Part shown: piece after piece, positions 1 through 36,135 of the stretch | Numbering within the stretch: the stretch's first letter is position 1 | Layout: the number at the start of each line of letters is the position of its first letter | IMG/VR virus record: IMGVR_UViG_2563366968_000009 | Length of the DNA stretch: 36,135 nt | Direction: 5' to 3' (one strand) | Origin: a virus | Taxonomy: Duplodnaviria > Heunggongvirae > Uroviricota > Caudoviricetes | Notes under the pieces: model-generated | Seen by the model: the letters and a program-made list of their open reading frames with translations, nothing else | Databases searched by the model: none | What the model was told of the DNA's origin: nothing | Translations under genes and position numbers: made by a program

Positions 1-1362
1 ATGTTTAAACCGGAACTCCTTTCCCCGGCGGGAACGCTGAAAAATATGCGTTACGCTTTCGCTTATGGCGCAGATGCTGTTTATGCGGGCCAGCCGCGTT
101 ACTCCCTGCGTGTGCGCAACAACGAATTTAACCACGAAAATCTTCAGCTCGGCATCAATGAAGCCCACGCGCTGGGGAAAAAGTTTTATGTCGTGGTCAA
201 CATTGCACCGCACAACGCCAAGCTGAAAACCTTTATCCGTGACCTGAAACCGGTGGTGGAAATGGGGCCGGATGCGCTGATTATGTCTGATCCAGGGCTG
301 ATTATGCTGGTGCGCGAGCACTTCCCTGAAATGCCGATCCATCTCTCAGTACAGGCTAACGCCGTGAACTGGGCGACGGTGAAATTCTGGCAGCAAATGG
401 GTCTGACCCGCGTGATCCTCTCTCGCGAACTGTCACTGGAAGAGATTGAAGAGATCCGCAATCAGGTGCCAGATATGGAGATCGAAATCTTCGTTCACGG
501 CGCGCTGTGCATGGCCTACTCCGGTCGCTGCCTGCTCTCTGGCTATATCAACAAGCGCGACCCGAACCAGGGCACCTGCACCAACGCCTGCCGCTGGGAG
601 TATAACGTCCAGGAAGGGAAAGAAGATGACGTCGGCAACATCGTACACAAGTACGAACCGATTCCGGTGCAAAACGTTGAACCGACGCTGGGGATCGGCG
701 CACCAACCGACAAAGTGTTTATGATCGAAGAAGCCCAGCGTCCGGGCGAGTATATGACCGCGTTTGAAGATGAGCACGGCACTTACATCATGAACTCGAA
801 AGATCTGCGCGCCATCGCCCATGTTGAACGCCTGACCAAAATGGGCGTGCATTCGCTGAAAATCGAAGGCCGTACCAAATCTTTCTACTATTGCGCACGC
901 ACCGCGCAGGTTTACCGTAAAGCTATCGATGACGCAGCTGCGGGAAAACCATTCGATACCAGCCTGCTGGAAACCCTGGAAGGTCTGGCGCATCGTGGCT
1001 ATACCGAAGGTTTCCTGCGTCGTCATACTCACGACGATTATCAGAACTACGAATACGGTTATTCAGTTTCTGACCGCCAGCAGTTTGTTGGTGAGTTTAC
1101 CAGTGAGCGCAAGGGCGACCTCGCGGCGGTAGCGGTGAAAAATAAATTCTCCGTTGGCGACAGCCTTGAGCTGATGACGCCGCAAGGGAACATTAACTTT
1201 ACCCTTGAGCACATGGAAAACGCCAAAGGCGAAGCAATGCCGGTCGCACCGGGCGATGGTTATACTGTGTGGATCCCGGTGCCGCAGGATCTTGAGCTAA
1301 ATTACGCGCTGCTGATGCGTAATTTCTCCGGGGAAACCACGCGTAACCCCCACGGTAAGTGA
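1..1362 (+). CDS. yegQ: U32-family peptidase YegQ (tRNA hydroxylation protein TrhP), complete 453 aa
   Basis: Full-length ORF starting at ATG at position 1; protein recognised from memory as E. coli YegQ (U32 peptidase family). Located immediately left of the sRNA and prophage att site, as in the E. coli yegQ-ogrK locus. Confidence 0.9.
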   Translation: MFKPELLSPAGTLKNMRYAFAYGADAVYAGQPRYSLRVRNNEFNHENLQLGINEAHALGKKFYVVVNIAPHNAKLKTFIRDLKPVVEMGPDALIMSDPGLIMLVREHFPEMPIHLSVQANAVNWATVKFWQQMGLTRVILSRELSLEEIEEIRNQVPDMEIEIFVHGALCMAYSGRCLLSGYINKRDPNQGTCTNACRWEYNVQEGKEDDVGNIVHKYEPIPVQNVEPTLGIGAPTDKVFMIEEAQRPGEYMTAFEDEHGTYIMNSKDLRAIAHVERLTKMGVHSLKIEGRTKSFYYCARTAQVYRKAIDDAAAGKPFDTSLLETLEGLAHRGYTEGFLRRHTHDDYQNYEYGYSVSDRQQFVGEFTSERKGDLAAVAVKNKFSVGDSLELMTPQGNINFTLEHMENAKGEAMPVAPGDGYTVWIPVPQDLELNYALLMRNFSGETTRNPHGK

Positions 1363-1393
1363 TTAATTTCGATTATTTTTCCCGGATGGAAAA

Positions 1394-1439
1394 TTCTTAG
1401 AAACCGATCACATACAGCTGCATTTATTAAGGTTATCAT
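1394..1439 (+). promoter_or_regulatory. Putative cyaR promoter: CRP-like half-site TCACA (1408..1412) in a 22-bp window centred about -42, -10 TATCAT (1434..1439)
   Basis: TATCAT lies 7 nt upstream of the proposed +1 G at 1447. The upstream 22-bp window has a good TCACA half-site and a weak TTAGA half-site at class-II spacing. CyaR is known to be CRP-activated. Confidence 0.4.
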
Positions 1440-1446
1440 CTGTTTC

Positions 1447-1533
1447 GCTGAAAAACATAACCCATAAAATGCTAGCTGTACCAGGAACCACCTCCTTAGC
1501 CTGTGTAATCTCCCTTACACGGGCTTATTTTTT
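1447..1533 (+). ncRNA. cyaR: Hfq-dependent small RNA CyaR (RyeE), about 87 nt; 3' terminator overlaps the prophage att core
   Basis: Sequence GCTGAAAAACATAACCCATAAAATGCTAGCTGTACCAGGAACCACCTCCTTAGCCTGTGTAATCTCCCTTACACGGGCTTATTTTTT matches my recollection of E. coli CyaR. It contains a C-rich anti-SD-like CCACCTCCTTA element and ends in a hairpin (CCTGTGTAA/TTACACGGG) followed by a T-run ending at 1533. Location between yegQ and ogr matches the E. coli cyaR position. Confidence 0.7.
1507..1533. other. attL: attL core, 27 bp AATCTCCCTTACACGGGCTTATTTTTT (reverse complement of the P2 att core as recalled)
   Basis: Identical 27-mer recurs at 33591..33617 (attR). Between the two copies lies a complete P2-like gene set with int adjacent to the right copy and ogr adjacent to the left copy. 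Confidence 0.85.
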
Positions 1534-1596
1534 ACGCGTAATACAATGAAATAAAAGGATTTATTTCTGGTCACGTCCACACATTGACCACATCGA

Positions 1597-1622
1597 CAAA
1601 AAAGCCCCTCGACTGAGGGGCT
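1597..1622 (-). terminator. Rho-independent terminator downstream of ogr
   Basis: Perfect inverted repeat GCCCCTC-GACT-GAGGGGC (1604..1621), preceded on the plus strand by AAAAAA (a U-run after the hairpin on the minus strand), 13 bp past the ogr stop codon. Confidence 0.6.
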
Positions 1623-1634
1623 TTCTGTTTGTAA

Positions 1635-1853
1635 TTACATCCACATAATTTGCTGCCCTGACGGCAACGGGTGCGGCCTTACGGCGTGGACTTCTCCCGG
1701 CTTCACGATGTATCGCTGTACCGACTCATAAGTGATGAACGTGGCGCTGCAATTCACGTTCTGACACTGGTGATAACGCTCTTTTGTCGTGTCAGTGATA
1801 TAGCGGCTTGTACGCGCATGTGCGGCATGCTGGCATAAAGGACAATGAAACAT
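1635..1853 (-). CDS. ogr: Ogr, zinc-finger late-gene transcription activator (72 aa)
   Basis: Protein MFHCPLCQHAAHARTSRYITDTTKERYHQCQNVNCSATFITYESVQRYIV... matches P2 Ogr from memory, with a C4 zinc finger. Start placed at the internal ATG preceded by GAGG 8-9 nt upstream rather than the longer track ORF (1635..1916). Confidence 0.85.
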   Translation of the reverse strand: MFHCPLCQHAAHARTSRYITDTTKERYHQCQNVNCSATFITYESVQRYIVKPGEVHAVRPHPLPSGQQIMWM

Positions 1854-1934
1854 CGCGAGCACCTCTTCCGGTTTTGTTGATGGTGCCATTTTAGTTAATT
1901 TATCCTTATAAAACAAACAGATAAAATAAAAACA

Positions 1935-3098
1935 TCACTCATCATCTTCTGTTTCGTACTCCACATCAGAAAGCCTAACCTCAAGCTCTAAGGACGTCGT
2001 GAAGCCGCTATTATTCAGAAAATGTGTCACCTTAGTGATTGTCCAGTCCTGCTCGTCTATGACGCGCTTAAAGCCTGACACTTTGACCGGCGTTTCCGTG
2101 TAAATATCTGCCCGACCAGTAGCCAGACTGATGGAGAACTCCGCAACGCCCCGTTGCAGCTTATCCCACTTTGCCTGAGCGGCGCGCATGGCCTGCGCTT
2201 TTGTGGCATATACCGTAGTCAGGGCAAAAACGTTGTCAGCTTCACCGGCCATGTATTCACCTTCGCGCGCTTCCGGTACTTTTGGCGCTTTCTTCTGCGT
2301 GACCGGTTTCGCTTTGGGGTGCTCCAGTGCGCGCAGGTGTTTCTCTTTCTTTTTGCGTTTCAGTTTTACCTTCTGCTTTTGCGGCTTCGGGTCTTTGGTG
2401 TGTAACCACTTTGCCGTTACGCCGGTGTAAGCTCCACGGTCAGCAATCGCAAAATGATGACGGTCGCCGTCGCTGCGGGTGATGGTAATCTGCGGGATTT
2501 TTTTACCGCTGGCCGTCACCCCCTGCCCCGCTTTGAGAAACAGCAGTTTTCCCATTTTTACCGACACCTCACCGCCGTTGCGTTCAGCAAGGCGGGTCAG
2601 GAATTTCGCATCAGACTCCTGCGACTGGTCGATGTGCGGAATTTTAATTCCGGCCAGTGACGGAGCGACACTGGCTTCCAGCCTGTTACGGGAGGCTATC
2701 GCCTCAACAATCGCGCCGAGCGTGGTGTCATGCCAGGAGCCTTCCCGGCGGGAATTAAGCGTCCCGCGGAAATCTGCACTCCGGGCGCGGATGGTAACCA
2801 CATCCGGCGCGCCCCGGTGTTCAACCTCATCAACGGTAAATTTCCCTTTGCATACCAGGGCAAAACCTTTCCAGCCGATATACACCGTCAGGACAGCGCC
2901 ACGAATCGGTAGCCCGACCTGCCCGTCGGCGTCGTTCAGTTCAATATCAAGCTGGTCAGCCTCAAAGCCCCGGTTATCCGTCAGGGTCATGCTCATCAGA
3001 CGGTCGCTGATATTGCCGGTAATATCCCTGCTGTCGAGCATCAGCATGTAATCCGGCGTCAGCGTACTGCCTGCATCAAATGTCAGCGCATCCAGCAT
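1935..3098 (-). CDS. D: Tail protein gpD (387 aa)
   Basis: Length and position (between ogr and U) match P2 gpD; overlaps the U stop codon by 1 nt. Confidence 0.85.
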   Translation of the reverse strand: MLDALTFDAGSTLTPDYMLMLDSRDITGNISDRLMSMTLTDNRGFEADQLDIELNDADGQVGLPIRGAVLTVYIGWKGFALVCKGKFTVDEVEHRGAPDVVTIRARSADFRGTLNSRREGSWHDTTLGAIVEAIASRNRLEASVAPSLAGIKIPHIDQSQESDAKFLTRLAERNGGEVSVKMGKLLFLKAGQGVTASGKKIPQITITRSDGDRHHFAIADRGAYTGVTAKWLHTKDPKPQKQKVKLKRKKKEKHLRALEHPKAKPVTQKKAPKVPEAREGEYMAGEADNVFALTTVYATKAQAMRAAQAKWDKLQRGVAEFSISLATGRADIYTETPVKVSGFKRVIDEQDWTITKVTHFLNNSGFTTSLELEVRLSDVEYETEDDE

Positions 3099-3577
3099 TA
3101 TCCCGCCTCCGTCATACCCGTGAATTTAGTCGCTATACTGCCAGCCTTACCGATGAGCGATTCCGCCTGTTTACCGATATCGCCATAAAGCGCGGCCAGT
3201 GATTCATCAACGCGGGTGAGCGACAGCGTAAAATCAATTTTCCGGGGTGTGCCGTCTGCAAAGAAAATACTCCCTGTTTCACTCACCTTGCTGATGACAT
3301 ACATACCGTAAATCATGCCGGTGCCATCCAGCAACGGCCACGCCCGGCCTTCCTCTGCCATCAGTCTGAGCGTGGTCATCGTCAGCTTGCCGCCGGTCAG
3401 TTCGGGATAAAGCACACCGGCAAGCGTCATGTTTTCCTCACCCACACCTAGAAACTGGTAGGCATCCCGTTTACCGATACGGGAATTTGACGGCCAGCGA
3501 TAATCTGATTCACGCTGCATGGTCTGGTGTGGCAGCGTCTGGCGCATAAAAACAAACATCCCTAACGCGAGCATCAT
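3098..3577 (-). CDS. U: Tail protein gpU (159 aa)
   Basis: Length and synteny match P2 gpU. Confidence 0.85.
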   Translation of the reverse strand: MMLALGMFVFMRQTLPHQTMQRESDYRWPSNSRIGKRDAYQFLGVGEENMTLAGVLYPELTGGKLTMTTLRLMAEEGRAWPLLDGTGMIYGMYVISKVSETGSIFFADGTPRKIDFTLSLTRVDESLAALYGDIGKQAESLIGKAGSIATKFTGMTEAG

Positions 3578-3591
3578 TTTTCATCACCTCC

Positions 3592-6039
3592 TTAACCGTC
3601 ATGCATCATGCTGGCACGGGCGCGCGCACGTTTATCCCGCTCGTATTTTTCGAGCGCATCCTGTAACTGGCGGTCAAGCTGTGTCCCCGGCGCAGTACCA
3701 CCCGTCAGGCTGATGTGATATTCGTTTTTACTCTGGTCCACATAAGAGCGGCCAGCCGGTGCCGTAACCGGCTGATAAGCCTGATAACCTGCATAAGAGC
3801 TGGTCGCCGGAATATAACCACCGGTGCCATACGTGGCGGCATGAGTTCTGGCGGCTGTCTGGTCAAGTGTGTCTGACTCTTTGTTGATGAACCCGAGCTT
3901 TTCCAGTACCCAGTCAATGCCGCTGCGTAATTTGTTGAACGCATTAAGCGGCAGCATCAGCGCGTCAGCCAGTGCCTGCCCGAACATGACGCCCGTGTCA
4001 CGGCAACGGTTCAGGGTGTCCTGGGTGGCTTTGACCGGGGCAATCAGGTTTTTAAACCACTGCCACGCAGCCTGTAACTTTTCACCCAGCCAGTCAAACA
4101 CCGGCTTAAGTGGCGTGAACAGTTCTCCCACCGGCGCAAATGCCGCTTTCAGCCCTTCCACCACACCGCCAAAGAATGCGCTGACAGGCTCCCAGTATTT
4201 ACGGATAAGTAACGCTCCGGCGACAATGGCGGCCACCACGGCCACTACCGGCCAGCTAATCGCCCCGATGGCCGTCATAACGGCACTGCCAACCGTCGTG
4301 AAAATTGCCCCCATTGCGCCTGCTGCAGCAATGATGGCATTGATGCCGGTGATAACCGGCCAGGCTACAAGACCAATGGCACCGATGATGCCAGTAAGCG
4401 CCAGTGCGCCACCGGCAATGAGGCCGATGGTTGACGCCAGTGATTTGTTTTTCTGGATCCAGCCGTCGAGTTTTAACACATACTTTGTGGCCGTCTGCGT
4501 GAGCTTACGCAGTGCGCCTTCCTGCTGGTCAAACAGGTCAGTCCCCACCGCCTCATAAGCGGACTGAAACTCTTTAAAGTCACCGCCGAGGTTGTCCTGC
4601 ATGATATTTACCAGCTCGGCGGTCTTCCCGTCTGAGGCTTTAAACGCAGCGGTCAGTTTGTCCAGCTTTCCGGTTGAGGCGGCAGTCATCAGCACGGCGG
4701 CGGCTGAGCTGGCCTCCTCCCCGAAAATAGTTTTCATGTATTCAGCCTGCTGGGCAGTACCGAGCCGGTTTTTCTCAAAACTGGCCTGCATTTCTTTCAG
4801 AATGGTAAATATTGGCCGGGTGTTTCCCTTGCTGTCTGAGGTTTTCACTCCAAGCTCTTTGAGTGCATCCCATGCTTTTCCCGTCGGTGCCTGCAGGCGG
4901 CTTAACACGGCACGGCTTCCCGTCCCCGCCATTGAGCCTGTGATTTTTGCATCATGCAGCGCCCCGACCATTGCGGCGGTTTCTTCAATGCTGACACCGG
5001 CATTTTTTGCCACAGGTGCGGCATAGGTCAGCGCATCGCTCATGCCGTCAAAATCGGCGGCGGTTTTGTTCATCGTCATGGAGAGAACATCCCCGATATG
5101 AGCGACCTTATCGTTTGAAAGCTGAAAGGCGGATTTCATCCCCATCAGCAGGGCGGCGTTTTCTTCCATCGTGCGGCGGTTCGCCAGCGCCATATTCAGC
5201 GTGACCGGCGTTGCCGCCTGAATGGCATCAACATCCCCACCCGCTTTCGCGATGATTATCTGTGCACCGGCCGCATCATCCGCCGAGGCGGCGGTATTGT
5301 CGCCGAGCTGGCGCGCCTGTTTGCGTAGTGCGGTCATTTCGGCGGAGTCTTTTGCCACTCCGAGCACGGCCTGCAATTCTGAGTTTTTCTGCGCAAACTC
5401 ATAACCGGGCATCAGCAACTTAACTCCGGCCATCGTTCCCGCCGCCGCAATCCCCACACCGGCAGCGCCCACTGAGGCCATATTTCCGGCCAGTTCCTTT
5501 CCGGCCTGATAACGCTGTTTTACTGCATTAAGTTTTGCCTGTTGCGCACTGACACGCGCCAGCGCGTCACGCTGCCGGTTAAGCTGTGCGGTGGTTTCAC
5601 TGATACGGTTTTTCAGTCCCTGCTCATCATGTGCAAGATTGCGGGTATTAATTCCCACAGCGGCCAGTTCCCGCTGCTGGCGCTTAACGGAATCCGTCAG
5701 GCGGTTATATTTCGCCTGTAAGTCCTCCGCCGCACGCTTTGCGGATTCCAGCACTTTCGCCTGAGCACGGGTCGGACGTTCAGTGTTTTTAAACTGTGTG
5801 GCAAGTGCTTCGGCTTCCTGCCGTGCCTTTTCAAGTGCATGACCAGTCACGGCAAGCTGTGCGCTGGTCTTGCGAAATCCCTCAATACGGGATGCGTGAC
5901 CGTTCAGCTCGCGCAGTGATTTTTGTGTTTCCCGGATATCCCCCGACAGCGACTTACTCGCTGTGCGGATGGATTTAAACGGGCGGGATGCCTGGTCAAC
6001 AGCCCTGAGCAATACCTGTAATTTTACATTGTTACTCAT
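3592..6039 (-). CDS. T: Tail tape measure protein gpT (815 aa)
   Basis: Long Ala/Gly-rich, coiled-coil-rich protein with a hydrophobic central segment; 815 aa as in P2 gpT; follows E/E'. Confidence 0.9.
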   Translation of the reverse strand: MSNNVKLQVLLRAVDQASRPFKSIRTASKSLSGDIRETQKSLRELNGHASRIEGFRKTSAQLAVTGHALEKARQEAEALATQFKNTERPTRAQAKVLESAKRAAEDLQAKYNRLTDSVKRQQRELAAVGINTRNLAHDEQGLKNRISETTAQLNRQRDALARVSAQQAKLNAVKQRYQAGKELAGNMASVGAAGVGIAAAGTMAGVKLLMPGYEFAQKNSELQAVLGVAKDSAEMTALRKQARQLGDNTAASADDAAGAQIIIAKAGGDVDAIQAATPVTLNMALANRRTMEENAALLMGMKSAFQLSNDKVAHIGDVLSMTMNKTAADFDGMSDALTYAAPVAKNAGVSIEETAAMVGALHDAKITGSMAGTGSRAVLSRLQAPTGKAWDALKELGVKTSDSKGNTRPIFTILKEMQASFEKNRLGTAQQAEYMKTIFGEEASSAAAVLMTAASTGKLDKLTAAFKASDGKTAELVNIMQDNLGGDFKEFQSAYEAVGTDLFDQQEGALRKLTQTATKYVLKLDGWIQKNKSLASTIGLIAGGALALTGIIGAIGLVAWPVITGINAIIAAAGAMGAIFTTVGSAVMTAIGAISWPVVAVVAAIVAGALLIRKYWEPVSAFFGGVVEGLKAAFAPVGELFTPLKPVFDWLGEKLQAAWQWFKNLIAPVKATQDTLNRCRDTGVMFGQALADALMLPLNAFNKLRSGIDWVLEKLGFINKESDTLDQTAARTHAATYGTGGYIPATSSYAGYQAYQPVTAPAGRSYVDQSKNEYHISLTGGTAPGTQLDRQLQDALEKYERDKRARARASMMHDG

Positions 6040-6459
6040 TCGTGTTTCCGCTTCGCCGGAGCGCCTTTTCGCGCCATGTGATGAGTTCGGTCAGGCTCAT
6101 GGGATACAGTTCTGATGGCGGCCAGTGAAATATCACTGCCACATCCGCCATCAGGTCATCGACCGAGAGATTTTTCGGAAACGTTACTGCACCGAGTTCG
6201 GCGACAAAAAACCGACCACCTTACCGGCCAGCGCCACAAGGTCAGGCAGCTCCAGCGCGGCGACCTCCTGCTCAGTCAGCATCGGTGCCGTCATGCGCGG
6301 CAGCACTTTAATCAGTGCATCGACTTCGGAGTTTGCGACCGCAGCCAGACTGACACCGCGCAGCGTCCCGGCATTGGGTTTCATCAGCGTGACCTGTTCG
6401 ATAACCTGCTCACCACGCTTGACCGGATTGTCCAGGGTAATCACATTTTCTTTGTTCAT
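6032..6459 (-). CDS. E+E': gpE+E' fusion produced by programmed -1 ribosomal frameshift (142 aa predicted)
   Basis: Hand translation: mRNA reads ...GGT TTT TTG TCG...; after a -1 slip at T.TTT.TTG the reading frame continues for 57 codons to a TAA at 6032..6034, overlapping the T start codon. Total of 85 + 57 = 142 aa equals the P2 E+E' length. Confidence 0.75.
6184..6459 (-). CDS. E: Tail assembly chaperone gpE (91 aa)
   Basis: 91-aa ORF immediately upstream of T, as in P2; contains a slippery TTTTTTG 19 nt before its stop codon. Confidence 0.85.
   Translation of the reverse strand: MNKENVITLDNPVKRGEQVIEQVTLMKPNAGTLRGVSLAAVANSEVDALIKVLPRMTAPMLTEQEVAALELPDLVALAGKVVGFLSPNSVQ
6205..6211 (-). 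promoter_or_regulatory. Slippery heptamer TTTTTTG (on minus strand) for the E/E' -1 frameshift
   Basis: Plus-strand CAAAAAA at 6205..6211 gives TTTTTTG on the coding strand, in the frame T.TTT.TTG relative to E. Confidence 0.7.
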
Positions 6460-6515
6460 GGTTTTCTCACTTCTGAATCAGGGTTAACCGGTCAGCCAGG
6501 CTGACCGGATGAAAA

Positions 6516-7034
6516 TCACAGGCCGATATTGCGGCGGTGTTGCTCCAGCCGGTCGACGCCGTTCACCTTCTCAATCATGTTGATGGTGTCAATTTCGACC
6601 AGCTCCTTACCGTCCATCGTCAGCCGGAAATAGGTGCAGACCACGGAGATTTTCGACTCGGTGTCTTCTCCCTGTTTACCCTCGCCGGTGTCGATTTCTT
6701 TCTGACGGCCACGCATGACCACTTCGACGGCCACCGTTTCGCCGGTATCGTCACGCTGGTAAGAGCCTGCAAAACGAATCGGCACGGCATCCACACCGGT
6801 TGCGGCGTAAAGTTCCCAGATAACCGAATCCGGGAAGCCCCCGAGCGACCACTCCATTGACAGCGCATCGTCATCAAGGCCGAGGTCTACCGGTGCGCTG
6901 CCGTTCATCCCCGCACCGCGATAGTTTTCGAGCTTACGGGTCAGTTTTGGCAGCGTGACGGACTTCGCGACGCCCTGATAGCTGTAGCCGTTCAGAAAGA
7001 CGTTCATTAACTTGAGTTTGCGCGGCATTGCCAT
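6516..7034 (-). CDS. FII: Tail tube protein gpFII (172 aa)
   Basis: Length and synteny match P2 FII. Confidence 0.85.
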   Translation of the reverse strand: MAMPRKLKLMNVFLNGYSYQGVAKSVTLPKLTRKLENYRGAGMNGSAPVDLGLDDDALSMEWSLGGFPDSVIWELYAATGVDAVPIRFAGSYQRDDTGETVAVEVVMRGRQKEIDTGEGKQGEDTESKISVVCTYFRLTMDGKELVEIDTINMIEKVNGVDRLEQHRRNIGL

Positions 7035-7046
7035 CGGTCAGACTCC

Positions 7047-8237
7047 TTAATTGCTGTTAACCGAGGTGACCAGATTTGCCAGGTATTTATCGGTAATACG
7101 CTGGCGCAGGGTCAGGTTTTCAAGAGGAGGCACCGGGGTATAGTCGTAGTCGATATACAGTTTTCCGGCCTTGAGGGTTTCCGCATCGTTGGATTCTTCG
7201 CTGAACCAGCAGGTCGCATCCACGATATAGCCGTTTGTTTTCAGCTCACGGAATTTGGCATTGATACCGTCAACGATGTCGCGAATCAGCGTTGCGGTGA
7301 TGGGCTTGTCCACCGCCCACATGTGCGCCTCAGCCATCGTGTCGGCCAGCACCTGCGCGGTGCGGGTGTAGTTTTCAAAGAGGAACAGCGGGTCATCAGA
7401 GCAGGTACGGTTACCCCAGAAGCGGAAACCGTCGCGGCGAATCAGCGTAGTGACGCCTGACTCGTTAAGCAGGTCAGCATCAGTGCCGGACTCCTGCAAA
7501 TCCCAGAATACAGATGCGCTGATGCCGGTAACACCGTTTACCCCGACGTTGGACAGCGTTTTATGCCAGCCCTGCTCCTGGTCGATTTTAGCGCGCAGAC
7601 CCAGCGCACGGGCGGTGGCATACGCGGTGGCGGTGGTGCTGGTGACCGTATCCCATGCGAGGAAATCCGGCCAGATGACCATCAGCTCACGCTGGCTGAA
7701 ATTCTGGCGGTAGGCTTTCACCTCGGAAATGGTTTTACAGCCCCATGCGCTGATATACCCGAAAGCGCGCAGCTTCTGACAGACAGATGCCAGTGCAACA
7801 GCCACCTCTTTGGTGTCCAGTCCCGGTACGCCGAGAATACGCGGTTTAACACCGGTTACCGACTCCGCCGCCAGCAGGGCTTTCAGTCCGGTGTACTGAC
7901 CGTTTTCGTCGGTGGTGCCGATGATATTGGAAACGGTCTGCGCAAGTTTCGTTTCTTCGTCGTCGCCGGTGCCGTCTTCAACACGCACGACAACGGTGAC
8001 CGGTTTTGACTGGTCAGCGATGGCCTGCAACGACGCCGCCAGCGTGCCTTTTTTACCAGCCTTTGCAATTGCGCTCTGCACATTGGTAATCAGCACCGGT
8101 TTATTGAGGGGGAAGGTTTCCGCATCCGCATCGCTGGCCGTGCAGACCATGCCGACAATGGCAGTGGATACGGTGGAAATGACGCGGGTGCCGTCGTTAA
8201 TCTCCAGCACCTGCACGCCGTGATGATAGTCACTCAT
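7047..8237 (-). CDS. FI: Contractile tail sheath protein gpFI (396 aa)
   Basis: Length and synteny match P2 FI. Confidence 0.9.
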   Translation of the reverse strand: MSDYHHGVQVLEINDGTRVISTVSTAIVGMVCTASDADAETFPLNKPVLITNVQSAIAKAGKKGTLAASLQAIADQSKPVTVVVRVEDGTGDDEETKLAQTVSNIIGTTDENGQYTGLKALLAAESVTGVKPRILGVPGLDTKEVAVALASVCQKLRAFGYISAWGCKTISEVKAYRQNFSQRELMVIWPDFLAWDTVTSTTATAYATARALGLRAKIDQEQGWHKTLSNVGVNGVTGISASVFWDLQESGTDADLLNESGVTTLIRRDGFRFWGNRTCSDDPLFLFENYTRTAQVLADTMAEAHMWAVDKPITATLIRDIVDGINAKFRELKTNGYIVDATCWFSEESNDAETLKAGKLYIDYDYTPVPPLENLTLRQRITDKYLANLVTSVNSN

Positions 8238-8331
8238 CCGTTTAACTCCGTGGTTAATGGGTGCAACTATTTTCTGTTGTGCGAAGCATGAGACGCTATT
8301 TGACCTGGCTGGTCAGTGAATGAAACAACAG

Positions 8332-8361
8332 ATAAAGAAAAGACGGGCAATCAGCCCGTCT
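8332..8361 (-). terminator. Putative terminator at the 3' end of the cargo operon
   Basis: Hairpin AGACGGG-CAATCAG-CCCGTCT (8341..8361) followed on the minus strand by a U-rich tract (CUUUUCUUUAUC). A second hairpin CGGGGGAG-AAAAAAC-CTCCCCCG at 8412..8434 lies just 3' of the stop codon. Confidence 0.45.
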
Positions 8362-8448
8362 TTAAATCACAAATTTTGACAGTTTTTGATTTGCATTCGA
8401 GAATAACAGTTCGGGGGAGAAAAAACCTCCCCCGCCCACGTAACTTGC

Positions 8449-9498
8449 TTAACTACATGAATCAATGATGTTTTTCACAAGCTTATTTATTTCAGATTCA
8501 TTAGTGCCAAATTCACCCGCTTTAAAATTAATACCTCGCGCTGCAAGATTTCTTTTTATTTTACTTACTTCACTCAGCATAAAGTCATAATTTAACGTTT
8601 TTTCTTTAATGCCCTTTGAATATATTACAGGGAAGGCTTTCATTAATGCCGCATATCCTGTGAGTTTACTTAAATAATATTCCCTTGGTGTATTCCACTC
8701 AACTGGATAGACATTGCTAATAGCATTAAAATAATTCAATATTATTTTTTGAATTACAGCGTCATTCTCTTCGATAAAATAATCGCGGAATATACACTGA
8801 TTATTTGGCGTTAATGGCAGATTCATTTTTAACATTCTTGCATCATCATCAGGTTTTTTTGAAATATGTTGGATAAGATATTTAATGAAAGTGCTTTGTG
8901 ATAATGATGCATTATCTTGGTTTATTTCCTTTTTCCCAAGCATTTTTAGCTTTTTATAAAAAGGGGAATCAGGATTACTGTTTATTCCTCTCGCGATTTC
9001 GTGGCATGTTTTTTGTGGACTCCTGCGTTCTGCAAGCGAAAATAAATCATATACAATTGATGGATTTACACGAGTTTGTTTACTATTAATAATTGAGAAA
9101 ACATAGGCTTTTTCTTCATCAGTAAGATCAAACATTAAAACAACAGGTAGTTCAAAAAGTTTAGCATTAGAGGAATTTTTAATTCCCCATAATCTGTGTT
9201 GACCATCGATAACATCACCTATAACCACTTCAGACTCAAAGTAAAAATAGGTATCATCCATTTTTAAATTGGATGAATCATCGACGGAAATTATGATCGG
9301 CGTTGGAAAAGTCGCATCCGGCTCACTAGTGTACTTTGCGATTTCTGAAACTCTTGATGATGAAATATCCCTTTGCACACCAAATTCGAAATCTCTGCGA
9401 CGATCAACTCTAACTATATCGAGCAAGTCAATGGCTCTTATTGATGTTAAATAGAAAGTACCGATTGGTTGATTAACTTCAATATATTTCAACTTCAT
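8449..9498 (-). CDS. DGQHR-motif protein (DndB-like, predicted ParB/Srx-fold), 349 aa; cargo gene 2
   Basis: Motif VIDGQHRLWG at residues 96-105 plus an N-terminal Q-R dipeptide (VQRD, residues 41-44), as in DndB-type proteins. AAGGAG Shine-Dalgarno 7 nt upstream; start ATG overlaps the stop of the upstream membrane gene (ATGA). Visibly AT-rich compared with flanking tail genes. Confidence 0.7.
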   Translation of the reverse strand: MKLKYIEVNQPIGTFYLTSIRAIDLLDIVRVDRRRDFEFGVQRDISSSRVSEIAKYTSEPDATFPTPIIISVDDSSNLKMDDTYFYFESEVVIGDVIDGQHRLWGIKNSSNAKLFELPVVLMFDLTDEEKAYVFSIINSKQTRVNPSIVYDLFSLAERRSPQKTCHEIARGINSNPDSPFYKKLKMLGKKEINQDNASLSQSTFIKYLIQHISKKPDDDARMLKMNLPLTPNNQCIFRDYFIEENDAVIQKIILNYFNAISNVYPVEWNTPREYYLSKLTGYAALMKAFPVIYSKGIKEKTLNYDFMLSEVSKIKRNLAARGINFKAGEFGTNESEINKLVKNIIDSCS

Positions 9499-10094
9499 AT
9501 CATAACTCCTTTACCATCATCAGTTACTTCATTGGTTGCCATTGTCTGATCTATAACTATTGCATCTTCTTTTTCTATATAACTTTCATCATTTATATCT
9601 GTATGTGCAGTAGCGTTAAGTTTTAATACGCCAAATGTATAGCATACTAAGACTATAGAAATAACATAAATTATAGGTTGAGTTAAACCGAATGTTAAAT
9701 CATTAGAATTTGGTAGGATTAAATCCTTTGATTGCGTAGCAGCGTATATTATTCCTGATAATTGTAATAAAATAATCAATAATATTATTGATATGATTTT
9801 TATTGTTTTAAATTCAAGTTTTGAACTAAAAAAAGTTACAAACATAGGCCCAAGGGCAGAGGCTATTAATGCAATGGAAAATGTGTAAAAACTTCCTGAC
9901 GAACCTTCTATGTAAATAGATTGATCTAGTGGTATTGAATGTGAATAATATCTTATGATTATATTTGCAATAATCCCCATTTGCCCACAAACAACTGTAA
10001 AAACGATCCAAATAAAAAACTCTCTTTTGTTTTTTCTTATCGCATCGAATGGATAGGAAAGGGATTTCTTTAATATTTGCCAGTCTTTACTCAT
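9495..10094 (-). CDS. Predicted 4-TM inner-membrane protein with acidic C-terminal tail (about 199 aa); cargo gene 1
   Basis: Four hydrophobic segments (approx residues 29-50, 72-92, 101-122, 142-160 of the track ORF). The track ORF begins at a GTG (10103); I prefer the ATG at 10094 (MSKDWQ...). AT-rich; first gene of a coupled two-gene operon. Confidence 0.6.
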   Translation of the reverse strand: MSKDWQILKKSLSYPFDAIRKNKREFFIWIVFTVVCGQMGIIANIIIRYYSHSIPLDQSIYIEGSSGSFYTFSIALIASALGPMFVTFFSSKLEFKTIKIISIILLIILLQLSGIIYAATQSKDLILPNSNDLTFGLTQPIIYVISIVLVCYTFGVLKLNATAHTDINDESYIEKEDAIVIDQTMATNEVTDDGKGVMI

Positions 10095-10498
10095 GTTATG
10101 CACTCTTTATTTAAACTTATCAACAATATGTAACTATCAATTAATAACCGTTTACTCTTTTCAAATAATAAAATTATAATCATCAAAAAAATCGACATTA
10201 TAATTAGACAACATTTTTAACACTAAGTGATACCTGACTCATGTCTCCAGACCCTAAAACCGCTTGCATAATTTAGAATGATAATACTACCTTATAGTAG
10301 GCTTGTGAACTTATATAGCATGAGTCAAGTAATTAATAAATCACTTATTTCGTTTTTTTTGCATTTGGTCGCTGTGATTTTTTCATAAACAAACTTACAA
10401 TGATGTCAGCAATGTCTGCTCTTGGCACAGAGCGGACTGTCAGATTAGTTTTTACTCTGTGCCATAGATGTATAAACTCACATCAGAGCTTATACAAT

Positions 10499-11077
10499 TT
10501 ATTGTGGCATTTCAGGCCATTCTATATCCGGAGCATCTTCCGGCTGAATGCGATTCAGTAGCACACGGTATTTTTTCCAGTGTGTCAGGCTTAACTTTTC
10601 TTCCTCAGTTGCCATATCCAAATCGACAGCATCCTGCAGCGTGGCAATAATTTCACCTGCATATGCAATCTGCTCTTTCTTCTGAGACTCAGCCGCTCTG
10701 ACAAGTGCATCACGCTCTGCATTCTCATCATTCACCCACGCATTTCCGTTCCATTTCTGATAATCCCCCTCCGGGGAAATGGCTGTCACGTCTGGAGATA
10801 ATGCGCCAAGTTCAGAAATATAAATGGCTGCTCCCGTTTTCGTTTCGTATACGGTCTTTCCGCGATGGTCTTCCATCAACTCCCATTTCATTTCATCTGC
10901 ATTGAAAACGGCTGCATAACCAGCCGGTATATCAGGCGGCGCAATATCTGTACTGTTTGCAGGCAAACCTGTATACGGAGGAATATATGCATCACTTTCG
11001 CCAATAAATTCATTGGTTCCATCAAGTAAATTGAAAACGCGGATAGTTTGTGCTTCTGCACTCATTCTGAAAGCCAT
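10499..11077 (-). CDS. G: Tail fiber assembly chaperone gpG
   Basis: Position immediately after H with TAATG stop/start overlap, and size, match P2 G (Tfa family). Confidence 0.8.
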
Positions 11078-13695
11078 TATGCAAGCCTCACAATATAGTT
11101 AAATGCGATGTTTTTGACGGTGTTTTCGGTATTACCTGTAGCATTAACGGTAATAGAGTGCCCGTGTGAGCCAATAGCAACCGTGTGTGAATGTGCACCA
11201 ATACCAACCGTATGATTATGTGCGCCAATATCTACCGTGTGGGCATGATTCCCGGCAGCTCCTGATGTGCCATTAAACGATGGGTTGTCAAAGCCTGTTT
11301 TACCGGTTTCACCATTAGTATTGGCATTCCCTCTGTAAATGGTATGTGTATGGTTACCAGTGGTATTAGTGGTTTTTGTTCCGTAGTTAAACGTACTGAC
11401 TGTCTTCGTCCCGTAATCAAATGAACTGGTCGTTTTCGTCCCTAAATCCGTATTTGACGCACTGGCACTGTGAGTATGCGATTTAATCCCGTCCTGTTCC
11501 TGTGACAATACGGCACGCCCACTGGCGGGTTTGCCCTTGATTGTCCAGCCGCGCATATCTGGAATAACACCAGAAGGATAGACAATAGCCAGTTTCGGAT
11601 ATGCAGCCTTATCAAACGTCTGACCCTGCATAATTGCATAGCCTGCAGGTGGTGTATCTGATGGCCACGGCAGCGGAACACCAGGCGGAAACGCTTCAAT
11701 ATCTTTCGTCCCGTCAAAGGTTACGCCGTTAATTGTCCTTGCCGTTTTCAGCTTTGTTGCTGTAGCAGCATTGCCGGACAGTTCGCCTGAAAGACCGGCG
11801 CTGAAGGTTTGTTTCGCCGCCCATGTCTGGGCTTCGTCAATAATTGGCACACGTCTTGTGGTGATCGTGCGACTTCCCGGATTTCCTGAAATACGCACCA
11901 TAAAAAAGCGGTAGTTCGCTTTACTTACAGTGCTGCGCCATACATGCATTGAGCGCCCCGCACCGGAATCATCACTCGGACCAACTGAGATGTTTATCAG
12001 GTTGCCATCAATGACGCCCCAGTCCATACCTTCGGGAATGTTGGTCATGTTATCAAGCCGAACGGTTATCAGACTGCCCGGCACAAAGTCGTAGGTCTGC
12101 CAGTCCAGGCTGGAGAGTTTTGCCACTGCACCGCCGATACCCAGATTCAGGGGAAGTGAATACGAGGTGTAGACTTCCCGCCATTCGCTCCACGAGCTGC
12201 CGGTATAGACGCGCTCAAACGTGCGACCTTTAAGGGTTGCACCTGTTCCGGCAGTTGTATAACGCTGCCATACGTTAACACCATCAAAGCGCCTCAACAC
12301 TTCCAGAATCCCGAGGACTGTCACGCCGTTTCCGTCCAGTATTGGACCGTTGGTCGCTTTACCTGTAACGCTGTAAATACCTGGTGAAGTCACCTCATTC
12401 AAATCCCCGTCGTAATAACGACTCTCTGACTGATGACCGACTCTTAACCACGGTTCCCACTGTGGATTTGATGCATCCCAGCTTGCCGCAAGGCAGCGGA
12501 CATACATATTTCCACGGCGAGTGGTATAACGTTGCGTTCTTCCATAATTCCCGCCTTCGAGGATCTCAAGCATCCCCTGAGCAAAGCCGCCTTCCTCTGG
12601 ATAATTGCGTTCATATGAAGCTATAGCCGAGCTACTGTTACGCCATAAACCAAGATGCTCGGCGGCTCCAAGCGTATTCAGGTCTATAGTCGTACTCAAA
12701 GGGCGGGTAGCAGATTGAGTGTGACGCCATACGCCCCACGGACCATCAGTGCCATTCCACTTATTGGCGAGTTTACGCATGTAAACATTGCCGTCTCTCG
12801 TGGTAAAGCGTTGCGTACCTGCAAAATTGCCGGCAGCAAAAACCTCAAGCACACCGACAGCATTATCTTCCGGGAAATTTTTCTCCAGTGTTGCGTTAGT
12901 TGAGGTAGCTTTAGACCAGATCCCCAGATAAGCCTTAACGGGACCAAATGTATTCAGGTCGGCATCAACCGGCATTTCGCCATTGTTTTTCATAAACGTC
13001 AGACTGGTAACGCCAACATTGTCCAGAAAAGCTGATTTATCCTGGATATCTGCACCATTCTGATTTTTCGCCAGACGTGAATTTGCGTTGTCATTTGCTG
13101 CCTTGACCGCTTTTGGCGTTGCCGCCAATGACTCACTGGTGCTGTTTGTTGCACTGCTTAACTGAGTAAAACCTTTTTCTGTCAGCGTGGCGTCAGGATG
13201 GCGGCGGGACTGCTCATGTTCTGCGATTTTGTCATCGACGTAATCCTGCGTCGCCATCACTGTGCTGGCATCAATACTCAGCTCAACGGACGCCACGTTA
13301 CTGACAATAATAACCATGCGGCAGGTCTGCGCACGCCCGGAGCCTTCAGCGAGTTCAGGCTTATAGCTTTCTGCCATGTTGGCGACCGCAATCAGTGTTC
13401 CGGCATCGTCATACAGACCAAGCTCACGCATCCAGAAGCCGCCCACTTCGGGCGGTACAACCAGTTCAGCCACGATATAGTTTTTATTCTTATTATCCAC
13501 GCTGACTTTATTCAGAGCGTGACGCCAGACCTCATGCACCAGTTTCGTCTGACCGGCATCCGGCACCGGCAATTTGCCATTACCGTCACCCACGGCCATT
13601 GCAGACAGGTTTACTTTTTTCCCGCCGGGGACAGTGGCGGCTGCCAGCTTCGCGGCTCCGGCAGTAGTGATAACGGTTTTAAATTTCGTGCTCAT
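11077..13695 (-). CDS. H: Tail fiber protein gpH (872 aa) with divergent distal half
   Basis: N-terminus ([20 protein letters not shown]...) matches P2 H from memory. The central region has three related ~60-aa repeats; the C-terminus has periodic GxHxHTV repeats. Confidence 0.85.
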
Positions 13696-13705
13696 TGTTT
13701 CTCAC

Positions 13706-14236
13706 TTATCCGGGATAAACAGTAATAACATCACCATCACAGACCACACCGCCTGTATACAGATAGCCGGGAATGTCCTGGATAATGTTCAGGCCGATAA
13801 GGTGGCGACTTGCGGGTTTGGCATCGGCAATCAGCCGTTCCATTTCCAGATACATTTCCTCTGTGATACCGCTTTCCAGCACACCGATATCAAGACGAAA
13901 GGTTCCGGCCGGGTCGTTTGTCTCCCACCATTCCTTTACGTTAATGAGATAGCCGAGCGGCTCCACCACACGCCGGATTGCGCCGACAGTGCCTTTATGA
14001 CAGTGGATGAAATAGGCATCGCGGATAACGGCGCGTTTTGTCGCTTCCGGCCACTTTTCATCCCACCTGTCGACCGAAAACGCCCACGCCAGCCACGGCA
14101 GCAGATTTGCCGGGCAGGTGTCCGGGTTCCACAGCTCACGAATACTGACCGGCGTTTTTTCAATTTCCGCACAGGCTTTTGCGGCGGCGACCTCAAGCGG
14201 TGATGAGCCGGTCGGCAGCAGGCGCGAATCACTCAT
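13706..14236 (-). CDS. I: Baseplate assembly protein gpI (176 aa)
   Basis: Length and synteny match P2 I. Confidence 0.85.
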   Translation of the reverse strand: MSDSRLLPTGSSPLEVAAAKACAEIEKTPVSIRELWNPDTCPANLLPWLAWAFSVDRWDEKWPEATKRAVIRDAYFIHCHKGTVGAIRRVVEPLGYLINVKEWWETNDPAGTFRLDIGVLESGITEEMYLEMERLIADAKPASRHLIGLNIIQDIPGYLYTGGVVCDGDVITVYPG

Positions 14237-15137
14237 CCGAGCCTCCGGTCACGACGCGGTATTCGGTACAGAAAGACGCCTGCGTATTGTTGAGCACGAT
14301 GTCGGCCAGCGGTGCAGCCAGTTCGACACGCTGCACGCCTTCCACATGCAAAGCGGCATAAATGGCAGACAGACGGATGTCGCGCCCCAGCCGGTGCTGT
14401 GCCGTGATATACGCTTCCAGTTTTTTCACGGCGGCAGCGCGGATGGGTTCGCTTTCGGGACCAGGGTAAAGGTAAAGCGTGGCGTTTATCTGGTATTCAA
14501 CAATGGCGGCAGACTGCACGGTCACGCGGTCGGCCACCGGCCTGACGTCCTCGCCATTCAGGGCGTTACGCACCACCGCCAGCAGGTCTTCGGATGCGAC
14601 GCCGTTATTTTCACGTGACAGCACAGAGATGGTGACGCAGGCCGGAGAAGGACTGGTGACAGAGATATCCGCGACACGCCCGTCGGCACTGCGACCATGA
14701 TACTGATAGGCTCCCACCGACCCGGCGACGCTTAAACCTTCAAACGCCTGCTGAATACGCAGACGATAATCGGTGTCAGATTCCATCACTGCCGGTGTCG
14801 GCGGGATGGTCGAATCATCTGCCGGGGTGATAATCAGGCGCGTGGTGTTGTAATTGGCACCAATCACATCAAGGTCGTTACCGGCGGCACAGGCCAGCAT
14901 CACCGCCCGTGCGGCCTTATTCACACGCTGACGCCAGATAAGCTCACGATAAGCATTTTCCTCCAGCAGTTTGACGAGAGGCTCGGATTCCAGCGTCAGG
15001 GTACGGGCGACCGCCTCCTGCTGGTCTTCCGGGTAAAGGGAAATCAGTGTCGCCTTGCGTTCAGCGAGAATGGTTTCAAAGTCCAGCTCCTCGACCACAT
15101 CCGGTGCGGGTAGCTGGTTCAGGTCGATAATCGGCAT
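14229..15137 (-). CDS. J: Baseplate protein gpJ (302 aa)
   Basis: Length and synteny match P2 J. Confidence 0.85.
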   Translation of the reverse strand: MPIIDLNQLPAPDVVEELDFETILAERKATLISLYPEDQQEAVARTLTLESEPLVKLLEENAYRELIWRQRVNKAARAVMLACAAGNDLDVIGANYNTTRLIITPADDSTIPPTPAVMESDTDYRLRIQQAFEGLSVAGSVGAYQYHGRSADGRVADISVTSPSPACVTISVLSRENNGVASEDLLAVVRNALNGEDVRPVADRVTVQSAAIVEYQINATLYLYPGPESEPIRAAAVKKLEAYITAQHRLGRDIRLSAIYAALHVEGVQRVELAAPLADIVLNNTQASFCTEYRVVTGGSDE

Positions 15138-15141
15138 GGTT

Positions 15142-15489
15142 TCAACTCACAGGGATGGTTAACGAAAGTGGCTGGCCGGTGTCGTTGTGCTGGCCGGTTA
15201 GCGTAACTGTCATTCGCCCGTCAAAGCTGCGCGCCGTGGTGACGGATGACAGGGTGACGCGGGGTTCCCATTTCAGCACCGCCATGTAACAGGCGACCTT
15301 AATCTGCAACTCAAGCGCCGGGGTCTGCGGCTGGTCAATCATTGATGCCAGCAATGAGCCGTAATCACGACGCATCACCCGTGAGCCGACCGGCGTGCGC
15401 AGGATATCGCCGATACTCTGGCTGATATGCTCAAGGTCAGTGACAGTCAGGCCATCACTGCGATTCATTCCGAGATAACGTGCTGTCAT
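15142..15489 (-). CDS. W: Baseplate wedge protein gpW (115 aa)
   Basis: Length and synteny match P2 W (gp25-like). Confidence 0.85.
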   Translation of the reverse strand: MTARYLGMNRSDGLTVTDLEHISQSIGDILRTPVGSRVMRRDYGSLLASMIDQPQTPALELQIKVACYMAVLKWEPRVTLSSVTTARSFDGRMTVTLTGQHNDTGQPLSLTIPVS

Positions 15490-16121
15490 AGAGGACTCCC
15501 GGTTGTGCCGCCGCTGTCGCCGGGGTGTTTATGGGTATGCAGTACCTTACCGTTTGATGAGAGTTCACCGCCGGTGTGTTCAATGTTGCCGCGCATCGTC
15601 CCGCCCTTCTGCACTTCCAGCGTGCCGGTAGTCAGCTTGTTTGTGCAGACCACCTCCGGCGTGTCCAGGGTGACACGGGTTGACGCTTTCACCGTGACCA
15701 CCGGTACCGTGGCAGTAACAGAATCAGAAGCCGTCACGCTGGCCGTTTTAATTCCGCTTACCGTGAGTGCACTGGTTTCGGGTTCATACTCAATCACCGC
15801 CCCGTCAGAGAAACGGATATGCAGGGCATCAGCCGACGCAGACGGCGCAGGGTTATCGCCGGAATAAATCCCCGGCAGAACGAACGCCGTGTCGAGTTCA
15901 CCGCCCACGGCCAGAATCAGCACCTGTTCCCCCACGGAAGGTGCCCACCATGTGCGCGAACGACCGGCGCGCTGGGTCAGCCACTGCAGCCAGTCGGTGC
16001 ACATGCCGCCGGTCTGCACACGGCAGCGACCGGCGTTAAGGTCGGTTTCGACGACAAGGCCGGTGCGGATCATGTTGCGCAGTGCGCGCGCGAGTTCCTG
16101 AATATTTGCGAGAGTGTTCAT
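15486..16121 (-). CDS. V: Baseplate spike protein gpV (211 aa)
   Basis: Length and synteny match P2 V. Confidence 0.85.
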   Translation of the reverse strand: MNTLANIQELARALRNMIRTGLVVETDLNAGRCRVQTGGMCTDWLQWLTQRAGRSRTWWAPSVGEQVLILAVGGELDTAFVLPGIYSGDNPAPSASADALHIRFSDGAVIEYEPETSALTVSGIKTASVTASDSVTATVPVVTVKASTRVTLDTPEVVCTNKLTTGTLEVQKGGTMRGNIEHTGGELSSNGKVLHTHKHPGDSGGTTGSPL

Positions 16122-16187
16122 AACGGGAAGGATGCCGCCGGGTCATACCGGCGGCAATGTGACGATGAGGTGTCGGGAATGGCACAA

Positions 16188-16640
16188 CTAACGGTCGAGG
16201 TGAGCCAGGATAATCTCTTCAATCATCTGCACATCCTCACCGGTAAAGCCGAGCAGAGGACGCGCCGGATAATCAATTTTCTTACCGTCTTTCCGGGTTT
16301 CTTCCGACAGACCGAACTGATGCACACTGGCGATTTTCGGCGACTTCCCGCCGTAAAATTCCATTGATGCCTGCTCCGGGCTGGCGCGGATATGCAAAAA
16401 ACGACTGGTGATAAGTTTCGCAAACATTTTTCGCTTAACGCGACCGGTCTTTTTTCTGGCGCTCTGCTGCTGGCGTGGCGCATAGGGTGTGCCGTCCGGG
16501 GCTTTCTGTGTCATCACCCGACGCTGCTGACTCTGCCGCAGGCGTTTCGCCAGTTCGGCACTCAGTCGCCGACGCCCTGACGGTGACAGCGACTCAATAA
16601 GTCCGGTCAGCCGGTCTTCAAAACGCTTAAACTCATTCAT
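16188..16640 (-). CDS. S: Tail completion protein gpS (150 aa)
   Basis: Length and synteny match P2 S. Confidence 0.85.
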   Translation of the reverse strand: MNEFKRFEDRLTGLIESLSPSGRRRLSAELAKRLRQSQQRRVMTQKAPDGTPYAPRQQQSARKKTGRVKRKMFAKLITSRFLHIRASPEQASMEFYGGKSPKIASVHQFGLSEETRKDGKKIDYPARPLLGFTGEDVQMIEEIILAHLDR

Positions 16641-17100
16641 CCCACTTGCTCACCAGTTCGCCATTGATATACAGCTCCATCGGGCGGGTAACCGGCTCCG
16701 GCGGCGGAGGTTCCGGGATATTCTTCACATGCAGCGCGCCGTCCACCTCACTGACCAGCGTGCGCTCGGTCAGCATCAGGCTGATGCTGATATCAAAGCT
16801 GCTGTCATTGTTGATGTCTGCATAAAACGTGAAGCCCTTTTTCTGGCCTGCGTCGGTGGTCATGATGTCGGGCTGATTTTCCCGCAGCCACGCCAGCACC
16901 GGCACGATGAGCAGGTCAAAATCACCGGTAAAGTCGGTCACAATGACATTGAGCGTGTAACGCTTTTCGAATGACAACGACGCCGCCAGTGTGGAGGCAA
17001 TACTCCCGTTATCCACGAATATCCGCAGCATATCGGGGTTAGTTTTCAGCACCGTGACGGCATCAGTCAGCGCCCTGCGCAGGCTGTCGGGTTTGAGCAT
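16633..17100 (-). CDS. R: Tail completion protein gpR (155 aa)
   Basis: Length and synteny match P2 R. Confidence 0.85.
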   Translation of the reverse strand: MLKPDSLRRALTDAVTVLKTNPDMLRIFVDNGSIASTLAASLSFEKRYTLNVIVTDFTGDFDLLIVPVLAWLRENQPDIMTTDAGQKKGFTFYADINNDSSFDISISLMLTERTLVSEVDGALHVKNIPEPPPPEPVTRPMELYINGELVSKWDE

Positions 17101-17353
17101 CGTTTTCGTCCTGACAGTGTTTAATCATTTTTACCTGGCTGGCACAGCGTGCCAGCGCGTTCTCAAGTTGCCGGATATCGGCACTTAAATCGCCGTTCGT
17201 CTCCGGGTCACTGCCCGGTATCGGGCAAAGACTCACTTTCGGGCAGGCGTTGTGGACAATCACTGGCGTCGGTGCAGGCGGGGCGCTGGTGCAACCGGCG
17301 CACAGCATCAGGCAGGTCAGCACCGTACCAGCGGCGAAAATCTTCGTTTTCAT
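17063..17353 (-). CDS. lysC: LysC, Rz1-like outer-membrane lipoprotein spanin (96 aa), embedded out of frame in lysB
   Basis: MKTKIFAAGTVLTCLMLCAGC... has a signal peptide and lipobox (LCAGC) followed by a Pro-rich segment. Starts inside lysB in another frame and extends into the start of R. Start placed at the internal ATG rather than the longer track ORF. Confidence 0.75.
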   Translation of the reverse strand: MKTKIFAAGTVLTCLMLCAGCTSAPPAPTPVIVHNACPKVSLCPIPGSDPETNGDLSADIRQLENALARCASQVKMIKHCQDENDAQTRQPAQGAD

Positions 17354-17633
17354 TAAGTAACCTCGTGATGGTTTTCTCGCGCTGTGCTTCACGCTTCGCG
17401 GCGTTCTCCAGTTCCTGACGCAGTGCCACCTGCGCCAGCTCGTTTTTGTCTGCCCTGGTGAGGGCAACATGAAGCTGATTTTTCAGCATGGTGATGGTCG
17501 CCTGCTGCCCACTGGCGACGTTGTTCGCCCTGTCCAGCGAGGCGCGCAGGCTGGCGTTTTCATGCTTCACCAGAAACAGCGCCGCCACCGCCAGTGATAA
17601 CAACACAACCAGCACAATCATCAGCTTTGACAT
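17208..17633 (-). CDS. lysB: LysB, Rz-like inner-membrane spanin (141 aa)
   Basis: N-terminal TM helix followed by a coiled-coil; size and synteny as P2 LysB. Confidence 0.8.
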   Translation of the reverse strand: MSKLMIVLVVLLSLAVAALFLVKHENASLRASLDRANNVASGQQATITMLKNQLHVALTRADKNELAQVALRQELENAAKREAQREKTITRLLNENEDFRRWYGADLPDAVRRLHQRPACTDASDCPQRLPESESLPDTGQ

Positions 17634-18046
17634 AATTCCCGCCCCTCAAGACGCTGACGACAGGCTTTACGTATCAGCCGGAAAAACAGCGATGCCACGA
17701 GATAAATCAGCGCGGTAAAAATCCACCCGGCGGCAACCAGCGAGATAAACGTCGCCACCATCACCACCAGAGCTGCTGCCCGTCTGTGCCACGGCACCGG
17801 CTGCAAAAACAGCGACGTGACAATCTTCACGGCCAGCGATTCCGGCGGCAGCCCCCGCCCGTAGCGTTCCAGTACATACTCTGTGGCATACACGCCGACA
17901 CCGCCGGCAACCACACAGATAACCGTCGCCAGAATCGCCCAGGCGGCGACAAAATTGACGGCCACGCTCTGCGGGTAAATCAGGGACAGTGCCAGCATCA
18001 GCGCCAGCGACACGTTCAGCATCAGTGAAAGGGATAATTTCTTCAT
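17621..18046 (-). CDS. lysA: LysA, lysis-timing membrane protein (141 aa)
   Basis: Multi-TM protein between K and lysB, as in P2. Confidence 0.75.
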   Translation of the reverse strand: MKKLSLSLMLNVSLALMLALSLIYPQSVAVNFVAAWAILATVICVVAGGVGVYATEYVLERYGRGLPPESLAVKIVTSLFLQPVPWHRRAAALVVMVATFISLVAAGWIFTALIYLVASLFFRLIRKACRQRLEGRELCQS

Positions 18047-18060
18047 GGTGTTTACTCCGT

Positions 18061-18558
18061 TTAAGCCGGTACGCCGCCAGCGGTACGCCAGACGGTGACC
18101 AGTTTTTCCAGTGAATGCTCACGCTGACCGTAACCGGCTCCCGGCAGGGACGCCCAGATATTGCGACAGCGTGAAATGGCGCGCTCAATGCGTCCCGCCC
18201 GGATGTCATCCAGTGCACCGCGTTCGCGGATCAACTGAATGGCGAGTCTGTCCTGTGACAACGGACTGAAATCCGGCAGGGCAAGCTGTTTGCGGTAATG
18301 CGGCCAGAACAGGTAAAGCTGCTGATAGCGACCGGAGGCCGTGGATTTTTCACCACGACGGTTAAACACCTTCGCCGGTCGGCCATGCGCGAACGGGTGG
18401 TCACTGTAGTCGGTGAAAATTTCCGGCTTTCCGTCCACTCCGGTGACTATCACGTCATAGCCCCGGTTTTTCGTCAGCGGATGGTTCGCCGTCCCTTCGG
18501 ACACAGCCAGCATGTCGAGAAAGGCCGCGATATTCTGATGCGTGTTAATTACCGGCAT
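18061..18558 (-). CDS. K: Endolysin gpK (165 aa)
   Basis: Length and synteny match P2 K (lysozyme-like). Confidence 0.85.
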   Translation of the reverse strand: MPVINTHQNIAAFLDMLAVSEGTANHPLTKNRGYDVIVTGVDGKPEIFTDYSDHPFAHGRPAKVFNRRGEKSTASGRYQQLYLFWPHYRKQLALPDFSPLSQDRLAIQLIRERGALDDIRAGRIERAISRCRNIWASLPGAGYGQREHSLEKLVTVWRTAGGVPA

Positions 18559-18839
18559 TACGGTTTCCCCCTGCCCTTAAAACGGCGCTGAATGGCAATC
18601 TCAATCACCTGATAACCGGCGATACCCAGCATGGAGCCGATGCCGCACACCGCAGGCAGTGACAGGTCAGGAAACTGCACCAGAACAACACCGGCAACCA
18701 TCGAGACAAAACCACCGAGCAACATGCGCCCGATAAACAGACGCGGGGTGATGGGTTCACCACCGGCAAGCACCTTGCCGACAACAATCAGCACCCCAAT
18801 CATGAAAAGCGACAGGACGCTTTTTTCTTCTGCTGTCAT
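18558..18839 (-). CDS. Y: Holin gpY (93 aa)
   Basis: Small protein with TM segments and a charged C-terminus; length matches P2 Y. Confidence 0.85.
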   Translation of the reverse strand: MTAEEKSVLSLFMIGVLIVVGKVLAGGEPITPRLFIGRMLLGGFVSMVAGVVLVQFPDLSLPAVCGIGSMLGIAGYQVIEIAIQRRFKGRGKP

Positions 18840-18842
18840 GCG

Positions 18843-19046
18843 TTACTCCCACAGATTGACAGTTTCAGCCATGGGCGCGGTCTGAACGTCGGGCAGTTCG
18901 ACGGCGGTGCCGTGCGGCAGCACCGCACCCAGTTCAGCCAGTCCCGGATTTGCGGCGAGCACAGTCTCGACCACGCCCTCAGTGCGCCCGTAATACCGGA
19001 CACAAATGGCGTCGAGCGTGTCGCCCTGTAGCGCAAAGGTCTTCAT
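18843..19046 (-). CDS. X: Tail protein gpX (67 aa)
   Basis: MKTFALQGDTLDAICVRYYGRTEGVVETVLAANPGL... matches P2 X from memory (LysM-like). Start placed at the internal ATG; the track ORF is N-terminally extended. Confidence 0.8.
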   Translation of the reverse strand: MKTFALQGDTLDAICVRYYGRTEGVVETVLAANPGLAELGAVLPHGTAVELPDVQTAPMAETVNLWE

Positions 19047-19555
19047 CAGATTTGACTCACGATGCAGCGTGGCTTGTCCTGGATGCGCGCCACTGCCCAG
19101 CGCATATCCCGCCACAGTTCATCAATGGTGCTGTCAATGCTGTCGGCCTTCTTGTCGCCTTTCGCACTGGCATCCACGCCGCGATAACGCTCATAAAGCG
19201 ACGCGGTCGCCATCGCACACACGGCGCGCTCGTAGTAAAAAACTTTGATACTTTCACCGTCGATGTCGTCCGCCGGAACGTCCGCCAGACGCGTAAAACC
19301 GGCGGCAATTTTCTGTTCGCGGTACTCGTACAGCTCCGCATTTGTTTCCGCCATGCCTGACTTGATGGCCTCACGCAGACGGGCGGGGGCGACGGTCTGC
19401 TCAAGGCGCATACGTTCCCGGACGCGCTTCGGGTCGATATCGGGAAAAAAGAACGTGTTTTTAATCACCGGCTCGTCGCCTGCCGGTTGCGGGATGACCA
19501 CCGTACCCTCACCGGACACGGGAGCCTCCTTTCGCGGAATAATCAGCGTCATCAT
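19046..19555 (-). CDS. L: Capsid completion protein gpL (169 aa)
   Basis: MMTLIIPRKEAPVSGEGTVVIPQPAGDEPVIKNTFFFPDIDPKRVRERMR... matches P2 L from memory; start placed at the internal ATG. Confidence 0.8.
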   Translation of the reverse strand: MMTLIIPRKEAPVSGEGTVVIPQPAGDEPVIKNTFFFPDIDPKRVRERMRLEQTVAPARLREAIKSGMAETNAELYEYREQKIAAGFTRLADVPADDIDGESIKVFYYERAVCAMATASLYERYRGVDASAKGDKKADSIDSTIDELWRDMRWAVARIQDKPRCIVSQI

Positions 19556-19654
19556 GACTACCTCTGAAAAGTCGGGCGGTGGACGCCGGTGCAGTGTCAG
19601 GTGATTCACCCTCACTGACCGGCGTGCCGCCCTGGCGCGGGGCGCATTCGGTTG

Positions 19655-20398
19655 TTAACTGGCTTTCTTTTTCGGGCGTCCACGTTTTGCCGGTGTCACG
19701 CTCCGGGTCTTACGCGGGGTACGGGTGGCCGCTTTTGGCTGCGGCTCCGGCTTCGGTTTCAGCTCCCGCTCCAGTCGTTCAATCTCTTTTTTGACGCCTG
19801 CCTGACAGTCGAGCTGTGTCGCACGTTGCAGATGCGCCAGCGCCCCTGCGGCATCACCAGCGTCACGCAGAAACAGACCGGTGATTTTGTGCAGCTTTGC
19901 GCGCACTTCATCAGGCATGTCAGCTGTGGCGGTCAGTTCAAGGGTGTCCGTCAGCAGGCGGGGATCCACAGACTCACCGGCAGCGTGGGCGCGCATGGCC
20001 GCGAGCGCGACCTCCTCGGTGAACATGTACGGCGGGGTACGGCGGTGTTTACCCGGCATGGTCAGACCGTACTTCAGGGCATAACGGGCAATCTCCAGCG
20101 CACCGGCAATATCGCCGGTATCCAGACGCCACAGCATGACCGTCATCAGAATGTCATCCTGTGCGCCTTTGCCCTGCTCCAGCACGCCGTTCACCCACGG
20201 CAACCAGAACGGCAGCAGTTCGCGCTTTTTCGCGGCCTTCAGCTCTTTTGAATAAATCGCTTTCAGTGTGCGCTGGTCTGCGGCCAGCTTGACCAGCATC
20301 TGCTCATAGACAGTTGCATGTCGCAGCGGGGCGGCTTCCCGCTGCGCGGTCATCGCTGCCGAGACCCGCATCATGTGGCGCTGTGCGGGACTCGTCAT
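19655..20398 (-). CDS. M: Terminase small (endonuclease) subunit gpM (247 aa)
   Basis: Length and synteny match P2 M. Confidence 0.85.
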   Translation of the reverse strand: MTSPAQRHMMRVSAAMTAQREAAPLRHATVYEQMLVKLAADQRTLKAIYSKELKAAKKRELLPFWLPWVNGVLEQGKGAQDDILMTVMLWRLDTGDIAGALEIARYALKYGLTMPGKHRRTPPYMFTEEVALAAMRAHAAGESVDPRLLTDTLELTATADMPDEVRAKLHKITGLFLRDAGDAAGALAHLQRATQLDCQAGVKKEIERLERELKPKPEPQPKAATRTPRKTRSVTPAKRGRPKKKAS

Positions 20399-20401
20399 CG
20401 G

Positions 20402-21475
20402 TTACGCTCCCGGCTCTGCGGTCGCCTTAGCCGGTGTGGAGAAGTCACCGACCTTAATTTTTTCCACCAGACAACCGGCGGCGTAGTCTTCCACCACGTA
20501 ATCAATGTTCATTGACTCGTAGTTCTCCACGCGATCAAGTTTCGGGTTTTCCTCAATCACGCGGCGATGGCTGTCATCCATGTAGTAGATGGACAGGTTT
20601 TCCAGCTTCGTGATGAGCATCGCATCCGCCGGGAAGTACGGAACACGTACCGCCGGCAGATTACCGATGCGTTTCTGGCTGATGATGACGTCAGCGGCCA
20701 GCATTTCGCTGTTGTCCTGCTCCTTGTTGACGATGGGGAAATACTTGTCTGCCAGTAGCTGACGTCCCACAATCACCACAAGGTCAGGGTCTTCCTGATA
20801 CCACGGCTCAATCAGGTTGTTGGTCGCATCCATCACCAGTGCATCAAGGCTGGCATAATCACCGCCCTTGCCCACGCGGATAACCTCAGAGGTGGTGTGG
20901 CCTTCCTCGTCAGTGACCTTGCTCATCACGCGCGCCGGGGCTTCATTGCGGTATTTCTGCAGCCAGCCGACCGCCACATCCTGCAACATCGGATTGCTGC
21001 TGCGGTCAGAGGTTTCGGCACGCTTCACGCCGTTAAAACCGGCCATGATTAAATCAAGGGACTGGCGTTTGATAATGGCGTTACGGACACGGAGCTGGAA
21101 ATCCTGATAACGCGCCCACAGGTCAAGCGTTTTGTAGCGGATATAAAAATCGAAGTTAATCTGGTCGCATTCGTACTTGTTTGACGCCAGCTTCGAGAAG
21201 TCCTTCGGCTGACGCTCGGTGCCACCGGCGGTGTCGGTGGTGCTGGCGATGGAGCCGGTGACACCAATACCAATTTTTTCCCCTTTCATTTCGCTGACCG
21301 GCACAATGTTGATGCGGGTCAGAAAGTCAGAGGACTCCTGCATGGTGTTCATCAGGGTCTGGGTGACCGACGGTTCAACGGTGAATTTTTTCGACACATC
21401 ACCGGCGTCGATGCCGTTCAGTTCGGCAACACGGGACAGGTAGGCATTAAATTTAAAGCGGGTTTCCTGGCGCAT
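20402..21475 (-). CDS. N: Major capsid protein gpN (357 aa)
   Basis: Length and synteny match P2 N. Confidence 0.9.
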   Translation of the reverse strand: MRQETRFKFNAYLSRVAELNGIDAGDVSKKFTVEPSVTQTLMNTMQESSDFLTRINIVPVSEMKGEKIGIGVTGSIASTTDTAGGTERQPKDFSKLASNKYECDQINFDFYIRYKTLDLWARYQDFQLRVRNAIIKRQSLDLIMAGFNGVKRAETSDRSSNPMLQDVAVGWLQKYRNEAPARVMSKVTDEEGHTTSEVIRVGKGGDYASLDALVMDATNNLIEPWYQEDPDLVVIVGRQLLADKYFPIVNKEQDNSEMLAADVIISQKRIGNLPAVRVPYFPADAMLITKLENLSIYYMDDSHRRVIEENPKLDRVENYESMNIDYVVEDYAAGCLVEKIKVGDFSTPAKATAEPGA

Positions 21476-21533
21476 AGTTTTTCCTGAAATTAAGGGTTAA
21501 TCGTGAAGGTTTTCCCGGACTGACTGACGACGG

Positions 21534-22388
21534 TCAGCAGTTCGTCATCAGGGCATCACCGCCACCGCCGGTGGCCTTGCTGCGGCGCTGCTGGGTCAGA
21601 CTTTCGGTGTGGTCGAGACTGTTTTTCAGGCGGCTGAATGCCTGGCTGGTTTCATCCGCCCTGTCAGTCACCTCCTGCTTAAGTGCGGAAAAGGCGTTTT
21701 CCATCTCAGCGAGGCGCTGCTCAGTGGCGCTCAGTTTTTCCTGCACATGTTCAGCAACAGCGGTCACCGCTTCATGCACGTCATTCAGACGGGCGTCATC
21801 GCTGGCCTGTTTGCGGCCAAAAATGGATTTCACCTTTTCGGTCAGGGCGGTGAACACGGTTTCAGGCAGGTCTTCAAATTCCAGCTCAACGGGCGTTGCC
21901 ACTGAAATCAGATTTTCAGGGCTTAATTTGAAGCGGTTCAGAGGGTTGTGTTTTGCCGTGCGGCAGAATTCCAGATATTCCGTGCCGAGGCTTGCCGGGT
22001 CATCGGTGACGGCCAGCCCCACCAGATAACATTTGCCGGTGTTGGCAAAGTTCGGCTGAATTTCCATTGAGGTGTAGACCTTCTGCGCGGCCTTGTTCAT
22101 CGCGATAAGGTCATCGGTCGGGGTGATTTTCGCAAACAGCGCCCATTTGCCTTTCAGCGCCGAATCATCGTCAATCTTTTCGGCCTTCAGTTCGACCACA
22201 TCGCCATAACGCTTAAAAATACCGTCAGGCAGGATGCCGCGCAGATGTTCCAGGTTAATGCGGCAACCATAGACGCGCGGGTCAAAGGTTTCGGCCATTT
22301 CCTGAATATCCTGCGCACTGATGACACGCCCGTCACAGGTGTCACCCTCAACGCCGATACGAAAGAATTTTGAGACTTTTTTTGCCAT
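21534..22388 (-). CDS. O: Capsid scaffolding protein gpO (284 aa)
   Basis: MAKKVSKFFRIGVEGDTCDGRVISAQDIQEMAETFDPRVYGCRINLEH... matches P2 O from memory; start placed at the internal ATG (the track ORF is extended by 22 codons). Confidence 0.8.
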   Translation of the reverse strand: MAKKVSKFFRIGVEGDTCDGRVISAQDIQEMAETFDPRVYGCRINLEHLRGILPDGIFKRYGDVVELKAEKIDDDSALKGKWALFAKITPTDDLIAMNKAAQKVYTSMEIQPNFANTGKCYLVGLAVTDDPASLGTEYLEFCRTAKHNPLNRFKLSPENLISVATPVELEFEDLPETVFTALTEKVKSIFGRKQASDDARLNDVHEAVTAVAEHVQEKLSATEQRLAEMENAFSALKQEVTDRADETSQAFSRLKNSLDHTESLTQQRRSKATGGGGDALMTNC

Positions 22389-22561
22389 TGTCAGGAGTCC
22401 TGAATAGTGATTAGAGGAGTCACATGTCGGCATCAGTTTCCCGACGATGCGCATCCTCCGCCATCAGTCCCGGATGGCTTATCACTGACACAACAGCACC
22501 TTAGCGAATCGCAGGGCGCGACTCAGTAGCCTTGCCGTGTATTCATCACGGCGAGGTATTC

Positions 22562-24334
22562 ATGACCATCACCACAGACACCACTCTTTTACACGACCCG
22601 CGTCGTCAGGCGGCGCTGCTGTACTGGCAGGGGTTTTCCGTGCCGCAGATTGCCGCCATGTTGCAGATGAAACGCCCGACGGTGCAGAGCTGGAAACAGC
22701 GCGACGGCTGGGACAGCGTTGCCCCCATCAGCCGTGTCGAAATGAGTCTGGAAGCGCGGCTGACCCAGCTCATCATCAAACCGCAGAAAACCGGCGGTGA
22801 CTTCAAGGAAATTGACCTGCTGGGACGCCAGATTGAACGACTGGCACGGGTAAACCGCTACAGCCAGACCGGCAACGAGGCAGACCTTAATCCGAACGTC
22901 GCTAACCGCAACAAAGGCGGGCGTCGCAAACCGAAAAAGAATTTTTTCAGTGACGAGGCTATCGAAAAGCTGGAGCAGATTTTCTTTGAGCAGTCTTTCG
23001 ACTATCAGTTGCACTGGTATCGCGCCGGGCTTGAGCACCGCATCCGCGATATCCTGAAATCCCGCCAGATTGGCGCAACGTTTTATTTCTCCCGCGAGGC
23101 GCTGCTGCGTGCCCTGAAAACCGGTCATAACCAGATTTTTCTGTCGGCCAGTAAAACGCAGGCGTATGTGTTCCGTGAATACATCATCGCCTTTGCCCGT
23201 CTGGTTGACGTTGACCTGACCGGTGACCCGATTGTCCTGGGCAATAACGGCGCAAAACTGATTTTTCTCGGCACCAACTCCAACACCGCACAGAGCCATA
23301 ACGGCGACCTGTACGTCGACGAGATTTTCTGGATCCCGAATTTTCAGGTGCTGCGTAAGGTGGCATCTGGTATGGCCTCACAGAGTCACCTGCGCTCGAC
23401 CTATTTCTCCACCCCGTCCACGCTGGCGCACGACGCCTACCCGTTCTGGTCGGGTGAACTGTTTAACCGGGGACGCGCCAGCGCCGCTGAACGCGTGGAA
23501 ATCGACGTCAGTCATAACGCCCTTGCCGGTGGGCTTCTCTGTGCGGACGGCCAGTGGCGGCAGATTGTCACCATTGAGGACGCCCTGAAAGGCGGCTGCA
23601 CGCTCTTCGACATTGAGCAGCTTAAACGCGAAAACAGCGCCGACGATTTTAAAAACCTGTTCATGTGTGAATTTGTTGACGACAAGGCGTCGGTGTTCCC
23701 GTTCGAGGAGCTGCAACGCTGCATGGTCGACACGCTGGAAGAATGGGAAGACTATGCGCCGTTTGCCGCCAATCCGTTCGGCTCCCGCCCGGTATGGATT
23801 GGTTACGACCCGTCACACCGTGGCGACAGCGCCGGATGCGTGGTGCTGGCACCGCCGGTGGTGGCCGGAGGTAAATTCAGAATACTTGAGCGTCACCAGT
23901 GGAAAGGCATGGACTTTGCCACCCAGGCTGAATCCATCCGCAAACTCACCGAAAAATATAACGTCGAATACATCGGTATTGATGCCACCGGCCTCGGTGT
24001 CGGCGTGTTCCAGCTCGTGCGCTCGTTCTATCCTGCCGCGCGCGATATCCGCTACACGCCGGAAATGAAAACCGCAATGGTGCTCAAGGCAAAAGACGTT
24101 ATCCGCCGTGGCTGTCTGGAATATGACGTCAGCGCCACCGACATCACCAGCTCGTTCATGGCTATCCGCAAGACCATGACCAGCAGCGGACGCAGCGCCA
24201 CCTATGAGGCCAGCCGCAGCGAGGAAGCCAGCCACGCCGACCTCGCCTGGGCAACCATGCACGCCCTGTTAAATGAGCCACTCACCGCCGGTATCAGCAC
24301 CCCGCTGACATCCACCATTCTGGAGTTTTACTGA
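22562..24334 (+). CDS. P: Terminase large (ATPase) subunit gpP (about 590 aa)
   Basis: Divergently transcribed from O as in P2; start placed at MTITTDTTLLHDPRRQ... (the track ORF begins 10 codons upstream). TGATG overlap with Q. Confidence 0.8.
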   Translation: MTITTDTTLLHDPRRQAALLYWQGFSVPQIAAMLQMKRPTVQSWKQRDGWDSVAPISRVEMSLEARLTQLIIKPQKTGGDFKEIDLLGRQIERLARVNRYSQTGNEADLNPNVANRNKGGRRKPKKNFFSDEAIEKLEQIFFEQSFDYQLHWYRAGLEHRIRDILKSRQIGATFYFSREALLRALKTGHNQIFLSASKTQAYVFREYIIAFARLVDVDLTGDPIVLGNNGAKLIFLGTNSNTAQSHNGDLYVDEIFWIPNFQVLRKVASGMASQSHLRSTYFSTPSTLAHDAYPFWSGELFNRGRASAAERVEIDVSHNALAGGLLCADGQWRQIVTIEDALKGGCTLFDIEQLKRENSADDFKNLFMCEFVDDKASVFPFEELQRCMVDTLEEWEDYAPFAANPFGSRPVWIGYDPSHRGDSAGCVVLAPPVVAGGKFRILERHQWKGMDFATQAESIRKLTEKYNVEYIGIDATGLGVGVFQLVRSFYPAARDIRYTPEMKTAMVLKAKDVIRRGCLEYDVSATDITSSFMAIRKTMTSSGRSATYEASRSEEASHADLAWATMHALLNEPLTAGISTPLTSTILEFY

Positions 24335-25368
24335 TGAGTAAGAAAAAAGGGAAAACACCGCAGCCAGCGGTGAAAACAATGACCGCCAGCGCCCCGAAAA
24401 TGGAGGCATTCACCTTTGGTGAGCCGGTGCCGGTACTCGACCGCCGTGACATTCTGGATTACGTCGAGTGCATCAGTAACGGCAGATGGTATGAGCCACC
24501 GGTCAGCTTTACCGGTCTGGCAAAAAGCCTGCGTGCCGCCGTGCATCACAGCTCACCGATTTACGTCAAACGTAATATTCTGGCTTCAACGTTTATCCCG
24601 CATCCGTGGCTTTCCCAGCAGGATTTCAGCCGCTTTGTGCTGGATTTTCTGGTGTTCGGTAATGCGTTTCTGGAAAAGCGTTACAGCACCACCGGTAAGG
24701 TCATCAGACTGGAAACCTCACCGGCAAAATATACCCGCCGTGGTGTGGAAGAAGATATTTACTGGTGGGTGCCATCCTTCCATGAGCCGACACCTTTCGC
24801 GCCCGGCTCCGTGTTTCACCTGCTGGAGCCGGATATTAATCAGGAGCTGTACGGTCTGCCGGAATATCTCAGCGCCCTTAACTCTGCCTGGCTGAATGAA
24901 TCAGCCACGCTGTTCCGCCGCAAGTATTACGAAAATGGCGCTCATGCCGGATACATCATGTACGTCACCGATGCCGTGCAGGATCGCAACGATATCGAAA
25001 TGCTCCGCGAAAACATGGTGAAGTCGAAAGGCCGCAACAACTTTAAAAACCTGTTTCTCTATGCCCCGCAGGGGAAAGCTGACGGCATCAAAATTATCCC
25101 GCTCAGTGAAGTGGCGACAAAGGACGATTTTTTTAATATCAAAAAATCCAGCGCCGCTGACCTGCTGGACGCGCACCGCATCCCCTTTCAGTTGATGGGC
25201 GGCAAGCCGGAGAACGTCGGGTCGCTGGGCGATATTGAGAAAGTGGCAAAGGTCTTTGTCCGCAATGAGCTTATCCCGTTACAGGACAGGATTCGGGAAA
25301 TAAACGGCTGGCTCGGTCAGGAGGTCATCCGCTTTAAAAACTACTCACTGGACACTGACAACGGCTGA
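24334..25368 (+). CDS. Q: Portal protein gpQ (344 aa)
   Basis: Length and synteny match P2 Q. Confidence 0.9.
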   Translation: MSKKKGKTPQPAVKTMTASAPKMEAFTFGEPVPVLDRRDILDYVECISNGRWYEPPVSFTGLAKSLRAAVHHSSPIYVKRNILASTFIPHPWLSQQDFSRFVLDFLVFGNAFLEKRYSTTGKVIRLETSPAKYTRRGVEEDIYWWVPSFHEPTPFAPGSVFHLLEPDINQELYGLPEYLSALNSAWLNESATLFRRKYYENGAHAGYIMYVTDAVQDRNDIEMLRENMVKSKGRNNFKNLFLYAPQGKADGIKIIPLSEVATKDDFFNIKKSSAADLLDAHRIPFQLMGGKPENVGSLGDIEKVAKVFVRNELIPLQDRIREINGWLGQEVIRFKNYSLDTDNG

Positions 25369-25373
25369 ACATC

Positions 25374-25395
25374 GCCGCCTGCGGGCGGCTTTTTT
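25374..25395 (+). terminator. Rho-independent terminator after Q
   Basis: GCCGCC-TGCG-GGCGGC hairpin followed by TTTTTT, 6 bp after the Q stop codon. Confidence 0.7.
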
Positions 25396-25537
25396 ACACC
25401 CCGTCATCACGCCCTCACACGCTCACCACCGCACAAAACACCCCGCAGACACACCAACGCCTCAACGGGCAGACTAAGCGCGGTCACGACGCGCTCAGGC
25501 GCTGAAAAAATAAAATCAGCACCACCGCCTGCGCGCA

Positions 25538-25556
25538 GTGCTTTCCCCGCCTCGCC
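25538..25556. other. cos: cos site (19-nt cohesive end), reverse complement of GGCGAGGCGGGGAAAGCAC
   Basis: Plus-strand GTGCTTTCCCCGCCTCGCC is the reverse complement of the P2 cohesive-end sequence as I recall it; it lies just downstream of Q, where P2 cos is found. Confidence 0.7.
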
Positions 25557-25633
25557 CGCCCGCTTCATGGGTCGGTTTGAATGCAGTTGAATTACAACTA
25601 CCAAACCAAGCAATCCCTACTATTACGCAGAAA

Positions 25634-25680
25634 ATGCATACTGAAATACCTCGTGCAAATTGATGCAGCTAAGTATGCAT
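25634..25680 (-). terminator. Possible terminator or structured element 3' of the cargo gene
   Basis: 9-bp inverted repeat ATGCATACT (25634..25642) and AGTATGCAT (25672..25680) followed on the minus strand by UUUUCUG. A perfect 12-bp palindrome AACGTATACGTT (25695..25706) abuts the stop codon. The long loop makes this uncertain. Confidence 0.3.
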
Positions 25681-25707
25681 AGGTTTTATGCCTCAACGTA
25701 TACGTTA

Positions 25708-27540
25708 TCAAACAGAGCCCTGTTCAAATACAGTATCAAAATATGGTAGGAGAGGATAAGCACACAGAAAGAAAATCAGGATGCATGCATATGTCGTTGT
25801 TTCATCGTAACAAGCATTAGTATATAAATTACCATGTGCTAATTTATGTCTTAAGGTTGCCCCACTCTTTCTATTAAAAAGAACATCGATAGTTAAAACA
25901 AGATTCTTAGAAAAGATACTTTCCAAATCATCTCTGCATTTATCTAGAAGCTGAGAAATACTTGTTGACTCCTCTAATCCCTTATCCAAATATCTAGTAG
26001 CATCCTTTCCACTAAGCTCATAATAATAACGAACCATACCTTCCATTTGTGGTATTAAAAGATAAGCTGCACTGATGTAATCTCCCTGCCATAATTTGTA
26101 AAAGCCCAAATTAAAAATCTCCCTAAACTCCGGCTTGACAATTGGACTAGTTGTAACTAATTTAACGAATGTTGACAACGTCAAGCCATGTTCTTGAGAA
26201 AGTACATAGCGAGCAGGTTCAAAGACACCGTTTACAAAAATCTTATGAGTAATCTCGAAATTTCTTAGATATTGATCAATAACAACATCATCACTCATAT
26301 CTTTTTTATTATCCAACGGCGGGATTGTATATACCTTACGCCCACTCTCATCATTAATTTCTGTTCCAACAAAACTAGAGAATAAACTTTTTTCTGATAA
26401 TCTTAAAACTTGCTCCCTCATGCTTTCAATATTTTCAATCGGTGTTTCACGCATTAAAACTTTGAATATATCGGGCAAAGAACGCCCCGTCAGTTTTTTT
26501 TCACTTTCAGCAACCAAGTCACTAATATCAATAGAATGGCTTAAAGTGACATATTCACTCCTTACTTCTTCTCTCAAATTAGCAAGTTGTTCCTTTAAAT
26601 CTTCTATCTGTTGGCTATCACCACCGTACTGTCTTAATTCAGAGATAGCTGTTCTTAACCAAGAGATCTTACCCATATTATCAGGTCGATCTGTTGCAAC
26701 TTTAATAGTAATATTTGCAGATGCCAGTTTACATCTCTTGGCACGTTCATACTCACCATTTTTTTCATAAATAACTGCACTTGTCATATAAAGTGATTTT
26801 ACAGCATCATAATATTTTTTATCTTTATGCTGCTCAGCCATCTTCTCAGCATTTTCCGCATACTGCAGATTATACCCATCAAAATCACGCACCATAAACC
26901 AAGTCAAATTATTGAAACCTTCAAAGATTAATCTTTCATTTTGAATACTATAAAGAGAATGAATGGCATTTTTAATCGCCATGTTTCCTTCTGATTTTCT
27001 AGGGTAGACCATTTTATTAATGTGCAAAGCCCTAGCAATATAATCACGAGCAAAAATAAAGCAATTTAAATCACTTTCATCCATGCTTTCGTTTTTTATT
27101 ATTAGTTTTTCAATTGCTATATTTAGCATTTCAGCATAGGAATCAATTGCTTTAATTGCCACGTCTTTATTTTTCCGGTTATTACACCAAACAACATCAT
27201 ATATTCTTGATAACAAAAATGGATTGGTTATTTTTTGAGAAACATATAAAAGACAGTCATTCACCTGCTCATCAAAATCTTCAGGCAATATTGATCTTTT
27301 ATTACCCCAAATCATTTGGGGTTCAAATGATGGAGTGTTGTTAACAACTTGCAAATTGAAACTATATAGCATACCAAAAAGAGATGCTAATTTTTTCTCT
27401 TTGGGGTTTCCTGATGATTCAGCAATCCCATCCAGATATTTTTTTATTTTATGTGCATGAAATGTAACTGGTATATGCATAAAAACACTATAATCTAGTG
27501 TTTCAAGCTCTTCCCTTGTAAGAACAAAGATATCATTCAT
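25708..27540 (-). CDS. Large standalone protein (about 610 aa) with C-terminal HEPN-like R-x4-H motif; cargo at the tin/old position
   Basis: C-terminal ...NRKSGATLRHKLAHGNLY... contains R-x4-H. Start placed at the ATG at 27540 (MNDIFVLTREE...) with AAGGTG 6 nt upstream; the track ORF starts at an upstream TTG (27642). Visibly AT-rich; occupies the slot between cos and gene A. Confidence 0.6.
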   Translation of the reverse strand: MNDIFVLTREELETLDYSVFMHIPVTFHAHKIKKYLDGIAESSGNPKEKKLASLFGMLYSFNLQVVNNTPSFEPQMIWGNKRSILPEDFDEQVNDCLLYVSQKITNPFLLSRIYDVVWCNNRKNKDVAIKAIDSYAEMLNIAIEKLIIKNESMDESDLNCFIFARDYIARALHINKMVYPRKSEGNMAIKNAIHSLYSIQNERLIFEGFNNLTWFMVRDFDGYNLQYAENAEKMAEQHKDKKYYDAVKSLYMTSAVIYEKNGEYERAKRCKLASANITIKVATDRPDNMGKISWLRTAISELRQYGGDSQQIEDLKEQLANLREEVRSEYVTLSHSIDISDLVAESEKKLTGRSLPDIFKVLMRETPIENIESMREQVLRLSEKSLFSSFVGTEINDESGRKVYTIPPLDNKKDMSDDVVIDQYLRNFEITHKIFVNGVFEPARYVLSQEHGLTLSTFVKLVTTSPIVKPEFREIFNLGFYKLWQGDYISAAYLLIPQMEGMVRYYYELSGKDATRYLDKGLEESTSISQLLDKCRDDLESIFSKNLVLTIDVLFNRKSGATLRHKLAHGNLYTNACYDETTTYACILIFFLCAYPLLPYFDTVFEQGSV

Positions 27541-27656
27541 CGTTTTCACCTTTTTCAGTATAAATTTGCACACATTATTAGCAACATAATTATCAATAGT
27601 TAACACATGCAGATAAACAGCAATTTTACTATTATGCAACAAATTAAATCAGATGT

Positions 27657-29939
27657 TTATTGCTCTGAATAACAATAAAACCAACTCCACTCATCAGCGA
27701 CCGGATACGTAAATTTTTTCCCGTTGTAATCTACGGTCGCACCACGCGCCAGCGCCTCAAGCTCCCATCGCTGCGGCCTGATACCCTTTTGAGCAAGGTC
27801 AACACGGATACGGGTAATTTGCATTCGTTCCGACCTGGTCAGTCTGGCCGATGGTGCCATTTCATATGGTTTTAACGGGCTTCCGTTTCTTTGCTGACGG
27901 TTTTGCGTTCTCCGACCGTGTTTTAATGCGCCTCTGAGCGCCCTCACAACCTCCGGGTCATTCCATTCTATAACCCCGTCATCAACCAGATTAAGCACTG
28001 CTGCAGCGTGCTCAGACGGTGTGGGAGCCGGTAACGAAGCATCACTACCGGTGAGCTTTCCACAGTTATTGACAGGACTCCGAGGCGCGGCGATGCCGCT
28101 TTTTAAAGTCAAAGGCTCAACGACCGGAACTTTCGGAACAATGCGCCAGTCCGTCGTTCTGGTGATATGAATATGACGCGCGCCGAGATGCGGCGCGTAA
28201 ATGCCGACCACTCTCTCGACTTCTTCCTCGTACTCGTTAACTTCATCCGACGGGCTACGGGCAACCCTGACAGTCTGACAATCGCGCGGGACATTTGCCC
28301 CACCCTGCGCGCTGATATACAACGCAAAATCACCACTGTCTGCGGCGGCGCGTGCAGCCTCGACGCGTTCGTCAAACTCATCAGCAATGCTGACGCCGCG
28401 AGGCAATTTGCGTAGTTCACGGTAAGCGCCCATTGTCGGCAGGCCAACCGTTTTAAATTGCGGGATACGCCACGTTGACGCCCATGCGGTAACAGCCGCT
28501 GCAGTGTCTTTCAGCGGCCTGCCGGTATCGTTATCGAGCTGACCATCCAGTGCATAGCCGTCGATGTTTTTTGAGATGTATTTCGCGATATACCCCGCAG
28601 CACCGCCCCGGTTAAGGTGTTTTGCCTGAAAACGGTTTCGCGCAGCTCCTCTTTCGTCGCCATCCTCTTTGAGTGCGTAGCGACGCATGATTTCGATAAT
28701 CTGGTTACGCTGGCGCGGATTACAAAAAAGCATCATATGCCAGTGCGGCGTTCCGTCGTGGTGTGGCTCGACGACACGCAAACCGTAGACCTGTAAATCA
28801 TTATCCTTGAATGCCGTGCGCATCAGGCTCCAGATATGGCAGAGATAACGCTGCGCATCCTTTGGATTAAATGCCTCATCGTTCCAGCCGTGATTTAGCT
28901 GGACGGTTTTACTTTCGCCTTTTCCGACCTGACGTGTCGGGTGATACTTTGACGGCGCGGTCAGCGTGATAAACATCCCCACATCACCCTCTGCTGCGGC
29001 GTAACGCTCAATACCGGCAATGGTGTTCATCAGCTCCATCCGGCGAATTTCAGGATTAGAAATACTGCCCATCACCTTACTGATAAGGTCGATGCGCTCG
29101 CCGGTTTCCCTGTTTTCAAGGTCACACGATTTAAGAAATTCCAGATTTGCCTGGCGGCGTGCACGTACATCACGAATGGCATGTTTACTGGCATAAGGAG
29201 AACGGTCTTTATTCACCTCCCCGACAGCAATCAGTAACGCCTCATGCCAGCGCATACGCTGGCCTTTAAGCTGATGAGTCCACCACTCATCGTTAAACAG
29301 ACGGGCAATGGCAGAATATGCCTGCCTCGTGGTCATCTGTCCTTTACGGTATTTTTTCCAGTAGAGAGGGGAAATATTGAAAGCTCGTGCAGCGCCAGCA
29401 ACATGACCATACAGGTGATCCTGAGCCTCATCCGTAAACAGTGATTCTTTTTCGCCATGCGCATCCACCCAGGCATCGCTGAGTTCCTCATACATCATGA
29501 AAAGCTGCGATGAGATACGGGCGGCAAACTTTTTCAGCTCCTTGTCATTCATTCCCGGCAGGCGCGCATAGTGGTCACGCTCTGCCAGAAACAGCAACGA
29601 CGCGTCGGTGTTCATTTCATGGCGCTGATTCACACGCTCAATGCGCGGCCATAAACGACGCTGAAAAGTGGATGTGAGGAAATAAAACCCGTGCACCGGG
29701 CTTTTATTGCGCCGGATGTAGTCATAGCGTGAAGTAAACAGCGAGCGCAAAAAGTAAGGCAGGCGGTTAATCGTGGATAAAACACCTTGCACCTGACGCA
29801 TCTCGTCACGTGTAAGGGGTCTTTCGCGCCCGACGGCCTCGCGTGGCGCGTTCCATGCATAAGCACCGGTAAACGTCTTACCGGTGCCTGCGGCAAATGC
29901 TGACGGAGGGACAAAACGCCCGGAGGCTTTAACGACCAT
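27657..29939 (-). CDS. A: Replication initiation protein gpA (rolling-circle nickase), about 760 aa
   Basis: Protein matches P2 gpA from memory (MAVKASGRFVPPSAFAAGTGK...; here MVVKASGRF...). Start placed at the internal ATG; the track ORF (to 29981) is 14 codons longer. The exact start is uncertain. Confidence 0.8.
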   Translation of the reverse strand: MVVKASGRFVPPSAFAAGTGKTFTGAYAWNAPREAVGRERPLTRDEMRQVQGVLSTINRLPYFLRSLFTSRYDYIRRNKSPVHGFYFLTSTFQRRLWPRIERVNQRHEMNTDASLLFLAERDHYARLPGMNDKELKKFAARISSQLFMMYEELSDAWVDAHGEKESLFTDEAQDHLYGHVAGAARAFNISPLYWKKYRKGQMTTRQAYSAIARLFNDEWWTHQLKGQRMRWHEALLIAVGEVNKDRSPYASKHAIRDVRARRQANLEFLKSCDLENRETGERIDLISKVMGSISNPEIRRMELMNTIAGIERYAAAEGDVGMFITLTAPSKYHPTRQVGKGESKTVQLNHGWNDEAFNPKDAQRYLCHIWSLMRTAFKDNDLQVYGLRVVEPHHDGTPHWHMMLFCNPRQRNQIIEIMRRYALKEDGDERGAARNRFQAKHLNRGGAAGYIAKYISKNIDGYALDGQLDNDTGRPLKDTAAAVTAWASTWRIPQFKTVGLPTMGAYRELRKLPRGVSIADEFDERVEAARAAADSGDFALYISAQGGANVPRDCQTVRVARSPSDEVNEYEEEVERVVGIYAPHLGARHIHITRTTDWRIVPKVPVVEPLTLKSGIAAPRSPVNNCGKLTGSDASLPAPTPSEHAAAVLNLVDDGVIEWNDPEVVRALRGALKHGRRTQNRQQRNGSPLKPYEMAPSARLTRSERMQITRIRVDLAQKGIRPQRWELEALARGATVDYNGKKFTYPVADEWSWFYCYSEQ

Positions 29940-30204
29940 ATGAGCCAAAAGCCTCTGAACAACGCTTGCTGAGTTGCTCAACCTGCGCGTTTAAATCAGC
30001 AAAAGACTTTGCGCTTCCGGTCAGAATATCGTGATGCATCAGGCCGGAAACGAGCTGGCTTAATTTCGGGTAATAACCAACCACCGCCAGCCATTCCTGA
30101 CCGGCGTTTTTACCACTTTCCGCTCTCTTTTTCTCGTGGAGAATAAACTGAAAGCTGTCACTGGTAACGACATAACGTTCGCCAATTTCAATACGAATAC
30201 TCAT
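29929..30204 (-). CDS. Small early-region protein (91 aa), P2 orf83-like
   Basis: ORF directly upstream of A in the same orientation; assigned by position only. Confidence 0.55.
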   Translation of the reverse strand: MSIRIEIGERYVVTSDSFQFILHEKKRAESGKNAGQEWLAVVGYYPKLSQLVSGLMHHDILTGSAKSFADLNAQVEQLSKRCSEAFGSYGR

Positions 30205-30425
30205 GCCGTTCTCCGGTAATGTTTGTTTTTTGCTTCAAAGACTGACTGACAGGAAACACAACGCGTGGCTGACGGATAAGCCGCACGACGGGCAGCAGGT
30301 ATTGGCGCGTCACACTCTTCGCAAACCAGCGCAGAAGCACCGCAATGTTTTACCCTTGCCGCGTTAATCTGGCGCTCCAGTAATTCAGCCTGTTGTTCCT
30401 GAATAAAATCTACGTTGTCCGGCAT
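30201..30425 (-). CDS. TraR/DksA-family C4 zinc-finger protein (74 aa), P2 orf82-like
   Basis: Cys pairs CEEC...CVSC with the spacing typical of TraR/DksA C-terminal zinc fingers; ATGA overlap with neighbours. Confidence 0.65.
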   Translation of the reverse strand: MPDNVDFIQEQQAELLERQINAARVKHCGASALVCEECDAPIPAARRAAYPSATRCVSCQSVFEAKNKHYRRTA

Positions 30426-30730
30426 TACCAGTTCCTTTTGTCGTTAAGGTTTTTAAATTCATCAGCGCAATAGCTGGCGATTTCTGTCGTTAATTTCGTC
30501 AGTTCATCCACGGAGGAGATTTGCTTGTGAAACACAGCGCGTTTAACAAGTAAATTGACCACATCAGACAGGAGATTTAATTCGTTCTGATAAATCGCGA
30601 TAACAGACTCAGTTATTTCGCGTTTTTCTTTATCAAGACCAAGTTGAATAAGAGATAAATCGCCATTTTTCATAACGGCGATTTTTAAGGCGTTATTCAG
30701 TAATACAACTGAACGAGAACAGAACATCAA
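30425..30730 (-). CDS. Small early-region protein (101 aa), P2 orf81-like
   Basis: Strong GGGGAGGTG Shine-Dalgarno 6 nt upstream of the ATG at 30730. Confidence 0.55.
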
Positions 30731-30951
30731 AGCACCTCCCCGCGAGACAATCCGATATTGTGAAATTTTTCCGACTCCTGACTGAGCAGCTCGACTATCT
30801 CCACGCGGGATAACTCCGCCTTTGTGATGTGGCGAATCATGGCGTCAAGATGAGAAGAAAAGCGCGTCGCTGCGTCGGCCTGTGCTTCGGTTCTGGCCTG
30901 TTGCAGCAGTAATGTGTATTTACCGCACTGATTTTCAGAAACTGTATGCAT
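30727..30951 (-). CDS. Small early-region protein (74 aa), P2 orf80-like
   Basis: Start placed at the ATG at 30951 (MHTVSENQ...) with GGAG 7 nt upstream; the track start at 30984 lacks a Shine-Dalgarno. Confidence 0.5.
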
Positions 30952-31014
30952 GACTTTCTCCAGGCAAAAAGAAGCCCCGCACAATTAAGTGCGTTAAAAA
31001 CTCTGGTTAATTAC

Positions 31015-31515
31015 TTAATGCAGATATTGCTCTGGTTTTACCGACGTCAGAATTGTCGGTGCATACTCAAACAGACTGAATAATTCACGTAATGCACGGA
31101 ATAAAGCATCACGCCAGTAACATGATTCTTCATTAATGCGCCAGTACGGCTGATTGAATTCTTTTTCTGTCAATCCCGCATGCATAAATAAAGTGCGACG
31201 CTGACTGACTGTTAAAAAACTAATATATGCATACTCACTCGCGCCAACCTGACGGCGTTTTGAGAATGCCCCACGCAATTCATCAATTGCACATACCAGT
31301 CGTTCACGTTCGACGTCGTTCATTTCTTCAAAACGCATCGTTGCGTGACGCTGTTTTAACTGAGCATGGAAGCAAACCGTTAACCGTTCGCGCTCCATCA
31401 TCTGATTATAATAATCACATGTCTCCTGCCAGCGAGGGACGGCCAGATGCTTACCAATTATCCGGCGCATAGCTGCTGGCTGTTTTTCAACGAGATTGAG
31501 CGTCATCACTGTCAT
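31015..31515 (-). CDS. B: Replication protein gpB (166 aa; helicase-loader-like)
   Basis: MTVMTLNLVEKQPAAMRRIIGKHLAVPRWQETCDYYNQMMERERLTVCFH... matches P2 B from memory. Confidence 0.85.
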   Translation of the reverse strand: MTVMTLNLVEKQPAAMRRIIGKHLAVPRWQETCDYYNQMMERERLTVCFHAQLKQRHATMRFEEMNDVERERLVCAIDELRGAFSKRRQVGASEYAYISFLTVSQRRTLFMHAGLTEKEFNQPYWRINEESCYWRDALFRALRELFSLFEYAPTILTSVKPEQYLH

Positions 31516-31682
31516 TTCCATACCCTCCGGCTTTTCAGAAAGGTCAGAGCCTTTTTTAACGGACTCTGTTTTTTGGTACGGATAATGATTCCCTTACGCC
31601 CCTTACCGTGGGTGATGGTGAAGTCAAACGCCCTGGGGCTTTCGTTACGCAGTAACTGAGCAATACAACGAGGCTCATTCAT
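31512..31682 (-). CDS. Small protein (56 aa), P2 orf78-like
   Basis: Short ORF between cox and B, as in P2; start chosen to give the 56-aa P2-like product. Confidence 0.5.
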   Translation of the reverse strand: MNEPRCIAQLLRNESPRAFDFTITHGKGRKGIIIRTKKQSPLKKALTFLKSRRVWK

Positions 31683-31692
31683 ACGGTTCTCC

Positions 31693-31968
31693 TTAACGTG
31701 GTTCACCGAGACCTAACCACATCAACCAGCCGTCACGAATCTCTTTAGGGCGGCTTTCATAAGCCAGTTTTAGTCCGTTATTCCATGCCGGAAGGTATAC
31801 CCAATATTCACCTGCACGACCTGAAGCTGATTGTGGATCGGTCATATCAATTACAGGCAGCTTTCCTTTATCGATCATCCGACGAACCGCTCCTGTCGAT
31901 TTTCCTATTAGTTTTGCGAACTCCTGATAAGGAATCGCATCAGTCATGAGTGTTACTTGCTTGCTCAT
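31693..31968 (-). CDS. cox: Cox (91 aa): excisionase / directionality factor and Pc repressor
   Basis: MSKQVTLMTDAIPYQEFAKLIGKSTGAVRRMIDKGKLPVIDMTDPQSASGRAGEYWVYLPAWNNGLKLAYESRPKEIRDGWLMWLGLGEPR matches P2 Cox from memory. Confidence 0.9.
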   Translation of the reverse strand: MSKQVTLMTDAIPYQEFAKLIGKSTGAVRRMIDKGKLPVIDMTDPQSASGRAGEYWVYLPAWNNGLKLAYESRPKEIRDGWLMWLGLGEPR

Positions 31969-32042
31969 GTTGTCCTCCAGCCCTCATGAATTGCGTTTAA
32001 TGCCTTATAATGCCTTTTAGTGCCCACATCCAAGCACTAAAC

Positions 32043-32079
32043 AATCTACATCTAAACCAAATACTATTGAGATCTAAAC
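32043..32079. promoter_or_regulatory. Pe/Pc switch region with direct-repeat operators ATCTAAAC (32050..32057 and 32072..32079, 22 bp apart)
   Basis: Two identical 8-mers spaced two helical turns apart between divergent cox and C, plus a related AATCTACA at 32043..32050. P2 repressor C is known to bind direct repeats spanning the early promoter. Confidence 0.5.
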
Positions 32080-32082
32080 ACC

Positions 32083-32382
32083 ATGTCAAACACGATAAGC
32101 GAGAAGATAGTCTTAATGCGAAAATCAGAGTATTTGAGCAGACAACAACTTGCTGATTTAACAGGGGTTCCGTATGGCACGCTGAGTTACTATGAAAGTG
32201 GTCGTTCAACACCTCCAACAGATGTCATGATGAACATCCTGCAGACCCCACAATTCACCAAATACACTTTATGGTTCATGACCAATCAGATCGCTCCTGA
32301 GTCCGGGCAAATTGCGCCCGCTCTCGCACACTTTGGGCAAAACGAAACAACGTCGCCCCACTCCGGTCAAAAGACTGGTTAA
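32083..32382 (+). CDS. C: Immunity repressor C (99 aa)
   Basis: MSNTISEKIVLMRKSEYLSRQQLADLTGVPYGTLSYYESGRSTPPTDVMMNILQTPQFTKYTLWFMTNQIAPESGQIAPALAHFGQNETTSPHSGQKTG matches P2 C from memory. Confidence 0.9.
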   Translation: MSNTISEKIVLMRKSEYLSRQQLADLTGVPYGTLSYYESGRSTPPTDVMMNILQTPQFTKYTLWFMTNQIAPESGQIAPALAHFGQNETTSPHSGQKTG

Positions 32383-32497
32383 CAATTCATCGTGAATATA
32401 TTCATTACAAGTGCCTACTATTGGTGGCTAAATTTCAGCCACCACGAAAAAAGCGATTAGTAGTCGCAAAAAAACACACCACTCGGAGGGTTTTCTG

Positions 32498-33511
32498 ATG
32501 GCAATCAAAAAACTCGATGATGGTCGATATGAAGTGGACATCCGCCCTACTGGACGTAATGGAAAACGCATCCGTAGGAAGTTTGATAAGAAAAGCGAAG
32601 CTGTCGCTTTCGAGAAATACACGTTGTACAACCACCACAATAAAGAATGGCTATCAAAACCAACAGACAAACGACGTCTGTCGGAACTGACACAGATCTG
32701 GTGGGATTTAAAGGGTAAACACGAAGAGCATGGGAAATCTAATCTTGGAAAAATTGAAATCTTCACAAAAATAACGAATGACCCATGCGCATTTCAAATC
32801 ACGAAATCCCTTATCAGCCAGTACTGCGCCACCCGAAGAAGTCAGGGTATTAAACCTTCGAGTATCAATCGTGATTTAACATGTATTAGCGGCATGTTTA
32901 CAGCCCTGATTGAAGCGGAGTTATTCTTTGGTGAGCACCCTATCAGAGGGACAAAGAGGCTTAAGGAGGAAAAACCAGAAACAGGCTATCTCACACAGGA
33001 AGAAATTGCCTTACTGCTTGCAGCACTTGACGGCGACAATAAAAAGATTGCGATTCTTTGCCTGAGTACAGGAGCACGTTGGGGAGAAGCAGCTCGTTTG
33101 AAAGCAGAAAATATCATCCATAACCGCGTCACGTTTGTTAAAACGAAAACAAACAAACCACGCACCGTCCCGATCTCAGAGGCTGTTGCCAAAATGATCG
33201 CGGATAACAAACGAGGTTTTTTATTCCCTGATGCTGATTACCCTCGCTTCAGACGAACAATGAAAGCAATAAAACCGGATTTGCCAATGGGGCAAGCCAC
33301 ACATGCACTAAGGCACAGCTTTGCCACTCATTTCATGATTAATGGAGGAAGTATTATTACGCTACAACGGATACTAGGTCACACGCGGATTGAGCAAACG
33401 ATGGTTTACGCTCATTTTGCGCCAGAGTACCTTCAGGACGCCATTTCTCTTAATCCGCTAAGAGGTGGTACTGAGGCCGAGAGTGTCCACACAGTGTCCA
33501 CAGTAGAGTAA
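32498..33511 (+). CDS. int: Tyrosine integrase (337 aa)
   Basis: Length and position next to attR match P2 Int; C-terminal R...HxxR...Y-type catalytic region (ATHALRHSFATH...MVYAHF); GGAGGG Shine-Dalgarno. Confidence 0.9.
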   Translation: MAIKKLDDGRYEVDIRPTGRNGKRIRRKFDKKSEAVAFEKYTLYNHHNKEWLSKPTDKRRLSELTQIWWDLKGKHEEHGKSNLGKIEIFTKITNDPCAFQITKSLISQYCATRRSQGIKPSSINRDLTCISGMFTALIEAELFFGEHPIRGTKRLKEEKPETGYLTQEEIALLLAALDGDNKKIAILCLSTGARWGEAARLKAENIIHNRVTFVKTKTNKPRTVPISEAVAKMIADNKRGFLFPDADYPRFRRTMKAIKPDLPMGQATHALRHSFATHFMINGGSIITLQRILGHTRIEQTMVYAHFAPEYLQDAISLNPLRGGTEAESVHTVSTVE

Positions 33512-33590
33512 CGTTTAAGGGCTTTCAGTGGTAATTTATGCCGCTCAAACCCGCATTGTACCGTTGAAAGCCCCTACTGTTGACACCCTA

Positions 33591-33617
33591 AATCTCCCTT
33601 ACACGGGCTTATTTTTT
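33591..33617. other. attR: attR core, 27 bp identical to attL
   Basis: Exact repeat of 1507..1533, 80 bp downstream of int. Confidence 0.85.
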
Positions 33618-33787
33618 GTGCATAAACCATAGAGACGGATTGATCCCAGGTGACCGTCTTCCATTGACCACATCGATAGAATCTCCCTTCATAGCACGAT
33701 GCCTTTCACGTAACGGCATCGTGCTCGCACAGGTTCCGGCTAAGCACAACCAGAACGCGCATGTTTGACGCTTACCAAAAAATATTC

Positions 33788-34105
33788 TCACTCTCCACAT
33801 TTGAATGTCAGACGAGCGACGCCATGTAATCCTGCACCTTCTGTCTTCAGGTCAACTATCTGCATTTTTTTGCCCTGAGTAACACAGAAATGAGCTGCAT
33901 CATTTTTTACTATATTTTCTGCACCAGATATTCTGCCCCTGGCTAAAGAAGCTTCGGCTTCGGTGTAGTATTGGTTATCGAGTTTACGCTGAATATTACT
34001 TTTATATGCAAGACCAAATTTACCGATACTTGTCTCATCATTATGTACAGCACACCCAGACATAAGAAAAACACTAATTAATGATATAGCAGCTATCTTT
34101 TTCAT
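33788..34105 (-). CDS. yegR: Lipoprotein YegR (105 aa)
   Basis: MKKIAAISLISVFLMSGC... has a signal peptide and lipobox. Start placed at the internal ATG (105 aa) rather than the extended track ORF. Synteny with yegS as in E. coli. Confidence 0.75.
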   Translation of the reverse strand: MKKIAAISLISVFLMSGCAVHNDETSIGKFGLAYKSNIQRKLDNQYYTEAEASLARGRISGAENIVKNDAAHFCVTQGKKMQIVDLKTEGAGLHGVARLTFKCGE

Positions 34106-34519
34106 CTTACCTTCCCCCATTAAATACCAACGACACGCTCTGGTGTTAAAATATAATAATGGCATGATTATTATAATTGAATAGGATTATAATAAATGTT
34201 CTGTACAACATTTCCTACATAAGTAGGAATTACAAACATGAAGCCCTGCCCAGGTATCCCCATGAGGGCTTTAATATATTTAGAATAAGATAGTGAAGAT
34301 GCCACTGTTTAGTTGAATATTAGGTATATGCTCTTTTTTGAAATTTACCGGTGGCTACCGTTAACATTCACTGTCCCCATTGCAAGCTCCTGGTGGTAAC
34401 CACTGAATCCTCCATACTTGAACTGATTTTTTATCCTCCGACTTTCATCCTGTTCTGACTCCACCTTTTCTTTTCTGCTCTACACTATCTACAGACCAAT
34501 CATAAAGGCACATACGATC

Positions 34520-35404
34520 ATGGCAGAATTTCCCGCCAGCTTACTGATTCTTAATGGCAAAAGTACTGACAATTTACCATTGCGCGAAGCAATTATGCTG
34601 TTGCGTGAGGAAGGAATGACGATCCATGTGCGGGTCACCTGGGAGAAAGGCGATGCCGCACGATATGTAGAGGAGGCCCGGAAGTTGGGCGTCGCAACGG
34701 TGATTGCCGGTGGTGGCGATGGCACCATTAATGAAGTTTCTACGGCGTTGATTCAGTGTGAGGGGGATGACATACCCGCGCTAGGAATTTTGCCATTAGG
34801 AACCGCCAATGATTTTGCCACCAGTGTAAGGATTCCTGAGGCACTGGATAAGGCGCTGAAACTGGCAATTGCCGGTGACGCCATTGCGATAGATATGGCG
34901 CAGGTCAACAAACAAACCTGTTTTATTAATATGGCGACAGGCGGATTTGGGACGCGTATTACCACAGAAACGCCGGAAAAATTAAAAGCCGCGCTGGGTG
35001 GCGTCTCTTACATCATTCATGGCTTAATGCGCATGGATACTCTGCAACCGGACCGTTGTGAGATCCGCGGTGAAAACTTTCACTGGCAAGGTGACGCCCT
35101 GGTCATTGGTATTGGTAACGGGCGTCAGGCCGGTGGCGGTCAGCAATTGTGCCCGAACGCGTTAATTAACGATGGCTTGCTGCAACTGCGCATTTTTACC
35201 GGCGATGAAATTCTTCCGGCTCTCGTATCAACATTAAAATCTGACGAAGATAACCCGAATATTATCGAAGGCGCTTCGTCGTGGTTTGATATACAAGCCC
35301 CACACGAAATCACTTTTAATCTTGATGGCGAACCGTTGAGCGGACAAAATTTTCATATTGAAATACTTCCGGCGGCGTTGCGGGTGATGCTGCCAACTTA
35401 CTGA
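34520..35404 (+). CDS. yegS: Lipid kinase YegS, C-terminally altered by IS1 insertion (294 aa ORF)
   Basis: [45 protein letters not shown]... matches E. coli YegS (DAGK-family GGDG motif). The reading frame runs into IS1 at 35383 and ends ...[13 protein letters not shown], where I recall the native protein continuing ...RCRLPPDCPLLR. Confidence 0.85.
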
Positions 35405-35437
35405 TTTAGTGTATGATGGTGTTTTTGAGGTGCTCCA

Positions 35438-35713
35438 GTGGCTTCTGTTTCTATCAGCTGTCCCTCCTGTTCAGCTACTGACGGGGTGGTGCGTAACGGC
35501 AAAAGCACCGCCGGACATCAGCGCTATCTCTGCTCTCACTGCCGTAAAACATGGCAACTGCAGTTCACTTACACCGCTTCTCAACCCGGTACGCACCAGA
35601 AAATCATTGATATGGCCATGAATGGCGTTGGATGCCGGGCAACTGCACGCATTATGGGCGTTGGCCTCAACACGATTTTACGTCACTTAAAAAACTCAGG
35701 CCGCAGTCGGTAA
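35438..35713 (+). CDS. insA: IS1 InsA (91 aa), GTG start
   Basis: [43 protein letters not shown]... with zinc-finger Cys pairs and an HTH. Confidence 0.9.
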
Positions 35714-36135
35714 CCTCGCGCATACAGCCGGGCAGTGACGTCATCGTCTGCGCGGAAATGGACGAACAGTGGGGCTATGTCGGGGCTAAATCGCGCCAGC
35801 GCTGGCTGTTTTACGCGTATGACAGGATACGGAGGACGGTTGTTGCGCACGTATTCGGTGAACGCACGCTGGCCACGCTGGAGCGTCTTCTGGGCCTGCT
35901 GTCGGCCTTTGAGGTCGTGGTATGGATGACGGATGGCTGGCCGCTTTATGAATCACGCCTGAAGGGAGAACTGCACGTTATCAGCAAGCGATATACGCAG
36001 CGCATTGAGCGGCATAACCTGAATCTGAGGCAGCACCTGGCACGGCTGGGACGGAAGTCGCTGTCGTTCTCAAAATCGGTGGAGCTGCATGACAAAGTCA
36101 TCGGGCATTATCTGAACATAAAACACTATCAATAA
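35632..36135 (+). CDS. insB: IS1 InsB (167 aa in this frame; expressed as the InsAB' transposase by -1 frameshift)
   Basis: Matches IS1 InsB from memory, with several substitutions relative to the K-12 copy I recall. An A-run in TTAAAAAACTC (about 35688..35698) lies in the insA/insB overlap. Confidence 0.85.

Follow-up and report, generated by a model that had tools for sequence, protein, structure and literature searches.

The attachment core of a P2-type prophage overlaps the terminator of the small RNA gene cyaR in Escherichia coli, at a site that may carry the mark of an older integration

The window considered here is the whole stretch of 36,135 nucleotides held in IMG/VR virus record IMGVR_UViG_2563366968_000009, in which a prophage is flanked on one side by yegQ and the small RNA (sRNA) gene cyaR and on the other by yegR and yegS (Table 1). 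CyaR/RyeE (RF00112) is the sole Rfam family detected in the window, and its match, on the plus strand from 1445 to 1530, covers the model in full (positions 1-85 of 85) with a bit score of 100.7 (gathering score 47; E 3.5e-19). The arrangement of yegQ upstream of cyaR is found by tblastn in nearly all of 120 loci from other genera. A candidate promoter precedes the gene, consisting of a CRP-like site, TTAGAAACCGATCACA (also written TTAGAAnnnnGATCACA), and a -10 element, and the TTAGAA...GATCACA half-sites are kept at the same distance in most of the approximately 120 cyaR loci of other Enterobacterales. Transcription of cyaR is described in the literature as cAMP-CRP-dependent, and regulation of targets such as ompX as Hfq-dependent.

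Within the folded transcript a small hairpin (1483..1496) exposes an ACCACC loop, and the 3' end is formed by an intrinsic terminator with an 11-bp stem (-15.9 kcal/mol, z -7.05), a hairpin that the terminator scan also finds, followed by the tail UAUUUUUU (U, A, six U). The attachment core of the prophage, the 27-mer AATCTCCCTTACACGGGCTTATTTTTT, takes in the last two nucleotides of the terminator 5' arm (AA, 1507..1508), the loop UCUCCC, the entire 3' arm and the U-tract. An earlier reading is corrected here in that only the final two bases of the 5' arm belong to the core, the nine others (1498..1506) being host-only. The initial annotation of this DNA had proposed an ~87-nt CyaR transcript with a CRP-type promoter, a C-rich loop, a terminator hairpin and a U-run, of which the att core forms the final 27 nt. 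The Rfam match agrees with the identity of the transcript, the structural elements are all seen in the fold, and the overlap of the core with the transcript end is an exact sequence match; the promoter is best described as a putative one, read from the sequence and supported by the conservation of its half-sites across genera.

Table 1. Features of the window, with positions, strand and the basis of each assignment.
Feature	Position	Strand	Basis
yegQ (tRNA 5-hydroxyuridine modification protein), left neighbour of cyaR	1..1362	+	ORF list; annotation in matching E. coli genomes
Putative cyaR promoter: CRP-like site 1397..1412 and -10 TATCAT 1434..1439	1397..1439	+	Sequence reading
cyaR (CyaR/RyeE sRNA), 87 nt	1447..1533	+	Rfam RF00112 and fold
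CyaR intrinsic terminator: 5' arm 1498..1508, loop 1509..1514, 3' arm 1515..1525, U-tract to 1533	1498..1525	+	Fold, terminator scan
att core, cyaR-side copy (attL)	1507..1533	+	Exact repeat; identical to P2 attP core
P arm: predicted IHF site ~1532..1565, predicted Int arm-type site 1569..1596	1532..1596		Gapless transfer of P2 annotation
P2-like (Peduovirus) prophage body, 32,057 bp; ogr, D and tail genes on the left through to cox, C and int on the right	1534..33590		Identity, ORFs, Pfam
Terminator of ogr and the F operon	1601..1624		P2 annotation, scan, fold z -4.4
ogr, late-gene activator, 72 aa	1635..1853	-	Pfam Ogr_Delta, E 1.1e-21
int, tyrosine integrase, 337 aa	32498..33511	+	Pfam Int_N and Phage_integrase
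P' arm: two predicted Int arm-type repeats (GTGTCCACA) 33477..33503, predicted Cox sites ~33501..33574	33477..33574		Transfer from P2 annotation
att core, int-side copy (attR), without host 5' arm	33591..33617	+	Exact repeat; fold
Host flank resembling a decayed P2 P arm	33618..33679		Alignment versus shuffles
yegR, small lipoprotein gene, in a 40% GC island 33618..34405	33788..34105	-	Annotation of matching genomes
Degenerate core relic AATCCTCCATACTTGAACTGATTTTTT, 19/27, directly before ancestral cyaR-yegS spacer	34406..34432	+	Alignment
yegS, lipid kinase, ancestral right neighbour of cyaR	34520..35404	+	Annotation of matching genomes, tblastn

The prophage is approximately 97% identical to Peduovirus P22H1, pro147 and others, and is oriented with ogr adjoining cyaR and int adjoining attR. 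The integrase gene beside att, the Cox/C switch and ogr stand in P2 order, and Pfam supports Phage_Cox and a C-type repressor (HTH_3) in addition to the domains given in Table 1. In the P2 GenBank record, an IHF site, an Int P-arm site and the ogr terminator lie on one side of the core, and Cox sites and an Int P' arm within the end of int lie on the other, and transfer of that annotation gives the arm sites predicted here. The DNA downstream of the attL core is phage, as the initial annotation had it, comprising the P arm, the ogr terminator and ogr itself. The ogr terminator starts 68 nt past the CyaR tail and scores as a terminator on the plus strand too, so it could halt read-through from cyaR before this enters ogr in the antisense direction.

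Two positions of the prophage carry cargo genes. Between replication gene A and the portal gene, which is the old/tin position of P2, a 644-aa gene (25708..27642, minus strand) encodes a protein with matches to PDC-S39, a candidate defence family in PADLOC (E 1e-84), and to DUF7380 in Pfam. Two further genes (8449..10103, minus strand) occupy the Z/fun position of P2, flanked by the genes for the tail sheath and the tail fibre; their products are a 349-aa protein matching DndB (Pfam) and DpdB (PADLOC, E 1e-16) and a 202-aa partner without a match.

The 27-mer occurs exactly at two sites in the window, where chance would be expected to give none; allowing as many as three mismatches added no further site in the window, and 100 shuffles yielded no match. 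The same 27 bases are annotated as the attP core in P2 record AF063097 (24356..24382). When the left flank, one core and the right flank are joined, the resulting 354-nt attB is present at 100% identity, full length and uninterrupted, in at least 12 E. coli genomes; this empty-site comparison had been posed beforehand as a refutation test, and the rejoined site came through it intact. Conversely, the 385-nt attP obtained by joining the int side, one core and the ogr side is contiguous in phage genomes, with identities of 99.5% in P22H1, 99.0% in P22H4/9W/10W/P24C9 and 98.2% in P2. As both attB and attP can be rebuilt in this way, recombination took place inside the 27-mer or at its edges, although the point of strand exchange within it is unreadable from sequence because the two copies are identical. 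That the repeat is instead a target-site duplication or a chance repeat, formed without site-specific recombination, would account for the existence of a direct repeat, but this is extremely improbable when set against the annotated P2 attP core, the exact reconstruction of both attP and attB, the tyrosine integrase gene 80 bp from one core copy and the lack of any such match in 100 shuffles; with the P2 annotation and the two reconstructions, we consider it ruled out.

The reading adopted here, to which a probability of about 95% is assigned, is that the feature represents the junction of a P2-type (Peduovirus) prophage in the classical P2 site of E. coli, coinciding with the 3' end of cyaR. 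On this model, the phage tyrosine integrase would recombine the 27-bp attP core with a host sequence of the same 27 bp, in such a manner that the cyaR-side junction would restore cyaR with its terminator completed by core DNA and with only phage DNA downstream. The first features met beyond the restored gene would be the P arm, with its predicted IHF and Int arm sites, and then the ogr terminator, whereas the opposite junction would retain a core copy lacking both the 5' arm and the terminator fold. The participation of Int, IHF and Cox and the placing of strand exchange inside the core would follow what is known of P2. In the window, the attR core without the host 5' arm folds no better than shuffles (z -0.2), and the possibility that the core of attR or attP serves as a terminator for int was rejected, as the hybrid fold gives z -0.2 versus shuffles.

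The site is one that we take to be the preferred P2 site, 'locI', of Yu et al. 1989 and Barreiro and Haggard-Ljungquist 1992, in whose work the K-12 remnant is reportedly also described. A prophage in the 3' end of cyaR is an already known system: the paper on the E. coli W genome (PMC3032704), the only direct support met with in the literature searched, names 'cyaR RNA' as a P2 insertion site in its Table 2, which gives as its occupants Wphi2 in W, ogr-D' in K-12 and P2*B in B, and which also includes rybB, ssrA and tRNA genes among insertion sites. The target gene and the type of phage are the same as those of the present window; however, that table names only the site, without mapping the core to the terminator and without an older scar. 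The likeness to phage P2 itself extends to the identical 27-nt core, the attP region (98.2%, with the annotated IHF, Int arm and Cox sites at matching positions), the flanking of attP by ogr and int, and the ogr-D' remnant at the same place in K-12, whereas the prophage differs in being a relative of P2, approximately 97% identical in its tail genes, with other cargo at the two variable positions. More broadly, an att core lying across the 3' end of a gene for a structured RNA is shared with phage and island integrations in tRNA genes, in tmRNA (ssrA) and in other sRNA genes such as rybB and sdsR (ryeB), the last of which serves as a phage attachment site (PMC3333887). In such systems, as here, one junction re-forms the gene while the other keeps a displaced fragment of its 3' end, and repeated use of a site leads to nested, decaying copies. 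Unlike the acceptor or T arm rebuilt in tRNA-type integrations, the restored part of cyaR is a Rho-independent terminator and Hfq-binding tail.

P2-type DNA lies directly 3' of cyaR in 1,195 of 5,426 complete E. coli genomes, a proportion that is too high because K-12 derivatives are so numerous among them. Coverage of the reconstructed attB reaches at least 80% in 4,567 genomes, a figure that includes short K-12-type remnants, with pieces up to ~677 bp apart joined; as these remnants are counted there as well, the two totals should not be subtracted from one another. K-12 W3110 has the identical junction of cyaR, core, P arm and ogrK, followed by a truncated gene D pseudogene, and the locus is accordingly that of the K-12 ogrK remnant, as had been proposed from the letters of the window.

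Because the two cores are identical (27/27) and the core spans the end of the terminator, the sequence of CyaR is unaltered at the cyaR-side junction, and the earlier statement that the terminator is preserved after integration holds for the RNA sequence. Integration could still alter the efficiency of CyaR termination, the formation of its 3' end or the loading of Hfq, so that the phage would modulate an sRNA of the CRP regulon. Such an effect might be sought in the bases that immediately follow the U-tract, which change from G/ATGCATAA to ACGCGTAA, and in the second hairpin, with its plus-strand terminator score, that now stands 68 nt downstream. It is nevertheless quite unlikely, given that the transcript is identical through the six-U tract and that K-12, the strain in which CyaR was characterised, already carries the lysogen-type junction. 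Clones of the cyaR-ogrK-yegR region derived from K-12 yielded active CyaR (PMC9765468), which likewise argues against it. The view that the phage controls the 3' context of CyaR survives in part: the downstream DNA is indeed phage, but the RNA sequence is the same before and after integration, and CyaR expressed from the K-12 junction is active. From the sequence, integration is expected to be neutral for the CyaR RNA. That identity with the core would constrain the evolution of the phage is only indirectly supported; in Citrobacter, Enterobacter and Buttiauxella, P2-type arms adjoin terminator variants that are particular to the genus.

In most genera, and in Escherichia sp. E1V33, yegS begins approximately 92-130 nt past the loop of the CyaR terminator. 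At five other loci an insertion ends in another, partial copy of the terminator, which lies 79-83 nt ahead of yegS. The second copy matches at 23/27 positions in E. hormaechei (locus L021) and E. nematophilus (L065) and at 18/27 in a Pseudescherichia genome (L035), and is weaker in E. chinensis (L018) and in a Buttiauxella genome (L087). The inserts of approximately 1.9 kb that follow cyaR at L021 (Enterobacter hormaechei B56) and L065, each ended by the 23/27 copy of the terminator end, have no P2-type arm and thus represent a different element at the same site. At L021 both functional terminator arms resemble those of E. coli, as does the end of yegQ (98% identical), whereas the displaced copy is Enterobacter-like, a combination which suggests that the whole cyaR region of that genome was imported. 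Further insertions between cyaR and yegS, of approximately 4.3 kb and 0.55 kb, are found in Raoultella (L108, L117) and Enterobacter (L018, L115, L116).

In three Kluyvera loci (L052, L032 and L044) CyaR natively ends in the very 27-mer of E. coli and P2; L052 has no insertion, with yegS starting 92 nt later, and L032 and L044 have a 5' arm, AGCCCGTGT, that pairs perfectly with the 27-mer, where E. coli has a G.U pair. A C.A mismatch in the terminator at L087 and a G.U pair in that at L102 were considered as possibly supplied by phage, but unoccupied loci such as L007 and L067 have internal mismatches as well, so no conclusion is drawn from them. Taken across genera, the 3' end of cyaR appears, from these sequence comparisons, to be a general insertion hot spot in Enterobacterales, with genus-specific variants of the core.

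The host DNA to the right of attR has features of its own. The P2 genome aligns to the window beyond the attR core, up to 33676, yet from the first base of the core this DNA is the normal yegR-side flank in over 5,000 E. coli genomes. When compared with the P arm (1534..1610), the flank at 33618..33694 scores 12, against -20 +/- 5 for shuffles, with 0/5000 reaching 12. By the same scoring, true P2-type arms following cyaR in Citrobacter, Enterobacter, Buttiauxella and one further bacterium score 26-38, and 115 other cyaR flanks score -4 or less (median -22). The variant of the flank in the window is longer than the common E. coli one by approximately 14 bases, which bring additional matches to the arm. 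An exact 15-mer, CATTGACCACATCGA, is shared between 1582..1596 and 33662..33676; it belongs to the Int P-arm site of the P2 annotation and is unchanged in four aligned E. coli flanks. Upstream of the cores, the host and phage sequences (1430..1506 versus 33514..33590) have no similarity above chance, 864/5,000 shuffles being as good, and the extended homology around the cores is one-sided. The 10-mer with which the core opens, AATCTCCCTT, recurs at 33680..33689, between the arm-like segment and a strong hairpin (33693..33725), and apart from this and the two cores it is absent from both strands of the window; this third copy may be a trace of another core copy, or chance.

The island that begins with this flank has a GC content of 40%, compared with 54% for yegQ and 50% for yegS. 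It is bounded by the functional core and a decayed core, and is absent from Escherichia sp. E1V33 and most genera. Candidate remains of an integrating element inside it consist of the ~60-nt P-arm-like segment with its Int-arm 15-mer; Pfam searches found no phage gene there, and yegR has no Pfam or PADLOC match and no true phage homologue. The possibility that yegR is phage cargo gained no support: among 50,697 phage records, tblastn matched only ON470606 (a record with host flank) and a 2.4-kb junction fragment, which do not count as evidence for cargo. The 'phage' records ON470606.1 and AY639599.1 include host DNA (yegR and flank beyond attR); as excised prophages or cloned junctions they may lead a search for phage cargo astray. 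The distance from the attR core to yegS in the window is 902 bp, and the decayed core ends 87 nt before that gene; a count of 19/27 is reached at just one other position of the window (3555). The cyaR-yegS spacer of Escherichia sp. E1V33 aligns to the window from 34423 onward, with the relic in register with the E1V33 terminator. The relic is present at 18/27 in GF3-3 and in K-12, so that K-12 has three cores: a functional one, a truncated one (22/27) that ends ogrK-D', and the old relic.

The P-arm-like flank and the relic, together with the yegQ-cyaR-yegS order without yegR in most other Enterobacterales, suggest as the simplest account that the E. coli 'attB' is probably itself the mark of an older integration, where a P2-like element, now a fossil, formed its left junction, a proposal to which we give somewhat better than an even chance. 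The 3' half that the CyaR terminator has today would stem from an ancient integration, as would the decayed P arm and the low-GC DNA with yegR, and the displaced original 3' end of cyaR would survive as the 19/27 relic ahead of yegS. The retained arm-type site CATTGACCACATCGA might even contribute to the site preference of P2.

Alternatively, attB is pristine, and both the likeness of its flank to the P arm and the relic have arisen by chance or convergence. The relic is, after all, short, with a match of just 19/27 that is equalled at an unrelated position (3555); the island retains no phage gene, and no sequenced phage truly carries yegR, the two matches including host flank. Nor was a paper describing an older scar at the E. 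coli cyaR attB found in the literature searched, a search that left older P2 literature outside its range. We nonetheless regard a pristine site as the less likely reading. The arm similarity exceeds all 5,000 shuffles and all 115 unrelated cyaR flanks, and the shared 15-mer falls in an Int arm site that is annotated in P2. Chance would also have to place the relic in register with the E1V33 terminator, precisely at the start of the shared spacer, and to leave it in GF3-3 and K-12 as well. The DNA so bracketed has 40% GC against 50-54% in its neighbours, and five other loci present the same combination of an insertion and, 79-83 nt ahead of yegS, a further incomplete copy of the terminator.

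The P2 attachment site has been sequenced for decades, and the overlap of prophage and cyaR in the window is a correct re-identification of a textbook system. It nevertheless provides a clean example of how sRNA terminators, like the 3' ends of tRNA genes, are integration targets that are rebuilt upon insertion. If the E. coli attB is indeed the scar of an older P2-like integration, part of a conserved sRNA terminator and the orphan gene yegR would have entered E. coli with a phage, and the resident arm-type Int site beside attB would offer a testable reason for the site preference of P2.

Follow-up and report, generated by a model that had tools for sequence, protein, structure and literature searches.

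The window analysed here, a 36,135-nucleotide stretch of DNA, appears to hold a complete prophage of the genus Peduovirus that carries P2's own immunity and integration module and that would not be SOS-inducible, a reading to which we assign a probability of roughly 85%. That the element is structurally intact is well supported in silico, and we infer that it retains working phage function. The find is an ordinary one: a complete P2-type temperate phage at a well-known Escherichia coli site.

The prophage is bounded exactly, at 1507-33617, by two perfect copies of the 27-bp P2 attP core (AAAAAATAAGCCCGTGTAAGGGAGATT, minus strand), one at 1507-1533 and the other at 33591-33617, in agreement with the element coordinates given by the first-pass annotation. 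Simple arithmetic puts the chance expectation for an exact 27-mer repeat within 36 kb at about 4e-8. The element is 32,084 bp long (about 32.08 kb), as compared with 33,593 bp for P2 and a span of 29.2-36.0 kb for deposited Peduovirus genomes. The left core forms the 3' end of cyaR, an sRNA gene catalogued among the insertion sites of P2 and occupied in K-12 by 'ogr-D'' (PMC3032704). On integration, Int would have recombined the 27-bp attP core with the identical 3' end of cyaR, between yegQ/trhP and yegR, in an insertion predicted to have regenerated cyaR; the 3' half of the cyaR terminator comes from the left att core. The annotation's placement of int beside an att junction holds, but its name for that junction, attR, does not, as by P2 convention we take the int-proximal junction to be attL. 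In the attachment arms, the Int P-arm site and the ogr/F-operon terminator match P2 exactly. Five mismatches to P2 fall in the IHF region (1532-1565), which phages P22H1 and 10W carry unchanged in their attP. On the P' side, one base lying between att core and Cox boxes is unlike P2, P22H1 and 10W; the reconstructed attP equals that of P22H1 and 10W except for one base.

The same cyaR site is used by the cryptic K-12 prophage PR-X (ogrK-yegZ), whose edge overlaps cyaR in the K-12 annotation. Alignment of this K-12 region shows 97.3% identity to window positions 1-2147, a stretch that takes in cyaR as well as the left core, ogr and D's 3' end, with the K-12 sequence resuming at 33600; K-12 retains only 1507-2147 of the element, its deletion having removed 2148-33599 and ending within the right att core. 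The earlier statement that K-12 keeps only a remnant is therefore correct, as just the ogr-D' remnant lies at the site.

Table 1. Coordinates of host, prophage and regulatory features in the 36,135-nucleotide window.
Feature	Position	Strand	Evidence
Host gene yegQ/trhP, left flank	1-1362	+	NCBIfam TrhP equivalog, 876 bits; 99.3% identity to E. coli genomes
Host sRNA gene cyaR (RyeE)	1445-1530	+	Rfam RF00112, 100.7 bits vs gathering score 47, full length
att core, ogr-proximal junction (attR, P2 convention)	1507-1533	-	exact 27-mer of P2 attP core
P arm	1532-1624	-	IHF site 1532-1565, Int arm site 1569-1596, ogr/F-operon terminator 1601-1624
ogr, late-gene activator	1635-1853	-	100% aa identity to P2 Ogr; Pfam Ogr_Delta
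F operon tail genes D, U, T, E/E+E', FII, FI	1935-8237	-	96-100% aa identity to P2, full length
E/E' -1 frameshift site	within 6192-6216	-	same slippery sequence as P2
pF late promoter region, non-P2 allele	8238-8340	-	0-3 mismatches to AREA_502, P22H1, PhiR44_1, D8
Z/fun slot cargo, gene pair	8449-10103	-	4-TM membrane protein and DGQHR/DndB-like protein; GC 32%
DGQHR/DndB-like protein, Z/fun slot	8449-9498	-	TIGR03187 DGQHR, 161.9 bits; Pfam DndB
4-TM membrane protein, Z/fun slot	9495-10103	-	TM segments read from translation
Mosaic tail fibre H and assembly protein	10499-13695	-	Pfam Phage_tail_fib, Collar, Caudo_TAP
Lambda-gpK-type tail fibre assembly protein	10499-11077	-	97.9% identity to P24A7b counterpart
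Tail fibre H, 872 aa	11077-13695	-	residues 1-673 95.5% identity to 10W; 674-872 99% to P24A7b
Baseplate genes I, J, W, V	13706-16121	-	92.6-100% aa identity to P2, full length
pV late promoter	16122-16187	-	identical to P22H1, PhiR44_1, 569R9, YpM50
O operon S, R, lysC, lysB, lysA, K, Y, X, L, M, N, O	16188-22388	-	95-100% aa identity to P2, full length
Divergent pO/pP late promoters	22389-22561		activator site 22468-22498 exact vs P2; 1 mismatch across whole region
Terminase large subunit P and portal Q	22562-25368	+	aa identity to P2: P 100%, Q 98.3%
tQ terminator	25374-25395	+	exact match to P2
cos 19-nt cohesive-end sequence	25538-25556	-	exact vs P2 cosL/cosR; equals P4 end
TO (old/tin) slot cargo, DUF7380 + DUF4209 protein	25708-27642	-	PADLOC candidate PDC-S39, E = 1e-84; Pfam DUF7380; phrog_5183
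Early operon A, orf83, orf82, orf81, orf80, B, orf78, cox	27657-31968	-	96.7-100% aa identity to P2
ori nick region (within A)	28066-28096	-	31-nt stretch identical to P2
Immunity switch	31969-32082		Pe with operators O1/O2 32050-32089; Pc 31986-32011
Immunity repressor C	32083-32382	+	99 aa, 100% aa identity to P2 C; Pfam HTH_3 only
Integrase int	32498-33511	+	100% aa identity to P2; Int_N and Phage_integrase
P' arm	33477-33617	-	Int arm site 33477-33503, Cox boxes 33501-33574, att core 33591-33617; all exact vs P2
Host right flank yegR, yegS, next host gene's start	33618-36135		K-12 yegR-yegS alignment 95%; YegS equivalog 476 bits

All 42 P2 coding sequences (NC_001895) were searched against the window by tblastn, and every essential gene returned one full-length match at 92-100% identity, the exceptions being G, which is replaced, and H, of which only the C-terminus is; in this search no counterpart of Orf30, fun(Z), orf91, tin or old was found in the window. 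The gene order is that of P2, the 37 backbone genes share 92-100% amino-acid identity with it, and C, Cox, Int, Ogr and gpP are identical to their P2 counterparts. Each of the backbone ORFs (37/37) starts with ATG, ends in a single terminal stop and is full length, and all align without gaps to the best reference save for two gaps in H. No frameshift, premature stop or IS was found in the element, and alignment, in which it is colinear with P2, revealed no disrupted essential gene; gene adjacency and overlaps follow the P2 record (for example, P/Q at 24334, D/U at 3098 and V/W at 15486-15489). Both the uninterrupted frames and the intact overlaps noted at first pass are thereby upheld. Codon differences from P2 comprise 451 synonymous and 103 non-synonymous changes (ratio 0.23), a pattern indicative of purifying selection.

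All essential genes of replication, packaging, head and tail formation and lysis are intact, together with the late activator and the switch. The known cis sites are likewise all present and intact: cos, ori, the late promoters, the operators and the Int/IHF/Cox sites. No base differs from P2 in the att core, the cos 19-mer, the ori nick region, O1/O2 or the E/E' frameshift site; the slippery sequence is followed by an open frameshifted E+E' product, the terminator after B in the early operon matches P2 exactly, and the ogr promoter differs by one mismatch. The pV and pF alleles, which are not those of P2, agree with those of plaque-forming phages; the orf30 slot at pV is empty, and pV holds a TGT-N10-ACA dyad. 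With respect to cos, the annotation was right that the site is intact and its 19-mer identical to P2, but the flank is not fully so, as two substitutions, common to phage 569R9, lie on its right side.

A prophage with all its ORFs open could nevertheless be cryptically defective ('grounded') if one or more missense changes, an altered regulatory site or a mismatched recombinant tail fibre blocked excision, packaging or infectivity; its cargo and immunity would then be all that maintains it. Scoring against nine reference Peduoviruses identified 28 private residues among 8807. Seven such changes fall in gpA, six of which form a linked allele also present in another prophage (OkiPb01678; gpA C-terminal variants), leaving about 22 private missense changes unexplained, such as P105S and M143T in V, V717F in T, E74K in J, and T231N and T252S in O. 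These changes, together with the two substitutions in the conserved cos right flank, the private bases close to the att core and to the start of cox, the visible decay of same-site relatives through ISEc12 insertions, and K-12 as the end point of such decay, would fit a grounded element. However, no gene is disrupted, the non-synonymous/synonymous ratio is low, and most variant regulatory alleles are common to isolated phages or many other prophages. The cos-flank variant, moreover, travels with the TO module at at least 99% identity in about 52 genomes and occurs in 569R9 behind a different integrase at cpxP; because of this spread and its presence in 569R9, we argue that the variant is packageable. 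We accordingly regard a cryptic defect as improbable and favor an intact P2-type prophage.

Two cargo slots, both AT-rich, and a mosaic tail fibre make up the non-P2 portion of this intact prophage. Unlike P2, which has the orf30, fun(Z), orf91, tin and old genes missing here, the element carries a membrane-protein and DGQHR pair in the Z/fun slot, a DUF7380/DUF4209 protein (PDC-S39) in the TO slot, a replaced H C-terminus and assembly protein, other pV and pF alleles, and the 5-nt change in the IHF region. The isolated Peduoviruses P22H1, 10W, P24A7b and PhiR44_1 align with the backbone across some 85% of the late region at 96-97% nucleotide identity, and each shares particular modules: 10W has identical C and Cox and an attP matching in the variant IHF region; P22H1 matches in Cox and in that same region of attP, though its record annotates no C gene; P24A7b has the H tip (99%) and assembly protein (98%) in common; and PhiR44_1 and P22H1 have the pV allele. 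None of the four combines all modules, and none has the Z/fun DGQHR pair. The tail-fibre mosaic itself is a recombinant, and the H of the AREA_502 prophage is of equal length and 99.5-99.7% identical.

The exact module combination is found in no complete RefSeq E. coli genome and in no deposited phage, so this genome has no direct precedent as a virion; such a unique mosaic might in principle arise if reads of two or more P2-like prophages had collapsed into a chimera during assembly. E. coli genomes often hold several P2-like prophages (a median of two matching places per genome), and assembly is known to collapse such pairs (PMC3032704). Comparison with sibling prophages at yegQ/cyaR makes such an artefact exceedingly unlikely, since every segment of the mosaic has a long counterpart seen independently elsewhere. 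Window positions 1-17971 are colinear with the AREA_502 prophage at 99.0% identity, a match that extends over host flank, Z/fun cargo and H, this relative differing in an ISEc12 in lysA and an AAA ATPase (Old-like) in its TO slot; positions 24333-31946 are colinear with the OkiPb01678 prophage, which has the TO cargo, gpA allele and insertion site in common and differs in an ISEc12 at the P/Q junction. Reading frames are all open across the segment junctions.

Inspection of the immunity region bears out the C-cox switch reported at first pass. O1 and O2 match P2 exactly, and the Pe-to-O2 and Pc stretches each carry one mismatch, outside the hexamers. Across the whole switch region there are four transitions relative to P2, none in operators or hexamers; three of the four are common to the PSJ-22 and S88 prophages. 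One private base precedes the cox ATG by 4 nt. The C made from Pc in a lysogen would bind the O1/O2 direct repeats and repress Pe.

The same region argues against the further proposal that the prophage is probably inducible. P2 is not induced by the SOS response (PMC8440029), and SOS-inducible P2-like prophages rely on a LexA-controlled tum (PMC11195241). Were the present prophage SOS-inducible like 186 or the P2-like prophage of E. coli HS, derepression of an antirepressor or cleavage of the repressor would lead to efficient excision and lysis; some so-called P2-like prophages do respond in this way to mitomycin or trimethoprim through tum (PMC11195241), and both cargo slots encode proteins without known function. 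Coliphage 186 (Eganvirus) has related late genes, a rolling-circle A protein and an integrase homolog 37% identical to the one here, but 186 and tum-bearing prophages use a different type of switch, and their CI/Apl/CII/Tum and LexA-controlled operon are absent from this element: tblastn gave no credible match to 186 CI, Apl, CII or Tum in the window, which also contains no CTGT-N8-ACAG LexA box. The repressor is that of P2, with HTH_3 as its sole Pfam domain and no S24 autocleavage domain, and the cargo architectures (membrane, DGQHR, DUF7380) are not DinI/Tum-like. SOS induction is therefore very doubtful: since C has no cleavable domain and a Tum-type antirepressor is lacking, DNA damage is predicted not to trigger the prophage. 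Instead of mitomycin or UV induction, we expect low-level spontaneous release, on occasions when Int and Cox happen to coincide, or derepression by P4 epsilon.

The latter route concerns the suggestion, first made from cos identity, that the element could mobilise P4-like satellites. P4 epsilon acts on C, with Thr67 as the residue needed for epsilon binding (PMC2995052). Besides cos, the element shares with P2 a fully conserved C (including Thr67), Cox and Ogr (100% identity) and a gpN at 99.2% identity, making helper competence for P4 plausible and well supported in silico; a P4-type epsilon antirepressor would derepress the prophage in trans and so recruit it as helper.

Particles released by either route may move the two accessory slots (Z/fun and TO) and the recombinant tail-fibre tip between strains. 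In the Z/fun slot, the stop of the membrane-protein gene overlaps the start of the DGQHR/DndB-like gene. The pair is in no phage record searched and is rare in E. coli (3 of 5426 genomes); it is conserved in Flavobacterium and Serratia islands. In the TO slot, the likely true start of the DUF7380/DUF4209 gene (GC 33%) gives a protein of about 610 aa; the module is at least 80% covered in 55 of the 5426 genomes, and among deposited phages its cargo is carried by 569R9 only.

The 32.1-kb prophage is bounded by two exact copies of the 27-bp P2 attP core, the outer edges of which coincide with the limits drawn in the first-pass annotation. In the E. coli W genome paper, 'cyaR RNA' is given as a P2 insertion site and K-12 is noted to carry 'ogr-D'' (PMC3032704). 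Here K-12 MG1655 is annotated with cyaR, PR-X (a cryptic prophage consisting of ogrK and the pseudogene yegZ) and yegR, in agreement with the K-12 remnant proposed at first pass; PR-X corresponds to window 1507-2147. The alignment with K-12 covers window 1-2147 (97.3%) and picks up again at 33600, a position within the right core. At the PR-X deletion (4780-4900 of the K-12 locus), the 3' part of D runs straight into what is left of the right core (its distal 18 nt), so that K-12 has a complete core in cyaR and a second, incomplete one. Within the window, the left core forms the 3' half of the cyaR terminator, so that integration restores the gene and places phage-derived sequence directly after it. 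The cyaR site is the classical P2 'locI', and the ogr-side junction is what P2 nomenclature calls attR; the statement that int lies next to attR holds for the orientation of the window, but not under the P2 convention.

Features of the prophage and its flanks (window coordinates)
Feature	Coordinates	Strand	Remarks
Host yegQ/trhP	1-1362		E. coli chromosomal left flank
cyaR sRNA gene	1445-1530		Rfam, 100.7 bits
Prophage	1507-33617		Followed by host yegR, yegS
Left 27-bp core	1507-1533		Inside cyaR
Z/fun-slot cargo: 4-TM membrane protein and DGQHR/DndB-like (ParB-fold) protein, overlapping	8449-10103	-	32% GC
Mosaic tail fibre H and Caudo_TAP (lambda-gpK-type) assembly protein	10499-13695		
68-aa ORF	25407-25613	-	phrog_17350, E = 2e-39
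cos right flank	25500-25537		
cos 19-mer	25538-25556		
TO-slot cargo: DUF7380/DUF4209 protein	25708-27642	-	PADLOC candidate PDC-S39 (E = 1e-84); 33% GC
C and cox	31693-32382		
Right 27-bp core	33591-33617		

The integration module as a whole is that of P2. Int is 100% identical to its P2 counterpart at the amino acid level, both Int arm sites and the 74-nt Cox-box region are exact, and core, arm, IHF and Cox sites are present together with the core at both junctions. Five mismatches to P2 in the attR IHF site might have been read as damage; we rejected this reading because exactly this sequence is found in the attP sites of the P2-like phages P22H1 and 10W. The attP rebuilt from the two junctions is one base off that of P22H1 and 10W.

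The backbone between these ends belongs to Peduovirus. By megablast, many P2-like phages match ~85% of the late region at 96-97% identity, and the early region is matched at 97-98%, while colinear blastn blocks against P2 show that the gene order is that of P2. When translations of all 42 annotated P2 CDS were run against the window, every gene of the essential set (Q, P, O, N, M, L, X, Y, K, R, S, V, W, J, I, FI, FII, E, T, U, D, ogr, int, C, cox, B and A) was recovered once and over its full length, at 92.6-100% identity; the P2-family set of head, packaging, tail and lysis genes is complete by full-length tblastn matches, and Pfam identifies Phage_cap_P2, Phage_term_smal, Terminase_5/6N/6C, Phage_portal and Phage_GPA in the element. 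Tail-fibre protein H resembles P2 over its first 207 residues only, the match to G is weak, and the P2 translations of orf30, fun(Z), orf91, tin and old found no match in the window.

Full-length genes, conserved overlaps and freedom from frameshifts had been claimed at first pass, and all three bore inspection. With P2-equivalent starts, 37 of 37 backbone ORFs begin with ATG and stop once, and for each of them but H the alignment with one or more of nine reference Peduoviruses is free of gaps. The overlaps are conserved, as start and end coordinates give neighboring genes the same arrangement as in P2. Gene-by-gene comparison detected no frameshift, premature stop or IS element in any P2 backbone gene. 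The programmed -1 frameshift that yields E+E' is kept: its slippery region is identical to P2, and the fused product is open, with S29N as the sole difference. Against P2, 451 synonymous and 103 non-synonymous codon differences were counted in 6920 codons, which on this sequence comparison bears the mark of purifying selection. Coding sequence makes up 93% of the element, and all non-coding stretches of at least 100 bp are known regulatory or cargo-flank regions.

Residues that differ from all nine references where these agree number 28 of 8807, most of them conservative changes. The single cluster of such private changes falls in gpA, at residues 632-718. Decay of this segment was considered and rejected, as the sibling prophage of E. 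coli OkiPb01678 has the same residues; it also carries the same neighboring cargo, which links this gpA allele to the TO module.

Replication and late control follow the same pattern. GpA, a Phage_GPA match, shares 96.7% identity with P2, and the 31 nt that surround the ori nick site, inside A, are identical to P2, as expected of rolling-circle replication in which gpA nicks at an ori within its own gene. Ogr, which matches Pfam Ogr_Delta, is 100% identical to the P2 protein, and the presence of this Ogr/Delta zinc-finger activator is accompanied by predicted Ogr-dependent late promoters. The activator site of pO/pP and the tQ, ogr and post-B terminators are exact with respect to P2, and the ogr promoter has one mismatch, outside the -10/-35 hexamers. 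The P2 activator sites of pV and pF are unmatched, raising the alternative that these late promoters have been lost. We rejected loss, since the same or nearly the same alleles occur in the Peduovirus records PhiR44_1, P22H1, YpM50 and D8: P22H1, PhiR44_1 (grown on E. coli C), 569R9 and YpM50 have exactly this pV, whose departure from P2 is due to the empty orf30 slot, while the pF allele lies at most 3 nt from P22H1, PhiR44_1 and D8. The IHF, pV and pF variants thus looked like damage at first, but are by sequence comparison alternative natural alleles.

The packaging site had been called intact and identical to that of P2. The first description stands, given that the P2 cos 19-mer is present exactly, consistent with cos-type packaging; identity with P2 holds for the 19-mer, but the right flank has two substitutions (28 of 30 positions identical). 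There, the P2/P4-conserved ATTAAAACCGCCCC is replaced by ATTCAAACCGACCC, a change common to phage 569R9. The flank variant is linked to the TO-slot gene, at 99% identity or better, in ~52 complete genomes, and recurs in a prophage that sits at cpxP and has a different integrase; this spread argues, indirectly, that the variant may be packageable. The 68-aa ORF on the minus strand spans cos, so that linear virion DNA would have it cut in two and only the circular or prophage form would carry it uninterrupted; several Peduovirus records annotate such a cos-spanning ORF as partial genes at the genome ends.

The immunity switch is of the P2 class, which comprises a C repressor of ~99 aa that binds a pair of 8-bp direct repeats on either side of the Pe -10, a divergent Pc, and a Cox that is both counter-repressor and excision factor. 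In line with the C-cox switch identified at first pass, the C and Cox proteins match P2 at 100% identity (0 of 576 nt differ in the two genes), and operators O1 and O2 are exact; the Pe..O2 and Pc stretches have one mismatch each, outside the -10/-35 hexamers. The 114-bp switch region contains four transitions relative to P2, of which three are common to the PSJ-22 and S88 prophages; the fourth is private and lies 4 nt before the cox ATG. The cox Shine-Dalgarno region becomes GGAGGA through one of the changes. The possibility that these changes represent a selected switch mutation was rejected, given that three of four recur in PSJ-22/S88 and that none falls in an operator or promoter hexamer; we treat them, from their distribution, as probable natural polymorphism.

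Phages of the 186 type (Eganvirus) differ from this arrangement in having CI, Apl and CII together with a LexA-repressed tum operon. Neither part is seen here: tblastn with 186 CI (192 aa), Apl and CII gave no credible match in the window, 186 Tum found no homolog, and the best E-values from these queries, 0.005-7, came from short fragments within unrelated genes. No LexA box of the form CTGT-N8-ACAG occurs in the 36 kb, and C, at 99 aa, matches HTH families only and has no S24 autocleavage domain. In P2, even inactivation of C is reportedly followed by poor yields (Bertani 1968, 'Abortive induction of bacteriophage P2', cited in PMC2995052). The mechanism is that Int is made from the Pc transcript, which Cox turns off. 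P2 is not SOS-inducible (PMC8440029), and mitomycin/trimethoprim-responsive P2-like prophages need a LexA-controlled tum (PMC11195241). With a P2 C that lacks S24, and with Tum, CI, Apl, CII and a LexA box all absent from the window, the earlier statement that the prophage is probably inducible does not hold. Low-level spontaneous release would be expected, as would derepression by the P4 epsilon antirepressor, and we suggest that 'inducible' should be replaced by 'non-SOS-inducible, spontaneously released and P4-derepressible'. Mitomycin or UV induction would probably fail, and a negative result in such a test is no sign of a defective prophage.

Support of P4-like satellites, suggested at first pass from cos, would call for an epsilon-sensitive C, a Cox that activates P4 PLL, Delta/Ogr-responsive late promoters, a compatible cos and a Sid-responsive gpN. 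P4 epsilon binds C in a manner that needs Thr67 (PMC2995052), a residue present in the prophage C. Since C, Cox and Ogr are identical to P2 and the cos 19-mer equals that of P4, helper competence is plausible, on firmer sequence grounds than cos alone would provide. GpN differs from P2 at three positions (I130V, F142L and R193H).

Every detail of the initial observation that could be checked was confirmed, and by sequence the element is an intact P2-type prophage. We assign the structural and mechanistic description given here a probability of roughly 0.85. Competence for excision and particle production was assessed from sequence integrity and purifying selection only; from these, the prophage can likely yield infectious particles. 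In its source strain it is very likely a live temperate phage with P2 immunity, of a kind that can shed particles, render its host immune to P2, act as helper for P4-like satellites, and transfer two defense-type cargo loci along with a recombinant tail-fibre tip. The backbone itself is ordinary and of a very well-known kind, and the value of the analysis lies mainly in annotation and strain handling; apart from the Z/fun cargo, it describes P2 biology as already understood.

Among 5426 complete E. coli genomes, P2-type switch regions were found in 405, and the yegQ-ogr-D junction was covered to at least 80% in 1128, a count that may include K-12-type remnants. The exact mosaic is in no complete genome; the best match reaches 91% coverage at 98.2% identity. 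The window's prophage has no ISEc12, unlike its two siblings at the same yegQ/cyaR site in E. coli AREA_502 and OkiPb01678, which this element has visibly degraded. In AREA_502, this IS21-family element interrupts lysA (29382-32408 of that locus, equivalent to window ~17967-17971), and in OkiPb01678 it occupies the P/Q junction (5264-7851 of that locus, window ~24333-24339); relatives in S88, MS7163, N53 and N62 likewise have ISEc12 under the match. The differing positions of the insertion suggest recurrent IS-mediated decay of this prophage lineage.

The one lead that is somewhat novel is the pair of Z/fun cargo genes, which three of the 5426 complete E. coli genomes carry and no phage record contains. 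The two-gene arrangement recurs at ~40% identity in Flavobacterium, beside McrBC and an SLFN/AlbA_2 gene, and also in a Serratia island with toxin-antitoxin genes, with an integrase nearby in a second assembly. The pair is thus conserved from Enterobacterales to Flavobacterium, and its genes are predicted to be translationally coupled in the prophage. PADLOC has no model for the membrane protein, and the 202-aa cargo protein had no match among solved structures. We tentatively put the pair forward as a candidate undescribed two-gene anti-phage (abortive-infection) system that an intact, transmissible P2 phage may carry between strains, with the DGQHR protein as the proposed sensor of foreign or modified DNA and the membrane protein as the proposed effector.

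P2 hotspots like the variable regions of this prophage are already well described (PMC9122126; PMC13586616). The TO-slot cargo is present in 55 of the 5426 genomes and in phage record 569R9. The tail fibre is also recombinant: residues 1-673 of H resemble phages 10W and P24C9 (95.5%), whereas residues 674-872 are 99% identical to P24A7b, as is the assembly protein at 98%, placing the recombination junction near residue 673, just ahead of the Collar domain.

Follow-up and report, generated by a model that had tools for sequence, protein, structure and literature searches.

The E/E' −1 frameshift site of a P2-type Escherichia coli prophage and a candidate stimulator upstream of its slippery heptamer

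Genes and reading frames at the E/E' locus

The window, a stretch of 36,135 nucleotides of viral DNA (Caudoviricetes, IMG/VR record IMGVR_UViG_2563366968_000009), carries on its minus strand three tail genes in the order tail tube (FII), E/E', and tape measure (T). The ORF of FII (6516..7034), a gene annotated in RefSeq E. coli, P2, and L-413C as encoding the major tail tube protein, is located directly upstream of gene E. The latter (6184..6459) starts with ATG, ends with TAA at 6186..6184, and encodes the zero-frame tail assembly chaperone of 91 aa. Gene T (3592..6039), which starts with ATG at 6039..6037, encodes the tail tape measure protein of 815 aa.

The heptamer T_TTT_TTG (6205..6211), a slip site for −1 tandem tRNA movement, lies near the 3' end of E, where it is read within the codons GGT TTT TTG. 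Its first base falls on codon position 3, giving the correct X_XXY_YYZ phase, and no other in-frame heptamer of this form is present within E. An earlier note on this DNA had placed the heptamer 19 nt before the E stop; the position stands, but the true gap is 18 nt, corresponding to the six codons SPNSVQ, and 19 results only if the final base of the heptamer and the initial base of the stop are taken as the limits of the count. From position 240 of the 276 in the E ORF, 9 nt upstream of the heptamer, the −1 frame is open. Reading in this frame from base 6205, which is used twice, yields VAELGAVTFPKNLSVDDLMADVAVIFHWPPSELYPMSLTELITWREKALRRSGNTNE, comprising 57 sense codons, followed by TAA at 6034..6032, with the E' segment as a whole spanning 6032..6205. 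Joined to the first 85 codons of E, this segment gives the E+E' fusion of 142 aa (6032..6459; join 6459..6205 + 6205..6032). Both the 57-codon extension and the length of the fusion had been predicted correctly by the earlier note, and the interval that it had assigned to an E/E' −1 frameshift, 6032-6459, proved to be the exact coding span of E+E'. The terminal TAA, on the other hand, had been described as overlapping the start codon of T; the ORFs do overlap, by 8 nt, but the TAA is found 2 nt after the ATG of T and is not in contact with it (ATGAGTAA).

The product of E matches the Pfam family PF10109 (Phage_TAC_7), a family of tail assembly chaperones, with E = 2.6e-12, as well as PHROG 103 (tail protein), and the −1 extension matches PF06528 (Phage_P2_GpE) with E = 2.1e-22. 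The Phage_TAC_7 match and the order FII-E/E'-T support the earlier proposal that the locus has a tail-assembly-chaperone architecture resembling lambda G/GT. A search of NCBIfam with the fusion returned no family match, and among solved structures there was no meaningful match (best E = 0.14) and none of a relative.

Similarity to P2 and conservation in relatives

The region is ~98.7% identical to the DNA of phage P2, and 98-99% identical to that of many Peduovirus genomes. The P2 record (NC_001895) builds E+E' from two joined parts and marks the corresponding base as a 'site of -1 translational frameshift'; the record of L-413C describes E+E' by the identical join. Compared with gpE/gpE+E' of P2 (FETUD tail operon; Christie et al. 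2002, J Bacteriol 184:6522), the genes, the heptamer, the position of the join, and the products of 91 and 142 aa are all alike, and the T gene of P2 has the identical 8-nt overlap with E'. Alignment of the predicted fusion with P2 gpE+E', which had been suggested as a check, shows 99% identity; the only difference is at residue 29 of E, which is N here and S in P2, and the E' part is identical in amino acid sequence. At the nucleotide level, ~10 differences, the majority synonymous, are present over 451 aligned columns; the stop codon of E is TAA here and TGA in P2, a change that is synonymous in the E' frame. The element differs from P2 in being an E. coli prophage, inserted between yegQ and yegS, and in having other cargo genes. 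The window almost certainly holds a P2-type (Peduovirus) prophage in an E. coli chromosome, whose late tail operon (FI, FII, E, T, U, D) includes a classical E/E' −1 recoding site.

Conservation of the site was followed in a divergent sample of 16 Peduoviridae, consisting of the locus in the window and those of 15 related phages, with identity of E down to ~30%, and in 80 enterobacterial prophage loci from different species, found via an E' peptide pattern; a 5-sequence alignment served as the query of a wide locus scan. All 16 Peduoviridae carry, close to the 3' end of E, an X_XXY_YYZ heptamer that is in frame, together with a −1 ORF that encodes the motif DDLMADIAVIFHWPPSE...WREKA..RSG and extends to the start of the tape measure gene, and the fusion from the window could be aligned with the fusions of the 15 relatives. 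The heptamer is T_TTT_TTG in 11 of the 16 (the window and 10 relatives), with T_TTT_TTT, A_AAT_TTT, G_GGA_AAG, T_TTT_TTC, and C_CCT_TTC found in the remaining ones. Among the enterobacterial prophages, E' is in the −1 frame in 79 of 80, and T_TTT_TTG or T_TTT_TTA is likewise present in 79 of 80. The flanks of these loci vary, with 49 distinct contexts in the 18 nt downstream. The −1 arrangement with a slippery heptamer is almost universal in both sets. Third-position diversity at the three codons of the heptamer is 0.00, 0.00, and 0.07 in 82 unique relatives, compared to a mean of 0.49 for E, making these codons the least variable synonymous sites of the gene.

Recoding mechanism and alternative readings

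Experiments from 2002 demonstrated the frameshift of P2 E/E', which ranks among the standard examples of frameshifting conserved in tail chaperones. According to the passages of PMC3091744 that cite Christie 2002 and Xu 2004, P2 produces E (91 aa) and E+E' (142 aa) via a −1 shift at TTTTTTG; as cited there and in PMC3931495, the frameshift product was revealed by P2 genetics and the analysis of fusion proteins (Christie 2002). The citing passages of these two papers and of PMC5009743 also present as experimental results of Christie 2002 the origin of the 142-aa fusion by −1 ribosomal frameshifting and the requirement for both products in tail assembly. The P2-type E/E' frameshift is real, strongly conserved, and already described, and its occurrence in the window is an ordinary finding.

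By the proposed mechanism, the majority of ribosomes would stop at the TAA of E, releasing the 91-aa chaperone gpE. A minority would pause when UUU, paired to tRNA-Phe, occupies the P site and UUG, paired to tRNA-Leu, the A site, after which both tRNAs would slide back by one base onto U_UUU_UUG. Translation would then continue in the −1 frame (GUC GCC GAA...) for 57 more codons, yielding the 142-aa gpE+E' with the junction ...VVGFL/VAELG..., and such tandem slippage on the ribosome would produce the junction peptide VVGFLVAELGAVTFPK. A fixed frequency of the shift would set the ratio of gpE to gpE+E'. None of the observations made on the locus speaks against this mechanism. For P2, that frequency is reportedly about 10%, and E' is said to be essential.

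The closest functional parallel is provided by G/GT of phage lambda (Levin 1993; Xu, Hendrix and Duda 2004, 2013, 2014), where two overlapping ORFs are also located between the genes of the major tail (tube) protein and the tape measure protein. In lambda, as here, an X_XXY_YYZ heptamer located toward the end of the first ORF is the site of a −1 shift that leads to a minor fusion made in a fixed ratio (PMC5009743, PMC3091744). No homology to lambda gpG/gpT was detected, the matches in Pfam at E <= 0.01 being solely PF10109 and PF06528, and the literature also reports no sequence similarity to the lambda G/GT chaperones (PMC3931495). By analogy, then, E/E' works like G/GT with proteins of a different sequence family. 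From the same parallel (PMC5009743) we infer what E and E' bind: the shared E domain would coat the tape measure protein T, the E' domain would recruit the tail tube protein, and the chaperones would be absent from virions. The two systems differ in the type of tail, which is contractile here and non-contractile in lambda. The heptamers differ as well, that of lambda being G_GGA_AAG, unlike the T_TTT_TTG found here.

Annotated genomes present E' in another way. In a RefSeq E. coli genome that is 100% identical to the window over a 701-bp query (E/E' and flanks), PGAP annotates E and, as a distinct ORF starting at an internal ATG (6151..6149), a 39-aa 'GpE family phage tail protein', with no fusion, and many phage records likewise give E' as a stand-alone ORF. 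Gene T is arranged in this genome as it is in the window and in P2. These calls, as well as the start of the PF06528 model at the internal Met, would fit an E' that is an independent small gene expressed with no frameshift. Such a gene is nevertheless very improbable, since on reading the sequence the 20 nt before the internal ATG (aaaaatctctcggtcgatgacctg) contain no Shine-Dalgarno-like motif, and the Met itself is replaced in relatives by Ala (RSA1), Ile (Mannheimia), Glu (AhyVDH1), or Val. Conservation of the −1 frame extends upstream of this residue (V/I-D/E-D-L), and the frame is open back to the in-frame slippery heptamer in 16 of 16 phages and 79 of 80 prophages. An independent E' gene would also not need the strong synonymous constraint on the heptamer, and it conflicts with the frameshift product demonstrated for P2 in the work that the above passages cite. 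The stand-alone call in RefSeq therefore means that automated annotation misses the fusion, bearing out the expectation of the earlier note for standard gene callers; wherever the 39-aa ORF is called in place of the 142-aa fusion, the true essential product would be absent from the protein set. The 701-bp query matches 1,587 of 5,426 complete E. coli genomes, and the practical value of the locus lies in genome annotation, the scientific addition being small.

Ribosomal slippage at the heptamer must also be weighed against events in transcription, where RNA polymerase adding one U in the T6 run would give a G-F-F-V junction and the peptide VVGFFVAELGAVTFPK. The homopolymeric run of six T is present at the site, and runs of A or T can make the polymerase slip, as discussed for A7 and U7 (PMC4066793). 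However, the heptamers G_GGA_AAG, A_AAT_TTT, and C_CCT_TTC of relatives are non-homopolymeric and suit tandem tRNA slippage rather than polymerase stuttering, and the heptamer keeps an invariant phase with respect to the E frame, a property that matters to ribosomes and not to RNA polymerase. Six T are, moreover, fewer than in the runs usually tied to efficient transcriptional slippage, and we hold polymerase slippage at this site to be scarcely credible. A functionless coincidence of the heptamer with an open −1 frame could draw on the abundance of TTTTTTG in the window (23 copies observed, 11.8 expected), but it is refuted by the conservation data, since the −1 frame encodes a Pfam family (E = 2e-22) and is conserved in elements of Enterobacterales, Burkholderia, Ralstonia, Pseudomonas, Aeromonas, Mannheimia, and Zymomonas. 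The phase and position of the heptamer, taken together with this conserved protein, are far beyond what would be expected by chance.

Sequences flanking the slippery heptamer

The 120 nt on the 3' side of the heptamer fold better than shuffled sequences (z = -2.87). The only strong local hairpin of this region is a perfect 10-bp stem formed by CUGAUGGCGG and CCGCCAUCAG (about 6154..6113), which begins 50 nt downstream of the heptamer. This stem was considered as a stimulator of the frameshift and dismissed because of its distance of 50 nt, its location inside the most conserved protein motif (LMAD...WPPSE), and the near-absence of a consensus structure or of covariation in an alignment of 10 relatives, for which RNAalifold gave a consensus of -1.65 kcal/mol and a covariation term above zero. 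A conserved hairpin or pseudoknot 5-9 nt past the heptamer was not found, and no downstream structure has been reported for P2 either (PMC3091744).

On the 5' side, the codons AAG GTG of E include a Shine-Dalgarno-like AGGTG (6217..6221), separated by a 6-nt spacer from the second base of the heptamer, which may be a stimulator of the shift, judging from its conservation and predicted duplex. The duplex of AGGTG with the 3' tail of 16S rRNA has a predicted energy of -14.0 kcal/mol, which ranks in the top 0.15% of the operon's windows, and AGGTG is listed among experimentally stimulatory motifs (PMC4066793). In this respect the site resembles the −1 signals of the E. coli dnaX or IS911 type, in which a Shine-Dalgarno-like stimulator is located upstream; the candidate AGGTG, conserved at synonymous sites, would take the same place here. 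It differs from them in its gap, which falls at the lower end of the 6-17 nt considered in PMC4066793, as well as in having no conserved downstream hairpin or pseudoknot. A literature search for TTTTTTG together with Shine-Dalgarno returned only primer sequences for dnaX and no account of the AGGTG element, the primary P2 paper, which may describe it, being outside that search.

The efficiency of frameshifting in P2 is 2- to 3-fold above that of lambda (PMC5009743). In a systematic study in E. coli, U_UU.U_UU.G does not appear among the most efficient motifs and the tetramer U_UU.G is weakly shifty (PMC4066793), so the heptamer alone may not account for the reported efficiency of P2. We can speculate that the P2-type site is not free of stimulators, and that the Shine-Dalgarno-like xAG GTG, complementary to the 3' tail of 16S rRNA, held at a fixed short distance upstream, and under selection at synonymous sites across Enterobacterales, could explain how a higher efficiency is obtained from an intrinsically mediocre heptamer. 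This proposal is possible rather than probable, and offers a cheap and testable hypothesis on what sets the efficiency of the site. AGGTG is present at the identical gap in 79 of 94 loci, and any Shine-Dalgarno-like motif in 84 of 94, compared to 14% of background positions. In the 82 unique relatives, codon use at the site is AAG 69 : AAA 2, with GTG in 76 of the 82, and the element, as xAG GTG, also occurs in relatives from Ralstonia, Salmonella (Fels-2), Aeromonas, and Pseudomonas.

The E/E′ frameshift site and its counterpart in P2

Gene E (91 aa) is located on the minus strand and extends from the ATG at 6459 to the TAA at 6186..6184. Near its 3′ end, at 6211..6205, it includes the heptamer T_TTT_TTG, read in the zero frame as GGT TTT TTG. 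The first T of the heptamer occupies codon position 3, creating the X_XXY_YYZ phase required for tandem -1 slippage, and this is the sole in-phase heptamer of that type within E. The earlier note had correctly recognized the heptamer ahead of the E stop, although the distance between them is 18 nt (six codons) rather than 19 nt. Translation of the -1 frame from 6205 gives the E′ segment, 57 sense codons (VAELGAVTFPKNLSVDDLMADVAVIFHWPPSELYPMSLTELITWREKALRRSGNTNE) ending with a TAA at 6034..6032, thus reproducing both the 57-codon extension and the 142-aa fusion (85 + 57) previously proposed. The tape measure gene T, on the same strand, starts with the ATG at 6039..6037, so that E′ and T overlap by 8 nt (ATGAGTAA). 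The overlap of the two reading frames therefore stands, whereas the TAA itself, described earlier as overlapping the start codon, is positioned just past the ATG. The -1 frame is open from just 9 nt 5′ of the heptamer, and 37 nt of E′ reach back into E; the same 37-nt extension has been reported for P2 (PMC3931495).

A 701-bp query around the site matched 82 phage records, most of them at 95-99% identity, including Peduovirus P2 isolates, L-413C, and many Escherichia and Yersinia P2-like phages. A 451-nt region is ~99% identical per column to P2 (NC_001895) and to L-413C, both of whose records annotate E plus a two-part E+E′ CDS; the P2 record marks a "site of -1 translational frameshift" whose counterpart in the window is 6205/6204. 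The alignment of the fusion to P2 E+E′, suggested earlier as a check, reveals an identical amino-acid sequence of E′ and a single difference in E (N29 in the window, S29 in P2), and the overlap with T is also 8 nt in P2. Residues 7-85 match Pfam family PF10109 (Phage_TAC_7; tail assembly chaperone proteins E, 41 or 14), the extension matches PF06528 (Phage_P2_GpE, E = 2e-22), and PHROGs assigns both halves of the fusion to tail families. Together with the conserved heptamer and -1 protein discussed below, the P2 match and these families bear out the tail-chaperone frameshift reading. Judged by its sequence, the locus belongs to the P2 gpE/gpE+E′ family, with the homologous E and E′ frames, the in-phase heptamer, and the location between FII and T all present, and frameshifting of this type is already known.

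From a single start, P2 produces E (91 aa) and, through a -1 frameshift at TTTTTTG, E+E′ (142 aa) (PMC3091744, citing Christie et al. 2002 and Xu et al. 2004). In that phage, E′ has no ribosome binding site of its own (PMC3931495), and the efficiency of the shift is 2- to 3-fold above that of lambda G/GT (PMC5009743). The lambda pair works alike, but has no sequence homology to E/E′ of the window. By analogy with it (PMC5009743), the shared E domain would bind the tape measure protein T, the E′ domain would recruit the tail tube protein FII, and both chaperones would be absent from the virion. A search for a solved structure of a relative found none. The work of Christie et al. in 2002 is said to have put the P2 frameshift at ~10% and to have found E′ essential.

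Conservation of the slip site and alternative routes to E′

The bare heptamer is common, with 23 copies of TTTTTTG on both strands of the whole window vs 11.8 expected from shuffles (0 of 100 shuffles reached 23), so the argument for frameshifting stands on phase, position, and conservation. These were compared in 16 loci, namely that of the window and those of 15 increasingly distant Peduoviridae, with relatives comprising P2, L-413C, 186, a Klebsiella phage, a Yersinia enterocolitica phage, ENT90, KL3, RSA1, Fels-2, a Pseudomonas phiCTX-like phage, a Zymomonas element, two Aeromonas phages, E. coli 503458, a Mannheimia phage, and another Klebsiella phage. The identity of E to that of the window drops to ~30% among the 15 relatives. 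All 16 loci have an in-phase X_XXY_YYZ heptamer close to the end of E, as well as a -1 ORF that reaches the tape-measure start and carries the motif V/I-D/E-D-L-M-A-D-I-A-V-I-F-H-W-P-P-S-E...E-L..W-R-E-K-A..R-S-G. The heptamer is T_TTT_TTG in 11 of them and T_TTT_TTT, A_AAT_TTT, G_GGA_AAG, T_TTT_TTC, or C_CCT_TTC in the remaining, more distant phages, and it lies between 6 and 66 nt from the E stop. Conservation thus concerns the combination of a slippery site and a -1 protein rather than one invariant DNA segment.

Scanning a single genome for each bacterial species yielded 377 relatives, the best 80 of which, all from different species, were analysed; these prophage loci were retrieved with an E′ peptide pattern that excluded the heptamer. 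Of the best 80, 79 have E′ in the -1 frame with respect to E, and 79 have the heptamer in its expected place (T_TTT_TTG in 76, T_TTT_TTA in 3); 49 different 18-nt downstream contexts are present among the 80. T_TTT_TTA is found in prophages of Yersinia frederiksenii (L033), Y. alsatica (L037), and Lelliottia nimipressuralis (L080). Diversity at third codon positions has a mean of 0.49 in a set of 82 unique E sequences, falling to the lowest values in the gene at GGT, TTT, and TTG (0.00, 0.00, and 0.07); this is direct evidence that selection acts on the slip site at the nucleotide level.

These conservation data exclude a chance coincidence of a heptamer with an open -1 frame. Access to the -1 frame by transcriptional slippage on the T6 run is unlikely, since non-homopolymeric heptamers occur in relatives and the invariant phase of the heptamer is relevant to ribosomes, not to RNA polymerase. 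It is highly improbable that E′ is an independent small gene starting from an internal ATG at 6151, even though annotation favors that reading: in line with the remark on gene callers in the earlier note, the fusion is overlooked by RefSeq PGAP, which instead starts a 39-aa "GpE family phage tail protein" of its own at this ATG (6032..6151, minus strand; 6450..6569 in the retrieved prophage locus L003), and several phage records likewise annotate a stand-alone E′. However, no SD-like sequence is seen in the 20 nt before ATG 6151, relatives have Ala, Ile, Glu, or Val in place of its Met, conservation of the -1 frame extends 5′ of it, and an independent gene would not need an invariant in-phase heptamer. 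The PF06528 model has 37 positions, the first of which is this same Met, so the family was apparently built from stand-alone ORFs; this suggests that its definition derives from a mis-called ORF, not from the real 57-residue extension.

The sole case among the best 80 loci with E and E′ in the same frame is L018 (Candidatus Symbiopectobacterium sp., NZ_PEHF01000066.1, 701..1117). There, a deletion just 5′ of TTTTTTG joins E and E′ (...MIAIARFFDAEITAG...), so that only a fusion-like product is possible, with no free E. This locus is likely a natural frame-locked mutant in a decaying prophage of a symbiont genome.

Sequences flanking the slip site

In a systematic E. coli study, U_UU.U_UU.G was not among the most efficient motifs and U_UU.G was weakly shifty (PMC4066793); because of this poor ranking, the upstream sequence was examined. 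An SD-like AGGTG, formed by codons AAG GTG, is located at 6221..6217 (minus strand, within 6212..6227), with a 6-nt gap to the second base of the heptamer, which is at the lower limit of the published spacing. In counts that come from phylogenetically related sequences, AGGTG occurs at this gap in 79/94 loci, and any SD-like motif at 6-17 nt in 84/94 (69/79 unique contexts); the background frequency over positions of these loci is 14%. Such a motif is also present in distant lineages, 6 nt away in RSA1, Fels-2, and AhyVDH1 and 9 nt away in the Pseudomonas phage. Conservation of AGGTG extends to synonymous sites. The Lys codon is AAG in 69 cases and AAA in 2, compared with AAA 48 : AAG 32 for another Lys in E and AAA 62 : AAG 27 in the tail genes of the window; where Gln or Glu replaces Lys, xAG is retained, and the Val codon is GTG in 76/82. 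The duplex predicted for the 16 nt 5′ of the heptamer and the 16S 3′ tail (-14.0 kcal/mol) ranks in the top 0.15% of 4,630 windows taken from the coding strand of FI-T; when synonymous codons are resampled, it is in the top 4.5%. AGGTG is thus a reasonable candidate for a frameshift stimulator on sequence grounds. That the element is both functional and undescribed is possible, if somewhat doubtful; it is the only mildly new item at this locus, and of modest interest if true.

No conserved structure was found 3′ of the heptamer by RNAalifold with 10 relatives (-1.65 kcal/mol, positive covariation term), in agreement with the lack of a hairpin in P2 and its Burkholderia relatives (PMC3091744). 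The window has a strong local hairpin (120-nt fold, z = -2.87), whose perfect 10-bp stem (CUGAUGGCGG / CCGCCAUCAG) is at ~6113..6154 (minus strand) within the E′ coding region, beginning 50 nt past the slip site. The stem was rejected as a stimulator, as it coincides with codons of the conserved LMAD...WPPSE motif and has no covariation support in relatives; it is probably a by-product of those conserved codons.

The prophage in its host context

The window is an E. coli chromosomal segment comprising yegQ (1..1362), a complete P2-like prophage, and yegS, which encodes a YegS-type lipid kinase (34520..35404, DAGK_cat + YegS_C); with these host genes at opposite ends, the prophage fills the yegQ-yegS interval. 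In E. coli K-12, presumably just an ogrK/D′ remnant is kept at this site. The 701-bp query over E/E′ and its flanks finds matches in 1,587 of 5,426 complete E. coli genomes.

A low-GC island (~8450..10450, 30% GC vs ~55% GC in the flanks) is positioned between the tail sheath gene FI and a tail-fibre assembly gene, where P2 has Z/fun. Inside it, a DndB/DpdB-like protein of 349 aa and a 202-aa protein are encoded at 8449..10103 on the minus strand. The former matches PF14072 and PADLOC DpdB (1e-16) and includes a DGQHR motif; the latter, whose ORF overlaps that of its partner by 4 nt, appears hydrophobic when its sequence is judged by eye, and a search for a family match returned none. The two are probably an anti-phage cargo pair in a known P2 hotspot. 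A 644-aa protein (25708..27642, minus strand) carries DUF7380 (PF24098, 1.5e-39) and has a PADLOC match to PDC-S39, a candidate defence family (1e-84). Adjacent to it is a 774-aa ORF, taken on size alone to be replication gene A; the site would be the second cargo hotspot of P2, presumably occupied by old/tin in that phage.

Follow-up and report, generated by a model that had tools for sequence, protein, structure and literature searches.

A two-gene cassette encoding a membrane protein and a DGQHR protein in the Z/fun slot of a P2-like prophage: a candidate immunity module

The window analysed here is a stretch of 36,135 nucleotides of a P2-like prophage, in which two genes, A and B, lie between the tail sheath gene FI and the tail-fibre assembly gene G, where P2 has fun(Z). 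The features of this region are as follows.

7047..8237: tail sheath gene FI, flank of the insert
8339..8363, minus strand: Rho-independent terminator-like hairpin with T run, at the left cargo junction
8362..10414: cargo cassette proper, 2053 bp, GC about 0.3, in the P2 G-FI (Z/fun) hotspot
8412..8434, minus strand: GC-rich, terminator-like hairpin within the cargo, 15 nt past the stop codon of B
8449..9498, minus strand: gene B, 349 aa, with a ParB/Srx-fold NTPase-like N-domain (about aa 1-125) and a helical C-terminal region
9193..9207, minus strand: DGQHR motif, B aa 98-102 (from the translation), presumed nucleotide-phosphate-binding Box II/P-motif of the ParB fold
9370..9375, minus strand: invariant Q42-R43 dipeptide of B
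9495..9512, minus strand: translational coupling, with the Shine-Dalgarno sequence AAAGGAG (9512..9506) in the last codons of A, then ATGA (9498..9495)
9495..10094, minus strand: gene A, 199-aa inner-membrane protein with four TM helices, predicted N-in/C-in
10281..10309, minus strand: sigma-70-like promoter candidate TTCACA-17-TATTAT in a 320-bp AT-rich leader, the best match by consensus only
10423..10464, minus strand: inverted repeat with 9 perfect pairs, downstream of gene G, in P2 backbone
10499..11077: tail-fibre assembly gene G, flank of the insert

The open reading frames, the GC content and the flanks all agreed with the initial annotation, which had placed an AT-rich two-gene insert between FI and G at the Z/fun position of P2. 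The span it gave, 8238-10498, did contain the insert, but the cargo proper could be narrowed to 8362..10414, as homology to fiAA91-ss, 12474III and the P2 backbone ended at 8358-8361 and restarted at 10411-10415. The GC content was 0.27-0.33 in the insert and 0.52-0.58 in the flanking tail genes (overall about 0.3 versus 0.55). The cassette runs in the direction of the late genes, which fun(Z) in P2 does not. Lying between G and the pF/FI late promoter, and made up of variable DNA foreign to the backbone, the cassette qualifies as cargo of the P2 Z/fun hotspot, which is enriched in defence genes (Vassallo 2022, PMC9519451); this publication supports the earlier statement that P2-like phages carry defence cargo at this position. 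Among 5426 complete E. coli genomes, this cargo was present in only 3, and 958 matched the flanks only and carried other cargo, showing that the slot is hypervariable.

A search for inverted or direct repeats flanking the insert, as a mobility signature, returned only chance AT-rich matches, and an Rfam scan of the region gave one sub-threshold IS009 match, inside gene G. The inverted repeat at 10423..10464 had been described as a 10-bp repeat bounding the insert. It has 9 pairs, and the segment 10415..10522 containing it is conserved in P2-like phages with different cargo. Because it lies in backbone common to fiAA91-ss, 12474III and P2, it is outside the insert. According to the P2 pF annotation, the conserved pF late-promoter region follows immediately downstream of the hairpin at 8339..8363. 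In strain MSB1_4E, an IS1 element was inserted at about 10318-10326, just upstream of the promoter candidate.

Gene A could also start at a GTG at 10103, giving an ORF of 202 aa (9495..10103), but the ATG at 10094 is favoured by RefSeq (WP_001530525) and by an AAGAG Shine-Dalgarno sequence. Four TM helices and an acidic tail had been predicted earlier for A, and both hydropathy and AF2 agreed: TM segments were found at about residues 28, 71, 98 and 141, and the AF2 model contained four long helices with a mean pLDDT of 74. The N-terminal helix is basic, and the acidic cytoplasmic tail ends with DDGKGVMI. Family invariants were GQxGIxxNxIxR in TM1, GSFYTxSIAxxASxLGP in TM2 and a C-terminal D..G, and the invariant polar residues in the TM helices were Q38, N44, R48, S68, Y70 and T71. 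The conservation of the K-G-V codons at the C-terminus of A is partly confounded by the Shine-Dalgarno sequence of B. The A family comprised 266 clusters, all of small stand-alone proteins and with no fusions. There was no family match for A in Pfam, NCBIfam, PHROGs or PADLOC. The chemistry of an effector is not readable from A, which matched nothing but generic helical bundles when compared by fold.

The ATGA overlap of the two ORFs, read earlier as translational coupling, is plain in the sequence. Gene B encodes VIDGQHRLW at 9187..9213. Both the DGQHR motif and Q42-R43 were invariant across 48 homologues of B. B scored 161.9 bits against the DGQHR domain model TIGR03187 (curated cut-off 58.85), and its N-terminal domain belongs to the ParB/Srx fold superfamily. 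Profiles, alignment and fold thus agreed with the DGQHR motif, QR dipeptide and ParB/Srx fold noted previously for B. A nuclease role, also proposed for B, found no support: no nuclease family was matched at E<=10 by full-length B or by its C-terminal fragment. DndB has been proposed to be a ParB+HEPN fusion with an Rx4-6H motif (Makarova 2013, PMC3632139); in the C-terminal half of B, neither Pfam nor structural comparison gave a HEPN match. A PDB sequence search with the B profile returned only spurious PsaD matches. DndB and DpdB have the same overall architecture as B, and profile searches detected no enzymatic domain in B beyond that architecture. The B family contained more than 1,400 clusters at 90% identity.

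An A-family ORF abutted B in 35 of 44 species-level loci, from Bacteroidota, Proteobacteria, Bacillota, Verrucomicrobia, Paceibacterota and one Methanolobus archaeon. The remaining nine had a divergent TM ORF in the same position (114-215 aa, 1-5 predicted TM segments), most of these ending in a similar D/N-G-x-x-[VK]-[LI] peptide. B followed A in every A homologue whose surroundings were looked at, and the A-B junctions were abutting or overlapping in nearly all homologous loci. The dN/dS values of A and B were 0.07-0.18 (about 0.1). A and B are a genuine co-evolving two-gene module, inherited together and under purifying selection.

The segment 8363..10433 (2.07 kb) was also found, at 97.3% identity, in a Salmonella chromosomal islet next to glyS, and a near-identical A protein (P0122) was indexed in 570 blocks of the sequence collection; every place sampled among these was a Salmonella islet. 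The pair was further present as a cassette of the V. cholerae superintegron and in tacAT/ccdA/integrase islets of Pectobacterium and Serratia. Other neighbours of A-B loci included Type II methyltransferases and a Type IV restriction enzyme, and crown-group loci were mostly stand-alone, some of them between housekeeping genes. The initial annotation had named co-occurrence of the homologues, and their enrichment in mobile-element or defence contexts, as a check; in our neighbour survey, the homologues co-occurred with hardly an exception, and their contexts were mobile or of the defence type. The two-gene cassette is a module complete in itself and mobile by horizontal transfer.

The strongest functional clue, missed by the initial annotation, is the recurrent link of the wider TM+DGQHR family to DNA-modification genes. 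Among 47 close loci, dndCDE adjoined the pair in six, including an apparent dndCDE-A-B operon, and seven further loci had a D12/Dam-like methyltransferase within 3 kb. A sister clade (clade 2), from P2-like prophages, consists of a TM protein and a DGQHR protein of 380-400 aa. A Dam-like methyltransferase was present in 21 of the 23 sister-clade loci and directly adjacent in 20 of them, in two gene orders. In three (L102, L103 and L106), the pair directly followed the cI repressor gene, like lambda rexAB. The comparison of A with the clade-2 TM proteins gave an hhalign probability of 52%, so that homology between them is suggestive only. A neighbour-joining tree placed the modification-linked loci on deep branches, the linked modification being either a Dam-like m6A methyltransferase or DndACDE phosphorothioation. 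For the window, tblastn over the 36 kb detected neither dndA, C, D or E nor a linked methyltransferase gene. Because of this, and because most crown-group loci are stand-alone, a modification role for the window cassette is an extrapolation. A tblastn search of GenBank phages with a clade-2 B protein gave no match, nor did a blastn search of E. coli genomes with Franconibacter dndEDC, a DNA-level search that is uninformative as to dnd genes in the host strains.

No named defence or modification system for the pair was found in PADLOC, NCBIfam, Pfam, PHROGs or the literature searched, in agreement with the earlier remark that a membrane protein paired with a DGQHR protein was not recognised as a named system. 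With PADLOC-DB v2.0.0, B gave weak DpdB matches only, A gave none, and no one system was matched by both. A system combining ParB, DndB or DGQHR with a TM protein was absent from Rousset 2022, Vassallo 2022 and DefensePredictor, as well as from a 2026 P2/P4 preprint, a domain-centric 2026 paper and a metagenomic-selection paper. V. cholerae Sucellos, which is RexAB-like, and the other integron systems of Darracq et al. were considered and set aside, as their descriptions have no ParB or Dnd features. The RefSeq accessions of the pair were in no paper found, and PF14072 returned nothing beyond Plasmodium gene-ID noise and the GmrSD paper. No phage-resistance or other phenotype data for any member were found in the literature searched.

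The most likely role of the cassette is that of an immunity or exclusion system carried by the prophage. We tentatively propose, with confidence just short of an even balance, that it is an immunity module tethered to the membrane, which surveys DNA in an NTP-dependent manner and possibly reads its modification state. B would act as an NTP-dependent DNA-binding switch, as do ParB, DndB, DpdB and the N-terminal domain of SspE, and would survey DNA in a manner sensitive to its modification state. The conserved cytoplasmic C-terminal peptide of A may dock B at the membrane, and the polar invariant TM1/TM2 motifs of A could be the effector, causing an ion leak or growth arrest once B engages foreign DNA; alternatively, these motifs may serve as a sensor where DNA enters the cell. 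If the host is Dam-positive, as are E. coli, Salmonella and Vibrio, a stand-alone pair could use the resident methylation and would need no linked methyltransferase of its own. More speculatively, and in our view doubtfully, the TM+DGQHR pair could be the core of an unrecognised class of modification-linked immunity, in which a membrane-docked ParB-fold switch reads m6A or phosphorothioate and signals via a four-helix protein in place of a nuclease. On this view, the cassettes that stand alone in E. coli, Salmonella and Vibrio would be 'restriction-only', with host Dam methylation as the self mark. Taken as a whole, the interpretation in the initial annotation stood with respect to the module, the hotspot, the DGQHR fold and the unnamed status of the pair, but not with respect to the nuclease and the bounding hairpin.

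The initial annotation had suggested abortive infection via membrane protein A, a model that is pure inference. In its modification-independent form, which we consider unlikely, B would sense a phage protein or generic phage DNA and open A, so that the cell is killed or arrested, and the links to methyltransferase and dnd genes would be mere clustering in defence islands. Prophage hotspots do often contain a sensor paired with a TM effector (RexAB; the TM-associated systems of Rousset 2022), most crown-group loci including that of the window have no linked modification gene, and the TM helices of A contain invariant polar residues. However, the methyltransferase is a direct neighbour in 20 of 23 clade-2 loci, in two gene orders, a regularity beyond what chance clustering would give, and the same applies to the operon-like dndCDE-A-B arrangements. 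The DGQHR/DUF262 superfamily is, moreover, otherwise consistently tied to modification (DndB, DpdB, SspE and GmrSD).

The physical linkage of relatives to dnd and methyltransferase genes would also suit a regulatory module, in which B is a DndB-like, NTP-modulated DNA-binding repressor of a modification system or of its own cassette and A links it to a signal from the membrane or envelope. Canonical DndB, a regulator of transcription and not an immune effector, represses dndBCDE and is modulated by ATP (PMC4507180), and B has the full-length DndB/DpdB architecture with no further enzymatic domain. We nevertheless regard this explanation as quite unlikely. A repressor has no obvious target in stand-alone cassettes moving among the P2 hotspot, integron arrays and chromosomal islets, and the obligate membrane partner is left unexplained. 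In Serratia odorifera, DptB occurs alongside the satellite DGQHR protein, which is therefore no simple replacement of DndB.

The pair is small, translationally coupled and highly mobile, and its locations include the V. cholerae superintegron and islets crowded with toxin-antitoxin genes (tacAT, ccdA and higBA), as would be expected of a selfish addiction module that stabilises mobile elements, with A as a holin-like membrane toxin neutralised by B. This is improbable, since a 349-aa ParB-fold NTPase is atypical as an antitoxin, the putative toxin comes first and the strong conservation of the NTPase motif suggests an active enzymatic or switch role, and the linkage to modification genes would be unexplained. 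An accessory role in the phage life cycle (tail or DNA injection, lysis timing or late-gene expression) could account for the co-orientation of the cargo with the late genes, unlike P2 fun(Z), but is very improbable given that the Salmonella copy lies outside any prophage, homologues occur in integrons, between housekeeping genes and in an archaeon, the cassette is set apart from the late operons by terminator-like hairpins and by its own AT-rich leader, and, of the 958 E. coli genomes that match the flanks, 955 do not have this cargo.

If the cassette is truly an immunity system, as we favour, it would add a widespread one, found also in V. cholerae integron cassettes and in archaea, and no current defence catalogue contains its combination of a ParB/DGQHR-superfamily sensor with a membrane-protein output. 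Such a role would also offer a first way into the function of the 'dnd satellite' DGQHR proteins, which have had no explanation since 2011, and would suggest orphan Dam methylation as a self mark for prophage-borne immunity. With an E. coli cassette of only 2 kb that includes a promoter region, the immunity question is directly testable.

Among curated models, the best full-length match for B was TIGR04172, with 168.9 bits over B residues 5-343 and the same DGQHR architecture. This model, 'DNA phosphorothioation-associated DGQHR protein 1', describes a dnd satellite that is an analogue of DptFGH (Basu, Selengut & Haft 2011, PMC3226654). B fell below its equivalog cut-off of 450 bits, as did all relatives tested (130-225 bits). 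Adjacency to dnd (DPT) genes, invariable for TIGR04172, is absent for the window cassette and was seen in only six of the 47 close loci, although some close relatives of B hold the TIGR04172-like position between dndH and dndE. TIGR04172 has no described membrane partner, whereas B has A.

With DndB (DptB), B shares the ParB-like DGQHR N-domain and passed Pfam PF14072, although the match covered only the N-terminal half (profile positions 7-161 of 338), and no NCBIfam match to the canonical DndB equivalog was obtained at E<=1. NTP binding by B is expected; a DndB-like protein binds both ATP and GTP in vitro (bioRxiv 10.1101/2025.10.10.680097). DndB is the first gene of the dndBCDE operon, whereas B lies outside any dnd operon and is paired with a TM protein. 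For DpdB, the ATPase of Dpd 7-deazaguanine DNA modification, PADLOC and NCBIfam models covered most of B, but the score of 56.2 bits was below the cut-off of 300, and B is surrounded by phage tail genes in place of dpdA or dpdC.

Lambda RexAB, Kiwa (KwaAB) and further prophage exclusion systems that join a cytoplasmic partner to a multi-TM protein follow the same two-gene logic, a small 4-TM protein with a soluble protein linked to nucleic acids. No sequence relationship to the cassette was detected (A had no PADLOC, Pfam or PHROG match and B matched only DGQHR models), and, unlike in RexAB and KwaAB, the soluble partner is a ParB-fold NTPase. In SspE and GmrSD/BrxU (DUF262/DGQQR), a ParB/Srx-fold NTPase with the fold of B is tied to modification-dependent immunity, and SspE and BrxU were among the weak structural matches of B. 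These proteins carry a fused DUF1524/HNH nuclease, whereas B has no nuclease domain and its presumed output is a separate membrane protein.

The region was 100% identical to strain AREA_502, and the window belongs to an E. coli P2-like prophage. The cargo consists of a gene for a small membrane protein (gene A) and a gene for a DGQHR protein (gene B), which are co-directional, share an ATGA overlap, and are arranged as follows:

7047..8237, tail sheath gene FI, one flank of the cargo
8363..8339, rho-independent-type hairpin at the left junction of the cargo
8434..8412, second, GC-rich hairpin after the stop codon of B
8449..9498, minus strand, gene B, 349 aa
9495..10094, minus strand, gene A, 199 aa from ATG
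10309..10281, sigma-70 promoter candidate, a fair match, inside a 320-bp AT-rich leader
10499..11077, tail-fibre assembly gene G, the other flank, so that the cargo ORFs sit between G and FI

The mechanical ORF call started gene A at a GTG at 10103; the ATG was favoured by RefSeq and by an AAGAG Shine-Dalgarno sequence. Within the insert the GC content was 0.27-0.33, and in the tail genes 0.52-0.58. The cargo limits, 8362 and 10414, were drawn from an alignment against P2, fiAA91-ss and vB_EcoM-12474III. The inverted repeat at 10423..10464, taken as one of the bounding hairpins in the initial annotation, instead lies in backbone common to phages with different cargo. In E. coli MSB1_4E, an IS1 (locus coordinates 3606-4303) was inserted in the leader at about window 10318-10326, a short way upstream of the strongest candidate promoter for A, and could silence or re-drive the cassette. 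Within gene G, a match to Rfam IS009 (10536..10700, minus strand; 47 bits versus a gathering score of 117, clipped by the scanned range) is probably a P2-like remnant in the IS009 seed and not an RNA gene here.

In P2, the same slot is occupied by fun(Z), on the opposite strand, with the terminator of the V operon on one side and the late promoter pF on the other. The flanks alone were matched in 958 of 5426 complete E. coli genomes, with other genes there (DUF3800, SMEK and others), and the window cargo was present in only three, including MSB1_4E. The G-FI slot is hypervariable, and the fun locus was identified by Vassallo et al. 2022 (PMC9519451) as a second defence-enriched hotspot of P2. 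Phage fiAA91-ss has 36 bp of the G-proximal backbone junction, corresponding to window 10411..10446, a second time, inverted, on the far side of its cargo (985-1020 and 2224-2331), a possible recombination scar of this hotspot; the window contained no inverted second copy. A second AT-rich island (about 25500..28000) at the old/tin position encodes a 644-aa protein (25708..27642, minus strand) beside a 774-aa ORF. Since the 644-aa protein matched the PADLOC candidate family PDC-S39 (E 1e-84), both P2 hotspots of this prophage carry candidate defence cargo.

In this defence hotspot, A and B form a membrane-protein/DGQHR pair that is mobile, under selection and tightly coupled. Among 44 close-family loci drawn from one-genome-per-species data, an A-family ORF directly upstream abutted or overlapped B in 35, spanning Bacteroidota, Gamma- and Betaproteobacteria, Bacillota, Verrucomicrobia, Paceibacterota and a Methanolobus archaeon. 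In the other nine, the A position was taken by a divergent ORF (114-215 aa, 1-5 predicted TM segments), which in most cases ended in a similar peptide, D/N-G-x-x-[VK]-[LI]. B was downstream of every A homologue whose context was examined, and the two-gene unit proposed in the initial annotation recurs among homologues. The dN/dS was 0.07-0.18 for both genes.

The B tree scrambled host phylogeny, indicating rampant transfer. Close relatives of the pair were found in the superintegron cassette array of V. cholerae, between housekeeping genes in Chryseobacterium, Acinetobacter (adjoining valS) and Aeromonas, and in integrase/TA islets of Pectobacterium and Serratia (tacAT-A-B-403aa-ccdA-int). Window 8363..10433, with leader and terminator included, was 97.3% identical to a chromosomal islet of Salmonella enterica (L143-L145, locus coordinates 4661-6732), and therefore phage hotspot and chromosomal islet exchange the cassette as one discrete unit of 2.07 kb. 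There it lies behind an integrase remnant and tacAT, with cueP, tacAT and the integrase remnant on one side and glyS on the other. The A protein of this islet was indexed in 570 blocks of the sequence collection; Salmonella therefore has the cassette much more often than E. coli does. Across Enterobacterales (Pectobacterium L002/L003, Serratia L148-L150, Salmonella L143), the pair was repeatedly accompanied by the TA module tacA-tacT (GNAT toxin), by remnants of ccdA/integrase and by a conserved protein without Pfam domains, 403 aa long but 368 aa in Salmonella.

B passed the DGQHR domain model TIGR03187 (161.9 bits, cut-off 58.85) and, in its N-terminal half only, Pfam DndB (42.6 versus 29.1). 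It aligned over its full length with TIGR04172 (168.9 bits) and DpdB (56 bits), below the cut-offs of 450 and 300, respectively; NCBIfam reported no canonical DndB model for B. PADLOC gave only weak DpdB matches, and PHROGs a match to a 'ParB-like partition protein' family. For the helical C-terminal half no convincing match was obtained, and Pfam returned none at all, even at E<=10. DGQHR (aa 98-102) and Q42-R43 were invariant across 48 homologues. R159-x6-H166 was also invariant and could be the HEPN-like motif proposed for DndB by Makarova et al. 2013; the nuclease activity suggested in the initial annotation found no support. At the cluster level, B had about 1,500 relatives from widely separated phyla, at roughly 50% identity. 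A Bacteroidales-type subgroup of about 460 aa (P0082, P0087, P0096, P0105; L012, L014, L024) carried a C-terminal extension of about 100 aa ending in a conserved YM-x-GMD-x-ESW, with the A gene still upstream.

A had no match in Pfam, NCBIfam, PHROGs or PADLOC. Four long TM helices were predicted, with a basic helix before and an acidic tail after them, and the positive-inside rule predicts a cytoplasmic location for both ends. A full HMMER scan of 1.84 billion representatives gave 266 clusters of 54-275 aa, none with fused domains. TM1 (FTxxxGQxGIxxNxIxR) and TM2 (GSFYTxSIAxxASxLGP) were strongly conserved, and the C-terminus was D-x-x-G, with DGKGV-x-[LI] in most members. In the window, the terminal K-G-V codons double as the Shine-Dalgarno sequence of B, so part of this conservation may be at the RNA level. 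In Pseudoalteromonas and Idiomarina (L029/L030, 7345-7992), the A-position variant had two N-terminal TM helices and a soluble domain of about 140 aa. These dndFGH-linked variants end in TDGKGTKL and SDGVNKL; the C-terminal peptide was therefore kept while the membrane part was remodelled.

Relatives of the pair show physical linkage to modules for m6A or phosphorothioate modification. In 6 of 47 close loci, tblastn with Dnd proteins placed dndCDE, with or without dndA and dndFGH, immediately next to the pair: Franconibacter, Paucibacter, Pelomonas, Pseudoalteromonas and Idiomarina (both dndFGH-A'-B with convergent dndEDCA), and a cyanobacterium (dndCDE-A-B on one strand). No canonical dndB was visible in the four of these loci with the whole cluster in view. 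Seven further close loci had a D12-class (Dam-like) N6-adenine MTase within 3 kb, adjoining B in three.

The sister clade of B, found on IMG/VR prophage contigs some 35-40 kb long (L097-L118), comprised proteins of 380-400 aa with 34-42% identity to window B, always with an abutting 3-4-TM ORF upstream. A Dam-like D12 MTase was present in 21 of 23 sister-clade loci and directly adjacent in 20, where it either followed B in convergent orientation or immediately preceded the TM gene; it was 32% identical to E. coli Dam. In the P2-like prophage L103 (6650-9952; GPA, GPD) the order was cI repressor, TM, DGQHR, convergent MTase; L102 and L106 likewise had a cI homologue just upstream. In L103 and L107, GC across the pair was lower than in the surroundings. 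Profile-profile comparison of the two TM families (probability 52%, E 1.5e-4), with TM1-TM3 colinear and GSFYTFS aligned to GELLIYS, was no more than suggestive of homology. In the NJ tree, modification-linked loci lay on the deep branches, and the crown group, including the window, was mostly stand-alone. Distant DGQHR proteins of about 510-530 aa from diverse Alphaproteobacteria and others (L056-L077) had no A-type partner; apparent operons such as DGQHR, 451-aa protein, Dam-like methyltransferase (L060, 7902-11634) suggest that DGQHR and MTase genes also recur together as a system of their own.

Proteins of the ParB fold act as DNA-binding switches that depend on NTP; among related proteins, DndB has both DNA and ATP as ligands, DpdB provides the ATPase in a system for DNA modification, and the DUF262 domain of SspE senses PT. 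A DndB-like protein binds ATP and GTP (bioRxiv 10.1101/2025.10.10.680097). From these families we infer that B would survey DNA in a nucleotide-dependent manner, and it may read DNA modification state. Judging from the anatomy of A, its conserved cytoplasmic end would dock B, and its polar TM motifs would serve either as the output or as the entry-site sensor. Tentatively, and at slightly below even probability, the cassette is a candidate immunity/exclusion module of this membrane-docked, DNA-surveying kind. The modification-independent Abi system of the initial annotation is unlikely, a DndB-like regulatory module a little more so, and a TA-like addiction module improbable. A role in the phage lifecycle is very improbable indeed.

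Searches of PADLOC v2, NCBIfam, Pfam and PHROGs gave no named system for the pair, in agreement with the initial annotation. In the literature searched, whose coverage was incomplete so that an earlier description is possible, neither a DGQHR/DndB-like and membrane-protein pairing nor the RefSeq accessions of A and B were found. The curated family closest to B is TIGR04172, whose members are 'invariably found adjacent to' dnd genes; it was created because of this adjacency and of a satellite look 'analogous to DptFGH', and Serratia odorifera has a TIGR04172 protein in addition to DptB (PMC3226654). With a low but credible probability, the pair represents a class of its own, with a membrane protein relaying the signal of a modification reader. 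We regard it as a two-gene candidate defence from a prophage hotspot, with the known DGQHR/ParB superfamily as its basis.

Follow-up and report, generated by a model that had tools for sequence, protein, structure and literature searches.

In the analysed DNA (a stretch of 36,135 nt, hereafter the window), gene H of a P2-like E. coli prophage (Peduovirus) very probably codes for a trimeric tail fibre that was built by recombination from known modules. A P2-type N-terminal domain would anchor the fibre to the baseplate and would be followed by a short Mu S-like linker and by a shaft of three homologous ~90-aa knob beads and a fourth knob-like domain. The distal part would form a collar and needle of the T4 gp37/lambda Stf type, with the chain running down the needle, through a tip at aa ~786–815 and back to the collar, and each chain, through its six HxH motifs, would contribute to the binding of six metal (iron) ions along the trimer axis. 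The chaperone G, putatively coupled to H in translation, would attach to the C-terminal region of H and initiate the folding of the trimer there. No observation spoke against this architecture. We infer the trimeric state, metal binding, chaperone dependence and receptor of H. All features are listed in Table 1.

Table 1. Features of the fibre gene H and the chaperone gene G in the window; aa numbers refer to H.
Feature	Position (nt)	Strand	Basis
Tail fibre gene H, 872-aa ORF	11077..13695 (incl. stop codon)	minus	ORF list and translation
N-terminal baseplate-attachment domain, P2-like, aa 1–151	13243..13695	minus	Pfam Phage_tail_fib PF12571, E = 6.6e-58
Phage_fiber_2 repeat and Mu S-like linker, aa 167–233	12997..13197	minus	PF03406, E = 6e-21
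Knob module 1 (M1), aa 236–328	12712..12990	minus	Homology to M2; 5–6-strand β-domain in AF2 model
Knob module 2 (M2), aa 329–423	12427..12711	minus	Homology to M1; AF2 model; block match to 6CL5
Knob module 3 (M3), degenerate core, aa 424–511	12163..12426	minus	hhalign to M1 and M2
Fourth β-domain, aa 512–620	11836..12162	minus	Six strands when modelled alone, pTM 0.67
Linker with conserved motif, crossover zone between knob block and distal cassette, aa 621–666	11698..11835	minus	Identity shift
Collar domain, equivalent of T4 gp37 D10/gp12 collar, aa 667–738	11482..11697	minus	PF07484, E = 5.6e-10
Descending needle strand, HxH at 740 and 782 plus sequence repeats, aa 739–785	11341..11481	minus	2XGF alignment
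Distal tip subdomain (hairpin turn), aa 786–815	11251..11340	minus	Aligns to T4 gp37 932–959
Ascending needle strand, HxH at 817, 826, 835 and 844, aa 816–855	11131..11250	minus	9-aa/27-nt spacing
Conserved C-terminal strand, aa 856–872	11080..11130	minus	Predicted return to collar
Chaperone gene G (192 aa), tail fibre assembly, lambda Tfa type	10499..11077	minus	PF02413, E = 2.3e-39

H matches PHROG tail fibre families (E = 1e-253) and lies between a homologue of tail protein I and a Tfa gene, in the same order as in P2. According to the ORF order of the window, it follows the baseplate genes J and I in the late operon and precedes the chaperone gene G, and this order recurs in an annotated prophage of 99.8% identity as well as in P2. 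The V-W-J-I-H-G operon position is thus shared with gpH/gpG of P2 (NC_001895), whose G is likewise a Caudo_TAP protein. The initial annotation had described H as P2-like at its N-terminus and ~200 aa longer than P2 H, and both statements hold: aa 1–207 are 85% identical to P2 H, and the protein comprises 872 aa compared to 669 aa. Past aa 207, however, window H yielded no alignment with canonical P2 H, the receptor-binding C-terminal part not being colinear, and P2 H contains neither the knob block nor the HxH needle nor anything else detectably similar. Judged from these alignments, window H is a P2-family fibre through its N-terminus only. Its first 151 residues show 96–100% nucleotide identity to the fibre genes of phages P24C9 and P24A7b. 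The following linker (aa 167–233) matches tail fibre S of phage Mu (PDB 5YVQ/8JU3) with E-values of 1.5e-15 to 2.4e-17. A small patch at aa ~190–235 diverged separately, with a dS of ~1 compared to most alleles and 0.2 compared to allele L009.

For the region downstream of the linker, three related modules of ~60 aa at aa 270–500 (~12200..12890) had been proposed. Their homology was confirmed, but the repeating unit measures ~88–95 aa and the modules extend over aa 236–511 (12163..12990); the core suggested for them, G(T/R)QR(F/Y)TTR.GN.Y.R, applies to M1 and M2 but is degenerate in M3. As a whole-protein self-BLAST of H returned the identity match alone, it was replaced by segment-wise Smith–Waterman comparison against shuffled sequences, complemented by hhalign. 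M1 was related to M2 with z = 34 and to M3 with z = 4.3, and in neither comparison did any of 300 shuffles reach the score. hhalign values were 99.9% for M1–M2 (E = 1e-30), 91% for M1–M3 (E = 1e-6) and 62% for M2–M3 (E = 8e-5), so that the significance of the internal repeats lies far beyond chance. Repeats and His periodicity could also reflect mere composition or coincidence in a Gly/Thr/His-rich fibrous protein, a reading that would agree with the self-BLAST result and with the fourth domain (aa 512–620), for which neither Smith–Waterman nor hhalign detected a relation to M1–M3. It is nevertheless refuted by the Smith–Waterman, hhalign and codon-shuffle lag statistics, the last of which gave z = 5–6.6 for a lag of 27 nt. 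In addition, the same β-domain was modelled for each module, and the HxH columns match iron-binding motifs known from a solved structure, leaving chance a practically negligible probability.

Structural comparison assigns a fold to these homologous modules. An AF2 model of aa 224–635 (pLDDT 78, pTM 0.36) contained 5–6 strands in each module according to DSSP; the inter-domain geometry is unreliable because the models are monomers of a trimeric protein. Foldseek retrieved the R1 pyocin fibre 6CL5 as the best match for the block (E = 3.7e-8, prob 1.00), followed in the PDB by phi11 gp45 and the receptor-binding proteins of phi812 and 80alpha, with a low global TM-score, since several beads were aligned at once. 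These matches largely coincide with the published list of knob-domain relatives, in which the knob domain is described as tandem beads of ~85–95 aa with a 5–6-stranded antiparallel β-sheet (PMC6116203). Close relatives are named ‘pyocin knob domain-containing protein’ at NCBI. No Pfam or NCBIfam model matched aa 236–620, and the NCBIfam search matched neither H nor G; membership of the knob block therefore rests on predicted fold and database names. By these two lines, aa 236–511 are three homologous knob beads of the R-type pyocin kind. The top three Foldseek matches of the fourth domain, 6CL5, 6CL6 and 6EU4, all contain knobs but are weak (E ~0.05, prob 0.90–0.98, TM 0.41–0.46), and this domain is probably a fourth knob-like bead.

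The fibres of R1 and R2 pyocins (6CL5/6CL6) carry the same tandem β-sheet beads of ~85–95 aa with 5–6 antiparallel strands. However, sequence identity is only ~15%, two beads stand against three or four in window H, and their distal end consists of an iron-containing shaft and a lectin-like foot instead of a gp37-type needle. A further counterpart was found in the ‘large distal tail fiber subunit’ (P0056) of the T-even Shigella phage JK23, which contains the same four-domain knob block (60% identity over 99%). Unlike window H, the JK23 fibre combines this block with a T-even gp37 N-terminus and a different C-terminal region, and the linker motif flanking the block is located upstream in JK23 gp37 but downstream in window H. 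In T4 gp37 itself, the knob block was not found (best E = 0.4), which separates T4 gp37 from window H in the presence of a sequence-similar knob block.

The distal part of H (aa 663–872) matches the T4 gp37 needle (PDB 2XGF, E = 4.8e-76) and is 73% identical to lambda Stf. The alignment with both proteins revealed invariant residues in the collar, the stem, the HxH motifs and the C-terminus, and the collar, both stem strands and the HxH and C-terminal segments are 71–95% identical. In detail, the collar, whose boundaries were set from gp37 residues 811–881 (PMC6957217), shares 74% identity with T4 gp37 and 83% with lambda Stf, the descending strand is 79–82% identical to T4 and lambda, and identity to these two proteins is 91–95% for aa 856–872. 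The likeness to long tail fibres whose tips bind metal, noted earlier, is strongly borne out by the 2XGF match. Six HxH motifs occur, at aa 740, 782, 817, 826, 835 and 844 (11158..11478), and in the alignment they fall into the same columns as the iron-binding motifs of 2XGF. The repeats initially annotated are real as motifs, but they cover 107 aa, and even spacing is limited to the last four. The periodicity of ~24 nt that had been reported was rejected in favour of 27 nt (9 aa): against codon shuffles, z was 5.3–6.6 for lag 27 and −1.6 to −2.1 for lag 24, and TRF returned a period of 27. T4 gp37 coordinates seven iron atoms by histidines (PMC6957217). For H, the conserved HxH columns point to a putative octahedral coordination of iron by histidines from the three chains. 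As T4 has seven HxH motifs, lambda Stf eight and H six, the needle of H is shorter and the number of six metal ions per trimer is a prediction.

By homology to 2XGF, the needle would form a hairpin in which the chain runs down, passes a tip insertion and returns, so that the distal tip would be located at aa ~786–815 and not at the C-terminus. The His-rich C-terminal tip of the initial annotation was accordingly abandoned, the C-terminus being predicted to fold back to the collar; its counterpart, gp37 residues 1010–1026, belongs to D10 (PMC6957217). In T4, mapping showed that the tip is inserted into the stem, and its residues 932–959 are the mapped LPS/OmpC contact site (PMC6957217). The corresponding segment of H is 27–35% identical to T4 and lambda, in contrast to 71–95% in the flanks, and is shorter than the tip of lambda. 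Furthermore, it is wholly replaced, as the only such part, in allele L007, where it reads VGFAVSVQSGGADYGVPRSDKGATTTSSSG, with flanks and G that are ~99% identical. We predict from these patterns that the hypervariable segment aa 786–815 contacts the receptor.

The start of gene G overlaps the stop of H (TAATG), and a terminator scan downstream of G yielded no hit. G carries the Caudo_TAP domain, follows the fibre gene directly and consists of a variable N-terminal and a conserved C-terminal half. It shares 64% identity with lambda Tfa across the full length and 98% with G of P24A7b. Identity to P2 G amounts to 30%, with the aligned part confined to the C-terminal half (aa 95–192, 38%). T4 instead employs gp38 (32% to G) plus gp57A as chaperones. 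The earlier view of G as cognate to a swapped fibre is well founded, as G resembles lambda Tfa just as the needle resembles its lambda counterpart, while the P2-like distal domain of P24C9 is accompanied by a P2 G-like chaperone (74%). In window H, P24A7b and P24C9, every distal cassette is paired with a chaperone type of its own; needle and G are co-inherited.

Comparison with two groups of Peduovirus fibres resolved the mosaic. The P24A7b (Escherichia virus P2_4A7b) fibre of 874 aa is colinear over its full length (79% aa identity), shares the Pfam architecture and has its own Tfa; its N-terminus and its needle plus G cassette are 96–100% identical, whereas the four domains of its knob block represent a diverged allele (50–70% nucleotide identity, dS saturated). 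Fibres of the type of P24C9, phages 10W and 11W, and Yersinia vB_YpM_50 share the N-terminus and knob block (91–99% DNA identity, gene nt 1–1952). Their distal cassette, however, belongs to the P2 H type, with Pfam gp37_C and 39% identity to the C-terminus of P2 H; it includes a P2 G-type chaperone of 175 aa and lacks both collar and HxH needle. In sliding-window analysis, aa ~235–630 showed 98–99% DNA identity to P24C9 and 50–70% to P24A7b, while the stretch from aa ~635 to the end of G matched P24A7b at 92–100% identity and bore no relation to P24C9. Across aa 616–661, identity to P24C9 fell from 0.86 to 0.59 and that to P24A7b rose from 0.86 to 0.92. Within the knob block, dS jumps from knob to knob between alleles, and M3 was exchanged singly, with a dS of 1.1–1.3 compared to L007/L008, for which the dS of M2 is 0.03–0.05. 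Hence, knob block and needle plus G cassette assort independently, and single knobs are also exchanged. This agrees with the domain swapping suggested at the outset, as everything past aa ~207 is replaced compared to P2 and the sliding window delimits separate exchange units; the ‘mosaic distal half’ is indeed mosaic, but the mosaic comprises at least four segments.

Instead of serving purely as a spacer, the three or four beads of the shaft may form a lateral, independently exchangeable array that binds saccharides (e.g., O-antigen, capsule or other surface saccharides) alongside the needle tip, which would make the fibre bivalent, with a second receptor-binding region; we consider this conceivable but doubtful. 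In R-type pyocins, the surface of Knob2 is the most variable and was argued to set the killing spectrum, and the K1F endosialidase has a knob-like domain that binds sialic acid (PMC6116203). Moreover, colinear alleles differ most in the knob block (50–70% nucleotide identity compared to 92–100% in the flanks), and single knobs are swapped independently. On the other hand, loops of any β-domain diverge fastest, receptor contacts of T4 and lambda were mapped to the needle tip alone, and dN/dS is 0.0–0.27 in every knob, so that recombination of old alleles explains the divergence. The Nei–Gojobori analysis, in which dS was saturated for the most diverged allele, revealed no positive selection in knobs or tip; dN/dS was below 1 in all segments (0–0.5), which lends no support to diversifying point mutation and leaves the divergence as recombinational. 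If the bivalent arrangement were true, knob-by-knob recombination would tune the host range apart from the tip. A bivalent knob-plus-needle architecture has neither a solved structure nor a receptor assignment in E. coli peduoviruses.

The receptor of H is likely to be other than that of P2. By analogy to T4 and lambda Stf, it is probably an outer-membrane porin and/or LPS, with a tip sequence that differs from theirs, and we infer a host range different from that of P2. A fibre without present function, stranded in a decayed prophage, would be in line with the finding of this sequence on a chromosome as a prophage and not as an isolated virion. This is very unlikely, however, as the ORFs of H and G are intact and free of interruptions, with their stop and start coupled, the late operon around H is complete in the 99.8% identical prophage, all segments are under purifying selection (dN/dS 0–0.5), and the colinear homologue of 874 aa was deposited as an Escherichia phage genome (P24A7b).

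Because all parts of the functional fibre that we favour are well known, i.e., the P2 domain, the pyocin-type knobs and the T4/lambda needle with its chaperone, H is a textbook mosaic of an already known kind and nothing new. The sequence of P2 H/G was reportedly published in 1992, and tail-fibre mosaicism is said to have been known since. The mosaic leaves the understanding of tail-fibre evolution unchanged, and its value lies chiefly in a correct annotation for this prophage lineage. The annotation names the 30 residues that most probably set receptor specificity (aa 786–815), shows which chaperone would have to accompany the tip, and marks the conserved-motif linker and the knob boundaries as natural crossover points, which could be of use for engineering P2-based particles or retargeted pyocins.

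Regarding occurrence, the same pair of H and G was found in 96 of 5,426 complete E. coli genomes (at least 80% coverage, best identity 99.8%). The knob block was present in 314 of these genomes and the tip plus G cassette in 116, with both in 96. The sequence was seen as a chromosomal prophage, of a lineage that human isolates of E. coli, ST131 among them, commonly carry.

Homologues of W, J, and I, which are baseplate genes in P2, precede the tail fibre gene H, whose stop codon overlaps the start of the chaperone gene G (TAATG). With 872 aa, H is about 200 aa longer than canonical P2 H (669 aa), as the initial annotation had stated, and its N-terminal part is P2-like: BLASTP aligned the two proteins at 85% identity over aa 1–207 only, and nothing aligned beyond aa 207, where colinearity with P2 H therefore ends. 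The segments described below are collected in the table.

Features of H, G, and the adjoining region (P24A7b and P24C9, Peduovirus phages)
Feature	Residues of H	Nucleotides	Strand	Remarks
H ORF		11077..13695	minus	872 aa
G		10499..11077	minus	192-aa Caudo_TAP chaperone gene, directly downstream of H
Unit 1	1–187			common to all peduovirus alleles, 96–100%; 77% to P2
Unit 2	~190–235			small Mu-S-like patch of separate history; PDB 5YVQ, E=1.5e-15
Unit 3, knob block	~235–630			98–99% identical to P24C9; only 50–70% to P24A7b
Unit 4	~635 through end of G			92–100% identical to P24A7b; unrelated to P24C9
Modules M1–M3	236–511	12163..12990	minus	~88–95 aa each
Collar	667–738		minus	by alignment to T4 gp37; 74–83% identity to T4/lambda
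Descending strand	739–785		minus	by alignment to T4 gp37; stem strands 71–82% to T4/lambda
Tip	about 786–815		minus	by alignment to T4 gp37; 27–35% to T4/lambda
Ascending strand	816–855		minus	by alignment to T4 gp37; stem strands 71–82% to T4/lambda
C-terminal strand, back to collar	last 17		minus	by alignment to T4 gp37; 91–95% to T4/lambda
Spacer		10104..10498		395 nt, AT-rich, between G and cargo genes
Cargo, two genes		8449..10103	minus	GC 27–35%, between G and tail sheath gene

Whole-protein self-BLAST of H was uninformative on repeats. H was therefore cut into segments, which were compared by Smith-Waterman alignment against 300 shuffles, and by profile–profile comparison of slices from a 30-sequence alignment. 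M1 (aa 241–328) and M2 (aa 329–423) were closely related (score 187, z=34; profile–profile 99.9%, E=1e-30), followed by M1 and M3 (aa 424–511; z=4.3, a score reached by 0/300 shuffles; 91%, E=1e-6) and by M2 and M3 (z=2.1; 62%, E=8e-5). The three modules are thus real, although the unit is 88–95 aa rather than the ~60 aa first proposed, the array reaches beyond aa 270–500, and the suggested core motif fits M1 and M2 only. A fourth segment, M4 (aa 512–620), showed no relation to M1–M3 in profile–profile comparison.

No Pfam or NCBIfam model covers M1–M3, and they matched no solved structure at the sequence level. Close relatives bear the database name "pyocin knob domain-containing protein", which we used as a lead rather than as a test. 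For aa 224–635, AlphaFold2 gave a model (mean pLDDT 78) with four successive β-domains of 5–6 strands each, and Foldseek against the PDB placed the R1 pyocin fibre on top (6CL5, E=3.7e-8, prob 1.0), followed by receptor-binding proteins of the staphylococcal phages phi11, phi812, and 80alpha. These matches largely agree with the published relatives of the knob (defined as a five- or six-stranded antiparallel sheet of about 83 aa), namely phi11 gp45, phage K gp144, and T4 gp34 (PMC6116203). M4 is probably a fourth knob, as judged from a separate model (pTM 0.67) whose top three Foldseek matches (6CL5, 6CL6, and the AS12 tailspike) all contain knobs, with E only about 0.05.

The distal part, aa 663–872, matched the receptor-binding needle of T4 gp37 as solved by crystallography (2XGF, E=4.8e-76), bearing out the proposed likeness to metal-binding HxH tips; identity over this region is 73% to lambda Stf and 68% to T4 gp37. 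The HxH motifs have their first residues at aa 740, 782, 817, 826, 835, and 844. The last four are spaced by 9 aa, i.e., 27 nt, a period recovered by TRF and by lag tests against codon shuffles (lag 27, z=5.3–6.6; lag 24, z<0), so that the earlier value of ~24 nt was slightly off. The T4 chain runs from collar D10 (811–881 plus 1010–1026) down a stem (882–931) to a tip subdomain at the distal pole (932–959) and back (960–1009), and its needle holds seven iron atoms, each bound by histidines from three chains (PMC6957217). As, by alignment, the chain of H comes back to the collar in its last 17 residues, its C-terminus is not the tip, contrary to the initial annotation. The tip is also hypervariable: in the E. 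coli allele L007, collar, stems, and G are about 99% identical to the window and aa 786–815 are wholly replaced, a pattern expected for a receptor-specificity determinant. T4 has seven HxH motifs and lambda Stf eight; H has six, and six metal sites are therefore predicted. A further gp37-type allele, L008 (E. coli JNEC-KY175), bears an additional HxH (AHTHNV) on its descending strand; its tip and ascending strand are longer, and its Tfa, of 205 aa, is extended at the C-terminus. The number of HxH rungs, and with it the length of the needle, thus varies among E. coli prophage alleles.

Exchange units were mapped by sliding-window DNA identity and segment-wise dS, which resolved at least four units in H and G, in line with the proposed domain swapping. 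The crossover between knob block and distal cassette lies within a conserved 22-residue linker, which in gp37 of the T-even phage JK23 flanks a knob block 60% identical to that of the window. As the virulent JK23 carries this block, it must be passed between T-even phages and temperate P2-like ones; T4 gp37 itself lacks it. In the large distal tail fibre subunit of Shigella phage JK23, the four-domain block occupies aa ~105–505, and a 13-residue linker sits upstream of it, compared to downstream in H. Relative to L007 and L008, knob 3 alone was replaced (dS 1.1–1.3 for M3, 0.03–0.05 for M2), and relative to a third allele, L009, M1–M3 diverged and M4 did not. Recombination boundaries within M1–M3 hence fall at single knob-domain boundaries, and one ~90-aa bead can be the exchange unit. 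As dN/dS was 0–0.5 in every segment, the variation is explained by recombination of old alleles rather than by positive selection.

G is 98% identical to its P24A7b counterpart, 64% to lambda Tfa over the full length, and 32% to T4 gp38, whereas P2 G matches only the conserved C-terminal half (38% over 99 aa). Tfa proteins reportedly combine a variable N-terminal domain, which binds the fibre C-terminal region, with a conserved C-terminal domain (North et al. 2019, Nature Microbiology), and the similarity pattern of G fits this layout. In P24C9, the knob block of the window is followed by a distal domain resembling that of P2 H, and the chaperone is of the P2 G kind (74%), so each tip moves with its own chaperone type, as expected from the suggested pairing with a cognate G.

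By analogy to the named homologues, H would form a trimer, G would bind its C-terminal region and nucleate folding, six His6 sites along the needle would bind iron, and aa ~786–815 would contact the receptor. The receptor of lambda Stf is OmpC. T4 gp37 binds LPS and OmpC (PMC6957217), and porin and/or LPS is therefore our best guess for H, though its tip differs in sequence from those of T4 and lambda. A host range other than that of P2 is plausible. That P2, Mu, P1, lambda, and T-even phages exchange fibre segments horizontally is a classic result (Haggård-Ljungquist et al. 1992, as cited in PMC13100340), swaps of short hypervariable segments have been demonstrated experimentally to switch host range in P2-like fibres (PMC5285337), and the exact architecture of H is already present in the deposited P24A7b genome and RefSeq annotations. 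The initial annotation thus interprets correctly a feature that is ordinary and of a type known before. Of modest interest is the knob array as a second receptor-binding site, an idea we consider tentative and rather doubtful.

Among 5426 complete E. coli genomes (coverage of 80% or more), the knob block was found in 314, the tip plus G cassette in 116, and full H plus G in 96 (best identity 99.8%). The best-matching prophage adjoins fieF/pfkA in a human blood isolate, and an ST131 strain carries a knob block 100% identical to the window. The gp37-type needle occurs in 624 phage records, among T-even, lambdoid, P2-like, and Felix-O1-like phages.

In P2, a terminator is annotated downstream of G, whereas a simple scan of the spacer beyond G found no terminator-like hairpin, and promoter-like matches there were at chance level. 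The cargo lies at the position of the P2 Z/fun locus, where P24A7b and P24C9 carry unrelated cargo (three hypothetical genes, and NUDIX plus HAD hydrolases, respectively). It encodes a 349-aa DpdB-like protein with a DGQHR motif (PADLOC, E=1.2e-16) and, upstream and overlapping, a 202-aa hydrophobic protein with no match in PADLOC; the pair may be an uncharacterised candidate anti-phage module, located in a hotspot already known from P2.

Follow-up and report, generated by a model that had tools for sequence, protein, structure and literature searches.

A solitary DUF7380–DUF4209 protein with a predicted HEPN RNase domain in the gpA–gpQ hotspot of a P2-like prophage: a known, widespread single-gene defence candidate

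Introduction

In phage P2 the position between gene A and cos is held by old and tin, both proven exclusion genes, and the encompassing gpA–gpQ locus is a hotspot of anti-phage systems (Rousset et al. 2022, PMC9122126). What, then, is to be made of a P2-like element in which this slot is taken by one large gene? The window considered here, a stretch of 36,135 nucleotides from a Caudoviricetes record (IMG/VR IMGVR_UViG_2563366968_000009), poses this question: a first-pass annotation, made from the letters and their open reading frames, had placed a single AT-rich gene of about 610 codons in the old/tin position and read it as a potentially uncharacterised single-protein defence with a HEPN RNase motif. 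Its account of the locus stands; the novelty that it implied does not, as the literature already contains the gene, the HEPN label, its place in the hotspot and a first phage challenge with a negative outcome. The gene is no discovery but an already known, uncharacterised single-gene defence candidate of wide distribution. Here, we establish its family, its conserved residues and its predicted structure, and weigh what it might do.

The gene, its start codon and its flanks

The portal gene Q ends at 25368 and the stop of gene A lies at 27657; between Q, cos and gene A there is just one sizeable gene, whose GC content is 0.332, against 0.53 for both A and Q (Table 1). Its position between A and Q, by cos, makes it an occupant of the P2 gpA–gpQ hotspot, and the best explanation of its AT-richness and placement is that it is horizontally acquired cargo, standing in place of the old and tin genes of P2. 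On its Q side the hotspot is delimited by the reverse complement of GGCGAGGCGGGGAAAGCAC, which we take to be the 19-nt cos of P2. The same string also adjoins the P4 hotspot in the cloned sequences of Rousset et al. (2022, Table S2B).

The full open reading frame runs from 25708 up to a TTG at 27642 on the minus strand (644 aa), the start used in GenBank ON470601. We dropped this start for the ATG at 27540, which is the one backed by biology and yields 610 aa (TGA stop at 25708-25710), because it is preceded by its own Shine-Dalgarno sequence, as the first-pass annotation had it, because the N-termini of homologues line up with this Met, and because RefSeq/PGAP gives the identical 610-aa CDS in E. 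coli O157:H7. A gap of 116 bp separates the gene A stop from this ATG. The promoter sequences proposed for this gap are present (TTAACT at 27598-27603; TAATAA/AATAAT at 27574-27580) but are not distinctive: promoter-like sites in 25300-27800 number 13, versus 9.1 +/- 3.6 in shuffles. Thus, the site is plausible as a putative promoter, though not above the AT-rich background; the sequences upstream of the gene in five homologous loci are too diverged for their alignment to bear on it.

At the 3′ flank lie the two elements that had been offered as marking the end of the gene, the 12-bp palindrome AACGTATACGTT (25695-25706) and a 9-bp inverted repeat (arms 25634-42 and 25672-80). Both exist and are perfect, but their role as such a mark does not hold up. 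Perfect 12-bp palindromes number nine across the window, three others of which lie within the 610-aa gene, and RNA folding of the flank is no better than that of shuffles (z = -0.58). Hence, no convincing terminator is marked there, and we rejected the pair of repeats as a terminator or operator signal.

Table 1. Coordinates of the gene, its predicted domains and motifs, and the flanking sequence features
Feature	Position	Strand	Basis or remark
P2-type 19-nt cos sequence	25538..25556	-	sequence match; bounds hotspot on Q side
9-bp inverted repeat and 12-bp palindrome, 3′ flank	25634..25706	.	sequence scan
CDS, 610 aa plus TGA	25708..27540	-	single-gene cargo of the gpA–cos–gpQ hotspot; ORF, Pfam, PADLOC, PGAP
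DUF4209/C6orf70-type HEPN domain (predicted), residues 455-606	25723..26178	-	PF13910, C-terminal profile, topology
HEPN R-[NHD]-x3-H motif, codons R564-H-K-L-A-H569-G570	25831..25851	-	alignment of relatives
HEPN E-x3-[KR] motif, codons E500-G-M-V-R504	26029..26043	-	alignment of relatives
Beta-hairpin and connecting helix, residues 386-454	26179..26385	-	model secondary structure, conservation
All-helical TPR/SNAP-like solenoid, residues 185-385	26386..26988	-	
DUF7380 domain, mixed alpha/beta, residues 4-184	26989..27531	-	PF24098, conservation, secondary structure
Shine-Dalgarno AAGGTG	27547..27552	-	6 nt 5′ of ATG 27540
Sigma-70-like site (putative promoter): TTAACT, 17-18 nt spacer, TAATAA/AATAAT	27574..27603	-	promoter-like scan

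Domain architecture and family membership

The first-pass annotation could neither name the family nor recognise the large N-terminal region; HMM searches supply both. The N-terminus matches Pfam PF24098 (DUF7380) with an E-value of 1.2e-39 and a score of 136.4 bits, far over the gathering cut-off of 27, and the same domain was matched in 68 of 68 relatives, with the polar residues R82, D88, R112, D115, W118, Y135 and R170 kept family-wide. It is followed by a TPR-like solenoid, a beta-hairpin at 393-406 in which D397 and G400 are conserved, and a long connecting helix at 417-450. The C-terminal match to PF13910 (DUF4209), with an E-value of 0.0011 and 19.5 bits, falls below the Pfam cut-off of 22.3. 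However, this domain is recovered at E<=0.01 in 59 of the 68 relatives (best 9.4e-13), and a profile built from the last 159 residues retrieved 114 proteins, mostly annotated as PF13910, with E-values down to 2.5e-67; judged from these sequence matches, DUF4209 membership holds by transitivity through the relatives and not by the score of the 610-aa protein itself.

At full length (residues 7-598), two PADLOC HMMs for PDC-S39 match the protein at 1e-84 and 1.6e-83, and both also match all 68 of the diverse relatives; with its single-gene organization in common too, the 610-aa protein is a member of PDC-S39. It further matches PHROG 5183, and NCBIfam yielded no match to it. Neither Pfam nor PADLOC returned a match to Old/OLD-nuclease (ATPase-Toprim) or Tin. 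The 610-aa protein is like P2 Old and Tin in being prophage-borne and in its place between gene A and cos, but unlike them it displays no such homology and comes as one gene in place of two. In the PDB, no relative emerged from sequence searches, whether these used the protein by itself, a full-length profile or one of the C-terminus only; apart from noise, they gave a weak match to a TPR protein (TTC29, E 0.026). A word-indexed search with a profile from the 68-sequence alignment extended no further than did a search with one sequence.

A family-wide HEPN signature and the predicted structure

HEPN domains are defined by an Rx4-6H motif with a polar N, D or H after the R and by an upstream E-x3-[KR] (Anantharaman et al. 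2013, PMC3710099). The R-x4-H that had been read as the HEPN signature lies in ATLRHKLAHG (residues 561-570). Taken alone it is not significant, since R-x4-H arises in 42% of shuffles of the protein; it is meaningful solely because it is invariant across the family, where it is joined by the E-x3-R. In an alignment of 134 sequences that are 20-37% identical to the 610-aa protein, invariance is confined to the columns of E500, R564 and H569, with R504 and G570 being 99% and 96% conserved, respectively. R-x4-H is kept in 133 of 133 full-length representatives, 128 of which display it as R-[HN]-x2-A-H-G, and the residue following the motif R is H or N in all relatives. The motif of the 610-aa protein, R564-H-K-L-A-H569, has its polar residue directly after the R, and E500-G-M-V-R504, in helix 488-509, provides the upstream acidic residue. 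Given the invariance of E500, R564 and H569 and the near-invariance of R504, the prediction of an active RNase domain at the C-terminus is well supported by sequence. The DUF4209/C6orf70 family has been classed as a catalytically active HEPN family, whose bacterial members occur in operons related to restriction-modification (PMC3710099).

An AF2 monomer model computed on a deep alignment is compact, with a pLDDT of 95.1 and a pTM of 0.88. Its C-terminal helices span 470-485, 488-509 (with the E-x3-R), 545-568 (with R564) and 580-606, and 510-544 form an insert in the HEPN domain. R564 closes its helix, H569 starts the loop ahead of the last long helix and E500 lies in the second helix upstream; as modelled, this placement agrees with the HEPN domain described in PMC3710099. 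Three-dimensional comparison searches returned no HEPN matches. One published table lists this protein with "1 TM" from Phobius (Rousset et al. 2022, PMC9122126), and the C-terminal helix 581-600 is indeed its most hydrophobic 19-mer (Kyte-Doolittle 1.78). However, the equivalent helix bears a charged residue in 126 of 134 relatives, where the mean hydropathy is about 1.05, and AF2 packs it as the last helix of the bundle with a pLDDT of about 97. We therefore rejected the annotation: the call is probably a false positive of the allele in the window.

Phyletic spread and gene-neighborhoods

A profile search against 1.84 billion representatives recovered 3356 clusters at E<=1e-3, of which 614 reach E<=1e-30; almost all measure about 600-640 aa and align over their whole length. 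Clustered at 50% identity, the DUF7380+DUF4209 family thereby exceeds 3000 clusters, distributed over Proteobacteria, cyanobacteria and phages; Gluconobacter, Methylobacterium and Herbaspirillum have members. Homologues of 28-67% identity occupy the equivalent slot in P2-/186-like prophages of Klebsiella and Kosakonia and in metagenomes, and others adjoin Abi_alpha in a different prophage-like region. Outside prophages, the family occurs among Mrr-type restriction nucleases and as a solitary chromosomal gene. The homologous loci examined displayed no conserved neighbor gene, and the Q–A interval of the window holds no second gene and no MNT or antitoxin-like open reading frame of the HEPN-MNT kind. 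The gene is thus solitary in all contexts examined, in keeping with the lack of a partner in the earlier description.

Prior catalogue entries and phage challenge

The same protein appears as P2-hotspot system 13, "DUF4209", with 193 occurrences, in the survey of Rousset et al. (2022, PMC9122126). In that study the allele of the window, from E. coli S88, was cloned with its native promoter as pFR103 and labelled "Putative HEPN". The insert corresponds to window 25349-27740, with both flanks and the candidate promoter included, and agrees with the window at 399 of 399 visible residues of the protein and 398 of 399 visible bases of the DNA; the representative in their Table S5B agrees at 396 of 399 residues. 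Thus, a gene that the first-pass annotation took for a possible uncharacterised defence had already been labelled, cloned and challenged. The challenge was in MG1655 with lambda, T4, P1, 186cIts, CLB_P2, LF82_P8, AL505_P2 and T7, and pFR103 is listed among the "additional tested systems" of Table S2B and is absent from the "validated systems" of Table S2A (PMC9122126). This comes close to the lack of a defence phenotype that was to count against the original reading, but it concerns eight phages and one host; moreover, as the native promoter is putative, the published negative could reflect a lack of expression. Defence by the 610-aa protein is unproven, and the protein stands as a candidate that is negative for this panel. 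That the native fragment was kept on a low-copy plasmid in MG1655 (PMC9122126) speaks against constitutive toxicity and is consistent with an effector under autoinhibition.

PDC-S39 itself is predicted through guilt by embedding and belongs to a set of 145 "untested" candidates; the PDC systems were chosen because they lie within BREX, DISARM or type I R-M loci (Payne et al., 10.1101/2024.01.29.577857). Literature searches for DUF4209/PF13910, DUF7380/PF24098, PDC-S39, ERMARD+HEPN and WP_000997853 found no functional study, and the only treatments of the DUF7380+DUF4209 family that they found were the survey of 2013 and entries in databases; in the supplements of Vassallo 2022 and Payne 2024 the family is not mentioned. 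Rousset et al. 2022 likewise do not go into the family, the residues that it conserves or its structure. To these catalogue entries we add the family-wide catalytic signature of E500, R504, R564 and H569, a confident full-length model (pLDDT 95), the case for the "1 TM" being spurious, and, within DUF7380, a second group of conserved polar residues that offers itself for mutagenesis.

A proposed mode of action and its alternatives

The reading that we favour, at somewhat better than even confidence, is that this PDC-S39 member is a stand-alone autoinhibited RNase of DUF7380, TPR-like solenoid and DUF4209-HEPN modules that aborts infection by competitors. On this proposal, the C-terminal domain would act as a metal-independent HEPN RNase with an active site formed by E500/R504 and R564/H569 and, by analogy with other HEPN RNases, two such domains probably pair in a homodimer. 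The approximately 450 N-terminal residues would hold the RNase inactive in the healthy lysogen and, serving as the sensor that the first-pass annotation had imagined, may tie its activation to a cue from an infecting competitor phage or other mobile element. Once activated, the RNase would cut cellular and/or phage RNA and thereby abort the infection, to the benefit of the lysogen population and the resident prophage. A bolder version, which we put forward tentatively and regard as rather unlikely, would extend this to PDC-S39 at large as autoinhibited single-chain HEPN RNases with a conserved pocket in DUF7380 (R82, D88, R112, D115, W118, Y135, R170) that would sense a conserved cue, be it a small molecule, a modified nucleic acid or the product of a satellite or phage lying outside the eight-phage panel; the copies borne by P2-like elements might then target P4-like satellites or phages outside the tested set.

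Alternatively, the protein might be an active HEPN RNase with a role other than classical host defence against unrelated lytic phages, for instance interference with P4-like satellites or rival P2-like phages, stabilisation of the prophage in the manner of an addiction module, or RNA processing with no plaque phenotype. We consider this unlikely, though it is favoured by the challenge with eight phages, the P2-like 186cIts among them, in which no protection was validated, and by the immediate adjacency of the gene to cos, an element common to P4 and P2. The conserved R82, D88, R112, D115 and R170 of DUF7380 also suit it, since such residues make a conserved ligand likelier than fast-evolving phage proteins. 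However, the breadth of the family, which extends far beyond P2-like phages, its members outside prophages, among restriction nucleases or as a solitary chromosomal gene, and the selection of PDC-S39 for its embedding in BREX, DISARM or R-M systems mean that a P2/P4-specific role cannot account for the family as a whole.

It is improbable that the 610-aa protein is instead a toxin whose antitoxin is a small unannotated flanking open reading frame or RNA, located in the region of the inverted repeat and palindrome or in the 116-bp leader. Many prokaryotic HEPN proteins are toxins with an adjacent antitoxin (PMC3710099), and the tolerated pFR103 clone, with both flanks, left room for a cis-encoded antidote. 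Against this, no conserved partner gene accompanies the family in the contexts examined, the Q–A interval of the window holds no antitoxin-like frame, the structure of the 3′ flank is at chance level, the upstream regions of homologues are not conserved, and autoinhibition is more economically explained by the 450 conserved N-terminal residues. More improbable still is a non-nuclease scaffold or membrane-anchored helical-repeat protein in which R-x4-H is merely structural. The chance frequency of the motif, the hydrophobic helix with its Phobius call and the lack of HEPN matches in the 3D searches lean that way, whereas three residues as the sole invariants among 134 divergent sequences form the pattern of a catalytic site, and the helix is charged in most relatives and confidently packed in the model.

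Relationship to other systems

Single-gene HEPN defence has precedents, with ApeA being one validated example. Another is HEC-08 (DUF3644), whose phage defence is lost on mutation of its Rx4-6H histidine (Payne et al., 10.1101/2024.01.29.577857). Like HEC-08, the 610-aa protein is a single polypeptide in which a HEPN Rx4-6H domain is joined to accessory domains that are not catalytic; in contrast, HEC-08 belongs to another HEPN family, has its HEPN domain at the N-terminus along with zinc ribbons, and has been demonstrated to act in defence. We detected no sequence relationship between the two. If a phenotype is found for the 610-aa protein, a very widespread single-gene HEPN effector would join the known defence repertoire.

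The putative logic of the preferred, autoinhibited RNase reading also recalls RNase L and Ire1, in which an N-terminal ligand sensor of helical repeats controls the dimerisation of a C-terminal HEPN RNase; their KEN domain is a HEPN domain with an essential motif histidine (PMC3710099). Unlike these, the 610-aa protein has no kinase or pseudokinase and no ankyrin repeats, and it belongs to another HEPN family; hence it is an analog and not a member. Should PDC-S39 indeed sense through DUF7380, it would constitute a new sensor-effector logic.

The C-terminal domain of the 610-aa protein is homologous to the C6orf70/ERMARD-type family (PF13910) and displays R-[HN]-x3-H-G and E-x3-R. The C6orf70/DUF4209 family includes TPR fusions and the above-mentioned bacterial operons, and its eukaryotic prototype is described as residing in the ER membrane through a single TM helix, with ER-associated RNA decay as its predicted function (PMC3710099). 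We found no biochemical characterisation of any C6orf70/ERMARD-type member in the literature. A phenotype for the 610-aa protein would provide the first function for the bacterial C6orf70/ERMARD HEPN branch and a handle on the eukaryotic protein, from which the phage and bacterial form differs in being probably soluble, in its N-terminal DUF7380 and in its location in mobile-element hotspots.

Locus, gene boundaries and flanking signals

The window carries a complete P2-like prophage with host DNA on both sides. Between its portal gene Q and replication gene A there is a single large minus-strand ORF, together with the cos site, which we recognize by the 19-nt cos sequence of P2 in reverse complement (Table). 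The start codon of this ORF differs between databases, giving 644 aa (TTG, GenBank ON470601), 632 aa (the cluster representative P0001) or 610 aa (RefSeq). We adopt the 610-aa form because AAGGTG lies 6 nt from ATG 27540, because this ATG is the PGAP-called start in RefSeq genomes and because the N-termini of homologues line up on its Met; the Shine-Dalgarno and the homologue alignment likewise disfavor the 27541-27642 extension of the longer forms. Both the length of about 610 aa and the Shine-Dalgarno proposed in the first-pass annotation are thereby confirmed. The GC content of the gene (0.33, versus 0.53 in the adjacent A and Q) marks it as acquired cargo. ON470601, a near-identical phage record, has a “hypothetical protein” for a 68-aa ORF overlapping cos; this ORF is GC-rich, extends across the cohesive ends and is probably not a real gene.

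The promoter hexamers suggested for the gene are present but not distinctive, there being 13 promoter-like sites in the AT-rich region against 9.1 +/- 3.6 in shuffles. Similarly, the 12-bp palindrome and 9-bp inverted repeat noted at its 3′ end exist, but the window has nine perfect 12-bp palindromes, three others of which lie within the gene, and the 3′ RNA shows no advantage in folding over shuffled sequence (z = -0.58). A scan of the 3′ flank found no terminator-like site.

Table. Positions of features in the window and in the 610-aa protein
Feature	Position	Strand	Remarks
P2-like prophage	~1935-33511
AT-rich island in the Z/fun slot	8449-10103	-	GC 0.29-0.34
Portal gene Q	end at 25368
68-aa ORF	25407-25613	-
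cos sequence	25538-25556
PDC-S39-type gene	25708-27540	-	start ATG 27540; 610 aa
Mechanical ORF	start TTG 27642	-	644 aa
Replication gene A	stop at 27657
Integrase gene	32498-33511
125-aa ORF	33788-34165	-
Low-GC patch	34001-34500		GC 0.36
DUF7380	residues 4-184		mixed alpha/beta; conserved polar set R82, D88, R112, D115, W118, Y135, R170
Solenoid	residues 185-385		TPR/SNAP-like, helical
Conserved hairpin	D397, G400		followed by a long helix running into the HEPN domain

A conserved putative HEPN active site

DUF4209 corresponds to the C6orf70 family of HEPN domains, which is predicted to be catalytically active and whose bacterial members show TPR fusions and occur in R-M-related operons (Anantharaman et al. 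2013, PMC3710099). The HEPN active site comprises Rx4-6H, in which the R is followed by a polar residue (N/D/H), and an upstream acidic residue, usually in E-x3-[KR] (PMC3710099). The C-terminal ATLRHKLAHG (residues 561-570) had been read as such a signature from its R-x4-H, which alone means little, since 42% of shuffles of the 610-aa protein contain one. Conservation bears the reading out: across 134 relatives sharing only 20-37% identity with the query, no columns but E500, R564 and H569 are invariant, R504 and G570 are conserved in 99% and 96%, respectively, and the position after R564 is always H or N. The R-x4-H is retained in 133/133 full-length representatives, and E500-G-M-V-R504 is an exact E-x3-R. 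In an AF2 model built on a deep alignment (pLDDT 95.1, pTM 0.88), E500 lies within helix 488-509, R564 ends helix 563-568, H569 opens the next loop and the last long helix spans 580-606; this modeled helix order fits the HEPN topology as described, residues 510-544 forming an insert. The HEPN assignment is thus well supported at the sequence level.

Family and domain architecture

The family, which had been considered unnameable from sequence, is recovered by DUF7380 (Pfam, 1.2e-39), by PDC-S39, a single-gene “phage defence candidate” that matches over the full length (PADLOC, 1e-84), and by phrog_5183, whose function is unassigned in PHROGs; DUF4209 matches below the Pfam threshold (residues 524-590), and NCBIfam and PDB sequence searches gave no match for the 610-aa protein. 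An exhaustive profile search over 1.84 billion cluster representatives retrieved 3356 related clusters, of which 614 reach E<=1e-30; nearly all are of 600-640 aa and align end-to-end, so the family is large and its architecture fixed. For the named members, which come from Enterobacter, Gluconobacter, Herbaspirillum, Methylobacterium and uncultured Caudoviricetes, the annotation goes no further than DUF4209- or DUF7380-domain protein. Among diverse relatives, DUF7380 and PDC-S39 each match 68/68 and DUF4209 59/68 (best 9.4e-13), and a profile restricted to the C-terminal 159 residues brings up 114 proteins, the majority annotated PF13910, down to 2.5e-67. Short stand-alone DUF4209 proteins (P0209, P0214 and P0270; about 150-290 aa) are encoded on long contigs of up to 6.3 Mb, one from Nostoc. 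Hence, the HEPN module of this family seems also to occur either separated from DUF7380 and the solenoid or in split-gene form; such proteins would be natural “uninhibited” versions and are worth comparing.

The high pTM indicates that the N-terminal parts are packed compactly against the HEPN domain in the model, an arrangement compatible with the autoinhibition that we infer. The “1 TM” flag given to this protein by Rousset et al. (PMC9122126) maps to the final HEPN helix; we regard it as a false positive, since 126/134 relatives have a charged residue there.

Distribution and genomic context

The exact gene is found in 1/50,697 phage records (Escherichia phage vB_EcoM-569R9, locus 98.8% identical) and in 55/5426 complete E. 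coli genomes, always chromosomal and single-copy, at >=95% identity (54 of them >=99%); in the inspected match, from an O157:H7 strain, the Q / gene / A order is the same. The A-Q slot also holds 28-67% identical homologues in P2-/186-like prophages of Klebsiella and Kosakonia and on metagenomic contigs. Distant members adjoin an Abi_alpha gene in another prophage-like region, lie among Mrr-type restriction nucleases or are solitary among housekeeping genes. Flanking the Methylobacterium member (contig L013) are two genes resembling Mrr_cat-domain restriction nucleases (5284-6882 and 10535-11719) and a P22 antirepressor-like gene, surroundings that are defence-island-like and consistent with the “R-M related operons” of Anantharaman et al. 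No conserved partner gene was found in the homologous loci examined; hence, the gene is a one-gene unit.

Earlier phage challenge and a proposed mechanism

The gpA-gpQ locus is a hotspot of anti-phage systems, in which this protein is system 13, “DUF4209”, with 193 occurrences (Rousset et al. 2022, PMC9122126, Table S5B). The same study includes plasmid pFR103, with a single gene from the P2 locus of E. coli S88 labelled “Putative HEPN” (Table S2B); its protein is identical to ours across the 399 visible residues and its insert matches at 398/399 visible bases, the primers placing the insert at 25349-27740. Constructs were carried with native promoters on a pSC101 vector in MG1655 and challenged with lambda, T4, P1, 186cIts, CLB_P2, LF82_P8, AL505_P2 and T7; Table S2A holds the validated systems and Table S2B the “additional tested systems”, and of the eight extra P2-hotspot systems only three, this gene not among them, were reported active (PMC9122126). 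The 145 “untested” PDC systems added to PADLOC were derived from genes lying within BREX, DISARM and type I R-M loci (Payne et al., bioRxiv 2024.01.29.577857). In other papers PDC-S39 is merely listed in genome surveys, and we found no functional study of the PDC-S39 or DUF7380-DUF4209 family in the literature. Since literature and databases already contain the gene, its HEPN label and position and a first phage challenge, none of these is new; the interest lies in a large conserved family still uncharacterized, concrete mutagenesis targets and a confident model.

We somewhat favor an autoinhibited single-chain HEPN RNase. This model is supported by conservation of a catalytic type, by the contexts in the hotspot and in defence islands, by the fact that the cloned gene is tolerated and by a precedent, HEC-08, an unrelated single-gene HEPN protein with demonstrated defence activity that is lost on mutation of the motif histidine (bioRxiv 2024.01.29.577857). 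In the model, the invariant E/R/R/H site would cleave RNA without metal, probably once two HEPN domains have come together as a homodimer, the arrangement in other HEPN nucleases; the DUF7380-solenoid module would restrain the enzyme until a cue associated with infection appears, and RNA cleavage would lead to cell arrest. That the protein is a toxin whose cis-encoded antidote is hidden appears improbable, and a non-catalytic or membrane scaffold, set beside the catalytic-type conservation, highly so.

The still tentative 3D fold speaks against the autoinhibited RNase, as does the negative eight-phage test, though the latter might reflect missing expression from a putative promoter or the wrong phages. 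An RNase acting in P2-specific conflicts, with satellites or rival temperate phages, or in prophage maintenance is a lesser, rather unlikely, possibility. The first-pass observation as a whole holds, in that the gene is real and its HEPN motif conserved family-wide; its reading as a single-protein defence is reasonable but unproven, this allele not being listed among the validated systems.

Other regions of the window

A second AT-rich island occupies the P2 Z/fun slot, between a tail-fibre assembly gene and the tail sheath gene FI. One of its two overlapping genes encodes a protein of 349 aa with a DGQHR motif (Pfam DndB, 5.4e-11; PADLOC DpdB, 1.2e-16), the other a multi-pass membrane protein of 202 aa that matches no family; the pair looks like further cargo or defence candidates. 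Just past the integrase, at or beyond the prophage-host junction, a low-GC patch contains a 125-aa ORF for which Pfam gives no hit.

Follow-up and report, generated by a model that had tools for sequence, protein, structure and literature searches.

Does the host DNA to the right of attR, next to a P2-like prophage integrated at cyaR, record an earlier integration at the same site, and how far does such a record extend? The question is raised by a stretch of 36,135 nucleotides (IMG/VR virus record IMGVR_UViG_2563366968_000009), referred to here in its full length as the window. In the window, the gene order is yegQ (1-1362), cyaR, a prophage of ~32 kb, yegR, and yegS (34520-35404) [Table 1]. 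The resident prophage is a Peduovirus of P2 type, with 96.6-97.1% identity over 1507-5000 to P2 and its close relatives and other Peduovirus. Its ogr gene adjoins attL, while int (32498-33511) adjoins attR. The integration target is the terminator of cyaR, which encodes the only RNA family detected in the Rfam scan and has already been noted as a phage target under the name ryeE/cyaR (PMC3603311). The 27-bp att core, AATCTCCCTTACACGGGCTTATTTTTT, is present in two exact copies in all, and the attL copy doubles as the cyaR 3′ end, where it constitutes the 3′ half of the CyaR terminator.

The two phage arms can be read with the help of the P2 record (GenBank AF063097). The ogr-side arm beyond attL corresponds to the annotated IHF site (24324-24357) and the Int "P arm" (24293-24320), and the TGTCCACA repeats on the int side are the Int "P′ arm" in this record. 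The consensus for the P2 Int arm-type repeat is tgTGGaCa (PMC3448106).

In the original prediction, the flank to the right of attR was suggested to resemble the ogr-side arm, to carry a second, degenerate att core followed by a hairpin, and to represent the scar of a related phage that was lost. All sequence elements that it quoted are present at the positions given for them. As discussed below, the segment 33618-33679 is very probably the left end of a composite and decaying island of ~815 bp, and a fossil of an earlier P2-like integration into the cyaR terminator.

Table 1. Features of the cyaR-yegS locus in the window.
Feature	Position	Strand	Basis or reading
cyaR (CyaR/RyeE small RNA)	1445..1530	+	Rfam RF00112, 100.7 bits, full length
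attL core of current prophage, 27 bp	1507..1533	+	Exact repeat of 33591-33617; identical to annotated P2 attP core
ogr-side arm of current prophage, with IHF site and Int arm-type site (1569-1596)	1534..1598	+	P2 record features
Two direct TGTCCACA repeats, Int arm-type sites in the int-side arm of the prophage	33484..33502	+	Read from sequence
attR core of current prophage	33591..33617	+	Exact 27-bp repeat
Relic of P2-type ogr-side arm, long allele, 62 nt	33618..33679	+	Colinear with 1534-1598
10-mer AATCTCCCTT, identical to core positions 1-10	33680..33689	+	Partial core of an intermediate integration, or chance
Perfect 10-bp-stem hairpin	33694..33724	.	Arms GCACGATGCC (33694-33703) and GGCATCGTGC (33715-33724)
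Block common to L109 (37/43), where the older, shared part of the island has its left end	33725..33767	.	Alignment
yegR, orphan lipoprotein gene, 105 aa	33788..34105	-	Annotated in EDL933, K-12-like, and BL21
yegR upstream region, AT-rich, right part of the island, 300 nt	34106..34405	.	GC 0.31-0.38
Degenerate core AATCCTCCATACTTGAACTGATTTTTT, read as old attR and displaced original cyaR 3′ end	34406..34432	+	Alignment to outgroups
Ancestral cyaR-yegS spacer with yegS promoter region	34433..34519	+	Aligns to E1V33 and Enterobacter-group species

A probable phage arm next to attR

From the first base past the attR core, the chromosome is colinear with the ogr-side arm of the prophage and in the same orientation, with 45 of the 60 aligned pairs being identical (75% over the arm). 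The stretch GGTGACCGTCTTCCATTGACCACATCGATAG at 33649-33679 has its phage counterpart in GGTCACGTCCACACATTGACCACATCGAC at 1569-1597, and the 15-mer CATTGACCACATCGA is exact in both (33662-33676 and 1582-1596); the arm sequence of the relic reads GTGCATAAACCATAGAGACGGATTGATCCCAGGTGACCGTCTTCC. Local alignment of 33617-33790 with 1534-1640 gave a score of 33, which none of 1000 shuffled sequences reached (14.9 ± 2.1, maximum 26), and the anchored global alignment of the relic with the phage arm gave z = 8.2. The similarity is far above chance, and in this respect the original prediction was borne out. Its placement of the resemblance was not, as it had the similarity starting ~60 bp past attR.

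Moreover, a blastn search with 33591-33700 against 50,697 phage records returned the attP regions of P2 and other Peduovirus (E = 3e-8 to 1e-6). The match spans P2 24293-24382, covering the core, the IHF site, and the Int P-arm site, and its end is the exact end of the annotated Int site. Given the P2 annotation of the matched stretch (attP core, IHF, and Int P arm), phage 1569-1597 is therefore an Int arm-type binding site. Among the phage records searched, no extant phage arm is closer to the relic than the P2-type arms, and in a multiple alignment the relic fits the arm family of cyaR-integrated prophages in Citrobacter, Enterobacter, and other genera.

Parts of this arm have decayed to different extents. 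One arm-type repeat is intact, i.e., TGTGGTCA on the minus strand, which reads TGACCACA on the plus strand and is identical to the phage copy; TGACCACA begins 48 nt past the core end in the relic (33665-33672) and 52 nt past it in attL. The second repeat is degenerate (CCGTCTTC and GAAGACGG in the relic vs ACGTCCAC and TGTGGACG, respectively, in the phage). The IHF region of the relic aligns to that of the phage, with the A/T-rich tract largely replaced. On the basis of these sequence comparisons, the reading of 33618-33679 as the decayed ogr-side arm of an earlier P2-like phage is supported. This segment belongs neither to the current prophage nor to ordinary host DNA.

Could AT-biased intergenic DNA have produced the similarity by chance, or could the segment be plain host sequence with no relation to phages? 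Nearly all E. coli have the segment, irrespective of whether the site is occupied, as would be expected of host DNA, but it is missing from the ancestral cyaR-yegS arrangement (see below). A chance origin conflicts with the shuffle tests and the blastn E-values, as well as with the colinearity with annotated Int and IHF sites at a matching distance from the core. In addition, the GC content of the relic segment is 0.47-0.49, which is not AT-biased. Neither version of this explanation is credible to any real extent.

Conservation in E. coli and the question of function

The right flank is carried by 5,385 of 5,426 complete E. coli genomes (~99%), and an uninterrupted junction between cyaR, core, and relic was found in 4,575 genomes. 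At empty sites, e.g., in EDL933 and BL21(DE3), the relic directly follows cyaR. In 814 of the 5,426 genomes (15%), a P2-type int arm is joined to the core and the relic, so the att site is occupied in those genomes. In E. coli the relic is an old, fixed feature, and it is no recent scar of this strain.

Two alleles of the relic differ by a 12-nt indel. The long allele (62 nt), present in the window, was found in 149 genomes, at least 60 of which have empty sites, and the short allele (50 nt), which lacks 12 nt of the IHF region, is carried by most strains (~97%). The long allele keeps GGATTGAT, matching GGATTTAT in the phage arm, and the short allele is therefore a derived deletion.

A 27-nt block that includes the arm repeat (33653-33679) shows no variation among 15 diverse E. 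coli, in which the island averages 0.15 variable sites/nt (P = 0.012, post hoc). This feature raises the possibility that the relic has been kept because it is functional. The intact Int arm-type repeat, perhaps together with IHF binding, might influence site preference, integration efficiency, or excision. The 15-mer of the relic is identical to modern phage arms, and in the long allele the distance between arm repeat and core differs from that in the phage by no more than 4 nt. Against this scenario, the second arm repeat has become degenerate, the A/T-rich IHF region has largely been lost, and ~97% of the genomes carry the 12-nt deletion, which alters the spacing. Furthermore, conservation among the arms of the family is highest at the arm motif, so identity at this motif is expected without selection. 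Retention for function is very unlikely, as judged from the sequences compared, and the relic is most likely without present function.

A related suggestion is that the intact Int arm site makes the preferred P2 attB attL-like and the attR of a lysogen a pseudo-attP, which would bias the choice of integration site or excision. Such an effect, in which the remains of one phage would modulate site-specific recombination by the phages that come after it, appears decidedly improbable.

An att-bounded island between cyaR and yegS

The cyaR region of other Enterobacteriaceae provides the comparison that is needed to decide whether the E. coli interval is host DNA. A scan with a cyaR word, using one genome per species, returned at least 120 Enterobacteriaceae loci. 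In 64 of the 120 listed species loci, yegS starts ~75-150 nt past cyaR, and neither yegR nor arm-like sequence is found there. Loci with cyaR directly next to yegS come from Klebsiella, Enterobacter, Kosakonia, Citrobacter, Atlantibacter, Raoultella, Kluyvera, and Escherichia sp. E1V33. A P2-type arm past cyaR, with or without ogr, is present in 15 of the 120 listed loci, and other insertions past cyaR are present in 41. Since cyaR is directly adjacent to yegS in these 64 loci, this adjacency is ancestral, and the sequence between the two genes in E. coli was inserted. For the age of the insertion only a bracket can be given, as the outgroup sample (the 120 listed loci) is without E. fergusonii and the E. 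albertii locus is broken by an IS.

Conservation of the segment in strains that never carried a prophage at this site had been named in the original prediction as an observation that would count against a relic. The segment is indeed conserved, in the ~99% of E. coli given above and at the empty sites among them. The relic withstands this observation because the insert is derived relative to the outgroups.

Throughout the family, the 3′ end of cyaR serves as a hotspot for insertions. As separate observations, nine Enterobacter loci have a different cyaR-yegS insert of ~550 nt, starting GCCTTCTC…CAGGCAATAAG and placing yegS at ~+686, and species of the Citrobacter freundii group have yet another insert past cyaR.

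In the window, the insert spans 33618-34432 and comprises the arm relic, the 10-mer, the hairpin, a block shared with the locus L109, yegR with its AT-rich upstream DNA, and a degenerate core. L109 is a divergent Escherichia labelled E. coli, with yegS and yegQ being 87.5% and 92.5% identical, respectively, to those in the window. The GC content is 0.31-0.38 across 33900-34400 compared with 0.46-0.58 in the flanking yegS, an atypical composition that speaks for foreign DNA.

At the right border of the insert, the sequence 34406-34432 has 18/27 identity to the ancestral cyaR 3′ end, a figure that includes a T-run of 6-7 nt, and 19/27 identity to the P2 core. Values of at least 18/27 were obtained for 4 of the 72,216 27-mers of the window; two of these are the true cores and 34406-34432 is among the rest, which corresponds to a chance of ~2 in 72,216 per position. 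In an alignment with four insert-free species, 34406-34432 lies opposite their cyaR 3′ end, AATCTCCCTTACGCAGGCTTATTTTTT, and the similarity sets in precisely at core position 1 and is absent upstream of it. Homology between the E1V33 locus and the window resumes at ~34423 and continues through the yegS promoter into yegS. The counterpart of the spacer 34433-34519 directly follows cyaR in E1V33 and in Enterobacter-group species. At the same place, L109 has 20/27 identity and the ancestral-type GCAG (ACGCAGG) rather than the P2-type ACACGGG. The segment 34406-34432 is the displaced original cyaR 3′ end, so it is a real old attR, with element DNA to its left and the target fragment and host DNA to its right. 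Within E. coli, this old core varies at 9/27 sites.

The ancestral cyaR 3′ end is thus found ~0.8 kb downstream, and it follows that the terminator half now in E. coli CyaR (ACACGGGCT) is of phage type. The working 3′ end of E. coli CyaR therefore looks phage-donated, as far as the sequence comparison goes. The CyaR terminator (window 1496-1533) also differs among these bacteria. Its right half reads TTACACGGGCT, the P2-core type, in E. coli and TTACGCAGGCT in most Enterobacteriaceae, E1V33, and E. albertii (comparison covering L029, L062, and most other genera). The left stem, which is outside the core, reads CCTGTG in Escherichia and CCTGCG elsewhere. Since the left stem and the right half both differ, one stem pair has changed on both sides, from C-G to T-A. 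The E1V33 stem has the G.U intermediate of this change.

To the left of the old core, in 34250-34405, neither an int-side arm nor integrase remains were detected (score 16 vs 15.3 ± 2.2). Two small features were observed in this part of the island. At 34371-34378, TGTCCCCA matches the arm repeat TGTCCACA at 7/8 positions with a spacing unlike that of P2, and it was not used as evidence; the near-palindrome TGGTGGTAACCACT lies just left of the old core (34392-34405). Both may be last traces of an int-side arm, with mismatched spacing and an alignment that is not significant.

The interior of the island has little in common with known phages. Comparison with the current prophage by blastn and tblastx revealed no phage gene remnant and nothing beyond the arm. 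When yegR and the rest of the island were searched for in phages and plasmids, the only matches were ON470606 and AY639599, which contain the flank, and mislabelled chromosome pieces. As no phage gene remnant was found in the island, the P2-like origin rests on the 62-nt arm and the att cores. The records ON470606 (Escherichia phage vB_EcoM-720R8) and AY639599 ("Phage TP") include E. coli chromosomal flank, carrying either yegR and yegS with the gat repressor or yegQ, whose annotation reads putative protease, and this generates false phage matches.

The YegR protein carries the precomputed family label Pfam PF27694, and a Pfam scan of the copy in the window gave no significant family. Its 83 database clusters are all from Escherichia/Shigella apart from a few distant ones. 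One distant homologue resides in Enterobacter, in a region rich in IS elements, and another has an unrelated chromosomal context; neither is phage-linked. The gene yegR may have arrived via another element that used the same site.

Decay of the island can be followed among E. coli strains. In strain 81009, a ~170-nt AT-rich segment (positions ~500-670 of its locus) lies between the block shared with L109 and the yegR stop. A longer homologue is present in L109, and the segment is also found in other E. coli with two-piece flank matches. It appears to have been lost by deletion from the window and from most strains, with the gap site in the window between 33776 and 33785. In FDAARGOS_1077, the cyaR-yegS interval is ~300 nt shorter and yegR is unannotated, representing a natural deletion of most of yegR.

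The 10-mer, the hairpin, and the extent of the scar

The sequence that follows the relic arm is AATCTCCCTTCATAGC, and it includes the 10-mer that the original prediction regarded as a second att core. According to that model, the phage decayed in place and left a compact scar consisting of the arm 33618-33679 and the truncated core 33680-33689. The 10-mer would then be the attR core of an intermediate phage, and the DNA to its right would be the earlier neighbour of the core. The match is 10/10, on the same strand, and it starts with core position 1; for the other 17 nt, however, there is no similarity to the sequence after the 10-mer (p = 0.6). The chance probability of finding any core 10-mer on either strand is 0.004 in the 170-nt segment, but it is 0.025 over the island, and the observation is post hoc. 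Likewise, AATCTCCCTT is the majority allele among 17 E. coli sequences, yet the 10-mer is among the most variable spots, with 3/10 sites varying in 15 sequences (the variants being AATCCTCCTT in K-12 and BL21, AATCCCCCTT, and ATCCCCCTT), and it has no counterpart in L109.

Position and mechanism can be weighed in the same way. The 10-mer sits between the arm relic and older material, which is where layered integrations would put the core of a younger attR, and the K-12 remnant discussed below indicates that deletions ending inside the core do occur at this locus. The compact scar nevertheless requires two deletions, one of which has to end exactly at the core boundary. In addition, MAFFT places the 10-mer stretch on the left half of the ogr terminator stem (AAAAGCCCCTC), a loose alignment with p = 0.09. 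It is doubtful that the 10-mer is a true core remnant, and the compact scar as a whole is a rather unlikely account of the flank. Being 10 nt only, polymorphic, and ambiguous, the match falls short of the second att core that was proposed at this place. The relic is also larger than envisaged, including yegR and reaching the better second core 0.7 kb to the right of the 10-mer.

A further candidate, in which the 10-mer and the hairpin together represent a decayed ogr terminator and ogr stop region, was rejected; the anchored alignment gave the same p = 0.09 and local alignments were at the null level. The hairpin itself is as described in the original prediction, and it folds as an 11-bp stem when a flanking pair is included. 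It is positioned ~65 nt beyond the stop codon of yegR, which is read from the minus strand. A function as a rho-independent terminator was considered and discarded, as there is no T-run on either strand and a terminator scan finds no site. The same applies to a REP or MITE origin, since the region 33605-33700 is found at a median of one place per genome. The hairpin is absent from L109.

The broader claim, that the locus was previously occupied by an integrated element that has since decayed, stands on the arm homology, the absence from outgroups, and the old core. The fossil of an earlier P2-like integration, i.e., the composite island that begins with the arm relic, could have formed as follows. 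A P2-type integrase would have recombined attP with the cyaR terminator, whereupon the phage-borne copy of the core became the working cyaR 3′ end and the host copy stayed at attR, where it would have decayed. Deletions would then have removed nearly all phage genes, and each later phage would have re-integrated at the intact core. With each integration taking place at the intact core, the incoming phage would come to lie between cyaR and whatever is left of its predecessors. This arrangement accounts both for the contact between the present attR core and the old arm and for the finding that Escherichia lineages share the yegR part but differ in the core-proximal part. The order and number of these events are inferred, and yegR may have arrived either with a P2-like phage or with another element.

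Repeated use of the site and known systems

That the site is used repeatedly, as the original prediction had considered probable, is supported by the 15% of E. coli genomes in which it is occupied, by the ogrK-yegZ remnant of K-12, and by a different arm scar in L109. In K-12, the ogrK-yegZ remnant is located to the left of the relic, with which it is in direct contact through a truncated core of its own, CTACACGGGCTTATTTTTT. For the arm scar in L109, identity is 80% to the P2-type arm but only 64% to the E. coli relic, and the shared yegR part is ~86% identical. The alignment of the L109 arm with the phage (z = 10.4, a score for the arm and the part past it together) appears to extend across the ogr terminator as far as the stop region of ogr. 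The simplest reading is repeated integration at one intact core, followed by deletion that leaves a fresh arm stub.

Two observations in other strains are related to these scars. The divergent strain ECGI0523 (yegS 94.4% identical to that of the window) and a K-12-like strain (L002) both carry an ogrK-yegZ remnant, and its junction (…GAGAACTCTGCTACACGGGCTTATTTTTT) is identical in the two; the remnant is either old or was moved by recombination. In E. albertii NBRC 107761, cyaR is followed by a P2-type arm stub (88% identity with the P2-type arm across 50 nt), which is cut within the first arm repeat by an IS3-family element.

What do these findings mean for the locus? The "empty" preferred P2 site of E. 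coli is already scarred by at least one earlier P2-like integration. The working terminator of E. coli CyaR has a phage-type half (ACACGGG), and the ancestral, ACGCAGG-like half has decayed ~0.8 kb downstream. The orphan gene yegR lies inside an att-bounded insert, which bears on its origin. The relic also helps to annotate prophage borders at cyaR, where two GenBank "phage" records include this host flank, and to date traffic at an integration hotspot in an sRNA gene. In the literature searched (work other than the primary P2 attB-site papers), the arm relic, the displaced cyaR 3′ end before yegS, and the att-bounded insert with yegR were not described. The feature as such is an ordinary kind of prophage relic, and it involves no new mechanism.

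The closest known system is the ogr-side arm of P2 itself (AF063097). The relic and this arm have the same order of elements, nearly the same spacing from the core, and an identical 27-bp core, and the TGTGGTCA repeat is identical together with 15 surrounding nt. Unlike the P2 arm, the relic has a degenerate second repeat and IHF region, it is not followed by the ogr terminator and gene, and it resides in chromosomes free of the prophage.

A second comparison is offered by ogrK-yegZ of E. coli K-12, which has been reported as a cryptic P2 remnant at the preferred P2 site. Like the element that left the relic, it is a decayed P2-like element at the cyaR core, and it was truncated by a deletion ending inside a core copy. 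The K-12 remnant differs in being nearly identical to P2 and in keeping ogr, part of D, and the right-hand 17-18 nt of the attR core. The relic, in contrast, is the older of the two and has decayed much further; it contains no phage gene, and essentially all E. coli have it, K-12 among them.

Finally, successive integrations into tRNA and tmRNA genes leave arrays of displaced 3′ gene fragments. As in those arrays, the integrase at cyaR acts on the 3′ end of an RNA gene, which receives a substitute end from the element, and the original fragment decays downstream. New elements insert proximal to the gene, which results in nested relics. In contrast to the tRNA and tmRNA arrays, the target at this locus is the terminator of an Hfq-dependent sRNA and not a tRNA-like gene, and the array is minimal, consisting of one good displaced fragment and one doubtful 10-mer.

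Follow-up and report, generated by a model that had tools for sequence, protein, structure and literature searches.

The window, by which we mean the whole stretch of 36,135 nucleotides analysed here, closes with a yegS gene that runs into a copy of the insertion sequence IS1. Very probably, the locus carries a simple IS1 insertion that replaces the C-terminal tail of YegS and is otherwise unrearranged. In the proposed mechanism, a complete IS1, reading in the direction of yegS, would have entered the 3' end of the gene at the staggered 9-bp cut typical of IS1, here placed at GGCGTTGCG (codons 285–288). The yegS frame would then read 6 codons into the left repeat and stop, so that YegS(1–288)-VMLPTY would replace YegS(1–299). 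Directly after IS1 would come the 11 displaced final codons of yegS, then the hairpins of the native spacer, gatR in intact form, and the gat operon, with nothing else rearranged. The biology is known: an ordinary simple insertion of IS1 has altered the C-terminus encoded by a non-essential gene.

The yegS–IS1 junction and the uninterrupted allele

The left inverted repeat of IS1 begins at window position 35383, reading GGTGATGCTGCCAACTTACTGAT, and the open reading frame of yegS stops inside it (Table 1), as the initial annotation had read from the letters. Codon 288 (CGG, Arg) straddles the junction and is composed of two yegS bases and the first base of IS1. It is followed by six IS1-encoded codons and by a TGA at 35402–35404, inside the left inverted repeat. 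The chimeric YegS is thus a protein of 294 residues, of which residues 1–288 are from YegS and residues 289–294 (VMLPTY) are from the left inverted repeat of IS1. The insertion point lies 33 bases before the end of yegS; 11 native residues are lost and 6 foreign residues are gained.

Table 1 Features of the yegS–IS1 region of the window.
Feature	Position	Strand	Evidence
Chimeric yegS::IS1 reading frame	34520–35404	+	ORF list; NCBIfam; Pfam; exact protein on public contigs
Left copy of the 9-bp target-site duplication, GGCGTTGCG	35374–35382	+	yegS codons A-A-L-R (285–288)
IS1 element, bases 1–753 of 768	35383–36135	+ (yegS direction)	L004 comparison; K-12 IS1 comparison
IS1 left terminal inverted repeat, 23 bp	35383–35405	+	18/23 complementary to right repeat
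insA, 91 aa, GTG start	35438–35713	+	ORF list; NCBIfam; identical to K-12 IS1A InsA
insB frame, 167 aa as listed, open across the frameshift site	35632–36135	+	ORF list; NF033558, 146.8 bits
A6C motif AAAAAAC	35689–35695	+	IS1 position 307

The chimeric open reading frame scores 475.8 bits against the YegS equivalog NF009602 (cut-off, 284) and, in the same comparison with the NCBIfam YegS equivalogs (NF009602 / TIGR03702), 457 bits against a cut-off of 387.45. Chance resemblance is excluded because NCBIfam identifies both YegS and the IS1 transposase, and because the DNA identity to IS1A is 97% over the full length of the element.

Native YegS is composed of 299 residues and ends in ILPAALRCRLPPDCPLLR (PDB sequences 2JGR/2BON, BL21 DNA, and strain 7/2). 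Aligned with the window, the uninterrupted allele (2JGR/2BON and strain 7/2) continues for 11 further residues past the junction. The statement in the initial annotation that the native protein goes on there is therefore correct, and the contrary case that it named, a native protein ending at the junction, is not what is found. Residues 1–288 of wild-type K-12 YegS differ from those of the chimera at 4 positions only, whereas the last 11 residues of wild-type YegS (PDB 2BON and 2JGR; Salmonella 2P1R) are CRLPPDCPLLR in place of VMLPTY. Among uninterrupted yegS alleles, the nearest, including that of strain 7/2, reach 99.9% identity. When IS1 and one duplicate are removed in silico, the resulting sequence aligns without gaps to the strain 7/2 locus over 5100 bp (99.75%) and yields a 299-residue YegS identical to the strain 7/2 protein. 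Because the excision restores the strain 7/2 locus without gaps, it argues for a simple insertion rather than a fragment or a rearrangement.

The window itself stops within IS1, as had been noticed at the outset, with 753 of 768 bases present. It ends at the insB stop codon, and the last 15 bp of IS1, GTTGGAGTCATTACC, fall outside, as does the right copy of GGCGTTGCG. Since the window ends before the right end of the element, completeness and duplication are read from a 100%-identical assembly, scaffold KB732383.1 of GCA_000350885.1 (L004), which matches window positions 24520–36135 (11,616 bp) with no gaps and no N. L004 runs beyond the end of the window and holds the whole IS1 (10864–11631, 768 bp), ending ...AAGTTGGAGTCATTACC. 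GGCGTTGCG flanks the element on both sides (10855–10863 and 11632–11640). After the right duplicate come the orphan yegS codons (...CRLPPDCPLLR and stop), the hairpins, an intact gatR (259 aa), and gatD-C-B-A-Z-Y. With a right end and a 9-bp duplication found over an identity of 100% across 11.6 kb, the element is an insertion and not a fragment, as had been claimed. L004 is a short-read-era scaffold in which the interior of a repeat could be filled from other IS1 copies; both junctions are unique sequence.

RNA folding predicts two stable hairpins between IS1 and the 3' end of gatR. A simple terminator scan of the yegS–gatR spacer returned nothing convincing. The arrival of IS1 by an adjacent deletion starting in gatR was also considered and was rejected, given an intact gatR and a perfect 9-bp duplication.

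The IS1 copy

The element has the features of the IS1 family: a length of 768 bp, terminal repeats of ~23 bp, insA and insB with an A6C motif, and a 9-bp duplication. The left repeat GGTGATGCTGCCAACTTACTGAT matches the reverse complement of the right repeat, GGTAATGACTCCAACTTATTGAT, at 18 of 23 positions, the right repeat being seen only in L004. A simple consensus scan places a promoter-like site, CTGCCA-16-TATGAT, at window 35390–35417 (L004 10871–10898), which starts within the left inverted repeat and ends just past it. We take this site to correspond to the known insA promoter. The A6C motif in IS1 is a programmed −1 frameshift site that fuses InsA to the insB frame, giving the InsAB' transposase. 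In NCBIfam, positions 1–81 of the IS1 transposase profile NF033558 are matched by InsA and positions 75–199 by InsB, and RefSeq annotates a programmed frameshift on identical or related IS1 copies. All features needed for activity are intact as far as the sequence tells, and the copy is apparently complete and functional. Identical copies lie at other loci in three complete genomes, consistent with mobility.

Compared with K-12 IS1A (NC_000913.3 19796–20563), the element has the same length of 768 bp, the same terminal repeats, the same A6C site, and an identical InsA, and 745 of 768 bases (97.0%) are shared; the corresponding number for K-12 IS1F is 708 of 768. The 23 substitutions relative to IS1A are clustered at positions 262–265 and 444–621. 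Because 18 of them carry the IS1F base (262, 265, and 444–621) and the other 5 are private, the copy is, judged by its bases, a minor mosaic isoform. InsB differs from K-12 IS1A InsB at 13 of 167 residues. Both observations bear out the suggestion in the initial annotation that a distinct IS1 isoform, with an InsB unlike that of K-12, is present.

Full-length copies with 100% identity occur in four records, which represent three complete genomes, among 20,395 records. Of 9,599 matching records, 153 hold copies with at least 99% identity; the bulk of E. coli IS1 copies are 95–99% identical to the window's element. The RefSeq label on the identical copies is "IS1 family transposase, programmed frameshift" and not "IS1A family".

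Consequences for YegS

Pfam places DAGK_cat (PF00781) over residues 8–129 of the chimera and the beta-sandwich domain YegS_C (PF19279) over residues 151–290, and both domains are untouched. The nucleotide-binding GGDG motif is present, and A63-GGGDGT-69 is invariant across the alignments.

The lost residues are conserved. The YegS proteins of Escherichia, Citrobacter, and Salmonella are only 84–90% identical overall, yet CRLPPDCPLLR hardly varies among them. In a comparison of the tails of 46 distant YegS homologues (34–65% identity), L291 is present in 37, P292 in 41, P296 in 40, L297 in 37, and L298 in 31. Of the conserved motif at the C-terminus, L-P-x-x-(C/A/S)-P-L-L, L291 and P292 remain in the chimera, whereas P296, L297, and L298 are gone; apart from this motif, the gene is a genuine yegS. 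The IS1-encoded V-M-L-P coincidentally fits the family consensus hydrophobic-x-L-P at positions 289–292.

AlphaFold, which bears on fold and not on stability, predicts one and the same fold for native YegS and the chimera, down to the long final strand (271–291), at mean pLDDT values of 88.7 and 87.4, respectively. Crystal structures 2BON and 2P1R agree with the native model. In the tail, the pLDDT is 96 for native YegS, and it is 88 for the last block of the chimera.

Because P-L-L is conserved in distant homologues and the native tail is modelled with high confidence, the lost tail is neither a dispensable decoration nor a floppy appendix. The loss of the conserved P-L-L motif suggests that the altered YegS is probably hypomorphic or destabilised, rather than the product of a harmless swap. 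The initial annotation had called the change a tail swap rather than a knockout. The catalytic domains are intact, but the denial of a knockout is unproven, as the conserved P296-L297-L298 is lost. Since VMLPTY reproduces hydrophobic-x-L-P at 289–292, a stable YegS lacking only P-L-L is conceivable. Such a chimera would be a natural separation-of-function allele, which we regard as quite improbable; if true, the allele would help to find what the YegS tail does. On the level of RNA, the yegS mRNA would run into IS1 and end there instead of at its own terminator hairpins; IS1 is strongly polar.

Rarity, neighbouring insertions, and alternative readings

As one contiguous match, the exact junction is found in 0 of 5,426 complete E. 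coli genomes, with either a 400-bp or a 90-bp probe. Probe matches with "full coverage" were considered as instances of the same allele and were rejected, since the loci, when read, proved to be joined pieces of other nearby IS1 insertions. The exact 294-residue chimeric protein is encoded on 7 public contigs (NCBI isolates, an ENA metagenome, and a Logan assembly). The allele is a rare, clone-restricted polymorphism. A description of it was not found in full-text articles on the YegS structure or on gatR with IS1 and galactitol, and a yegS-rich paper (PMC3708739) has no mention of IS1. One metagenome scaffold with the same junction (L006) opens, at 1–52, with an inverted IS1 end, an artefact of the kind that repeats typically cause in assembly.

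At least six independent IS1 events, the one in the window included, lie within about 1 kb of the window's site. In strain 51489 (NZ_CM135151.1), IS1 likewise interrupts yegS towards its 3' end, in the window's orientation and with a 9-bp flanking duplication (GGCGAACCG), whereas its site is 47 bp upstream of the window's, its element is of the IS1A type, and the annotated product is 280 aa. In LZYWN_4, IS1 lies in the yegS–gatR spacer (TGCCGGATG), and in Ec-U5 and the BL21 lineage it lies in gatR, at separate sites. The insertions of Ec-U5, 51489, BL21(DE3), and LZYWN_4 (L001, L002, L003, and L008) each have their own flanking 8–9-bp repeat, and all four are in the window's orientation, which the probe design favoured.

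The gatR::IS insertion of K-12 and the IS1 insertions in gatR of BL21(DE3) and Ec-U5 belong to the same neighbourhood and the same event class as the window's insertion, and those of BL21 and Ec-U5 also share its element family and orientation. They differ in their target: gatR::IS insertions interrupt the galactitol repressor and lift repression of the gat operon, whereas here yegS is struck and gatR is intact. In BL21(DE3), gatR is split by IS1 (L003, 3319–4868), and in the B strain REL606 gatR is described as intact in a multi-omics comparison of B and K-12 (PMC3446290), suggesting that gatR::IS1 may be specific to the BL21 branch. In PCP06238 (L013, NZ_CM129870.1, 1738–2670), the YegS protein is the same as that of the pre-insertion allele, and an inverted IS1 abuts both yegS and yegT. 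The whole gat operon is gone from this strain, with gatR, gatYZABCD, and fbaB (about 8 kb) missing, which suggests that the galactitol operon was lost in an IS1-associated deletion.

PCP06238 bears on the reading in which IS1 marks a rearrangement in the window's own genome (an adjacent deletion, an inversion, or a composite transposon) and only the relative looks simple. The window stops inside IS1, and PCP06238, with its identical YegS protein and its order yegS-IS1-yegT without gatR to fbaB, indicates that IS1-associated deletions do occur here; however, its IS1 is at another site and in the opposite orientation. L004 shares 11,616 bp with the window at 100% identity up to the window's last base, and it is colinear through the right end, the 9-bp duplication, gatR, and the gat operon. 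A rearrangement is thus highly improbable. That the junction is an assembly artefact, with a repeat end misjoined to yegS, is barely credible. Contigs often break or mis-join at IS1, as the 52-bp inverted IS1 end at the terminus of L006 illustrates, but the identical junction and the 294-aa protein recur in independent NCBI isolate assemblies, an ENA metagenome, and a Logan assembly, and the right junction matches, with a perfect 9-bp duplication.

A simple insertion might still have been selected instead of being neutral, either because YegS is weakened or inactivated or because transcription from IS1 runs antisense into the convergent gatR and alters the galactitol operon. Inactivation of yegS alone raised fitness in glucose-limited chemostats (PMC3708739), and IS insertions that inactivate gatR arise, spread, and are selected in the mouse gut (PMC5850726). 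The number of independent IS1 events nearby and the conservation of the lost P-L-L motif point in the same direction, and the repeated insertions around yegS and gatR might reflect selection in the gut. However, the local clustering of IS1 is a raw count and may be unremarkable against the genome-wide per-kb background. In addition, gatR is intact here, two stable hairpins remain between IS1 and its 3' end, and carriers of the allele are rare (none of 5,426 complete genomes and about 7 contigs). Selection of this insertion therefore seems unlikely. The most likely reading is that of a recent polymorphism confined to one clone, with a neutral or mildly deleterious effect.

Most of the window upstream of yegS is taken up by a roughly 32-kb P2-like prophage (about 1534–33590; ogr, 1635–1916; integrase, 32498–33511), which sits between yegQ/trhP and yegR. 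The CyaR sRNA (1445–1530, + strand; Rfam RF00112, 100.7 bits) adjoins its left end, and the flanks 79–1533 and 33591–35382 are contiguous in BL21 and Ec-U5. A gene at 25708–27642 (− strand) encodes a 610–644-aa protein with DUF7380 and a match (E 1e-84) to PDC-S39, a candidate defence family of PADLOC. The portal gene lies to one side of it and the gpA replication gene to the other, a position that we take to be the old/tin cargo hotspot of P2. A two-gene insert at 8449–10103 (− strand) is located upstream of ORFs of 192 and 872 aa (10499–13695), which are presumably the tail-fibre genes, by the usual P2 gene order. The first gene of the insert encodes a 349-aa DndB/DpdB-like protein (PADLOC DpdB, 1.2e-16; Pfam DndB, 5e-11) and the second a 202-aa protein with no family match. 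By its position, the insert presumably occupies the Z/fun cargo site of P2 phages.

The yegS–gatR interval took several independent IS1 insertions in sequenced E. coli. The yegS::IS1 allele, a textbook case of simple IS1 insertion, carries little weight beyond strain typing; it can tag a small clonal lineage of E. coli in which a P2-like prophage sits at cyaR and yegS is 99.9% identical to the strain 7/2 allele. As a natural allele, it could inform the role of YegS, whose last residues are more conserved than had been assumed.
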